Assembly (NCBI GenBank): GCA_038150265.1
Contig: JAYOTF010000040.1
Span: 1-29,721 of the forward strand
Reading direction: 5' to 3'
DNA: 29,721 nt
Origin: Deltaproteobacteria bacterium
GTDB taxonomy: Bacteria > SAR324 > NAC60-12
Part shown: one piece after another, positions 1 through 29,721 of the stretch
Position numbering within the stretch: position 1 is the first letter of the stretch
How the letters are laid out: each line of letters begins with the position of its first letter
Position numbers and translations under genes: made by a program
The notes under the pieces: model-generated
The model's input: only the letters and a program-made list of their open reading frames with translations
Databases searched by the model: none
What the model was told of the DNA's origin: nothing

Positions 1-2
1 CG

Positions 3-422
3 TACACCCTCAGTGGGGTGGGAGGCCCCGTTGTGCGCCTGGTTCAGAGCCCGCCCGCCCGCTCCGGAAGGCCGTCCACAGCTTCTGTGGGAGCGGCGCT
101 GGAAGACGAAGAAGACGCCATCCGTGCCCTCCGGCAGGAGCAGCGTGAGCGGCTCCAGCAGGCGACATCCAGGGAGGAGCGCCAAGCGATCCGAAAGGAG
201 TACCGCAAGAAAATCAAGGCTCTGCGGCAGCAGCAGCGAGGGGCGTCTCCTCGTTCCAGGCTCCTGGCTTCCGAGCGCCAACAGCTCCGTCAGGCCCGCC
301 AGGCCCAGCTGCGCGAGGCGACTTCTCCGGAAGAGCGCCGGGCCATTCGTCGCGAGTTTCGTCAGAAGCTTCGGGAGGCGCGGAACCGCTCACGAGCCCG
401 TTCCGAGCTGCAGGGCACCTGA
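3..422 (+). CDS. 3' part of a hypothetical protein with a two-copy Arg/Glu/Gln-rich helical repeat tail (truncated at window edge)
   Basis: Frame is open from position 3 (YTLSGVGGPVVRL...) to TGA at 420-422; contains near-duplicate segments LRQEQRERLQQATSREERQAIRKEYRKKIK and LRQARQAQLREATSPEERRAIRREFRQKLR. Confidence 0.75.
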   Translation, partial: YTLSGVGGPVVRLVQSPPARSGRPSTASVGAALEDEEDAIRALRQEQRERLQQATSREERQAIRKEYRKKIKALRQQQRGASPRSRLLASERQQLRQARQAQLREATSPEERRAIRREFRQKLREARNRSRARSELQGT

Positions 423-512
423 GGCGGTTAGCAGCCCCAGATGTGCGGGTCGGTCGCGGTGAGTGGCGGGCGGTGCCAGAGCTTCGCTTCCCAGGAGGCG
501 TCCGGAGGTGAC

Positions 513-1070
513 TCAGTTCACCGGGATCTCCACAAGGTCTTCATCAAAGAGTCCGGTCTTCTCAGCGTCCGTGTGGCAGGCAACACAGTTGGCAGGGCTC
601 TTGATGGACTTGCGGTCAAAGACCCGATCCTCCAGCAAGTCATCGTGCTTGCGCTTCCAGTACCGGGTTTCCGAGATCCGGACCGGCGTGTCATTGGCCG
701 CCAGCTTGTCCAGGATCTTGACAGACACCTTGGACGGCGTCAGCTCGGCTGCATGCGCCGTGAGGTAGGTCCGGATTTCTGCAGCGGTTTGGTCATCCAG
801 CGCCAGGTCTTCTCCAAAGTGATTGGCCTGCTCCTGCATGAGGCGGTTCCAGGAGCGCTCGGGAAGCAGCCCGGGCAGCATGGCCCAGTGACACGCCCCA
901 CACTCCTGCTGAACCGTCTTGTTCTGAATCGTTGGCATCTCCTGGTCCATGAAGAGGGTGGTGAAGAACCCCGGGTCCTGGGAGTAGCGGTAGTCGTCCT
1001 GAGCCGAGGCTGAAGCCGCAGCATTGAGGAGCAGGAGCAGAGAAAGGGCAAAGGGAGAGACAACTTTCAT
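513..1070 (-). CDS. Diheme cytochrome c (DHC family), secreted
   Basis: ATG at 1070 gives a Sec signal (MKVVSPFALSLLLLLNAAASASA). Two CxxCH motifs (CGACH, CVACH) plus DHC-typical PGLLPERSW, NHFGED and RISETRYWKRKH. The ORF-track start at 1298 overlaps the upstream gene. Confidence 0.9.
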   Translation of the reverse strand: MKVVSPFALSLLLLLNAAASASAQDDYRYSQDPGFFTTLFMDQEMPTIQNKTVQQECGACHWAMLPGLLPERSWNRLMQEQANHFGEDLALDDQTAAEIRTYLTAHAAELTPSKVSVKILDKLAANDTPVRISETRYWKRKHDDLLEDRVFDRKSIKSPANCVACHTDAEKTGLFDEDLVEIPVN

Positions 1071-1072
1071 GA

Positions 1073-1705
1073 TCAGGTGGCAGAAAGGAGTTTTCGAGGG
1101 CTCAAGCGGGCCTGAAGTCGCAACCAGGCAGGACGCCGTTGGGCCAGGAAGCGGCGGGAAACCGGAAGCCGGAGGCTGAGTAAGAGAAGCAACAGGATAC
1201 TGTAAAAGGCACCTTTTTCCAATCCATCTTCCAGCAGGAACACATGGATCACTGCTGCCAGGGCGAGGACGTACACCACCTGATGCAGGCGCTTCCAACG
1301 CTTGCCGAGGCGCTTCATCCAGCCACGGGTGGAGGTGACGGCGAGCGGAACCATTCCCAGCAGGGCGCCCCAGGCCGCCCAGAGTGACGGATCCGTCAGG
1401 CTCTCCTTCCAGAGCCCGGGGAGGTCCCAGTGCTCTTCAAGGGCATAGAGCCCCAGGTGGAGGGCACTCAGGAAGAACGCATAGAGGCCGAGTGGCTTCT
1501 TGAGCCGCGGCAGGAAGCTCTTCCCGGTGAGGAGGAACAGCGGGGTCATGACCAGGCTGAGCAGCAGGAAGGTCATGGCTGCTTCCCCTGAGACGTGGGT
1601 CAGGATGTGCCCCCGGTCGGAGGTGGAGGCCACCCCAAGCTTGACGAACTGGAGGGCAAAGAAGAGGTGCACCACCGCTTCTGGGCTGAGGGACAGGCGT
1701 TTCAT
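1073..1705 (-). CDS. msrQ: MsrQ/YedZ-like ferric-reductase-family heme b membrane protein
   Basis: About 6 hydrophobic segments; LSLVMTP, LGLYAF, LAVTS, LGKRWKRLHQVVY and AVIH motifs with the conserved heme-ligating His residues of the YedZ/MsrQ family. Confidence 0.82.
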   Translation of the reverse strand: MKRLSLSPEAVVHLFFALQFVKLGVASTSDRGHILTHVSGEAAMTFLLLSLVMTPLFLLTGKSFLPRLKKPLGLYAFFLSALHLGLYALEEHWDLPGLWKESLTDPSLWAAWGALLGMVPLAVTSTRGWMKRLGKRWKRLHQVVYVLALAAVIHVFLLEDGLEKGAFYSILLLLLLSLRLPVSRRFLAQRRPAWLRLQARLSPRKLLSAT

Positions 1706-1827
1706 CAGGACCTTTCGGGCAGAGGAGAAGACGTTTCCAGACTGCCGCAGCTGGCACGCACCAGGGCGCTGGCGGCAAAAGCCGCAAAGAGGGGCAGGCG
1801 TGTTGGGTGAGGAAGGAACGTAAACAT
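1705..1827 (-). CDS. 40-aa small ORF translationally coupled to the msrQ-like gene
   Basis: ATG at 1827 preceded by AAAGGGG; reads MFTFLPHPTRLPLFAAFAASALVRASCGSLETSSPLPERS; its TGA overlaps the msrQ-like ATG (TGATG). Below the ORF-track size cut-off. Confidence 0.4.
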   Translation of the reverse strand: MFTFLPHPTRLPLFAAFAASALVRASCGSLETSSPLPERS

Positions 1828-1848
1828 GGGGACCCCTTTGGCTAGAGT

Positions 1849-1865
1849 GTCATTCATTTGATGAC
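1849..1865. promoter_or_regulatory. Inverted repeat GTCAT-N7-ATGAC, possible transcription-factor site
   Basis: Perfect 5-bp arms in the short AT-richer gap between the end of cobL and the start of the small ORF/msrQ/DHC unit. Confidence 0.3.
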
Positions 1866-1907
1866 TCCAGTCTACAGGGGCTTCCTTGCGCCTCTCTTGC
1901 GCGAACC

Positions 1908-3149
1908 TTACAACTTTGAAACGTTCGGCGCTTCCTTGAGGCAGCTGTACTGCGTGACGGGCATCAGCGCGCGCCAGCCCCGGTAGGGGCCCACGGGTTC
2001 AGCGCGGGCCAGGCTGAGGCGGGTCAACTCGCCACCCTGGGCGGCCTGCCACCCCAGCAGGACCTGTTCGCTTTCGAGGGTGACGGCGTTTGCCACCAGG
2101 CGGCCCCACGGTTTCAGGGCGTGCCACGAGGCGGACAGCACCGCTTCTGTCAGCCCACCGCCGATAAACACGGCATCCGGGTCTGGCAGGTGCGGCAGGC
2201 GCTCCTCAATGGCTCCCGAAACGACCTCCAGCCGCGTCCGGACGCCCAGGGCAACGGCGTTGCGCTCCAGCCACGCCAGCCGGTCGGGGTGTCGCTCCAC
2301 CGCAACGGCGTGGTTCCGGACATCCGACCGCAGCCACTCAATGGCCACCGAACCGCTCCCGGCTCCGAGATCCCAGAGCCGCTGCCCCGGAAGCGGCATC
2401 AGCTTGGCGAGCGTCGCGGCCCGGATCTCGCGTTTGGTGAGCTTGCCATCGTGCTCAAACGCATCATCCGGAAGCCCGGGCAGGCGCGGCAGCAGCACCG
2501 CGGTGGGTCCCGGCAGGCACTCCACTCCAATGACATTCAGCGACGCGCCTTCCGGATGGACCCAGGTTTCTGCCACTCCGGAGAAGCAGCGCTCCTGCGG
2601 GCCACCGAGGTGTTCCAGCACCGTCAGGCGGCTCGGGCCAAACCCCCGCGCAGTCAGCAGGGCGGCCACCTGCTGGGGGCTGGTCCCATTCCAGCTCAGG
2701 ATCAGCATCCGGACCTGAGGCTGAACGAAGGGGTGCAGCGTCTCCAGCGGACGCCCGTGAACCGTCAGCAGCTCCACCTCCGGAAGCGACCACCCGAGCC
2801 GCGAGCACGCCAGCGAGTACGCCGACGGCATGGGCAGGAACCGGACCTCCTCTGGCGCAAAGCCCTCCCGGAGCAGCTTGGAGCCGACGCCGTAGCAGAG
2901 CGGGTCTCCGGTGGCCAGCACCACGGCGCCTTCCCCAAACTCCCGGAGGCGAGGGAAGTCCTCTTCCATGCGCTTGGACCACGTGTACTGGGGAGCGGTC
3001 ACAAACTCCGGAACCATGCCGAGGTGCCGCGGGCTCCCAAAGATCACCCGTGCGTCCTTCAGCCGCTGCTGGGCTTCCAGTCCCATTCCGGACCACCCGT
3101 CTTCACCAATGCCCAGGACGCTGAGCCACGGGGCCCCAGCAGCACTCAT
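1908..3149 (-). CDS. cobL: Precorrin-6Y C5,15-methyltransferase (decarboxylating), fused CbiE/CbiT
   Basis: N-terminal VLGIGEDG, VVLATGDPLCYGVG (CbiE); GLPDDAFEHDGKLTKREIRA, LWDLGAGSGSVAIEW, DAVFIGGG, RLVANAVTLES (CbiT). Confidence 0.95.
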   Translation of the reverse strand: MSAAGAPWLSVLGIGEDGWSGMGLEAQQRLKDARVIFGSPRHLGMVPEFVTAPQYTWSKRMEEDFPRLREFGEGAVVLATGDPLCYGVGSKLLREGFAPEEVRFLPMPSAYSLACSRLGWSLPEVELLTVHGRPLETLHPFVQPQVRMLILSWNGTSPQQVAALLTARGFGPSRLTVLEHLGGPQERCFSGVAETWVHPEGASLNVIGVECLPGPTAVLLPRLPGLPDDAFEHDGKLTKREIRAATLAKLMPLPGQRLWDLGAGSGSVAIEWLRSDVRNHAVAVERHPDRLAWLERNAVALGVRTRLEVVSGAIEERLPHLPDPDAVFIGGGLTEAVLSASWHALKPWGRLVANAVTLESEQVLLGWQAAQGGELTRLSLARAEPVGPYRGWRALMPVTQYSCLKEAPNVSKL

Positions 3150-3820
3150 CGGGACTCCCTCAGCTGAGGCGGGCGAGCCGGAACCTCTCGGCTCAGAACC
3201 GCGATGGCGTTGAGGGCGGCAGCGGCAATGGCGCTGCCTCCCCGGCGTCCGTGCAGCGTCATGAAGGGGATCTCCAGGGCCTGAGCCTGCTCGGAGAGGA
3301 AAATTTTCGATTCCGCAGCTCCCACGAATCCGACAGGAAACCCGAGGATCAGGGAAGGGTGGGGCCAGCCTTCCTGCTCCAGGCCTTCAAGGAGCCGAAA
3401 GAGCGAAGTGGGGGCGTTTCCAATGACGACCACGGCGTCCAGCAGGTAGGGCAGCCAACGTTCGGTGGCGACCGACGAGCGCGTGATGCCCCGGCGGCGG
3501 GCGTCTTGTGCCACATCCATGTCGTCAATGCAGCACCACGTCGAGTTTTGGGCAGGGAGGAAGCGCTTGATGACCCCGTCTTCCACCATGTTGACGTCAC
3601 AGAGAATGGGCGCCCCGGCCTGCAACGCCGCGATTCCGGACCGGACGGCGTCTGCGCTGTAGCCCAGGGCTGGCGGAATGTCGGTCATGCCGCAGGAGTG
3701 GATGATGCGGACCGCGACCTCGGCAATGTCCGGAGGCAGGTCCCCAAAGTCGGTCTCGCGGCGGACGGTGGCAAAGGATTCCTGGTAAATGGCTTCCGGG
3801 TCTTTCAGGTAGTCGATCAT
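3146..3820 (-). CDS. cobH: Precorrin-8X methylmutase
   Basis: AIYQESFA, RIIHSCG, IGNAPTSL, GFPVGFVGAAESK, GRRGGSAIAAAALNA motifs; 4-bp overlaps with both neighbours. Confidence 0.95.
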   Translation of the reverse strand: MIDYLKDPEAIYQESFATVRRETDFGDLPPDIAEVAVRIIHSCGMTDIPPALGYSADAVRSGIAALQAGAPILCDVNMVEDGVIKRFLPAQNSTWCCIDDMDVAQDARRRGITRSSVATERWLPYLLDAVVVIGNAPTSLFRLLEGLEQEGWPHPSLILGFPVGFVGAAESKIFLSEQAQALEIPFMTLHGRRGGSAIAAAALNAIAVLSREVPARPPQLRESR

Positions 3821-4893
3821 TCCGGCTTGAGCGATTTGAGGCGTTTGAGGGAAACCGGTCCCAGGGGGTGGTTGGCGTGCGGGTGAGTGGGGTGATGATG
3901 CCCATGATCGTGCCCATGGGAATGATCGTGCCCGTGGGAATGGTCGTGCCCATGGGGGTGTGCGTGGGAGTGAGGACCGGGTGCATCGGCGCCATACTCC
4001 ACGGCCTGGTCCAGGTTTCCGGTGCCAATGCCTTCCACATGGTGGTGGTGGCTTTCTTGCGGAAGTCCGACCTCGGCTTCAAACCCAAGGACCTGCTCGC
4101 GGTACTTGCAGAGCTGGCAGTTCATCACGTTGGTGCCGTCCAGGATTTCCTGCACCCGGTCGGCAAAGGTATCCAGCACCAGGGGGTGGTCGTTCAGGTA
4201 CGGCGCCTTGACGAATTCAATTTCCGGATGCCGCGCGGCGACCAGGTCCGTGTGGTCGTAGATGCGGCGCACGAGGATGCCGGTGAAGAGGAAGTACGGG
4301 AAGACGACAATGCGCCGGAAGCCCAACCGGGTGGCATGTTCCAGAGCCGGCTCCACGAGCGGGAAGGTGACTCCGGAGTACGCGACCTCGGTCCACCCAA
4401 ACCCGAGCCCTTCCCAGAGCATCCGGGCGACCTTGCTGATGTTGGAGTTGGCATCCGGATCAGACGACCCACGCCCCACCACCACCAGGAGGGTTTCGTG
4501 CCGGGGGACCGAAGGGTCCACTTCTGCCAGGGCGCCTTCAATGCGTTCGCTGGCAGCGCGGAGGAGCTTCGTGTCGATCCCGAGTTCCCGACCGTAACGG
4601 ATGTTCATCCCGGCATGCTGGGCCTGGTAGGTGTTGAGCACCGACGGGATGTCGTTCTTGGCGTGTCCGGCCGCAAAGAGCATTCCGGGCACCGCCAGCA
4701 CTTCCTTCACACCCTTCTCGCGGAGGGCGTTGAGCCCGTCCCGGATGATGGGGGAGGCAAACTCGAGGAAGCCCCAGTCGGTTTCATACTGAGGCAACCG
4801 CTCCCGGAGGCCCCGGGCGACCGATTGGAACTCTTCCACCGCCTTTTCGTCACGACTGCCGTGACCGCACACCATGATTCCAAAGTGACTCAA
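3817..4893 (-). CDS. cbiX: Sirohydrochlorin (cobalto)chelatase CbiX, long form, with His-rich C-terminal tail
   Basis: TTG start behind AAGGAG; CGHGSRD, GFLEFA, LFAAGHAKNDIP, GRGSSDPDAN, PYFLFTG; MNCQLCKYR (Fe-S-binding motif of long CbiX); poly-His tail. Confidence 0.93.
   Translation of the reverse strand: MSHFGIMVCGHGSRDEKAVEEFQSVARGLRERLPQYETDWGFLEFASPIIRDGLNALREKGVKEVLAVPGMLFAAGHAKNDIPSVLNTYQAQHAGMNIRYGRELGIDTKLLRAASERIEGALAEVDPSVPRHETLLVVVGRGSSDPDANSNISKVARMLWEGLGFGWTEVAYSGVTFPLVEPALEHATRLGFRRIVVFPYFLFTGILVRRIYDHTDLVAARHPEIEFVKAPYLNDHPLVLDTFADRVQEILDGTNVMNCQLCKYREQVLGFEAEVGLPQESHHHHVEGIGTGNLDQAVEYGADAPGPHSHAHPHGHDHSHGHDHSHGHDHGHHHPTHPHANHPLGPVSLKRLKSLKPE
3904..3957. repeat. 3 x 18-bp tandem repeat encoding the (HGHDHS) His-rich tail of CbiX
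   Basis: ATGATCGTGCCCATGGGA / ATGATCGTGCCCGTGGGA / ATGGTCGTGCCCATGGGG on the + strand. Confidence 0.85.
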
Positions 4894-5405
4894 GAAAACT
4901 CCTTATTTGATTGGATCCGTTGCGGGAGTCCGGCGACCACCCACCAGGTTTCATCACAGGTTGCCCCCAGCCGCTGACCGACCCGTCCGGAGAGGTCGGC
5001 AAAACGTCGCGCCAGGGGATTTTCCGGCATCACGCCGAGGCCCACTTCATTGAGGACGAGGACCAGGTCATTCGGAAGCGCCAGCAGGCGTTCCAGTTCG
5101 GCAAAGGCTTCTGGCTCAGAGCGCTCATGGTGCAGCCAGTTGTTGAGCCACATCGTCAGGCACTCCACCAGCACCGGGGCCTGGGTGTCTGCGACTGCTG
5201 CCGCCAGGTCCAGGGGGGCCTCGCGCGTTTCAAAGCGGTCGCCCCGCTGAGCCTGGTGCCGTTGAATGCGGGTGTCCATTTCTGCGTCCCGGAACTCGGT
5301 GGTGGCGAGGTACACGGGCCGCTGTTCCGAAGCGAGGCGCAGGGTGCGCTGCTCGGCAAAGCGGGACTTTCCGCTCTTGACGCCACCGGTGACCAGCACC
5401 TTCAT
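4890..5405 (-). CDS. cobU: Bifunctional adenosylcobinamide kinase / cobinamide-phosphate guanylyltransferase (CobU/CobP)
   Basis: P-loop VTGGVKSGKSRFAE; YLAT, EMDTRIQRH, LVECLTMWLNN, NEVGLGVMP, VVAGLP. Confidence 0.95.
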   Translation of the reverse strand: MKVLVTGGVKSGKSRFAEQRTLRLASEQRPVYLATTEFRDAEMDTRIQRHQAQRGDRFETREAPLDLAAAVADTQAPVLVECLTMWLNNWLHHERSEPEAFAELERLLALPNDLVLVLNEVGLGVMPENPLARRFADLSGRVGQRLGATCDETWWVVAGLPQRIQSNKEFS

Positions 5406-6355
5406 GGAAGCCCCCCGAGCAGCAGGACCATCGCCAGCAAGGTGGCCCCAAAGGCGAGGCGGTTCATGCGCGTCAGGTCATCTGGGCCCACGGCTTCGGA
5501 AGCCGCTTCCGGACCAATCCAGTAGCTGCTGCTGAGCGTGCCGTGTCGCCAGATGGGGCCACAGAGCCGAACCCCGAGGGCTCCGGCAGCAGCGGCTTCG
5601 CTCCACCCGGCGTTCGGGCTGGCAATGAGGTGCCGGTCCCGGAGGCCCACGCGCCACGCCTGAGAGGCGGAGTAGCCCGGCAGCAGCGCGGCCGTGACCA
5701 CGAGCAGCCCAAAGGTCAGGCGGGCCGGGATCCAGCAGAGCAGGTCATCGAGCCGGGCGCTGGCCCAGCCAAACTGCCGGTAGCGTTCGTTGCGGTACCC
5801 CACCATGGAGTCGAGTGTGTTGACCACCTTGAAAAGGACCATTCCGGGGAGTCCCAGGAGCGCCCACCAGAACAGAGGAGCCACCACGCCGTCACAGAGG
5901 TTTTCCGCGACACTCTCCACCGCTGCGCGCCCACAGGCTCCGGCATCCAGGGCGTCGGTGTCGCGTCCCACCATTTGGGAGACGGCGTTCCGGGCGCCGA
6001 CGAGGTCGTGTTCCGCCAGGGCCTTCCGAACTGCCCAGGCGTGTCCGAGCAGGTCTCGCAACGCCAGCAGGCTCCAGGCCAGGTAGAGCGTCAGCAGGTC
6101 ACCCAGCACGGGGTGCAGGGCCGTGGCGCCTGCCCGGGCCGACCAAACGGCTAATAGAGTTCCGGAAACCATTCCCAGCGTCAAGACGATGCCACCGCGT
6201 ACTCCGGCTTCTTGCCGGTTCCGGAGGAATTCTTCAAACGCGGCAATGGCCTTCCCGATCACCCGGACCGGGTGCCAGCGGTAAACCGGGTCTCCAAACA
6301 GCAGGTCCAGGACAAACGCAGCTCCGATCAGGAGCGCCGGGGTGGCGTCCAGCAT
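5402..6355 (-). CDS. cobD: Adenosylcobinamide-phosphate synthase CobD/CbiB
   Basis: LDLLFGDP..WHPV, VGRDT, AAVESVAEN..DGVVAPLFW, VNTLDSMVGY, ARLDDLLCWIPARL, SPNAGWSEAA. Start taken at ATG 6355 (TTG at 6373 is the alternative). Confidence 0.93.
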   Translation of the reverse strand: MLDATPALLIGAAFVLDLLFGDPVYRWHPVRVIGKAIAAFEEFLRNRQEAGVRGGIVLTLGMVSGTLLAVWSARAGATALHPVLGDLLTLYLAWSLLALRDLLGHAWAVRKALAEHDLVGARNAVSQMVGRDTDALDAGACGRAAVESVAENLCDGVVAPLFWWALLGLPGMVLFKVVNTLDSMVGYRNERYRQFGWASARLDDLLCWIPARLTFGLLVVTAALLPGYSASQAWRVGLRDRHLIASPNAGWSEAAAAGALGVRLCGPIWRHGTLSSSYWIGPEAASEAVGPDDLTRMNRLAFGATLLAMVLLLGGLP

Positions 6356-6489
6356 CAGGAACCGGCTGGGCAAAAGGCCGAGAAAGCCCGCGGGGGTGCT
6401 TTTGGCGCTTGGTCTCTGTTCCGACTTGTGCTAAGGTTGGCCCCGGATTCTATTTTTTTCAAAGAAGTTTCTCTAGATTAAGGTGCGGA

Positions 6490-6732
6490 ATGAGCGAAGA
6501 TCAGGAATTGGTCAAAGAAGTTCGGGAGTATTTTGAAGAAGAACAACGGCTCCGGGCGGCGGACATTGAAGCGGCCAAGAAGCATGACGAGGAGCTGCTC
6601 CGGAAGCGGGAAGCCGGTGAATACGGGGTCAGCCGAGGCATGGACCTGATTGCCAGCCAGCTCATGTTTCTGGTGGCAACCCTGGCCACCGTTGGGCTGA
6701 TCTGGATGGTCTTCAACATGGATCCTCGCTAA
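6490..6732 (+). CDS. Small hypothetical protein (80 aa), charged helical N-terminus with a C-terminal transmembrane helix
   Basis: ATG at 6490 after TAAGGTG; typical codon usage; hydrophobic LMFLVATLATVGLIWMVF near the C-terminus. Confidence 0.7.
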   Translation: MSEDQELVKEVREYFEEEQRLRAADIEAAKKHDEELLRKREAGEYGVSRGMDLIASQLMFLVATLATVGLIWMVFNMDPR

Positions 6733-6777
6733 TTCAGGCGACGTCTGCTCCTTCCGGACGTCTGCCCTGTCTTGCCT

Positions 6778-6814
6778 GCGCTGCCTCGACTCTGAAGCAG
6801 CGCCTTCCCTTTTT
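6778..6814 (+). terminator. Possible intrinsic terminator
   Basis: GCGCTGC (6778-6784) pairs with GCAGCGC (6797-6803), followed by a pyrimidine/T tract CTTCCCTTTTT, 45 nt after the small gene. Confidence 0.35.
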
Positions 6815-7118
6815 CAGCTCCGTTTGTTCGTCAGGTCCCCTTGGGTAACGAGGCGGAACCTGCTCCCGTCTGTCCCTCCTGAGCCACCTGCTGGGCCTCC
6901 CGTTTTTTCCGGATGCTTCCGGATTCCACCGCAGGAGGTCTCTACTGTATCGGGAAGCCCCGGAAGCAACAAGTGCGAGAAAAAAACGCTGGTTGGCGGG
7001 CGGGCGTGGTATCCTGCTGGTGCGGAAGTTCCGGAAAAAAATTCCCGGGTCTCTGGCCCAACCCTGTGAAATCCGCTAACATAATCACTCCCTACATCAA
7101 CCCCTTTCTCTGCGGTCC

Positions 7119-7787
7119 ATGAGTGAGAGGCACTCTCAGGTCATTGAAGAATATCTGCTAACGCTGTACCAACTGCGCGGCGCCGAAGAGGCGGGGCTCA
7201 AGGCGGTGACCCTGGCGGAGCGGCTCAAGGTCAGCCCGCCGACGGTGCACTCCACGCTGTCTCGGATGCAACGCGATGGGCTGGTCCGGATGGGCGAGGC
7301 GAAGGCGTGGGAGCTGACGAAAGACGGCCTGAAGGAAGCAGAGGACATTGCCTACCGGCACAACCTGGCCGAACACTTCCTCTGCCACACCCTGGGCATT
7401 CCGTGGTACGAGGTTCACAAGCATGCCCATCAGCTGGAGCATGCGCTGACGCCACTGGTGGTGCAGAAGCTGACCGAGTTTTTGGGACGTCCGGAGTTCT
7501 GCCCGCACGGCACCCCCATGCCCGGAAGCTCCCTTCCGGAGAACGCCTTCCCCCTGCATGAGGCCCAGCCTGAGACCACGGTTGAAATTGCCATGGTGTC
7601 TGAGCAGCTCGAAGACTCCGAGGACCTCCTCAAGGTGCTGCACCGCGACTACGTCATTCCGGGTGAGGTGCACCGAGTCGTGAGCCGAGAGGACGTCATG
7701 CAGGCCCTCACCCTGGAGTCTCGCCATGGGCAGATCTCCCTCCCCTTCCACATTGCCGAGCACATCGTCGTCGTCCCGGTCGCCTAG
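7119..7787 (+). CDS. DtxR/MntR-family metal-dependent transcriptional regulator with C-terminal FeoA/SH3-like domain
   Basis: EEYLLTLY, LAERLKVSPPTV (HTH), RHNLAEHFL..LG, HKHAHQLEH, LGRPEFCPHGTPMP. Confidence 0.92.
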   Translation: MSERHSQVIEEYLLTLYQLRGAEEAGLKAVTLAERLKVSPPTVHSTLSRMQRDGLVRMGEAKAWELTKDGLKEAEDIAYRHNLAEHFLCHTLGIPWYEVHKHAHQLEHALTPLVVQKLTEFLGRPEFCPHGTPMPGSSLPENAFPLHEAQPETTVEIAMVSEQLEDSEDLLKVLHRDYVIPGEVHRVVSREDVMQALTLESRHGQISLPFHIAEHIVVVPVA

Positions 7788-7790
7788 TTG

Positions 7791-9482
7791 ATGTCCCACC
7801 GTTCGTTTCGCTGGAGCGCGCTCCTGGCTTTGCTGGCCCTGCTGTTCAGCCTTCCTTTTCTGGCCCTGATTGGACTGGCGGTTCAGGCGGAGCAGACGGT
7901 GTGGGGGCACCTGTGGCAAACGGTGATGCCCGGGTACCTGTTCAACTCCCTCCACCTGGCCCTGCTGGTTGGGCTGGGAACGCTGCTGCTGGGAGTGGGA
8001 AGCGGCTGGCTGGTCGCCATGTACGACTTCCCTGGGCGCCGCTGGTTTGAGTGGGCCCTGCTGCTTCCGCTGGCCTACCCGGGTTACATTGTGGCCATGG
8101 TCTACATGGAGCTGCTGGATTACGCTGGGCCGGTGCAACGCACGCTCCGGGGCTGGTTTGGCTGGAAGACGCCCCGAGACTACTGGTTCCCGGAGGTGGC
8201 CTCGGTGGGAGGCGCAGGAGTGATGCTGACGCTGGTGCTCTACCCCTACGTGTACCTGCTCGCCCGGACGGCGTTTCAGCAACAAGCCGGCGTGCTGCTG
8301 GAGGCGAGCCGCATGCTCGGACGCTCGCGCCGCAGCAGCTTCTGGCGCGTGGGCCTGCCTCTGGCCCGCCCTGCCATCATTGTGGGCGTTTCGCTGGTCC
8401 TGATGGAGACGCTGGCTGATTTTGGCACCGTGCAGCTGTTTGCGGTCCAGACGTTCACCACCGGCATCTACCACACCTGGTTTGGCACCAACAACCCCTC
8501 TGGTGCCGCCCAGCTCGCCCTCTCCCTTCTGGCCTGTGTGGTCCTGCTGGTGGCCCTGGAACGGCACTCCCGGAAGCTGCAAAAGAGCCAGTCCCGGAAC
8601 CTCGTGGTCCGGCCGTTTCCCCGTCGGGTGCCTGCGCGTCCGAAGCAGTGGCTGGCCGTGCTGGCGTGCCTGGCTCCGCTGAGCCTGGGGTTCCTGCTGC
8701 CCAGTGCGATGCTGCTGATGTGGACCTGGCAGTCCTTTGCCCGCGTCCACCTTGACGCATTTGCCGAAGATGCGCTGCACAGCCTCTTGCTGGCGGCGTT
8801 TGCCGCCGGATGCGCCGTGCTGCTGGGGCTCTTCCTCAGCTACGGCCTGCGCCTCAAGACCCAACGGTCGCTGCGGTGGGTGGTGCGGTTGGTGAGCCTG
8901 GGGTATGCCATTCCGGGGCCTGTGGTGGCGCTGGGTGTGCTGCTGCCCTTTTCGTGGCTGGACCGCGAGTGGCTGAATCCGCAGCTGGAGGCGTGGCTGG
9001 GCTGGAAGGCCACCTACCTGCTGAGTGGCACCGTGCTGGTGCTGCTGTTCGCCTACCTGGTCCGCTTCCTGTCCCTTGCGTTCGGGACCGTGGAGGCCGG
9101 GCTGAATGGAATCACTCCGGGGATGGATGAAGCGAGCCGCATGCTGGGACGGAATTCACGCCAGACGCTGAGGGAAATCCACTTGCCCCTGCTCCGACGC
9201 AGCATCCTGACCGCGTCGCTGCTGGTGTTTGTGGATGTCATGAAGGAGCTTCCGGCCACGCTGATGCTCCGTCCGTTCAACTTTGGCACCCTGGCGACCC
9301 GAGCCTTTGGGTATGCCGCAGAAGAGCGCCTGCAGCAGGCGTCTCTGTGGTGCCTGACGATTGTGGCCTTTGGGCTCGTTCCCCTCGTTTTGACCAACTG
9401 GAAGATGCGGTCGGCTTCCGAGCGAGCCACCGCGCCTCCCTCCCACCGCCTGAGTCCGGTGGCTGACCCCGCAGAGAGCTGA
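7791..9482 (+). CDS. fbpB: Fe3+-type ABC transporter permease (FbpB/FutB-like, two permease domains)
   Basis: FPGRRWFEWALLLPLAYPGY, LYPYVYLLAR, two EAA loops (EASRMLG), METLADFG, DVMKELPATLMLRPFNFGTLA. Start 7791 (or TTG 7788). Confidence 0.9.
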   Translation: MSHRSFRWSALLALLALLFSLPFLALIGLAVQAEQTVWGHLWQTVMPGYLFNSLHLALLVGLGTLLLGVGSGWLVAMYDFPGRRWFEWALLLPLAYPGYIVAMVYMELLDYAGPVQRTLRGWFGWKTPRDYWFPEVASVGGAGVMLTLVLYPYVYLLARTAFQQQAGVLLEASRMLGRSRRSSFWRVGLPLARPAIIVGVSLVLMETLADFGTVQLFAVQTFTTGIYHTWFGTNNPSGAAQLALSLLACVVLLVALERHSRKLQKSQSRNLVVRPFPRRVPARPKQWLAVLACLAPLSLGFLLPSAMLLMWTWQSFARVHLDAFAEDALHSLLLAAFAAGCAVLLGLFLSYGLRLKTQRSLRWVVRLVSLGYAIPGPVVALGVLLPFSWLDREWLNPQLEAWLGWKATYLLSGTVLVLLFAYLVRFLSLAFGTVEAGLNGITPGMDEASRMLGRNSRQTLREIHLPLLRRSILTASLLVFVDVMKELPATLMLRPFNFGTLATRAFGYAAEERLQQASLWCLTIVAFGLVPLVLTNWKMRSASERATAPPSHRLSPVADPAES

Positions 9483-9483
9483 C

Positions 9484-10542
9484 ATGATCCGTTGCGAATC
9501 CCTATTCAAGTCCTATGGCGCTGTTCAGGCGGTCCAGGGGGTCAACTTTGAGGTGGCGTCTCAGGAATTCATTGCCATCCTGGGGCCCTCCGGGTGTGGC
9601 AAGTCGACGCTGCTCCGCCTGGTCGCAGGATTGGAGGAGCCGGATGCCGGGCACCTGTACCTGCGGGGTCAGGAAATCTCTGGGCCACGTCAGTTGGTGC
9701 CTCCGGAGAACCGCCGGTTTGGGATGGTGTTTCAGGACTTTGCCCTCTTTCCGCACATGTCGGTTTCCGCCAACATCGCCTACGGCCTCAGCGGGGCGCG
9801 CTCCGAAAAGCAGGCGCGGGTGCAGGAGCTGCTGACCCTCGTGGGCCTGCCGCATCTGGCAGACAAGATGCCTCACATGATCAGCGGCGGTGAGCAGCAG
9901 CGCATTGCCGTGGCCCGGGCCCTTGCTCCCCGACCGCAGCTGATCCTGATGGATGAGCCCTTCAGCAACCTCGATTACCAGCTTCGGGTGCAGCTCCGGC
10001 GAGACATCCGGAGGATCCTCAAGCAGGAAGGCGTGGCCGCCTTGCTGGTGACCCACGACCAGACGGAGGCGATTACGTTTTCGGACCGGGTCTTCCTCAT
10101 GTACGCGGGAGAGTTGGTGCAGACCGGAGTTCCGGAGGTGGTGTACCGGCACCCGAAGAACCTGTGGGCCGCCAGCTTTGTTGGCGAGGCGAACTTCCTG
10201 GAGGTCTCCCATGCCTCCGGAAGTCCGGAAACGTCGCTGGGACCACTGGGCGCCTCCGGAGTCGGAAGCCTGGCCCGACGCCTCATGGTGCGTCCGGAGG
10301 AGATCCGCCTCGAGGTGCCGAGCCGTGCGGAAGACGCCCGGGCGGTCGTCCGGGAGGTCGAGTTCAGCGGGCCCGTGAAGGTGGTGGAGATTGAGATGAA
10401 GGATGGCCAGCGCCTCAGTGTGCACACGTCTCCCCAGAGCAACTGGAATCCCGGAGAAGGCGTCACACCGGTGCTGGACCGCTACCTGCTGTTTGATGCG
10501 TCCGGAACCCTGCTGGAGTCGCCAACCGGAGCAGCGGGCTAG
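9484..10542 (+). CDS. fbpC: Fe3+/PotA-type ABC transporter ATP-binding protein
   Basis: Walker [44 protein letters not shown]-terminal TOBE-like region. Confidence 0.9.
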
Positions 10543-12224
10543 ACGAGCTCGGTCTGCTGAATGCGGGCGCCGATGTACTTCTTCTGCAACTCCTGGAAGG
10601 GCTCCAGGTGCTGGACGTACGGCGTGTAGTAGATGTTGAGGTTCCCGCGGTCCGTGTCTTCCCAGAAGGTGGGGCCGGAAAACTTGAGCCGCATGAAGAT
10701 CATGCCCATGGTCTTGTGAAACAGCTCCTCTCCCATCAGATCCCAGTCCTGCAGGGTGTCTTCTGCAATTTCCTCAGCCCACTGATGTTCCCCCTCTTCC
10801 AGGTAGTAGAGCGCCAGTCCAATGTGGAGGAGGCGGACGCCGACGTTTTTGCTGAAGAAGTTCTTGGCAAACTCGTGGTCCACGTTCTGGAAGTTGTCGA
10901 GCATGAGGAACTGCTCCAGGAGCCCTTTCTGGGCTTCACGGTCCCACTGCCGCTGGTGGAGGGCAATGAGGAGCTTCTGCATCTCGACCGCGAGGGTGTC
11001 GAGGATGAAGCCCAGGGCCATGGCCTGTGGGGCCGCATTGAAGCACTGGAGCGCGTAGAAACCGAAGTGCCGGAAGCAGGTCTTCAGGCCTTCCCGGTTG
11101 TCTTGAGCGACCAGGTGTCCGGCAAACTGGCCGTAGTGGAAGACGAGGTTGTAGAGGTTCCGGGGCTCGTTGTGCGCCTGAGCCTGCTTGAGCGCAAAGC
11201 GGAAGTGCGTGTTGAACCGGACGGTGAGGAGGTCGATGAGGATCTCGTCTTCTTGTGTCACGACTTCTTTGCCAATGTGGTTGAGCTGCTCGGCACAGAG
11301 GGTGGAAAGGTCAAACTGCCCGCCTTCGAGGAAGGTGATGTAGGCATTGCCAATCAACCGGAGGCTCTTTTGCTCAAAGAAGGTCTGCTTTTCCTCCAAC
11401 TCACCCAGGAGCCCCTGCATGGTCCGGAATGAGATGTCGTCCCGAGCCTTGGGGCTGATGCGGAAGAAGTCCCGTGGAAACTGGGGCTTGAGCTGGATGT
11501 AGCGGGTGATCAGCTTGCCCATGCCCTCGATGATCATCGCCTTGGGTTCCTTGTAAGGCACATAAATCAGCAGGTCCATGAGCTGATTGAGCGTCTCGAA
11601 GAGCTGAATCTGCTGCTGCTGAACCACCCGAACCGGCAGGGACTTGTCGGGCCCCTGACGGGCCAGGGCGTCCAGGGTTTCATGGGTGTTCCGGAAGAGG
11701 GCGTCAATGACGTTTGCGGTCTTGGTGGACTTGAGGGACAGCAGGATGAAGGGGAAGCTGACAAAGACGAAGGACGGGAGCAGGAAGTGGTAGTTGAAGA
11801 CCACACTGGCAGGATAAGGCAGCCCCAGCTCCGGATAGAGCTTGATGGTCAGCGAGTGGGCCATGCACCCGAGGGACCACCAGACCAGCAGGAGGCTGGG
11901 GCGGTCTTCCATGTAGAGGTCAATGAGCTTGGGGGTGCTGGTGGCGGCAAAGGTGATGACCACCGTCAGGCTCCCCAGCAGCATGGTGACGTATGACAGC
12001 CACACGATGGGGGCAAAGACCGTGTCCAGGTTGGTCCAGTTGGGAGCCCACCTGGAGAGGAACGCCGCGTAGTGGGGGAAGATCCAGAGCGCAAAGATCC
12101 GGTCAGCCGCGATCAGCACACTGAAGCTGATTGCGGCCATGCGCAGAGAGAGGCTGGAAGTGAGAAGCAGTCGAAGCGCCTGAGCCGCTCGCTCGAAGGG
12201 AGCGGGGGAGGCCTGCGTGGCCAT
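10539..12224 (-). CDS. Hypothetical membrane protein (about 4 N-terminal TM helices plus a large helical soluble domain; DUF2254-like topology)
   Basis: Long ORF with typical codon bias; ATG at 12224 lies 1 nt after the rpoZ stop; TPKLIDLY motif between TM helices. Confidence 0.8.
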   Translation of the reverse strand: MATQASPAPFERAAQALRLLLTSSLSLRMAAISFSVLIAADRIFALWIFPHYAAFLSRWAPNWTNLDTVFAPIVWLSYVTMLLGSLTVVITFAATSTPKLIDLYMEDRPSLLLVWWSLGCMAHSLTIKLYPELGLPYPASVVFNYHFLLPSFVFVSFPFILLSLKSTKTANVIDALFRNTHETLDALARQGPDKSLPVRVVQQQQIQLFETLNQLMDLLIYVPYKEPKAMIIEGMGKLITRYIQLKPQFPRDFFRISPKARDDISFRTMQGLLGELEEKQTFFEQKSLRLIGNAYITFLEGGQFDLSTLCAEQLNHIGKEVVTQEDEILIDLLTVRFNTHFRFALKQAQAHNEPRNLYNLVFHYGQFAGHLVAQDNREGLKTCFRHFGFYALQCFNAAPQAMALGFILDTLAVEMQKLLIALHQRQWDREAQKGLLEQFLMLDNFQNVDHEFAKNFFSKNVGVRLLHIGLALYYLEEGEHQWAEEIAEDTLQDWDLMGEELFHKTMGMIFMRLKFSGPTFWEDTDRGNLNIYYTPYVQHLEPFQELQKKYIGARIQQTELV

Positions 12225-12225
12225 C

Positions 12226-12453
12226 TTAGCGGGCGTTGGGATCGGTCGCTGTTTTGCGGAGCATCTTGATGGAGCCCTGGTTGGCCTCGCCAATGGCCTG
12301 GAAGGTTGGTTTGTGGTTGAGGGCAGCCTTGGCCGCTTCATCCAGCGTGTAGAGGGCCTTGGCCCGCTTGGAGGTCATCAGGACCTTCTCAAACAGGTTG
12401 GCATTTTCGGGGTCGCTGTGCTCCTCAATGAAGCGAAGGTAGTCTTGGCTCAT
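12226..12453 (-). CDS. rpoZ: RNA polymerase omega subunit (divergent)
   Basis: 75 aa; NLFEKVLMTSKRAKAL resembles omega NRFxLVxxAAKRARQL, and HKPTFQAIGEANQGSI resembles KPTVxALxEIxxGKI. Confidence 0.72.
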   Translation of the reverse strand: MSQDYLRFIEEHSDPENANLFEKVLMTSKRAKALYTLDEAAKAALNHKPTFQAIGEANQGSIKMLRKTATDPNAR

Positions 12454-12479
12454 GGTGTCTTCTGGAAAGGGGTCGCAGG

Positions 12480-13154
12480 TTAAAGAGAGATCAACAGCTG
12501 TTCCGCCTCATCCCGAAACATGGAGTTGGGAGCGGTATTGATGAGTTCCTCCAGGGTGCTTCGGGCCGCCTCTGCATCGCCCTGCTCCAGAGCGACCAGG
12601 GCCTGCTCACGGAGCCGAACGTCTCCCCAGCCGTCTCCTGAAATCTGCTGGAGGTCGGCCTTGGCCTCGTCCCAGCGGTCTTGAGCCGCGTGCAGCTTCG
12701 CCAGGTTCAGGTGCGCCAGGTTCCGGAGGAGGGAGGAGTCCTGAGCCAGGGAGCGTGCTTCCGTAAAGCGCTGCTCAGCGGCGTCCCATTCGCCCGACTG
12801 CAGGTGCATGCTGCCCAGCTCGAGGCGGATCACCACTGCCAGCAGGCCGTCCTGAATCTTTCCTGCCACATGCTCCAGCGCCGTCTTGCCGCGGGCCATG
12901 CGATCAGCAGGGGCAAGGCTCGGGTCCCGGAGGATCTTCTCTGCTGCATGGTAGAGGTTCGCCCGCTCAATCTGCTGGGCTTCCTGGTACTTCCAAAGTC
13001 CCCACCCGGCAATAATGAGAACCACTCCAGCAACAGCCACGCCAATGTACAGTTGGCGCTGACGGTAAACCCGGTCAGCGAGAGCATAAAGTGCTTTTTC
13101 AACGGGATCCGGTTTTTTGAGATCCTCGTCTCTTACAATGGGTTTGGCGCTCAT
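12480..13154 (-). CDS. YfgM-like membrane-anchored TPR protein (ancillary SecYEG subunit family)
   Basis: N-terminal DEDLKKPD, single TM (IGVAVAGVVLIIAGWGLW), then TPR-like helices (LAHLNLAKL, GDAEAARSTLEELINTAPNS). ATG at 13154. Confidence 0.78.
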   Translation of the reverse strand: MSAKPIVRDEDLKKPDPVEKALYALADRVYRQRQLYIGVAVAGVVLIIAGWGLWKYQEAQQIERANLYHAAEKILRDPSLAPADRMARGKTALEHVAGKIQDGLLAVVIRLELGSMHLQSGEWDAAEQRFTEARSLAQDSSLLRNLAHLNLAKLHAAQDRWDEAKADLQQISGDGWGDVRLREQALVALEQGDAEAARSTLEELINTAPNSMFRDEAEQLLISL

Positions 13155-13583
13155 GAAAGGCTCAGGAATTGGAGAGGTCAGGGGCCTGCACACCGGGCGC
13201 AGGGAGATTCGGCAAATTTTTTATCCTAAGAAGGAGTCGATCGGGATTCAAGCTAAAAGACAGCTTTTTTCGCGAAACAATCCGGAAGGTTACGGGGAGA
13301 AGCGGGGGGCGGGGTGGGGAGTTTGGTGAAAATTGGCTGCAGAAAGAAGAGGCTGGCCTGATCTGTGCAAGATGTCTCCATACAGACCACCTGGCGAGTC
13401 GCTCAGGTGGAGGGCAAGAAGAGCCGGCCGGAAATGCCGTCCTTGGCAGAAGTACCTCCTTGGAAGGGATCGGCTCTTCTTGCAGAACCTCAACTTGTCT
13501 GAAACAAAGCAACTCCTGAACCACCTGCAAAATGCTCAGGTGGATTCCCACCAGATTTTTCACCCCTCCGATTTTTTCCCTAA

Positions 13584-13766
13584 TCAGTTGAGCTTGTTAG
13601 CGCCTGCAATTTCCTGGAGCTTTTGACGCCGCTGCTGAAAGGCCTGCTGCGCCCGACGTTGGTCCAGGAGGTTTTTGCCGTAAGCGAGGAGCTTGAGGAG
13701 CTGCAGCACGCCCACTCCTGAAAGAATCCACACCGTGTTGGCCTCCAACCACTCCGGCGAGATCAT
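13584..13766 (-). CDS. Small hypothetical membrane protein (60 aa)
   Basis: ATGA overlap with the hisC stop; one hydrophobic helix followed by a Gln/Arg-rich tail. Confidence 0.6.
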   Translation of the reverse strand: MISPEWLEANTVWILSGVGVLQLLKLLAYGKNLLDQRRAQQAFQQRRQKLQEIAGANKLN

Positions 13767-14836
13767 GTCACCACCAGCTGAGACACTTGCAGGTACTCCC
13801 GGAAGATTTCGATGAAGCGCTCCACCTCCGGGAGCATGCGGACGTTGAGGCGGAAGGTGTGGGCAATGGGGGGACGCATCGGACGAACCAGCACCCCGTG
13901 TTCCTTGAGGAACCGGATTGCATCCGGAGCATCCGGAGGTTCCACCAGCATGAAGTTGGCCCCGCCTTGGTAGAAGCGAACTTCCTCGTCCTCAAAAAAC
14001 TGCTCCAGCGCAGGCTTGGCTTCTTCCATCAGGTGCTGCACCCGCTGCCGAATCACCGGCAGGGCGTTCAGGGCCGCGTGTCCAGCGACCACGGAAAGCA
14101 TGTTCACGTCATAAGGCCCCCGGATTTTGGACAGCTCGGCCAAAAATTCCGGTTGGGCCACCACGTACCCCAGCCGGAGCCCCGGAAGGGCAAAGGCCTT
14201 GGAGAAGGTCCGGAGCACCACCAGGTTCGGGAAACGCTTCAGGAGGGGGACCGCGGTGAGTCCGTTGAACTCGAAGTAGGCCTCATCCACGAGCACAGCG
14301 CAGTCGGGAAACTGGGTGAGCAGGTGCTCCACTGCCTCAAGTGGAACAACCGTGCCGGTCGGGTTGTTGGGGCTGATGACAACGATCAGGCGGGTTCGGG
14401 CATCGACCGCGTCCTGCACGGCTTCCAGAGGAAACGCGAAGGTGTCGAGCGGAAATTGAGGCGCGCGGTGTTCAGCGCCGAGCGTTTGGGCCACCTGGGC
14501 AAACATGGCAAAGCCCGGAACCGGCATCACAAAGTTGTCCCCGGGCTCCAGCAGGGCGCGCATCACCAACTCAATGCCCTGATCCGATCCGTTGGTGATC
14601 AGCACCTGCTCTTCCGGAACCCCAACGTAGGCGCCAAGGTCCTGCAGAAAGGTGCCGTAGCTGGGGTAAAGGTGCAGGCGCTCCTGACTCAGAAAGTGCT
14701 GAAGGGCCTCTGTGACGCCGGGCGGTGGGGGCAGCGGGGACTCGTTGAAGTCCATCAGCAGGTACTGGTCCGGGTTGCGTCCCTCAAGAGGGGGCGTGTA
14801 GTGCCCCATCTGGGCAATGGCCTTCCGTACACGCAT
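13763..14836 (-). CDS. hisC: Histidinol-phosphate aminotransferase
   Basis: DFNESP, TNGSDQGI, SPNNPTG, VDEAYFEF, LRTFSKAFALPGLRLGY (PLP lysine), ANFMLV. Confidence 0.85.
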   Translation of the reverse strand: MRVRKAIAQMGHYTPPLEGRNPDQYLLMDFNESPLPPPPGVTEALQHFLSQERLHLYPSYGTFLQDLGAYVGVPEEQVLITNGSDQGIELVMRALLEPGDNFVMPVPGFAMFAQVAQTLGAEHRAPQFPLDTFAFPLEAVQDAVDARTRLIVVISPNNPTGTVVPLEAVEHLLTQFPDCAVLVDEAYFEFNGLTAVPLLKRFPNLVVLRTFSKAFALPGLRLGYVVAQPEFLAELSKIRGPYDVNMLSVVAGHAALNALPVIRQRVQHLMEEAKPALEQFFEDEEVRFYQGGANFMLVEPPDAPDAIRFLKEHGVLVRPMRPPIAHTFRLNVRMLPEVERFIEIFREYLQVSQLVVT

Positions 14837-14839
14837 GGC

Positions 14840-17716
14840 TCAGTCCCGGTACGCGTCCACGGTGGGGCAGGAGCAGACGACGTTGCGGTCCCCATAAACG
14901 TTGTCCACACGGGCCACTGCAGGCCAGTACTTGTTCGCACGCAGGCCTGGCACCGGGAAGGCCGCCTCTTCGCGGGTGTAGGGATGCGGCCACTCGGTGT
15001 CCATCACATCGTCGAGGGTGTGCGGCGCATGCTTGAGCGGACTTTCCTCAACCGCCCATGTTCCGGAGGCAACCGCGTCAATCTCCTTCCGGATGGCAAT
15101 CATGGCCTCACAGAAGCGATCCAGCTCTTCCTTGGGCTCACTTTCGGTCGGCTCAATCATCAGCGTTCCTGCCACCGGCCACGACATCGTGGGGGCATGG
15201 AAGCCGTAGTCCATCAAACGCTTGGCAACATCTTCTTCCGTGATGCCCTGAGCCTTGAAGGGCCGGAGGTCGATGATGCACTCGTGAGCGACCCGTCCAT
15301 TTTTTCCGGTGTAGAGGACCTCGAAGGAACCCTTCAGGCGCGTGGCCAGGTAATTGGCATTGAGGATGGCCACCTCAGAAGCCTGCCGAAGCCCGGTGGC
15401 GCCCATCATCCGGATGTAGGCCCAGGAGATGGGGAGGATGCTGGGGCTGCCCCAGGGAGCCGCAGAGACCGCTGATTCCGGAGTCGGCTCCTTCGGCGGC
15501 ACCACCACGTGTCCCGGCATGAACGGCGCCAGGTGGGCCTTCAGGCCGATGGGGCCCATGCCCGGACCGCCTCCGCCATGAGGGATGCAGAAGGTCTTGT
15601 GCAGGTTCATGTGCATCACATCCGGACCAAACTTCCCGGGTTGGGCCAGGCCGACCAGGGCATTCAGGTTCGCTCCGTCCATGTACACCTGCCCGCCGTG
15701 CTGGTGAATCAGTTCGCAGATGTCAACAATGGCTTCCTCAAAGACCCCATGGGTGGACGGGTAGGTAATCATCAGGGCGGCCAGCTCGTGAGAGTGCTTC
15801 TCCGCCTTGGCCCGGAGGTCCTCCACGTCCACGTTTCCGTGGGCATCGCACTCCACAATCACCACCTTCATGCCCTGCATGGCTGCGCTGGCAGGGTTGG
15901 TTCCATGAGCCGAGCTGGGAATGAGGCACACGTTCCGCTGCGCGTCTCCTCGGCTTTCATGCCACCTGCGGATCACAAGCAGGCCGGCGTACTCGCCCTG
16001 CGCCCCCGAGTTCGGTTGCATGGAAACAGCGTCAAAGCCCGTGATGGCGATCAGCATGGCTTCCAACTGCTCGAGGATTTGCTGATACCCTGCAGCCTGC
16101 TCCTTGGGGACAAACGGGTGCACCCGTCCCAACTCCGGCCAGGTGATCGGAATCATCTCTGTGGCGGCATTGAGCTTCATGGTGCAAGAACCCAGCGGAA
16201 TCATCGCCCGGTCCAGCGCAATGTCCTTGTCCATCAACTGACGCAGCAGGCGCATCATCTGGGTCTCCGACCGGTGGCGGTGGAAGACCGGGTGGGTGAG
16301 GAAGTCGGAAGTGCGGTGCAGCACCTTCGGAATCCCCGAGGTCCCCTCCTGCGCCACCGTGGCATCCAACGCCTCAACCGTGAACTCCGGAGCCTGTCCG
16401 GCCAGGAGGTTCCAGAGCAGCGAGACCTCTTCGGCGGTGGACGCTTCATCGAGGCTGATCCCGACCCGTTGGGCATCAACCGGACGCAGGTTGATCGCTG
16501 CAGCCTGAGCGCGTGCCAGCACCGCAGCGGCATCCGGAACCTGCACGGTCAAGGTGTCGAAGTAGGTGGCATTGGTGGCAAAGCCCAGCTTCCGGAGCCC
16601 TGCTGCCAGCACCGTGGTGAGGCGGTGGATGCGCTGGGCAATCCGGGTGAGGCCTTCCGGGCCATGGAAGATCGCATACGCCGCGGCGACATTGGCCAGC
16701 AGGACCTGCGCCGTGCAGATGTTACTGGTCGCCTTTTCTCGGCGGATGTGCTGCTCGCGCGTCTGCAGCGCCAAGCGGTAGGCCAGCTTGCCCCGCCGGT
16801 CGATGGACACCCCGATCAGGCGCCCGGGCACCGAACGCTTGTGGGCGTCCCGGACCGCAAAGAAGGCGGCGTGGGGCCCGCCGTATCCCATGGGGACCCC
16901 AAAGCGTTGGGCGCTGCCGAGGACGACGTCTGCCCCTTGCTCGCCCGGAGGCGTCATCAGGGTCAGGGAGAGCAGGTCGGTGGCCACGGCCACCAGGGCT
17001 CCGCGCTCGTGCCAGCGGTCGGTCAGTTCCCGCAGGTCGTGGAGGTCTCCGTGGGTGCCCGGTGACTGAACCAGCACGCCAAAGGCGTCCGGGTGCTCAT
17101 CAGCGTTCCAGGGCTGTCCAATGACGAGTTCAATGCCCATTGGCTCCGCTCGTGTCTTGAGGACGTCAAGGGTCTGGGGGTGGCAGTCTTCGGCAACAAG
17201 GAAGGTGGAGCTCTTGCTGCGGTTGACGCGTTTGCAGAAGGTCATGGCTTCTGCGGCCGCGGTGGCTTCATCGAGCAGCGACGCATTGGCCACATCCATC
17301 CCGGTCAGGTCCATGATCATCTGCTGGAAGTTGAGCAGCATCTCCATGCGTCCCTGAGAGATCTCAGCCTGGTATGGGGTGTAAGCGGTGTACCAGCCCG
17401 GATTTTCCAGCAGGTTCCGGAGGATCACGCTGGGGGTGAGGGTGTCGGCATAGCCCATGCCAATGAGGGAGCGGGTGGGCGCGTTCTGCTGCGCCAGCGC
17501 CTTGAGCTCCGCGAGGGCCTGGGCCTCTGGGCAACTGTCTGGAAGGTTCAGCTCGCCGGGCATCCGAATTCCTTCCGGTACCGCTTCCTGGATCAACGTG
17601 TTCAGGTCCTGGGCGTCAATGGCCTCCAGCATCAGCTGCTGTTCAGAAGCCGAGGGGCCAATGTGGCGTTGCAGAAAGTCGTCGTGTTGGGAAAGGTCGG
17701 AGAGGCGAAGCGTCAT
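14840..17716 (-). CDS. gcvP: Glycine dehydrogenase (decarboxylating), glycine cleavage P protein, single-chain
   Basis: [93 protein letters not shown] at 17716. Confidence 0.97.
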
Positions 17717-17937
17717 AGGGCTACAGAAGTGGAGGTGATGAAGCGGGGAGTTTCGCGGCTGATCACAACCGATGAACCCTAAAACGCTACCAGACCCCCC
17801 GCGCAAAAACAAAGCAATCCCGGCCTTCCAGAAACTTTCCGGATTCCCTTGTTTTGGGGCGCATTCCCATTAGACTGCTCTGGCCAAATGGGGGCATCCC
17901 CGGCGCATCACCGCGAACTCAGAGGCAGGAGGAGGGT

Positions 17938-19890
17938 ATGGAGCAGCAACTGGTGGAACCTACAGCCGCGCACATCCGGGAAGTGCTGCAGGTGGGGGAA
18001 CGGCACAGGGGGCAACGAGACGCGGTGATTGTGGAATCGTGGCGCCGGTGCCTGCTGGAACACCACCTGGACCCCCGAGCGCGTCAGGAGGCGAACATCT
18101 TGCCGCAGCAGCAGCTCCGTGAACACCAGGAGCGTCTGGAAAGTTTCCTCCACACGGCACGCTACGGAGCCGAGACCCTCTACCGCCAGGTGACGGGGTT
18201 GGGCTACGTCCTCCTGCTCACCGATGAGCAGGGCATCACCGTTGATTTTCTGGGAGACCCGACCCTGGGGAACGAGCTCGACGGTTCCGGGCTGCTTCTG
18301 GGAGCCGACTGGAGTGAGGCCCACGCCGGGACCTGTGCCGTCGGGACCTGCCTGCGGACAGAAGCCCCGCTGACGGTGCACCTGACCGACCACTTCTTCC
18401 TGCCTTACACGTCCCTCACCTGCACCGCGGCGCCGGTGTTCAACCCGTATGGACGCCTGCTGGCGGTCCTGACCATTGCTGCCGCAAAGGCTCCCCAGCC
18501 CAAGAGCAGCCAGCACCTGGCGCTCAAGCTGGTGCAGCACCATGCCCACCGCATTGAAAAGGCAAACCTTTACAAGGAATTCGGACGTGAGTGGATCATC
18601 AAGCTCGGGTCATCCGAAGAGTTTGCTGACGTGGATCCCGAATACCTGCTGGCCCTGGATCCGTCTGGAGCCATCCTTGGCTTCAACCACTCCATGCAGC
18701 AGCTTCTGATGCAGGAGGCACCGGTTCCCGATTCGCATGACCTGCTGGGGCGGCACTTTGAGGACTTCTTCGACTGCCCCGTGAGCAAGCTTCCGGAGTT
18801 TGTCCTCTCGCGCCCGACGGGGCAACGGGTCCTCCAGACGCAGGGGCAGGCCCGGACGCTCTTTGCGCAGGCCATTCCTCCGCAGCAGCACTCCCCCCTC
18901 CCCCGGAAGCCCAGCGCGGTGGTGGCACCGATGCCTCCGGCACTGGCGGAGCTGACCGGAGGGGACCCGCTGCTGGAGCGGCACCTGACGAAGGCGGAGC
19001 GGCTGGTCAATGCCAACGTCAGCATCCTCCTCCTGGGGGAGACCGGCACCGGCAAGGAGCGGTTTGCCAAGGCCCTGCACGAGTCCAGCTCTCGTGCCAA
19101 TGCCCCCTTTGTCGCGGTCAACTGTGCGGCCATTCCGGAGTCGCTCATTGAAAGCGAACTCTTCGGGTACGTTCCCGGAACCTTCACCGGCGCGCAGTCT
19201 CGGGGCAAGCGGGGGCTGATCCTGGAAGCCAACGGCGGCACGCTGTTTCTGGACGAAATCGGAGACATGCCCCTGTCGTTGCAGGCTCGCTTGCTTCGGG
19301 TGCTCGCAGAGCGGGAGGTGCTGCCTCTGGGCGCCGTCGCTCCCCTGCCCGTGGACCTGCGGGTGATCTCGGCAACGCATCAGGACCTTGTGGAGAAGAT
19401 GGCCCGGGGCACGTTCCGGGACGACCTGTATTACCGGCTCAATGGCGCCGTCTTCACGCTCCCGCCGCTCCGGGACCGCCGGGACTTCGAGTGGCTGGTG
19501 CGGCGGCTGCTTCAGCAGCAAGTGGCTCCTGCGCCTCAGGTCAGCCCAGAGGCGTTGCGCCTGCTGCGTCAGCACCCCTGGCCGGGGAACATCCGGGAGC
19601 TGCGGAACGTCCTCGAGTTTGCAGGAGCCGTTTGTCACAACCAGTGGATCTTGCCGCAGGACCTTCCGGAACAGTTTCACCCGTCCGGACTGGTGCCTCC
19701 GCTTCTGCTGCACCTGTCTTCTGAGGTGCTGCCCTCGCCGGTGGATCCGGACCCTGCCCGGCGGTTGGAAGCCGCGCTGATCCGGAACCAGTGGAACATC
19801 AGCAAGACCACCCGGGAGCTGGGGCTCAGCCGCGCCACCATCTACCGGCACATGGAACGCTTCGGCATTGTTCCTCCCAACCGGCGCTAG
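17938..19890 (+). CDS. acoR: Sigma54-dependent activator, AcoR family (GAF-AAA+-Fis HTH)
   Basis: ATG after AGGAGGAGG; ESWRRC, WSEAHAGTCAVGT (AcoR GAF), GETGTGKE, ESELFGYVPGTFTGA, LFLDEIGDM, FRDDLYYRL, WPGNIREL, WNISKTTRELGLSRATIYR. Confidence 0.92.
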   Translation: MEQQLVEPTAAHIREVLQVGERHRGQRDAVIVESWRRCLLEHHLDPRARQEANILPQQQLREHQERLESFLHTARYGAETLYRQVTGLGYVLLLTDEQGITVDFLGDPTLGNELDGSGLLLGADWSEAHAGTCAVGTCLRTEAPLTVHLTDHFFLPYTSLTCTAAPVFNPYGRLLAVLTIAAAKAPQPKSSQHLALKLVQHHAHRIEKANLYKEFGREWIIKLGSSEEFADVDPEYLLALDPSGAILGFNHSMQQLLMQEAPVPDSHDLLGRHFEDFFDCPVSKLPEFVLSRPTGQRVLQTQGQARTLFAQAIPPQQHSPLPRKPSAVVAPMPPALAELTGGDPLLERHLTKAERLVNANVSILLLGETGTGKERFAKALHESSSRANAPFVAVNCAAIPESLIESELFGYVPGTFTGAQSRGKRGLILEANGGTLFLDEIGDMPLSLQARLLRVLAEREVLPLGAVAPLPVDLRVISATHQDLVEKMARGTFRDDLYYRLNGAVFTLPPLRDRRDFEWLVRRLLQQQVAPAPQVSPEALRLLRQHPWPGNIRELRNVLEFAGAVCHNQWILPQDLPEQFHPSGLVPPLLLHLSSEVLPSPVDPDPARRLEAALIRNQWNISKTTRELGLSRATIYRHMERFGIVPPNRR

Positions 19891-19931
19891 AGGTGAGACA
19901 CCTGTCTCACCTGTGCTGAGACACCTGTCTC
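19891..19931. promoter_or_regulatory. Tandem palindromic upstream activating sequences (GAGACA-CC-TGTCTC x2), candidate AcoR sites
   Basis: AGGTGAGACA-CC-TGTCTCACCT (19891-19912) and GAGACA-CC-TGTCTC (19918-19931), cores 23 bp apart, about 135-170 bp upstream of a sigma54 promoter. GAGAC-type half-sites are known for AcoR-family activators. Confidence 0.75.
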
Positions 19932-20063
19932 GCGTGAAGCACCCACGTGAGCGCTCTCTGCCTTCGCGACGCCGACTCTGCGGAGGCGGTATTCTGTTTT
20001 TTAATCAATCATTCCAGAATTTTAACGGCGCAGCCGCTCGGAGGGATCCGTTTGGGCCCTGGG

Positions 20064-20080
20064 CTGGTCGCTCCTTTGCT
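20064..20080 (+). promoter_or_regulatory. Sigma54 (-24/-12) promoter
   Basis: CTGGTCGCTCCTTTGCT: GG at 20066-67, exactly 10 nt, GC at 20078-79, with TTGCT; 50 nt before the GTG at 20131 (RBS AGGAGA at 20120-25). Confidence 0.75.
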
Positions 20081-20130
20081 AAAGGAAGGTCTGGAATGGA
20101 AACCTCAGGTCTCACAATCAGGAGAACGAC

Positions 20131-21399
20131 GTGACACGGACCCTTTGCTTGACCCTCCTGTTCATGGGCGCCGGAATCGCCTTCGGGCGTCCGGTGGACC
20201 CGGCTTCCTTTCCAAACGCCCTTCTGGTCAACTCCCGGACGGCTCCAGTCATTGCTCAGGAATCCACGGAGCGGGACTTTGTGGAGACCCGCATCCTCCC
20301 CCGCATTCAGATGCCTCCGGGCTTTCAGATTGAAGTCTTTGCCATGGCGCCCTACGCCCGGCACCTGGCGGTGAGTCCGTCTGGACGGGTCTGGGTGGGC
20401 ACCGTCCGGACTGATGTCTGGGAGGCGGTGGATGCCGACCAGGATGGGCAGGCGGAGCAGGTCACACGCTTTGCGCCCGGGATCCGCCTGGATGTGCCGA
20501 ATGGGCCCTGCCTCAGTCCGGAGGGGGACCTGTATCTGGCAGAGCGCAACCGCGTCCTCTGGTTTCCGGAGGCGGACCAGGTGTCGCAGAATCCCCAGGC
20601 CCGAGCGGTTCCGCTGGTGGAGCAGGGGGCGCTGATTCCGCCACAGGAAGAGTCGGGGGGGCACACGGCACGGGTGTGTGTGGTGGGGCCGGACGACCGC
20701 CTCTACATCAGCCTCGGGCAGCCGTACAACGTGGCTCCGCCGTCCAAGTTTCCGCTCTACGATCAGGTGGGCATTGGGGGCATCATCCGCCTCAACCGGT
20801 TTCCTGGCGCGCCCCTCAACCGCGAGGTGGTGGCCATTGGCATCCGCAACTCCGTGGGCCATGCCTTCAATCCCCAGGATGGCTCCCTCTGGTTTACTGA
20901 CAATCAGGTCGACGGAATGGGAGACGAGACGCCTCCGGGTGAGCTGAACCGAGCGCCACGGCTGGGCCCGGACGTGTGGTACGGGCATCCGCACTATGGC
21001 GGAGGCGAGGTCCGGACCCGTGACTACCAGAACCGCCCGATTCCTCCGGAGAAGGCCCGGAACTACGTCTCGCCTCAGGTGGAGATGCAGGCGCATGCCG
21101 CCGATCTGGGGATGATGTTTTACACCGGAACCCAGTTTCCGCAGAAGTATGCCAATGCCATCTTCAGCGCTCAGCACGGCTCATGGAACGCGTCCACCCC
21201 CCGAGGGGCTCAGGTGATGGTGACCTTTCTGGATGACGCGGGGCAGGCGGCACAAACGGAAGTCTTTGCGGCCGGCTGGATGACGGAGTCCGGGGCGTAC
21301 CTGGGACGCCCGGTCGATGTGCAGCAGTACCCCGATGGCTCCCTGCTGGTGTCCGATGACCGAGCGGGCGTCGTGTATCGCATTTCGTACCAACCCTGA
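20131..21399 (+). CDS. Secreted PQQ-dependent sugar / L-sorbosone dehydrogenase-family beta-propeller
   Basis: Signal peptide; MPPGFQIEVFA, GPDDRLYISLGQPYNV, GIRNSVG, LWFTDNQVD, AHAADLGMMFYTG, AQHGSWN, GRPVDV..PDGSLLVSDDRAGVVYRI. Confidence 0.88.
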   Translation: MTRTLCLTLLFMGAGIAFGRPVDPASFPNALLVNSRTAPVIAQESTERDFVETRILPRIQMPPGFQIEVFAMAPYARHLAVSPSGRVWVGTVRTDVWEAVDADQDGQAEQVTRFAPGIRLDVPNGPCLSPEGDLYLAERNRVLWFPEADQVSQNPQARAVPLVEQGALIPPQEESGGHTARVCVVGPDDRLYISLGQPYNVAPPSKFPLYDQVGIGGIIRLNRFPGAPLNREVVAIGIRNSVGHAFNPQDGSLWFTDNQVDGMGDETPPGELNRAPRLGPDVWYGHPHYGGGEVRTRDYQNRPIPPEKARNYVSPQVEMQAHAADLGMMFYTGTQFPQKYANAIFSAQHGSWNASTPRGAQVMVTFLDDAGQAAQTEVFAAGWMTESGAYLGRPVDVQQYPDGSLLVSDDRAGVVYRISYQP

Positions 21400-21517
21400 C
21401 TCGGCTCGAGCCAGGGCGTTTCCTCCCTTGCGGAGGCCTGTGTCCTCGGCCACTTTCGGTGGCAGGGGCAACTCAATCGGAGGTGCCGCGGGGTGCCTCG
21501 TCACAAGGAGATCAAAC

Positions 21518-22522
21518 ATGGAACCCACCAAGGAGCATCAGTTGTGGATGTATGAGCAGATGCTGATCATCCGGGACTTTGAAGAGACGATGGTCAACAT
21601 CTACCTCGAGGGCAAGCTGCCGCCGAACATTCAGGATGGCCTGGCCTTTGACATTGGAGGAGGGCCGGTTCCGGGCGAGATGCACCTCGCTGCCGGACAG
21701 GAGCCGGTGGCCGTGGGCACCTGCGCCCACCTGACGGACAACGACACCATCACCGGGACCCACCGGCCCCACCACTTTGCGATCGCCAAGGGGGTTCCGC
21801 TGGATCAGATGGCTGCCGAGATGTTCGGGAAGGTCACGGGGCTCGGGCGCGGGAAGGGGGGGCACATGCACCTCTTCAGCGTCGAGAAGAAGTTTGGCTG
21901 CTCCGGGATCATTGGCGCCGGCATGCCTCAGGCCTGTGGCGCCGCACTGGCCGCCAGGAAGAAGGGCAAGGACTGGGTGACCGTCACCTTCTTTGGCGAG
22001 GGCGCCGCCAACCAGGGCTCGTTCCATGAGTCCCTGAACCTGGCGGCCATCTGGAAGCTTCCGGTGGTCTTCATCTGCGAAGACAACAAGTATGCGATCT
22101 CGGTGACGCGTGAGGATTCGACTGCTGTGGCCAACAATGCCGACCGAGCCGTGGGGTATGGCATCCCGGGGGTGCGGGTGGAAAACAATGACCCGCTGGA
22201 GGTGTATGACGTGGTCGGGGAAGCCGTGGCGCGCGCACGTCGCGGAGAAGGACCCTCGCTGATTGAGGTCAGCACCGACCGCTACCTCGGACACTTCCAG
22301 GGCGATGCGGAGGCGTACCGTCCCAAGGACGAAGTGCAGCAGCTGCGCGAAAATGACCCGATTGACCGACTCAAGCAGCAGCTCATGGACGGGGGGCTTT
22401 CTGAGGCCGAAGAGGCGGAAATCCGGTCTCGGGCCAAGGCGGCCGTGGAAGCCGCCTACACCTTTGCCCGTGAGAGCCCGTATCCGGATGTTTCGGAAGC
22501 CACCATGCACGTCTTTGTCTAA
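21518..22522 (+). CDS. acoA: TPP-dependent dehydrogenase E1 alpha subunit (acetoin dehydrogenase-like)
   Basis: ATG after AAGGAG; MHLAAGQE, THRPHH, GKGGHMH, FFGEGAANQGSFHESLNLA..CEDN (TPP motif), RYLGHFQGD. Confidence 0.85.
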   Translation: MEPTKEHQLWMYEQMLIIRDFEETMVNIYLEGKLPPNIQDGLAFDIGGGPVPGEMHLAAGQEPVAVGTCAHLTDNDTITGTHRPHHFAIAKGVPLDQMAAEMFGKVTGLGRGKGGHMHLFSVEKKFGCSGIIGAGMPQACGAALAARKKGKDWVTVTFFGEGAANQGSFHESLNLAAIWKLPVVFICEDNKYAISVTREDSTAVANNADRAVGYGIPGVRVENNDPLEVYDVVGEAVARARRGEGPSLIEVSTDRYLGHFQGDAEAYRPKDEVQQLRENDPIDRLKQQLMDGGLSEAEEAEIRSRAKAAVEAAYTFARESPYPDVSEATMHVFV

Positions 22523-22555
22523 CCCTGTCGCTTTTCTTTTTTGGAGGATGAAACC

Positions 22556-23566
22556 ATGTCCAATCGTGAATTAACCATGGCTGCCGCCATCTCCGAAGCC
22601 ATTGGGCAGGAGATGACGCGAGATGAGAATGTGTTTGTGATGGGGGAGGATGTTGCGAAGTATGGCGGCATCTTTGGCGCGACCGGAGGCCTGCTGGACC
22701 AGTTTGGTCCGGAGCGGGTGATGGACACGCCGATCTCGGAAACCGCCTTCATTGGCGCGGCCACCGGTGCGGCTGCCGAGGGGCTGCGTCCGGTTGTGGA
22801 GCTGATGTTTGTGGACTTCTTTGGCGTCTGCATGGACCAGATCTACAACCACATGGCCAAGAACACCTACATGTCTGGCGGCAACGTCAACCTGCCGGTG
22901 GTGCTGACGACCGCCATTGGTGGGGGGTACAACGACGCGGCTCAGCACTCTCAGTGCCTCTACAGCCTCTTTGCCCACACTCCCGGACTGAAGATTGTGG
23001 TGCCGTCCAACGCCTATGACGCCAAGGGCCTGATGGTGAGCGCCATTCGGGACGACAACCCGGTGATGTACTTCTTCCACAAGGGCATCATGGGCCTGCC
23101 GTGGATGGCCTACTACACCGGAAGCACCAATGAGGTTCCGGAAGAATCCTACGCCATTCCGTTTGGGAAGGCCCACGTGGTCCGTGAAGGGTCGGATGTG
23201 ACCATTGTCACCCTGAGCCAGATGGTCCACAAGAGCGTCCTCGCTGCCGAAGCACTGGCGCAGGACGGCATCAGCGCCGAGATCATCGACCTGCGGACGC
23301 TTGTGCCGCTGGACAAGGAGGCGGTGCTGCAGTCGGTCCGCAAGACCGGACGCCTGCTGGTGGCCGATGAAGACTACCTGAGCTTTGGGCTCTCTGGAGA
23401 AATTGCTGCCATTGTGGCAGAGAACCTGGACACCGTGAACCTGCATGGCCCCGTCAAGCGCCTGGCGGTTCCGGATGTCCCCATTCCCTACACCCGTCCC
23501 CTTGAGGAGGCCATCATTCCGCAGGTGGGACACATTGAAAGCACTGTCAGGAGCATGATGTCATGA
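22556..23566 (+). CDS. acoB: TPP-dependent dehydrogenase E1 beta subunit (acetoin dehydrogenase-like)
   Basis: ATG after GGAGGA; GEDV, DTPISE, ELMFVDF, AAQHSQ, PGLKIVVPS, IDLRTLVPLD, SVRKTGRL. Confidence 0.88.
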   Translation: MSNRELTMAAAISEAIGQEMTRDENVFVMGEDVAKYGGIFGATGGLLDQFGPERVMDTPISETAFIGAATGAAAEGLRPVVELMFVDFFGVCMDQIYNHMAKNTYMSGGNVNLPVVLTTAIGGGYNDAAQHSQCLYSLFAHTPGLKIVVPSNAYDAKGLMVSAIRDDNPVMYFFHKGIMGLPWMAYYTGSTNEVPEESYAIPFGKAHVVREGSDVTIVTLSQMVHKSVLAAEALAQDGISAEIIDLRTLVPLDKEAVLQSVRKTGRLLVADEDYLSFGLSGEIAAIVAENLDTVNLHGPVKRLAVPDVPIPYTRPLEEAIIPQVGHIESTVRSMMS

Positions 23567-23829
23567 GTGAATCCGCACTGGTGGAAGTGGTCGTCACCCA
23601 AGCGGACTGGCCGGCGGAAGGCAAGAATGCCGACGGCCTGATCAAGGATTGGGAGGTTGAGGTGGGCGCCACCGTTCAGGAGGGAGACCTCCTGGGGGAA
23701 GCTGTCATTGTGAAGACAGCGCTGGAGGTGGTGGCCCCGGTTTCAGGCGTGGTTCAGGCGCTGCTGGTGGAGAAGGGGAAGCTCTTCAAGCCCGACATGC
23801 CACTGGCCACCATTGAGGCGACCTCTTAA
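23563..23829 (+). CDS. Stand-alone lipoyl domain protein
   Basis: 88 aa; DGLIKDWEVEVGATVQEGDLLGEAVIVKTALEVVAPVSGVV fits the lipoyl/biotinyl fold with Lys in the hairpin; ATGA overlap with E1 beta. Confidence 0.85.
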   Translation: MSESALVEVVVTQADWPAEGKNADGLIKDWEVEVGATVQEGDLLGEAVIVKTALEVVAPVSGVVQALLVEKGKLFKPDMPLATIEATS

Positions 23830-24875
23830 TGTTCAGGAGACGTCCGGAAGGCGGGATGCCACGAGTGGGTCTGGTGGCCAACCCGTCTTCTGGACACGAC
23901 CTGCGACGCCTGGTTTCGAGTGCAGAAACGGTGACGCATCTGGTGAAGGTCAACCGGATCACCCGAGTTCTGGCTGGGCTCCGGGCGTTGGGGCCCTGCC
24001 GGGTCCTGTACATGCCGGAGCGGCTGGGGCTGGTGCCTCAGGCCTTCTCGGCCCTGACGGCCCTTCCGGAGGCGCCAGAGGGGCTGCCCAAGGGACTGGA
24101 GGTGGAACCGCTTCCGCTCAAGACGTCCGGAACACCGAACGACACCCTTGAGGCCACTCGGCTTTTGCGGGAGGCCGGTTGCGAGCTGCTGATCACGTTC
24201 GGAGGAGACGGCACAAATCGGCTGGTGGCCCTTGAAGCCCACTCGGTGCCGCTGCTGCCGCTCTCGGCCGGAACCAACAACATCTTTCCGCTGACCGTTG
24301 AAGCCACGCAGGCCGGAGTCGCCGCGGCGACCTTCCTGGCCCTCAAGCACTCCGGGTACATTGTCCAGTCCCTCACCCCCCGGCACAAGCTCCTGCTGGC
24401 CCGGACCGAGGACTGGGAGGAGACGGCGCTGGTGGACCTGGCCATTTCCCGTCAGGCCCGCATCGGCGGCCGGGCGGTCTGGAAGGCCGATGACCTCCGG
24501 GCGGTCTTTGTGACCCGCTGCACGCCGGGCGCCTCTGGGCTCTGTGGCATTCCGGGGGCGGTTCTGGAGATCCCCCCACTTGCGCCACAGGGGGTCGCTG
24601 TGATGATGGGCCAGCGCTTTGCGGTGCAGGCGGTCCTCACGGCCGGGGTGGTGCAGTCGGTGCCACTGGAAAGCGTGGAGCCGCTCCACGTGGGGGAGGT
24701 CCGGACGATTGAGGTCTCCGAGGGGACCGTCCTCGTGGACGGGGAACGGGTCCGCGAGCTGAAGGGCGAGGAGCTGGAAGTGGAGCTGGTCGCAGAGGGC
24801 CCCTGTGTGCTGGAAGTGGAGCGGACCCTGCAGGTGGGGCAGCAGCGTGAACTGTTCCTGCACCCCCTTCCCTGA
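23829..24875 (+). CDS. acoX: AcoX-like protein (ATP-NAD/AcoX kinase family)
   Basis: VGLVANPSSGHDLRRLV, GGDGTNR, SAGTNNIFP, EATQAGVAA, DGERVREL. Start 23829 (TAATG coupling) or ATG 23856. Confidence 0.85.
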   Translation: MFRRRPEGGMPRVGLVANPSSGHDLRRLVSSAETVTHLVKVNRITRVLAGLRALGPCRVLYMPERLGLVPQAFSALTALPEAPEGLPKGLEVEPLPLKTSGTPNDTLEATRLLREAGCELLITFGGDGTNRLVALEAHSVPLLPLSAGTNNIFPLTVEATQAGVAAATFLALKHSGYIVQSLTPRHKLLLARTEDWEETALVDLAISRQARIGGRAVWKADDLRAVFVTRCTPGASGLCGIPGAVLEIPPLAPQGVAVMMGQRFAVQAVLTAGVVQSVPLESVEPLHVGEVRTIEVSEGTVLVDGERVRELKGEELEVELVAEGPCVLEVERTLQVGQQRELFLHPLP

Positions 24876-24929
24876 TTTTCCCTGACCCGGCCTCCCCACC
24901 GGTGTTCGGGAAGGCGAAAGTGACTCATC

Positions 24930-25730
24930 ATGACGCAAACCTCTTTGTTTACGGAAGTCAACGGCCTGACGGCGCACTACACGGACCGGGGCGCAGGGGA
25001 CACCACGGTGCTCCTGCTCCACGGCTTTGGCGGAGACCTGGAGAACTGGCTCTTCAACCTGGAGGCGCTTGCCCAGCACCACCGGGTGGTGGCCCTCGAT
25101 CTGCCGGGGCACGGCCAGTCCACGAAGGCGCTCCCGGATTCCACGCTTGCGGGGCTGGCGGACTGGGTCCAGCAGTTTGTGAAGGCGGTTGGGCTTTCCT
25201 CCTTCCACCTGGTGGGGCATTCCATGGGCGGGGCGCTGGCGCAACGGCTGACCCAACAGGCTCCGGAGTCGGTGCAGTCCCTGACGCTGATCGGCAGTGC
25301 CGGATTGGGGCCTGAGCTCAATGAGGCGTTTCTGGATGGCCTGGTGGCAGCGCAGACGGAAGAGGAGCTGAAGCCGGTGCTGGAGTGGCTGTTTGCCACT
25401 CCGGGGCTGGTGAATGCGCCGGTGGTCGCTGCGATTCTGGCCTACAAGCTTCAGGAGGGGGTGGAGCCTGCGCTGAGAACACTCGCAAACGCCCTGAAGG
25501 CGCATCAGGCCGAAAGCCCCCCTCCACAGGAGTTTCCCGTGCCGACCCTGGTCCTCTGGGGACAGGAGGATGCGATTGTGCCGGTGGCGCAGGCCCAGGC
25601 CCTTCCGGGGGCCGAGGTGACGGTCTGGGAGCAGGCGGGGCACCTGGTGCAGATGGAGCGGGCGGCAGACGTCAACGCGCGGTTGCTCGCGTTTTGGGAG
25701 TCGGTTTCAGCGGAGCACCAATCCGCCTGA
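24930..25730 (+). CDS. Alpha/beta hydrolase equivalent to the C-terminal domain of Pseudomonas/Cupriavidus-type AcoC
   Basis: LHGFGGDLENWLFN, LDLPGHG, nucleophile GHSMGG, WGQEDAIVP (Asp), AGHLVQME (His); no lipoyl domain attached. Confidence 0.85.
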   Translation: MTQTSLFTEVNGLTAHYTDRGAGDTTVLLLHGFGGDLENWLFNLEALAQHHRVVALDLPGHGQSTKALPDSTLAGLADWVQQFVKAVGLSSFHLVGHSMGGALAQRLTQQAPESVQSLTLIGSAGLGPELNEAFLDGLVAAQTEEELKPVLEWLFATPGLVNAPVVAAILAYKLQEGVEPALRTLANALKAHQAESPPPQEFPVPTLVLWGQEDAIVPVAQAQALPGAEVTVWEQAGHLVQMERAADVNARLLAFWESVSAEHQSA

Positions 25731-26423
25731 GAGGTTCAGGCTGATTCCCGTGATCCAATCGGCGTCGGGACTGGCGAGGAAGAAGAGCGCGGCGGCGATT
25801 TCGTCCGGTGTTCCCAGCCGTCCTCGGAGTCCGGACTGCTCCAGCCGTTTCAAGATGGGCTCCTCAAACCGAGTCACCATGGGGGTCTCCACTGGCCCCG
25901 GAGAGATCGCATTGACGCGAATGCCCGCCTCTGCCCACTCCCGGGCCAGGTACCGTACCAGATTTTCCACCCCGGCCTTGGCCACGGCGTAGGCGGCTCC
26001 GGAGAGCGCACTTCCGCCATTGTGGGCGTTGGTGGAGCCGATGAAGAGCGCGGAAGCGTACGGAGAGGTGAGGAGCGGCTGAGCGTGCTTGGCAATGAGG
26101 AAGCAGGAGGTGAGGTTCACCTCCAGCAGGGAGTGCCAGTCGGCCAGTGAGGTGTGGGCCAGGTCTCCGGTCTGGGTCTTGCCGACGCAGTGCACCAGCG
26201 TCTGCAGCGAGCCGTGCTGGTCCTGAATTTCAGCGCAGAGCTGAACCAGGGCCGCCTCGTCGGTGCAATCGAGGGAGTGGTAGTGGGTGCAGGCATCCGG
26301 ACCCGTGGGAGACAGGTCGGCGCCAATGACGCAGGCGCCGGACTGGTGAAAGCGGCGGGCCACCGCGGAGCCGATGCCCCCTGCGGCTCCAGTGATCAAG
26401 ACCGTGGAAGGGGCAGTGGACAT
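25707..26423 (-). CDS. Short-chain dehydrogenase/reductase (SDR)
   Basis: TGAAGGIG, EVNLTS, catalytic YAVAK, IRVNAISPGPVET, ITGISLNLSGG. Confidence 0.92.
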   Translation of the reverse strand: MSTAPSTVLITGAAGGIGSAVARRFHQSGACVIGADLSPTGPDACTHYHSLDCTDEAALVQLCAEIQDQHGSLQTLVHCVGKTQTGDLAHTSLADWHSLLEVNLTSCFLIAKHAQPLLTSPYASALFIGSTNAHNGGSALSGAAYAVAKAGVENLVRYLAREWAEAGIRVNAISPGPVETPMVTRFEEPILKRLEQSGLRGRLGTPDEIAAALFFLASPDADWITGISLNLSGGLVLR

Positions 26424-26441
26424 GCGGACTCCTGAGTGGGG

Positions 26442-27488
26442 TTAGAGGGCCTGAGCCGAAAGCAGCACCGAGGCCGGAAGCCCCTGTGGGCTCATCGCCT
26501 CAGGAATGGGAGTGTAGAGCGGATGCGGCACTCCGTGTGCGAAGCAGACGGCTTCCGGATCCGCGAGGATGGTTTCATCGCCAAAGGCCAACTCGATCTT
26601 GGCCCGACGCTCGGTCACCTCCAGGGGCTCAAACCCGATCTTGATGACCTCGCCTTCGAGGCGGGCCAGGAAGAACTGCGGGTCCTTGTCCAGCGAAAGG
26701 GCCTGAGGCGCCTCCGGAAGGAGGAGGCGTTCCTCCTGAGCCATCTCGAGGTCCACCCGCGTCACCTGCTGCATGTGCTCATCCCCAAGGACCAGAAAGC
26801 GATCATCGCCGGAAAAGACGAGGAATCGGGGTGCCTGGTCCAGTGGAAGCGCATAGCGCAGGGTTCCGGAGGGCAACTCGTAGACCCGTAGCGGGTCCGG
26901 CGCCTCTGAGACCAGCACCGCCAGCAGCGAGGCCTCGTTGTTGAGGGCAAAGTTGAGAACGGGGAGCCCGATGTTCAGGGTGAACCGTTCCTGCCCAGAG
27001 AGGTCGAAGGCGACAATGTGCCGAGACGCTTCCTGGTACCGGAGGCGCAGCTCCGTCCGGACCCGGTTGGGGTCCTGCGAGGTGAGCTTTCCGGTGTACG
27101 TGAGTTGGACATCGGCGGCCCCCTGGTTTTCCCAATAGAGGCAGTAGATGTCCTTGCGGGGCGGCTGGACGGTGCCCTGACCGGTTTGGGCGTCTGGCAG
27201 GCGGGTGCTGTAGCCCACCTCCTGCCCAAGGTGGTAGTGGACGTCAAAGTACACCGGCCCGGACGCCTGAAACTGGTAATCCAGTTGCTGGTCCGGATGA
27301 ACCGTGAAGCAGTTCTCTGCTCCCTGGCCCGCCTGCAGTTGATGCACGCCTGCCTGCTCCGGCCTCATGTCCTGCTTGGGGTCTGCAGGCCCAGCCGTCC
27401 AGGCCAACACGACCCCCACCGCCCCGGCGATCAACAGTCCTACCGCTTGAAGCATTTTCCCCCGTGGCTCACGAGATGGTTGCGTCAT
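26442..27488 (-). CDS. Uncharacterised exported protein: Cys/His-containing beta-sandwich-like domain plus partial beta-propeller
   Basis: N-terminal hydrophobic helix; ENCF...VYFDVHYH...YCLYWEN; propeller-like blades (FALNNEASLLAV, LVFSGDDRFLVL); C-terminal CFAHGVPHP. Confidence 0.75.
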   Translation of the reverse strand: MTQPSREPRGKMLQAVGLLIAGAVGVVLAWTAGPADPKQDMRPEQAGVHQLQAGQGAENCFTVHPDQQLDYQFQASGPVYFDVHYHLGQEVGYSTRLPDAQTGQGTVQPPRKDIYCLYWENQGAADVQLTYTGKLTSQDPNRVRTELRLRYQEASRHIVAFDLSGQERFTLNIGLPVLNFALNNEASLLAVLVSEAPDPLRVYELPSGTLRYALPLDQAPRFLVFSGDDRFLVLGDEHMQQVTRVDLEMAQEERLLLPEAPQALSLDKDPQFFLARLEGEVIKIGFEPLEVTERRAKIELAFGDETILADPEAVCFAHGVPHPLYTPIPEAMSPQGLPASVLLSAQAL

Positions 27489-27490
27489 GG

Positions 27491-28027
27491 CTAGTTCTTC
27501 ATGGAACCGCCCCCATGATGCATTTGGTGCATCTGGTCATGATCCATGGGGGTGGCGTTCATCATCACCGGAACCTGCACCGTGATTTCCGGGGCATGGC
27601 GGAAGCGCAGGGTGACCGGGTAGGTCTCTCCGGGCTGCGGTGCCTGCTTGAGCTTCATGAACATCACATGAAAGCCACCGGGTTTGAGCTCCGCCATCCC
27701 TTGAGCCGGGACCTCAATGGCGTCCACGGGGGCCATGTGCATCATGCCGTCCTTTTCGGTGACATTGTGGATTTCCGTCACTTCTGCCAGCGGAGAGCTG
27801 GCGGAGAGGAGGGCATCTGCCTGAGCCTCGTAGTTCATCAGGTGCATGTAGGCGGCACTGCTGGAGGCATTCGGCGGTGTGGCCCGGATCCAGGCCTCAT
27901 GGGCCTCCACGCCAGAGCCGTCCTGGGACTGGGCTCCTGCAGGAGGAATGAAGCCGAGGGTGAGGGCCACGAGCAGGGCCAGGGTCAGTTTGGAAAAATG
28001 AGTCATCATTGGAAATCTCAAAATCAT
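27491..28027 (-). CDS. Periplasmic copper chaperone PCu(A)C with Met/His-rich tail
   Basis: AWIRATPP, AAYMHL, EIH-x10-M...ELKPGGFHVMF (Hx10Mx21HxM Cu site), PVTLRF; tail MDHDQMHQMHH. True start may be 28009. Confidence 0.93.
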   Translation of the reverse strand: MILRFPMMTHFSKLTLALLVALTLGFIPPAGAQSQDGSGVEAHEAWIRATPPNASSSAAYMHLMNYEAQADALLSASSPLAEVTEIHNVTEKDGMMHMAPVDAIEVPAQGMAELKPGGFHVMFMKLKQAPQPGETYPVTLRFRHAPEITVQVPVMMNATPMDHDQMHQMHHGGGSMKN

Positions 28028-28032
28028 GAGGG

Positions 28033-28599
28033 TCAGAGGTCTTCCGCCAGGGTCGTGATGTCGTCCGCCATTTCCTCTGGCTCGGCATCCTGTCGGTACA
28101 GGCCCCGGAGTTCCCCCTCTCCATCGAGGAGGTAGACGTATCCGGAGTGGGCGACGAGGTAGCCGGCAGCGGTTTCGGTGCGGGTGTCCTTGGCAAAGAA
28201 GGCGCCGTATTGTCGGGCGACGGCCTTGAGTTCGTCGAGCGAGCCCGTCAGGCCGATGAAGCGAGGATGAAAGTAGGTCACGTATCCCTGCAGCTGTTCG
28301 GGGGTGTCGCGCTCGGGATCAACCGAAATGAAGAGGGGCTGCACCTGAGCCTCCACGTCCGGATCCAGCTCCTTGAGGGCCTGCTGCACCCGCACCATGG
28401 TGGTGGGGCAGATGTCCGGACACGCGGTGTACCCAAAGAAGAGGATCACCACCTGTCCCCGGAACTCGCTGAGCGAGACCGGACGGTCCAGAGAACTGGG
28501 GAGAGTGAAGTCTCCTCCCATGCTCCCGTATTCCTTCAGTTCAGCCTGAGCCGAGCTGGTCAGAAACAGGAATGCCAGCATGACGATGAATGTACGCAT
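28033..28599 (-). CDS. SCO1/SenC-family copper chaperone
   Basis: Signal peptide; GGDFTL, FFGYTACPDICP (CxxxC), FISVDPERDTP, GLTGS, YLVAHS (Cu-ligand His). Confidence 0.95.
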   Translation of the reverse strand: MRTFIVMLAFLFLTSSAQAELKEYGSMGGDFTLPSSLDRPVSLSEFRGQVVILFFGYTACPDICPTTMVRVQQALKELDPDVEAQVQPLFISVDPERDTPEQLQGYVTYFHPRFIGLTGSLDELKAVARQYGAFFAKDTRTETAAGYLVAHSGYVYLLDGEGELRGLYRQDAEPEEMADDITTLAEDL

Positions 28600-28601
28600 G
28601 A

Positions 28602-28671
28602 AACCCTCGTCGAGTCAGAGTGGTCCGGAGGCTTCTCCGGAAATCAGGATGATACGCAACAGAAGAGGGTC
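28602..28671 (-). promoter_or_regulatory. Predicted SD-sequestering mRNA structure between the leader ORF and SCO
   Basis: mRNA GACCCUCUUC (28671-28662, overlapping the leader stop) can pair 9/10 with GACGAGGGUU (28611-28602, SCO RBS); it encloses a perfect hairpin UCCGGAG-AAGC-CUCCGGA (28641-28624). Confidence 0.55.
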
Positions 28672-29023
28672 AGGCGGGGGGACCTCGGGAAGGAGGAATG
28701 GCAAAGAAGGAAGTGAGAAACGGGACGGCCTGAGGCGGCTGGGTGAGCCAGGCTCTGGCGTCTGGTAGGCGCAGGGTCAGGGCATGAGGGAGCAGGGAGC
28801 ACCCAGCAGAGTGGCCCTGGTGCAGGAGCACGCATTCGGTGTCTTGCTCCACCTGCTGCTGGTGAGACTGGTGGTGCGACTCGGCGTTGGCATGACGATG
28901 GGTGTGTGCGCCCGAGGCTCCAATCGGAAGGTGGTGGACCCAGTGAGGGGGCAAGGCCGCAGTCCAGTGCAGCAGCGCGACAATCAGCAGCTGGGCAACA
29001 GAGGAAATGCGAGGTGGGAGCAT
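28670..29023 (-). CDS. DUF2946-like His-rich exported leader protein ending in RGPP (candidate arrest peptide)
   Basis: N-terminal hydrophobic segment, His-rich middle, ECVLLH, Pro-rich linker, C-terminal PPSRGPPA-stop; 70 nt upstream of SCO. Confidence 0.7.
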   Translation of the reverse strand: MLPPRISSVAQLLIVALLHWTAALPPHWVHHLPIGASGAHTHRHANAESHHQSHQQQVEQDTECVLLHQGHSAGCSLLPHALTLRLPDARAWLTQPPQAVPFLTSFFAIPPSRGPPA

Positions 29024-29149
29024 GCCGGCTCAGACGGAGTGGATCAGCAAAAACGGTCCCCCACTCTATCGGAGCCACCGGCAACCCGCAAGCAAAGAGC
29101 CTTGCCCGGAGAGTGTCCCAGGCGGCTCTGTGCTGCCTCTCAGCCTGGG

Positions 29150-29377
29150 TCAGGAGTACTCGATGAACAGCTCTTCCGGAAGCTCAGACCAACGCGAGTG
29201 CACGTTCACTTTCCTGGGGCCGCCGTCTGCCGGGTCCATCTGAACCCGCTCGATGTTCCCTCCACGGTTCAGGTACTCCTGCACTGCAGCGTCGACTTCT
29301 TCTTGCCGAACCTCCGGAACCTTGGTTCCAGAAAAAACGACAGGGCGTTGATTGAAGGTGGTTGCGTACTTTCTCAT
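29150..29377 (-). CDS. Small protein (75 aa) with a SutA-like RNA-polymerase-binding motif
   Basis: ATG at 29377 after AAGGA; EEVDAAVQEYLNRGGNIERV resembles the Pseudomonas SutA core (AMEEFLxRGGKVQEI). Confidence 0.6.
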   Translation of the reverse strand: MRKYATTFNQRPVVFSGTKVPEVRQEEVDAAVQEYLNRGGNIERVQMDPADGGPRKVNVHSRWSELPEELFIEYS

Positions 29378-29721
29378 GAGAAATCCTTGCTCCAGAATAA
29401 GACCTCGCTGTTGACCTCCATGGCTCTCTTGAAGGAGCCCCTCTCGGCGGTCTGACCCAGCGGATCGGTCATCAAAATAACGGTTTCGTGCTCCCGCCTG
29501 GGGAAGCTTTTGTGAGGAGGCGGTTGTGCCTCCATGGCGCACGGCGCAAACACAGCCTAGGGGCTCCCGGGGTACAAGAACAAATGAGATTGCGGTCGAT
29601 TTTGGAGCGTATTTTTCTAAGTTTCAGTTTTTGATGGATTTATTTTGGATGTGTGATTGCGGTCGAGGTTGGTTCGGGATTTAAAGCCCCACGGTTTGTA
29701 CCAAAAAAAAACCGGCACGCA

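Follow-up and report, generated by a model that had tools for sequence, protein, structure and literature searches.

The cyanobacterial palindrome HIP1 (GCGATCGC) is described together with the alternate HIPs GGCGCC, rCCGGy and GCsGC in PMC4390886, PMC5861425 and PMC13756078, the last of which presents the reason for HIP1 hyper-abundance as having been open for three decades. In a second system, SeqA favors GATC pairs that share a face of the helix and requires hemimethylation by Dam (PMC2691817, available portion). CdbA of Myxococcus xanthus is a nucleoid protein, a ribbon-helix-helix (RHH) tetramer, that occupies hundreds of chromosomal sites, bends DNA, and has two DNA-binding regions one helical turn apart, its site being a loose direct repeat with that spacing (PMC7156744, available portion). 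The word analyzed here is TCCGGA, from a genome (G000) assigned to SAR324 by protein matches. In the DNA uptake sequences of the Neisseriaceae and Pasteurellaceae, too, a single short word is repeated thousands of times and fitted into coding sequence, with an effect on dipeptides; these words are 9-12 bp long and non-palindromic, and we know of no helical phasing among them. TCCGGA resembles them in its thousands of copies of a short word, accommodated by coding sequence, and in affecting dipeptide usage.

TCCGGA is HIP-like, but it is not HIP1. As far as the available HIP1 texts go, both are short palindromes found genome-wide, in all frames and between genes, restricted to a lineage and rarer in highly expressed genes. 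The word and the phylum are different, the enrichment is about 8-fold instead of 15- to 300-fold, yet TCCGGA has more copies per kb, and a cognate m5C methyltransferase is absent. The period reported for HIP1 is 10-90 kb (bins of at least 25 bp; the term "helical" does not appear in the available part of that paper), whereas that of TCCGGA is 10.5 bp with a lineage-specific sign. Like the Dam/SeqA system, TCCGGA favors same-face pairs in G000, in its relative G047, and in genera g2 and g11, but the preference is reversed in genus g12 and the sister species G046, an avoidance with no Dam/SeqA counterpart in the available portion of PMC2691817; moreover, the only conserved amino-methyltransferase of the clade is dispensable. 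CdbA is a precedent for a small RHH chromosome binder, the SAR324 RHH protein discussed below being only a candidate for TCCGGA, and in contrast to the CdbA site TCCGGA is an exact palindrome with pairs below 27 bp depleted and a peak at three turns or more. Searches of CC-licensed PMC papers and bioRxiv listed no earlier account of TCCGGA, either as the signature of a genome or within SAR324, and the supplements of PMC9516812 included no SAR324 or TCCGGA match.

TCCGGA in the window and in the genome

The window, i.e. the whole stretch of 29,721 nucleotides that was analyzed, has a G+C content of 63.1% and includes 93 exact copies of TCCGGA (63..29318, Table 1) where base composition predicts 10.0, in close agreement with the original prediction of roughly 90 against about 10. 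Observed/expected (O/E) ratios in the window are 9.3 (order 0), 4.2 (order 2) and 1.28 (maximal order). Called genes hold 82 of the copies, in all three frames of both strands (5/7/20 on the plus and 11/15/24 on the minus strand), and 11 lie outside genes, so that the occurrence in different frames, in genes on both strands and in intergenic DNA was as predicted. The four clusters that had been named (6908-6923, 10215-10268, 13923-13937 and 28624-28641) contain 2, 3, 2 and 2 copies. The pair 10224/10255 is separated by 31 bp (three turns) and the pair 19684/19746 by 62 bp (six turns). Since contigs from other public runs, among the matches listed, carry long pieces of the same window with about 1 difference per 100, the window is not an assembly artifact. 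There were no Rfam matches in the window, and no RNA data set carrying it among the matches listed.

Table 1. Positions of TCCGGA copies, clusters and TCCGGA-free gaps in the window
Feature	Coordinates	Location or content
TCCGGA starts, part 1	63, 326, 501, 677, 770, 2237, 2315, 2467, 2551, 2577, 2708, 2779, 3007, 3087, 3635, 3729, 4223, 4372, 4454, 4986	
TCCGGA starts, part 2	5508, 6161, 6220, 6599, 6753, 6908, 6918, 7030, 7285, 7490, 7535, 9702, 10007, 10131, 10216, 10224, 10255, 10293, 10501	
TCCGGA starts, part 3	11423, 11690, 11830, 12722, 13281, 13923, 13932, 14209, 14613, 15062, 15088, 15409, 15477, 15621, 16386, 16533, 16591, 17416, 17838	
TCCGGA starts, part 4	18792, 19134, 19665, 19684, 19746, 19781, 20405, 20517, 20565, 21011, 21045, 22483, 22708, 23137, 23470, 23843, 24065, 24126, 24700	
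TCCGGA starts, part 5	25262, 25830, 25998, 26296, 26554, 26713, 26865, 27056, 27292, 28141, 28358, 28415, 28624, 28636, 29175, 29313	
Two copies, 10 bp apart	6908..6923	Intergenic, upstream of DtxR/MntR-like regulator gene (7119-7787 +)
Four copies	10216..10298	3' part of ABC ATPase gene (9484-10542 +)
Two copies, 9 bp apart	13923..13937	Inside hisC-like gene (13763-14836 -)
Four copies	19665..19786	3' end of sigma-54 activator gene (17938-19890 +)
Two copies, 12 bp apart	28624..28641	Intergenic
TCCGGA-free gap	776..2236	6 permissive places, 0 used
Longest TCCGGA-free gap in the window	7541..9701	Over ABC permease gene; 7 permissive places, 0 used

The window, with 3.1 copies per kb, is a local sample from a genome that carries 9,711 in all and in which TCCGGA is the commonest hexamer, and the enrichment thus extends to the rest of the genome as had been proposed. 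Genome-wide O/E is 8.67 at order 0 and 3.95 at order 2; at maximal order it is 1.22, still the top z, with 1.05 and 1.00 in two relatives. The predicted excess stands at orders 0 and 2, while the maximal-order value comes near, in form, to the ratio close to 1 at which the original prediction had placed its refutation. This low value results from the 5-mers TCCGG and CCGGA being inflated too, the 5' T and the 3' A acting multiplicatively. The enrichment survives the codon-shuffled control in all three frames (4.05, 3.21 and 5.04; 4.16 overall): 8,929 of 21,080 permissive places are filled (about 42%), compared with about 10% under codon shuffling. Between genes, 643 copies in 347 kb correspond to O/E values of 6.3 (order 0) and 3.06 (order 2). 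GCCGGC and ACCGGT are depleted in the genome. The list of most enriched dipeptides includes Pro-Glu, Ser-Gly and Pro-Asp, and Pro-Glu was counted 192 against 123 times in 94 orthologue pairs aligned with non-enriched kin. A longer extragenic repeat of the REP/BIME type was rejected: of the intergenic 12-mers that surround the word the most frequent has 7 occurrences, no 20-mer has more than two, and the density of TCCGGA is 2.86 per kb overall but only 1.85 per kb in intergenic DNA.

Local scarcity had been suggested to mark recently acquired DNA, an idea that the gap lengths do not bear out, as they match random spacing genome-wide. The second gap runs from 7535 to 9702, where a copy is present, and does not reach 10000. 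Gaps of at least 1467 bp number 122 of 9,624 (133 expected under random spacing) and those of at least 2167 bp number 22 (17 expected), with a gap CV of 0.98. Both gaps in the window are ordinary for random spacing, i.e. chance.

Helical phasing of pairs and its sign in relatives

Pair distances in this genome have a period of 10.5-10.6 bp, whose amplitude drops from 0.24 (12-150 bp) to 0.11 (150-300 bp); the phasing reaches about 300 bp and is gone beyond about 450 bp. TCCGGA was the most strongly phased hexamer among the abundant words tested, and its amplitude was 0.245, while 200 protein-preserving permutations averaged 0.069 and reached at most 0.13. The phasing was equal in all three distance classes modulo 3 and for pairs not located in one gene. 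The phasing belongs to the exact word, as only one of nine one-mismatch classes, CCCGGA, was phased, and weakly. Affinity looks graded, in the order TCCGGA >> CCCGGA > others. Unfilled permissive places lacked the phasing (amplitude 0.05, other phase), and the filling of a permissive place depends on its helical angle to a neighbor copy within about 100-300 bp. Pairs at 11-26 bp were depleted (186 observed, 339 expected).

No A-tract phasing was seen, and after masking of TCCGGA no dinucleotide exceeded an amplitude of 0.016. A histone or nucleosome-like positioning signal was discarded, there being no match to the histone fold PF00808 in G000 and no phased AA/TT dinucleotides. The 43 pairs of the window alone showed no phasing (mean cosine -0.05), and for lags beyond 1 kb the autocorrelation stayed within about 2 standard errors (1-kb bins, contigs of 80-214 kb only); given this and the random large-scale spacing, there is no sign of even chromosome coverage.

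The enrichment is common to a SAR324 clade, and the characterization of TCCGGA as a HIP-like motif holds, being genome-wide, frame-independent, also intergenic and resistant to codon controls. Phasing is restricted to four genera that form a single GyrB clade (97/97) and represent a single origin (n=1). Whole-turn/half-turn pair counts show a same-face excess in G000 (230/116), G047 (126/83), g2 (1318/344 in 18 genomes) and g11 (114/49), and whole-turn avoidance in G046 (43/120) and g12 (30/307), the opposite sign thus occurring in relatives with orthologous proteins; G046 and G047 were sampled at 400 kb, too small for a full distance spectrum. Pairs three turns apart (peak about 31 bp) are in 4-9x excess in g2, as measured in four 3-bp windows. 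There was no phasing in g3, g6 and g7 taken together (44/45) or across 11 f7 genomes of moderate enrichment (119/113), and phases that had seemed mixed within f7 were not so on repeat. TCCGGA copies turn over fast: G047 keeps 411 of 731 sites compared with about 30% expected from codon-level conservation (four-fold identity 0.525, synonymous sites near saturation), a retention also predicted by an equilibrium bias with an occupancy of about 0.4.

A putative reader protein and the alternatives

We favor, at a rough probability of 0.55, weak selection for the sites of a putative abundant, two-fold symmetric (dimeric) DNA-binding protein that contacts pairs of sites, chromosome-wide, in one SAR324 clade. 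TCCGGA would be the preferred site of this protein, and weak selection per site (log-odds about 2) would keep the sites plentiful. Same-face pairs would be favored where tight cooperative complexes help, as in g2 and less strongly in G000, G047 and g11, and avoided where such complexes hinder or the geometry of the protein has changed, as in g12 and G046. Its likely job would be nucleoid organization, by bending or bridging; this function was among those originally proposed for the word, and it gains support from the 10.5-bp phasing, which the original prediction could not see. More tentatively, TCCGGA may represent a methylation-independent, sequence-encoded chromatin code in which one small nucleoid protein acts on about 10,000 exact sites, the geometry of its oligomer setting the phase rule and the sign flipping as the protein changes.

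A search for the reader in part of the proteome, by filters over about 3,000 called genes set against about 800 kb of g12 DNA, yielded candidates only. A conserved RHH protein of 59-95 residues is a weak candidate. Its core is almost invariant and its fold RHH-like (CopG at an rmsd of 0.6 A across 35 residues, E 0.46), while the linker to the C-terminal helix varies by lineage: where same-face pairs are favored it is absent or has 17-18 residues, and where they are avoided it has 19-26 and is proline-rich. We consider it doubtful that this family-wide protein (G000 C1:134123-134374) is the reader; the 37 of 44 family genomes that encode it extend to neutral g10 and g5 as well as to non-enriched G033 and G034. 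HU/IHF, encoded by 45 of 45 family genomes (three copies in G000) with no additional paralogue in the clade, and a tyrosine recombinase beside tatC (40 of 44, including non-enriched genomes) were rejected, and the distributions of these two, of the RHH protein and of two methyltransferases do not match the clade. The Bse634I/Cfr10I and EcoRII-C families had no match in any of five genomes, nor in the control genomes, which makes their absence uninformative.

A non-selective ratchet, in which a two-site repair, nicking or conversion enzyme makes TCCGGA out of near-sites, or protects it, depending on the helical angle to a neighboring site, with abundance and phasing as by-products, is somewhat unlikely. 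It fits the high turnover and an occupancy nearly flat across gene classes (0.37-0.44), lower only in ribosomal-protein-like genes (46/178, 0.26), a dip compatible with a ratchet because codon selection there would oppose a weak bias. Elhai's model accounts for alternate HIPs without selection (PMC4390886, available portion), but this version requires an m5C methyltransferase, which G000 lacks and of which a single clade genome out of 27 has a full-length match. No single one-off neighbor word was found to be drained across frames, as a source for TCCGGA would be, and the three-turn excess of g2 with the opposite sign in sisters would need an enzyme with two geometries.

Molecular drive, in which TCCGGA would act as a signal for DNA uptake or recombination (a role that has been proposed for HIP1) with a two-headed receptor imposing the phasing, is unlikely. 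Uptake drive does yield frame-independent, genome-wide enrichment. ComEC was present in five of five family genomes tested, but one of these is the non-enriched G050, and 10 of 14 control genomes have it too. Transformation is increased by HIP1, which is also correlated with uptake proteins; the effect is methylation-dependent (PMC13756078), while the SAR324 clade is devoid of a conserved methyltransferase. It is hard to see how a receptor that favors sites would lead g12 and G046 to avoid same-face pairs.

The link to an orphan methyltransferase in the original prediction did not survive. No C5 methyltransferase (PF00145) was detected in G000, which is 97.8% complete, and a beta-class methyltransferase beside a retron-like RT was discarded, its full-length orthologue being found only in genus g1. 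It is very unlikely that the conserved orphan amino-methyltransferase (G000 C51:<248-1387) methylates TCCGGA, with the mark used by a SeqA-like reader or by mismatch repair as in Dam/SeqA or HIP1. This enzyme matches a type II DNA methyltransferase model (E 1e-35), although a fold search is compatible with a DNA or a tRNA methyltransferase, has no restriction enzyme alongside, and is shared by 32 of the 44 family genomes; its N-terminal tail is long and basic in enriched genera (110-300+ residues) and mostly short elsewhere, and G034, in which the enrichment has been lost, lacks the gene as well. On the other hand, neutral g10 and depleted G002 have the enzyme, and none of the 19 f7 genomes does. 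Its clean deletion in G020 and G036, where the flanking genes are adjacent, rules out this alpha-class enzyme as a necessary factor: both keep an O/E of about 7 and show the strongest three-turn pairing (5.9x and 9.2x), and in the deletion check none of the five genomes tested had an N6/N4 family match. Three of three marine "Deltaproteobacteria" MAGs, which may not be TCCGGA-rich SAR324, had no methylated motif, two of them with a methyltransferase (PMC8919816). The correlation between the methyltransferase tail and enrichment amounts to one evolutionary event.

The reading in which codon usage, amino-acid composition or the periodicity of alpha-helices (3.5 residues equal 10.5 bp) gives rise to the pattern as a side effect is already refuted, for although maximal-order O/E is only 1.0-1.2, Pro-Glu, Ser-Gly and Pro-Asp rank high and protein-preserving permutations still give an amplitude of 0.07, the enrichment survives synonymous shuffling and exists between genes, and the phasing sits in synonymous choice with its sign reversed in relatives whose proteins are orthologous.

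TCCGGA can be considered a case outside the cyanobacteria, in an abundant marine lineage, with no methyltransferase to blame, and it adds a geometric signature, a 10.5-bp phase rule with a peak near 31 bp in one genus and reversed in others. The pair-distance test is applicable to HIP1 and other genome signature words. The mixed phase signs of the clade make it a natural comparative series for finding the reader protein and, if selection for such a protein is the true explanation, bacterial chromosomes can bear a nucleosome-like rotational code made from one exact word.

Abundance of TCCGGA and its controls

From position 63 to position 29318 the window contains 93 exact copies of the hexamer TCCGGA, where a GC content of 63.1% would lead one to expect 10.0; 82 lie within called genes, on both strands and in all frames, and 11 outside called genes. 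The excess that the original prediction had claimed for both strands, different reading frames and intergenic DNA was borne out. The gene content is unremarkable: cobalamin synthesis, a DtxR-like regulator, an ABC transporter, hisC, gcvP, a sigma-54 activator and an acetoin/pyruvate-dehydrogenase-like set, and no Rfam matches (e.g. to a cobalamin riboswitch) were found in the window. Two local gaps, for which recent acquisition or mere amino-acid composition had been considered, do exist, but their lengths are ordinary for the source genome, G000, in which 122 of 9,624 gaps are at least 1467 bp long (133 expected) and 22 at least 2167 bp (17 expected). These two gaps include just 6 and 7 permissive places, i.e. 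positions where the encoded protein allows the word.

Features of the window and of contigs (C) of the source genome
Feature	Coordinates	Strand	Remark
cbiE/T, cobH, cbiX-like chelatase, cobU, cbiB	window:1908-6355	-	single run
small RNA polymerase omega-like gene	window:12226-12453	-	just under Pfam cut-off
small SutA-like gene	window:29150-29377	-	just under Pfam cut-off
recA	C1:96230-97020		looks split solely through a 10-N scaffold gap
83-residue protein	C1:134123-134374		near gyrB
3,459-aa ORF	C34:78-10457		within one of the genome's most TCCGGA-poor stretches (11-13 per 10 kb)
retron-like reverse transcriptase	C45:40-4562		935-aa ORF, long N-terminal extension, best PADLOC model RT_XIII; coordinates given for the run with the beta-class methyltransferase and the 311-aa protein
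orphan amino-methyltransferase, alpha-arranged	C51:<248-1387		order-wide
solitary tyrosine recombinase	C68:3869-4840		adjoins tatC-like gene

TCCGGA is the commonest hexamer of the G000 assembly (3.39 Mb, 87 contigs, 97.8% complete), with 9,711 copies or 2.86 per kb. The observed/expected ratios (O/E) under Markov models of orders 0 to 4 are 8.67, 7.57, 3.95, 2.39 and 1.22. The excess over Markov expectation is thus clear at the lower orders and small at the maximal one, at which samples of two relatives, G062 and the sister species G046, gave 1.00 and 1.05. These two values mean that the 5' T and the 3' A of the word are multiplicative, which may reflect the two half-sites of a dimer. A self-trained model called 2,993 genes, of which 2,844 scored well and were free of N; these were compared with 8 synonymous shuffles, and the enrichment, 4.05, 3.21 and 5.04 in the three frames, was independent of frame. 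The word fills 42% of the permissive places (8,929/21,080) vs about 10% in the shuffles, an odds ratio near 6.5. In intergenic DNA the O/E comes to 6.3 at order 0 and to 3.06 at order 2. The enrichment spans the whole genome and withstands both controls.

The specificity is graded, since CCCGGA (2.26), ACCGGA (1.62) and GCCGGA (1.40) are also above expectation at order 0 and CCCGGG, GCCGGC and ACCGGT are each at about 0.67. No longer repeat was found around TCCGGA, and the intergenic flank favours R, G, C. Ribosomal-protein-like genes have 46 of 178 places filled, a reduced occupancy that is also seen close to start codons. In 94 aligned orthologues, Pro-Glu, Pro-Asp and Ser-Gly occur 192, 112 and 190 times in G000 vs 123, 82 and 165 in non-enriched kin. 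Among other palindromes, CTAG is very low in G000 (order-0 O/E 0.05), those containing TA are likewise low, and GAGCTC, CCGCGG and CGGCCG are depleted across the genome.

Helical pairing of neighbouring copies across the phylum

Distances between copies in G000 peak at 31, 41-42, 51-52, 62-63, 72, 84 and 93-95 bp, a period of 10.5-10.6 bp with an amplitude of 0.24 at 12-150 bp, 0.11 at 150-300 bp and none past about 450 bp. In 200 permutations of the filled permissive places the amplitude averaged 0.069 and reached at most 0.13, vs 0.245 observed, and unfilled permissive places showed no mutual phase. Close pairs (11-26 bp) numbered 186 vs 339 in the permutations; a permissive place 12-16 bp from a site is filled with a chance of 0.10-0.19, and this chance is 0.52-0.56 at 42, 52 and 62 bp vs 0.32-0.35 at 34, 46 and 58 bp. 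The phasing is equal across distance classes modulo 3 and in 363 pairs not sharing one gene. Among nine classes of one-mismatch words only CCCGGA was phased (0.08), and no A-tract phasing signal was seen. The window alone, with 43 pairs and a mean cosine of -0.05, is too small to make phasing visible.

When pairs were counted across whole genomes, at distances of 30-32 plus 41-43 bp for whole turns and of 36-38 plus 46-48 bp for half turns, the sign of the rule proved specific to the lineage. Whole-turn pairs prevail in G000 (230/116), its relative G047 (126/83) and the genera g2 (1318/344 in 18 genomes) and g11 (114/49 in 3 genomes). The ratio is reversed in G046 (43/120) and in genus g12 (30/307 in 3 genomes). 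It is balanced in genera g3, g6 and g7 taken together (44/45 in 4 genomes) and in 11 enriched genomes of family f7 (119/113). Pairs 30-32 bp apart are 1.8-9.2 times as frequent as under random pairing in the 13 g2 genomes computed, a set that does not include every one of G023, G024, G033, G034, G037 (very few pairs) and G022 (doubtful size). In g12 and G046 the whole-turn pairs are at 0-0.38 and the half-turn pairs at 1.0-1.8 times random pairing, and the apparent anti-phase is therefore mainly an avoidance of the same face. Over 800 kb of g12 the period is 10.55 bp, with an amplitude of 0.98 at 20-65 bp that is lost towards 100 bp or so; partners of the form CCCGGA are phased as well (0.47); G058 and G059 were individually non-significant (p 0.08 and 0.4). 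As a fixed one-sided scaffold would yield in-phase pairs only, we infer that the helical rule acts between pairs of sites.

The word was counted in all 88 genomes of the phylum, and GC was taken from one sample of at most 20 kb each in 40 of them. At order 0, g1 and g12 reach an O/E of about 7.5-9, as do G020 and G035, the g2 genomes with strong enrichment that were sampled. The ratio is about 3-3.5 in g11, 2.3-4 in several genera of f7 as well as in g3 and g6, and near 1 in g4, g8 and most of family f2; the single sample of g10 (G057) gave 0.4. It falls to 0.02-0.3 in G002, G005, G064, G065, G067, G068, G081 and G083-G087. Avoidance can be strong (15 copies in the 3.1 Mb of G087); some avoiding genomes are without any CCGG, and G085 and G086 avoid the word without CCGG loss. 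The small AT-rich genome G066 has CCGG enriched 3.7-fold and GGCC almost missing in a 20-kb sample. Homologues of a G000 protein carry the name "SAR324 cluster bacterium". The family comprises 45 genomes, and a GyrB tree built from 29 of them, covering neither g6 nor g9 and leaving out G026 as partial, splits g1, g12, g11 and g2 from g3, g4, g5, g7, g8 and g10 with support 97/97. Phasing, of either sign, is confined to the first of these two groups. The trait can be lost, as G033 is nested inside g2 with an O/E of 1.3.

Site turnover and methyltransferases

G000 and G047 were compared over 347 aligned genes (89% amino-acid identity, four-fold-site identity 0.525). Where the peptide context is unchanged, 411 of 731 sites are kept, vs about 25-37% expected per frame; a comparable excess of retention was found in G046 and, for two of three frames, in G062. 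TCCGGA sites are renewed rather than inherited in place. This turnover fits selection and biased repair alike, and a repair ratchet acting on two sites is a possible, if rather improbable, source of the pattern. A drive through DNA uptake, for which the presence of ComEC in all five genomes tested speaks, appears less probable still.

That the word serves as a methylation mark is improbable, and the methyltransferase link suggested earlier did not hold. As for METHYLTRANSFERASES, G000 lacks any C5 enzyme, and of 27 genomes of the clade a single one has it at full length. G000 has two N4/N6 enzymes. One, adjoining the retron-like reverse transcriptase, has a full orthologue in g1 only; downstream of the reverse transcriptase, this beta-class enzyme is followed by a 311-aa protein without family, both being common to g1 and not found in g2, g11 or g12. 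The other is a solitary, alpha-arranged enzyme that matches a type II model and occurs in 32/44 genomes of family f1, 18/19 of f2 and 0/19 of f7. Its N-terminal tail in the enriched clade is long and basic; in g1, g2, g12 and probably g11 it spans 110 to over 300 residues, is Arg/Asp/Glu/Pro-rich or Lys-rich and includes a short conserved basic motif. In G020, G036 and G034 the gene is missing from its locus, and its neighbours lie 146, 133 and 232 bp from each other. A search of these three and of G031 and G033 (51-87% complete) turned up no member of the N6/N4 family. Both G020 and G036 are still enriched and show three-turn pairing at its strongest, which rejects this enzyme as a requirement: the pattern is independent of the conserved methyltransferase. 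The enzyme may have been lost recently in G020 and G036 and the signal may linger, but their GyrB distance is close to the one that separates G047 from G000, a span in which roughly half of the sites turn over. PMC8919816 describes three marine "Deltaproteobacteria" MAGs, which may not be of this clade, without a methylated motif. After the shuffles, an origin as a mere by-product of coding hardly deserves consideration.

Candidate reader proteins and known systems

No histone fold was found in G000, and HU and IHF form a standard set. Filters for soluble basic proteins pointed to the tyrosine recombinase and the 83-residue protein. The recombinase, present in 40/44 family genomes at 52-69% identity and not found in f2, is possibly a family-specific chromosome dimer resolvase. 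The 83-residue protein has RHH_1/ParG as Atlas neighbours; its model (mean pLDDT 74) superimposes on CopG with an rmsd of 0.6 A over 35 residues, at weak E-values, suggesting a ribbon-helix-helix (RHH)-like fold. It occurs in 37/44 family genomes, non-enriched ones included, with an almost invariant core and a variable linker to the C-terminal helix (30 sequences). The linker has 17-18 residues in the same-face lineages G000, G047 and g11, the C-terminal helix is missing in g2, and G046 and g12 have a proline-rich linker of 19-26 residues. This match between linker and sign amounts to one or two events and may be due to chance. The gene lies 7-11 kb from gyrB in several genomes, and a conserved word upstream of it matches the sigma-28 promoter consensus and would serve the divergent gene. 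CdbA (PMC7156744) is a precedent for such a protein organising a nucleoid.

TCCGGA resembles HIP1 in abundance and SeqA/GATC in geometry, but on account of the word and of the methyltransferase it belongs to neither system; PMC5861425 gives a period of 10-90 kb for HIP1. No account of TCCGGA as a genome signature was found in openly licensed papers and preprints. The reading that we favour, at a probability of roughly 0.55, is that a dimeric protein would bind TCCGGA and would contact a neighbour on the same helical face, and that weak selection would shape the number and the geometry of the sites. The pattern itself is real and genome-wide, a highly-iterated-palindrome phenomenon that in these bacteria comes with a helical pair rule.

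Follow-up and report, generated by a model that had tools for sequence, protein, structure and literature searches.

A small gene ahead of a copper chaperone operon

Does the small open reading frame that stands ahead of two copper chaperone genes in a SAR324 genome encode a leader peptide that controls them, and if so, by what means? We addressed this question in a stretch of 29,721 nucleotides, hereafter the window. The frame, which we call X, has 117 codons plus a stop and lies at 28670..29023 on the minus strand, where the initial annotation had placed it; it is supported by the list of open reading frames, by relatives in other genomes and by contigs from RNA libraries. Its product is a His-rich, exported protein ending in RGPPA. 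On the same strand, which carries all the features described below, X is followed by a SCO1/SenC copper chaperone of 188 residues with a signal peptide (28033..28599; PF02630, E 1.6e-44) and by a PCuAC copper chaperone of 178 residues with a His/Met-rich C-terminal tail (27491..28027; PF04314, E 1.6e-37). Both genes of the SCO-PCuAC operon proposed downstream of the leader are confirmed by Pfam. The PCuAC gene is the sole match of its kind in the whole genome, which also encodes Rho and COX2.

X begins with a hydrophobic helix (residues 4-23; 28955..29014), either a signal peptide or a signal anchor. In the AlphaFold2 model the pLDDT is 81-95 over the first 20 residues and about 50 over the remainder, and the protein is predicted to be unstructured past the helix. 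The helix is a conserved feature, with a Kyte-Doolittle maximum over 15 residues of 1.80 in X and of 1.70-2.89 across all 17 copies examined. At its C-terminal side it is adjoined by the motif PPHWVHHL (residues 25-32; 28928..28951), delimited by alignment, and then comes a stretch defined by its His counts (residues 34-54; 28862..28924), the whole protein containing 13 His. The codon of an invariant Cys, Cys64 in the context E-C-x-x-L, is found at 28832..28834, 49 residues ahead of Arg113. The spacer between these two residues (65-112; 28688..28831) is conserved in length and poorly conserved in sequence when aligned with the closest species. Finally, the RGPP codons CGA GGU CCC CCC (28676..28687), also delimited by alignment, are the presumed ribosome-arrest site.

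The motifs HWVHH, HTHRH, HHQSH and RGPPA-stop, listed by the initial annotation, are all present in the translation. The C-x10-C pair that it described can be read there too (ECVLLHQGHSAGC, C64 and C75), but does not hold as a feature of the family, C75 being not conserved and missing in the closest species. Among the 35 small open reading frames of the genome that end in R[AG]PP, X is the only one that also has an N-terminal hydrophobic segment. In the long open reading frames of the genome the RGPP tetrapeptide was found 17 times versus 44.7 expected, a count that is indicative only as the crude set of 4401 frames of at least 200 residues certainly includes spurious ones.

Contigs from the RNA libraries of three metatranscriptome runs, with one to three short contigs each, cover parts of X, and one contig runs from the 3' end of X across the intergenic region into the start of SCO. 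With a depth of about 2 and possible DNA carry-over, these contigs indicate presence in the library and not level, strand or ends, and gaps between them carry no meaning. In a related strain they retain RGPP, the neighbouring changes (28676 and 28688) being synonymous only. Upstream of X, at 29074-29059, there is one weak site that resembles a terminator. Rfam models run over 27900-29400 gave nothing relevant, with one chance match on the opposite strand (E 0.87).

Conservation of X in SAR324

X could be an open frame that arose by chance in G+C-rich DNA, its motifs being coincidental. Single-sequence searches would fit this view, with very few database matches: 2 proteins among 5.8 billion clusters and, in a second search, 3 among 1.84 billion representatives. 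One of these 3, a 405-residue repeat protein, is likely spurious. The scan for sigma-70-like promoters over 26300-29721, upstream of X included, also found none. The family surfaced only when genomes were searched in six frames. We then observed homologues that span the full length without a stop, coming from 17 genomes and 6 genera of very different base composition, the frame staying open in G+C-rich and A+T-rich genera alike, with invariant residues and constant neighbours; a profile search gave 18 called proteins, none of them carrying a precomputed Pfam domain. These conservation data refute the chance reading, to which we leave practically no probability, and X is a real gene.

The relatives belong to 17 of 88 SAR324 genomes, all within a single family (f1). 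Leaving aside the genome of the window, X is present in 16 of the 44 genomes of this family and in none of the 43 genomes of the other six families. A pattern scan of 185,579 species genomes yielded just 5 loci and no new member, and no match for X was found in NCBIfam. The gene that follows X was readable at 13 loci: it encodes SCO in 4 and PCuAC in 8 of them, all above the Pfam cut-offs, and a weak cupredoxin-like protein at the 13th. In the genus g11, X is placed second, between SCO and PCuAC.

In the alignment of X, residues H27, V29, H30, C64, R113, P115 and P116 are invariant and G114 is nearly so. The residues H27, V29 and H30 are unchanged in all ten aligned members, and the motif HxVHH is found in 11 of the 17 copies. 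All 17 copies have the Arg of the C-terminal motif 48-52 residues after the Cys, and all end 1-8 residues after R[GA]PP, which is RGPP in 11 copies and RAPP in the other 6. The family has one invariant Cys, followed in the window protein by V-L-L so that the fourth position is a Leu; some but not all members have a second Cys, placed 4, 5 or 11 residues further along. In comparison with the closest species, X is 60% identical and SCO 94% identical. This difference is unevenly spread along X: the segment PPHWVHHLP is identical at 9 of 9 positions and PSRGPPx at 6 of 7, versus 18 of 43 for residues 68-110. The conservation check proposed by the initial annotation thus came out positive for RxPP, with R113, P115 and P116 invariant, and negative for the SD/anti-SD pairing described below, whose partner is moved or absent.

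Such a pattern raises the possibility that X is chiefly a working protein, that is to say a membrane-anchored, His-rich copper ligand of the periplasm that hands metal to SCO or PCuAC, RGPP being then a structural or slow-translation feature with no regulatory role. Indeed, the strict conservation of PPHWVHH, and also of SHQxQ and of the poly-His stretch, exceeds the needs of a bare stalling leader; the position of the gene in g11 resembles that of a third subunit gene, and the PCuAC of the window also has a His/Met-rich tail. However, no fold is predicted past the helix, the spacer drifts in sequence while keeping its length, and RGPP, a motif reported to be avoided in proteomes, is here always 1-8 residues from the end. 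In addition, the RGPP members contain 9-18 His per protein and the RAPP members just 3-5, so that the family can do without the His cluster. CutF itself is likewise reported as not detectable in vivo as a protein (PMC9973294; bioRxiv 10.1101/2025.02.05.636593). We therefore regard it as improbable that X is chiefly a working protein.

Relation of X to DUF2946

The initial annotation suggested a search against the DUF2946 profile (PF11162). X does not qualify as a Pfam member: it scores 12.8 bits (E 0.21), below the gathering cut-off of 23.7, and 12.2 bits in a six-frame search. The match covers residues 26-116 of X and positions 15-117 of the 117 of the profile. Among ten members of the X family, four reach E <= 1, the best with 0.0038, and none is over the cut-off. 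The CXXC motif that is conserved in DUF2946, and through which CruR senses copper, is absent from the X family, which has its single invariant Cys instead. The register of this Cys relative to DUF2946 is ambiguous, since the profile alignment sets C64 on the second Cys. In a protein atlas, PF11162 is annotated in 4 of the 30 nearest clusters, where 12% of the members bear it.

Other traits of DUF2946 are found in X, namely the helix of an export signal, a C-terminal R[GA]PP, the spacing between Cys and RxPP and the copper genes in the neighbourhood. For a closer comparison we used a profile built from ten proteins of the same phylum that belong to DUF2946 or come close to its threshold. In these ten proteins the distance to the Arg, counted from the first Cys of CxxC, is 44-52 residues, and the SAR324 proteins of the DUF2946 type include RGPP forms as well as DUF2946-SCO-PCuAC and DUF2946-PCuAC operons. 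This profile gives X of the window a score of 11.9 bits, matched by 0 of 200 shuffles. When applied to ten X members, its score was matched by 0 of 200 shuffles for four of them, by 1 of 200 for two, by 4 of 200 for one and by 15-35 of 200 for three. An hhalign comparison of the X family with the SAR324 DUF2946 proteins aligned only 14 columns around RxPP, with a probability of 4.4%.

Pairing of the SCO ribosome-binding site

The X-SCO intergenic region is 70 nt long (28600..28669). The SD core of SCO, GAGGG (28604..28608), is located 4 nt ahead of the AUG, and the proposed anti-SD, GACCCUCUUC (28662..28671), overlaps the stop codon of X. Between the two, the perfect 7-bp hairpin UCCGGAG-AAGC-CUCCGGA described by the initial annotation is confirmed at 28624..28641 in the predicted fold. 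We considered this hairpin as an intrinsic terminator and rejected it since no U tract follows. The pairing claimed between GACCCUCUUC (28671-28662) and GACGAGGGUU (28611-28602) is also present: it comprises 8 Watson-Crick pairs, 1 G-U pair and 1 mismatch, and 7 contiguous pairs are part of the predicted minimum-energy fold. The SD is predicted to be paired at 0.94-0.99, and the probability that it pairs with the region from the stop to +20 is 0.95.

These observations are the basis of an alternative of the CutF type, in which a ribosome stalled at RGPP would cover the anti-SD GACCCUC at the stop and this alone would unmask the ribosome-binding site of SCO. In Rhodobacter capsulatus, stalling on CutF is reported to melt a stem-loop over the following gene's ribosome-binding site, and the 70-nt intergenic region is within the range of less than 100 nt that the authors give as compatible with such SD unmasking (PMC9973294; bioRxiv 10.1101/2025.02.05.636593). 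A ribosome footprint from -12 to +15 around the P-site Pro codon spans 6 of the 7 paired bases. However, the pairing is not distinctive. The SD duplex has an energy of -12.6 kcal/mol versus -10.7 +/- 1.6 in shuffles, 13.2% of 1000 shuffles being as good; the fold has a z-score of -1.33 with 19 of 200 shuffles folding equally well, and 19% of 299 other genes, crudely called in the same genome, have their SD predicted to be paired at 0.94 or more. Moreover, when the footprint is forced open as by a stalled ribosome, the predicted pairing of the SD falls only from 0.94 to 0.86.

The comparison with relatives leads to the same conclusion. The closest species has other bases at 4 of the 7 anti-SD positions, resulting in two mismatches, and the SD side is identical, so that the anti-SD at the stop codon does not stand as a conserved switch. 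There, the SD is predicted to pair instead with a CCCUC located 26-30 nt ahead of the stop, a position that the footprint does not reach (P = 0.05 with the footprint). In the genus member of 50% identity, a CCCUC 6 nt past the stop pairs with the SD in the minimum-energy fold, but of the SD pairing there just 0.26 involves the stop-proximal region. With only three genus members and an SD that is invariant between two of them, no compensatory change could be counted for the SD/anti-SD duplex. In the A+T-rich genera with intergenic regions 107-293 nt long, no pairing of the SD with the stop-proximal region is predicted, and four of the six loci that belong to other genera (G021, G012, G045 and G058) lack it; at the G017 locus the start codon is uncertain. 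The pairing is real, yet neither conserved nor beyond chance, and we consider it doubtful that it acts as the sole switch. Logically, unmasking by a stop-proximal anti-SD is a special case of the leader mechanism that we propose below.

A different alternative, of the CruR type, is attenuation. A ribosome pausing at RGPP would deny Rho access to the last part of X and to the intergenic RNA, and once the pause is relieved, for example by copper, Rho would terminate transcription ahead of SCO; in that case the intergenic region's conserved 3' part would be there for RNA folding or Rho loading and not for SD masking. This is the mechanism published for CruR, whose regulon also supplies copper to heme-copper oxidases, and Rho is encoded in the genome of the window. 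The intergenic region contains more C than G (23 versus 16 in 70 nt), and the long intergenic regions of most members (107-293 nt) fit attenuation better than a stop-proximal anti-SD. In addition, the 56 nt at the 3' end of the intergenic region and the opening 30 nt of SCO are near-identical in the closest species, apart from the top of the hairpin, which is replaced together with its loop while the lower 5 bp are kept; these 56 nt are far more conserved than the four-fold sites of SCO, of which 56 of 101 are identical. On the other hand, a region of 70 nt leaves little room for a Rho loading site, and a stable hairpin takes up half of it. In our opinion this scheme, taken by itself, is unlikely. 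Considering the whole family, the intergenic regions vary in length between about 34 and 293 nt and X lies between SCO and PCuAC in g11, and one common RNA mechanism is therefore unlikely.

A proposed metal-sensing arrest leader

We propose, with a probability of roughly 0.6, that X is a cis-acting, co-translationally exported and metal-sensing arrest leader of the CruR/CutF type, which would tune SCO and PCuAC at a step after transcription start. Stalling at RGPP, sensing of copper by Cys and His and control of the downstream genes are inferred here by analogy with CruR, CutF and the work on RGPP/RAPP peptides. According to this proposal, the N-terminal helix would bring the nascent chain of X to the Sec translocon, and at R113-G-P-P116 the ribosome would slow peptide-bond formation. 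By then Cys64, which precedes R113 by 49 residues, would be at or past the periplasmic mouth of the translocon, along with PPHWVHH and the poly-His stretch, and copper bound at this Cys64/His cluster could alter the dwell time of the ribosome on RGPP. A ribosome parked one codon before the stop of X would sit over the CCCUC near the stop and over the first part of the intergenic region; in this way it would keep the ribosome-binding site of SCO open and may also hold Rho off the RNA. Concerning polarity, we favour expression at low copper, since oxidases receive copper from SCO and PCuAC and a COX2 gene is present in the genome.

A design particular to SAR324 can also be envisaged. In it, a single Cys together with the membrane-proximal PPHWVHH and poly-His segments would replace CxxC within the class of arrest leaders and report periplasmic copper, or some other metal that favours His (Ni, Co or Zn, for example), directly to the production of the copper chaperones of cytochrome oxidase. 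The Pro/Ser codons of or flanking the arrest motif would double as anti-SD (CCCUC), and the arrest site and the mask of the ribosome-binding site would co-evolve as one unit, the function being kept while the mask drifts from past the stop in the window to 26-30 nt before the stop in the closest species. As a joint claim this design is speculative, and we judge it rather unlikely.

If the proposal of a metal-sensing arrest leader is true, SAR324, an abundant uncultured lineage of marine and estuarine waters, sets the supply of copper chaperones for its respiratory oxidase by means of a nascent-chain sensor and not of a transcription factor, and the CruR/CutF principle reaches another phylum and a His-rich sensor that has a single Cys. 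In practical terms the gain is modest: an open reading frame that escapes Pfam, NCBIfam and most gene callers now has a name, and a role that can be put to the test. The 18 natural variants, with His-rich RGPP and His-poor RAPP forms, would be useful for dissecting how metal binding is coupled to arrest. Our results also indicate that attractive SD/anti-SD pairings in G+C-rich, Pro-rich coding DNA need controls before they are trusted.

Comparison with known systems

SecM of Escherichia coli differs from the sensor proposed here: it senses translocation activity and not metal, it has another arrest motif, its downstream gene is secA, and it bears no sequence relation to X. ApdA and ApdP, and the set of Streptomyces lividans, have in common with X an R-G-P-P near the C terminus, a small size and a localisation signal. 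However, what ApdA and ApdP monitor is protein export and not metal, and the genes under their control are sec genes (PMC12992588). The main text of that paper, in which the word SAR324 is absent, describes RGPP and RAPP as the strongest arrest cores of the RAPP-like type and as depleted from proteomes, RGPP being the most avoided tetrapeptide in bacterial proteomes and occurring at the C-termini of small secreted uORF products. Secreted RGPP/RAPP uORFs are reported there to be enriched upstream of genes for the copper chaperone PCu(A)C, and those beside metal genes to carry conserved Cys/His; Streptomyces RAPP/RGPP proteins, some of them ahead of copper genes, were assayed in vitro and termed arrest peptides (PMC12992588). 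X has this RAPP-like layout, with a co-directional gene downstream, its stalling being predicted.

The resemblance with CutF concerns the general plan, that is a Sec-exported nascent sensor with a metal site, putative in X, and a C-terminal Pro motif, followed by a short intergenic region that contains a stem-loop and in which the SD is predicted to be paired. As described for CutF, the protein has CxxxC and PP(P), whereas X has RGPP, and it controls a copper-detoxifying multicopper oxidase with copper as the on signal; the SD-masking stem of the X locus is neither statistically distinctive nor conserved. The published survey of CutF-like proteins reports 29 sequence clusters, whose sensor sites contain Cys, His or a mixture of the two, and counts PCuAC-like chaperones with the commonest downstream neighbours (PMC9973294; bioRxiv 10.1101/2025.02.05.636593). 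The initial annotation had presented the locus as a His-based variant acting directly on chaperones, and this novelty was overstated: leaders of the DUF2946/CutF-like type upstream of Sco/PCuAC genes, mixed Cys/His sensor sites, RGPP as a strong arrest motif and RGPP/RAPP uORFs ahead of PCu(A)C are already published.

A close parallel in layout is CruR (Bp2923) of Bordetella pertussis, the DUF2946 prototype, described as having CXXC and RAPP, separated by 45 residues, with a spacing that matters; ScoC and PCuAC are named among the genes of CruR-type operons (PMC9426467). Both proteins are small, exported and head a copper operon, which serves the copper supply of heme-copper oxidases, and in both an R-x-P-P stands a few residues ahead of the stop. 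The assignment to a layout of the CruR/CutF type is supported, also in the distance from Cys to Arg, which is 49 in both proteins (C90/R139 in CruR, C64/R113 in X; PMC9426467). They differ in that CruR has RAPP and CXXC where X has RGPP and a single Cys (C-V-L-L), in the PPHWVHH motif and the poly-His stretch that X adds, and in the length of the intergenic region, 162 nt for CruR versus 70 nt for X. Furthermore, CruR controls a TonB-dependent transporter and X precedes chaperones; the host of CruR belongs to the Proteobacteria and that of X to SAR324, and dependence on Rho, published for CruR, is only a candidate feature of X. Judging from the sequences, X is probably a diverged local member of this already described CruR/CutF class of metal-sensing leaders.

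The leader ORF and its neighbours

A 117-aa ORF on the minus strand (28670-29023), hereafter the leader, is separated by 70 nt of intergenic sequence from a SCO1/SenC gene (28033-28599, minus; PF02630, E 1.6e-44), which is followed by a PCuAC gene (27491-28027, minus; PF04314, E 1.6e-37). As stated in the initial annotation, the leader contains the motifs HWVHH, HTHRH and HHQSH and the segment ECVLLHQGHSAGC, and ends in RGPPA followed by the stop codon. A 348-aa ORF (26442-27488, minus) probably belongs to the same operon as PCuAC since it starts only 2 nt past the PCuAC stop; no Pfam family fits it, its N-terminal part includes a hydrophobic stretch, and a PQQ-associated beta-propeller repeat model matches only faintly (E 0.11). 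Upstream of the leader, a 74-aa ORF (29150-29374, minus) has sub-threshold matches to a 'PFL_1563 small protein' model and to the RNA-polymerase-binding domain of SutA (22.8 bits, cut-off 29.3); between the two ORFs, GACCGTTTTT comes after a weak terminator-like hairpin (29059-29074, minus). PCuAC ends in a His/Met-rich tail (27491-27550, minus; MDHDQMHQMHHGGGSMKN), and the PCuACs of relatives have similar tails. The genome contains a COX2 gene, and its single PCuAC gene is the one at this locus.

Conservation of the leader

Among called proteins the leader is nearly lacking, with 2 matches in 5.8 billion clusters and, among 1.84 billion representatives, 3 matches of which one is a dubious repeat protein. 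By a six-frame search of whole genomes with a ten-member profile we found relatives in 17 of 88 SAR324 genomes, all from one family (16 of its 44 genomes besides the window's own, and 0 of 43 across six other families), and the frames are open in G+C-rich and A+T-rich genera alike. The window's genome has 35 small ORFs with R[AG]PP at their end, and of these the leader alone also has a hydrophobic segment at its N-terminus. The leader, PCuAC and the leader-SCO junction are each touched by short contigs from three salt-marsh RNA libraries, and a related strain among them retains RGPP with synonymous changes adjoining; this support is weak, given a depth of about 2 and possible DNA carry-over. 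Against this background, a chance ORF has a practically negligible probability.

In the ten-member alignment M1, L17, H27, V29, H30, C64, R113, P115 and P116 are invariant. Motifs were counted in 17 copies, an 18th, cut by a contig end, being left out. Every copy has an N-terminal hydrophobic segment, a Cys 48-52 residues ahead of the Arg of R-[G/A]-P-P, and a tail of 1-8 residues past this motif. In 11 copies RGPP is accompanied by HxVHH and 9-18 His; the other 6 have RAPP, 3-5 His and no HxVHH. These rows are close kin and may not represent independent events. The idea that the leader is a working His-rich copper ligand with no regulatory role is quite improbable.

Compared with the closest species, of the same genus, the leader is 60% identical and SCO 94%. 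The conserved blocks are PPHWVHHLP (9/9), SHQQQVE..ECVLL (13/15) and PSRGPPx (6/7); the 43-residue spacer keeps its length with 18 residues identical. AlphaFold2, run on the family alignment, predicted a helix at residues 4-23 as the sole structure, the remainder being unstructured (pLDDT around 50).

The gene 3' of the leader, about 34 to 293 nt away, could be read at 13 loci: it is SCO at 4 and PCuAC at 8, all far over Pfam cut-offs. At the last, from an A+T-rich relative (L029:701-1189, minus), the place of the chaperone is taken, 293 nt past the leader, by an exported His/Glu-rich protein of 162 aa whose cupredoxin-like match is sub-threshold (22.1 bits, cut-off 27). In one genus the order is SCO-leader-PCuAC. 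One genome (G045; 7.3 Mb, 5% contamination) carries the SCO-leader(-PCuAC) locus twice, nearly identical, on separate contigs (L026 and L031); either a duplication or the binning together of two strains could account for this.

Pairing at the SCO ribosome binding site

The initial annotation proposed that a ribosome stalled at RGPP covers an anti-SD at the leader stop (28662-28671) and thereby frees the SCO Shine-Dalgarno (SD; core GAGGG, 28604-28608). The 10-nt complementarity consists of 8 Watson-Crick pairs, one G-U and one mismatch, and a perfect 7-bp hairpin does lie between the two segments. The pairing is part of the window's minimum-energy fold, GAGGG has a predicted probability of 0.95 of pairing with the 24 nt that begin at the leader stop codon, and the footprint of a modelled ribosome with Pro115 in the P site lies over 6 of the 7 anti-SD/SD pairs. 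However, the pairing does not exceed chance. The leader-SCO fold has a z-score of -1.33, 19 of 200 shuffles being equally stable, and when the 82 nt upstream are dinucleotide-shuffled 1000 times, 13.2% of the shuffles match the real duplex with the SD; C/U-rich Pro and Ser codons are naturally complementary to a G-rich SD. For 299 other crudely called genes of the genome the mean predicted SD pairing is 0.69 and 19% reach 0.94; when the ribosome footprint is forced single-stranded in the model, the SCO SD is still 0.86 paired. These four controls speak against placing weight on the pairing.

Nor is the anti-SD conserved in the closest species, where the SD is identical but the anti-SD is changed at 4 of 7 bases, giving two mismatches; there the predicted partner of the SD (0.96) is a CCCUC 26-30 nt before the leader stop, beyond the stalled-ribosome footprint. 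The genus has a third species, whose minimum-energy fold joins the SD to a CCCUC 6 nt past the stop; in the ensemble, however, this partner receives just 0.26 of the pairing. Predicted folds from other genera show no pairing of the SD with the leader end in four genomes (G021, G012, G045 and G058); the value is 0.36-0.41 in G015 and 0.58 in G017, whose start codon is uncertain. Conservation of the pairing breaks down in detail, and the exact anti-SD switch, a special case of a nascent-chain sensor, is rather doubtful.

At its 3' end the intergenic region is near-invariant over 56 nt, as is SCO over its first 30 nt (28570-28655, minus; L002:1860-1943 in the closest species), with two substitutions apart from the hairpin top. 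This segment is nearly identical, yet only 56 of 101 SCO four-fold sites are (55%); a cis-element of some kind is under selection there. A small hairpin between the SCO start codon and the second in-frame AUG is predicted (paired probability 0.65-0.78).

A putative nascent-chain metal sensor

We propose that the leader is a cis-acting nascent-chain metal sensor, with a probability of about 0.6 for the class and less for its details. The basis is a conserved helix, Cys, spacer length and RxPP, chaperone neighbours and no predicted fold. By analogy with arrest motifs in excerpts of PMC12992588, RGPP would arrest the ribosome; metal at the exported Cys/His site may, as the literature suggests, modulate this arrest, which would control the next gene by unmasking its RBS, as described for CutF, or by blocking Rho, as described for CruR. 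The genome encodes Rho; Rho-dependent attenuation, likewise a special case of such a sensor, is unlikely. For polarity our guess is 'low copper = on', because the CruR regulon too is described as supplying heme-copper oxidases with copper (PMC12914433).

Comparison with known systems

The leader has the layout of CruR and CutF: an export signal, metal-ligand Cys, a fixed-length spacer, RxPP at the extreme end and copper genes 3'. Excerpts of PMC9426467 place CXXC at 90-93 and RAPP at 139-142 in CruR, call this spacing important for regulation, give an export signal in more than 95% of DUF2946 members, and list ScoC and PCuAC among the operon genes. The first Cys lies 49 residues from the Arg in that CruR numbering and in the leader. 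The CXXC of DUF2946 is a single Cys in the leader.

The leader scores 12.8 bits with Pfam DUF2946, under the cut-off of 23.7, and 4 of 10 family members match at E <= 1. DUF2946 proteins over the cut-off occur in 5 of 88 SAR324 genomes and others lie near it; RGPP forms and DUF2946-SCO-PCuAC and DUF2946-PCuAC operons are among them. Another SAR324 family has tandem DUF2946-type genes (L042:938-1796, minus), one with RGPP plus 8 residues, the other ending in RAPPV. Profile-profile comparison of the leader family with these SAR324 proteins aligned 14 columns around RxPP (probability 4.4%); with their profile the leader scored 11.9 bits, matched by 0 of 200 shuffles, and over the ten family members the number of shuffles out of 200 that did as well was 0 (four members), 1 (two), 4 (one) and 15-35 (three). 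Because the Pfam score is below the cut-off and the profile comparisons are equivocal, we take the leader as a diverged relative or look-alike of DUF2946, not a demonstrated member; very probably it functions as the family does.

This kind of system is already published. Excerpts of PMC9973294 sort 5,334 CutF-like proteins into 29 clusters whose sites use Cys, His or a mixture, with PCuAC-like chaperones among the commonest downstream genes. In those of PMC12992588, no arrest cores are more effective or more strongly avoided than RGPP and RAPP, uORFs with them are over-represented ahead of PCu(A)C genes, and Streptomyces RAPP/RGPP proteins, with copper genes among those downstream, are called arrest peptides, an in vitro arrest assay being described. 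Our literature search found no paper joining SAR324 with PCuAC, DUF2946, arrest peptide or CruR, though the cluster may already be tabulated in supplementary lists; SAR324 and 'cutf' overlapped in one paper, on dissolved organic matter. The novelty lies in the phylum, in a subfamily below the Pfam cut-off and in a putative sensor of one Cys, PPHWVHH and poly-His.
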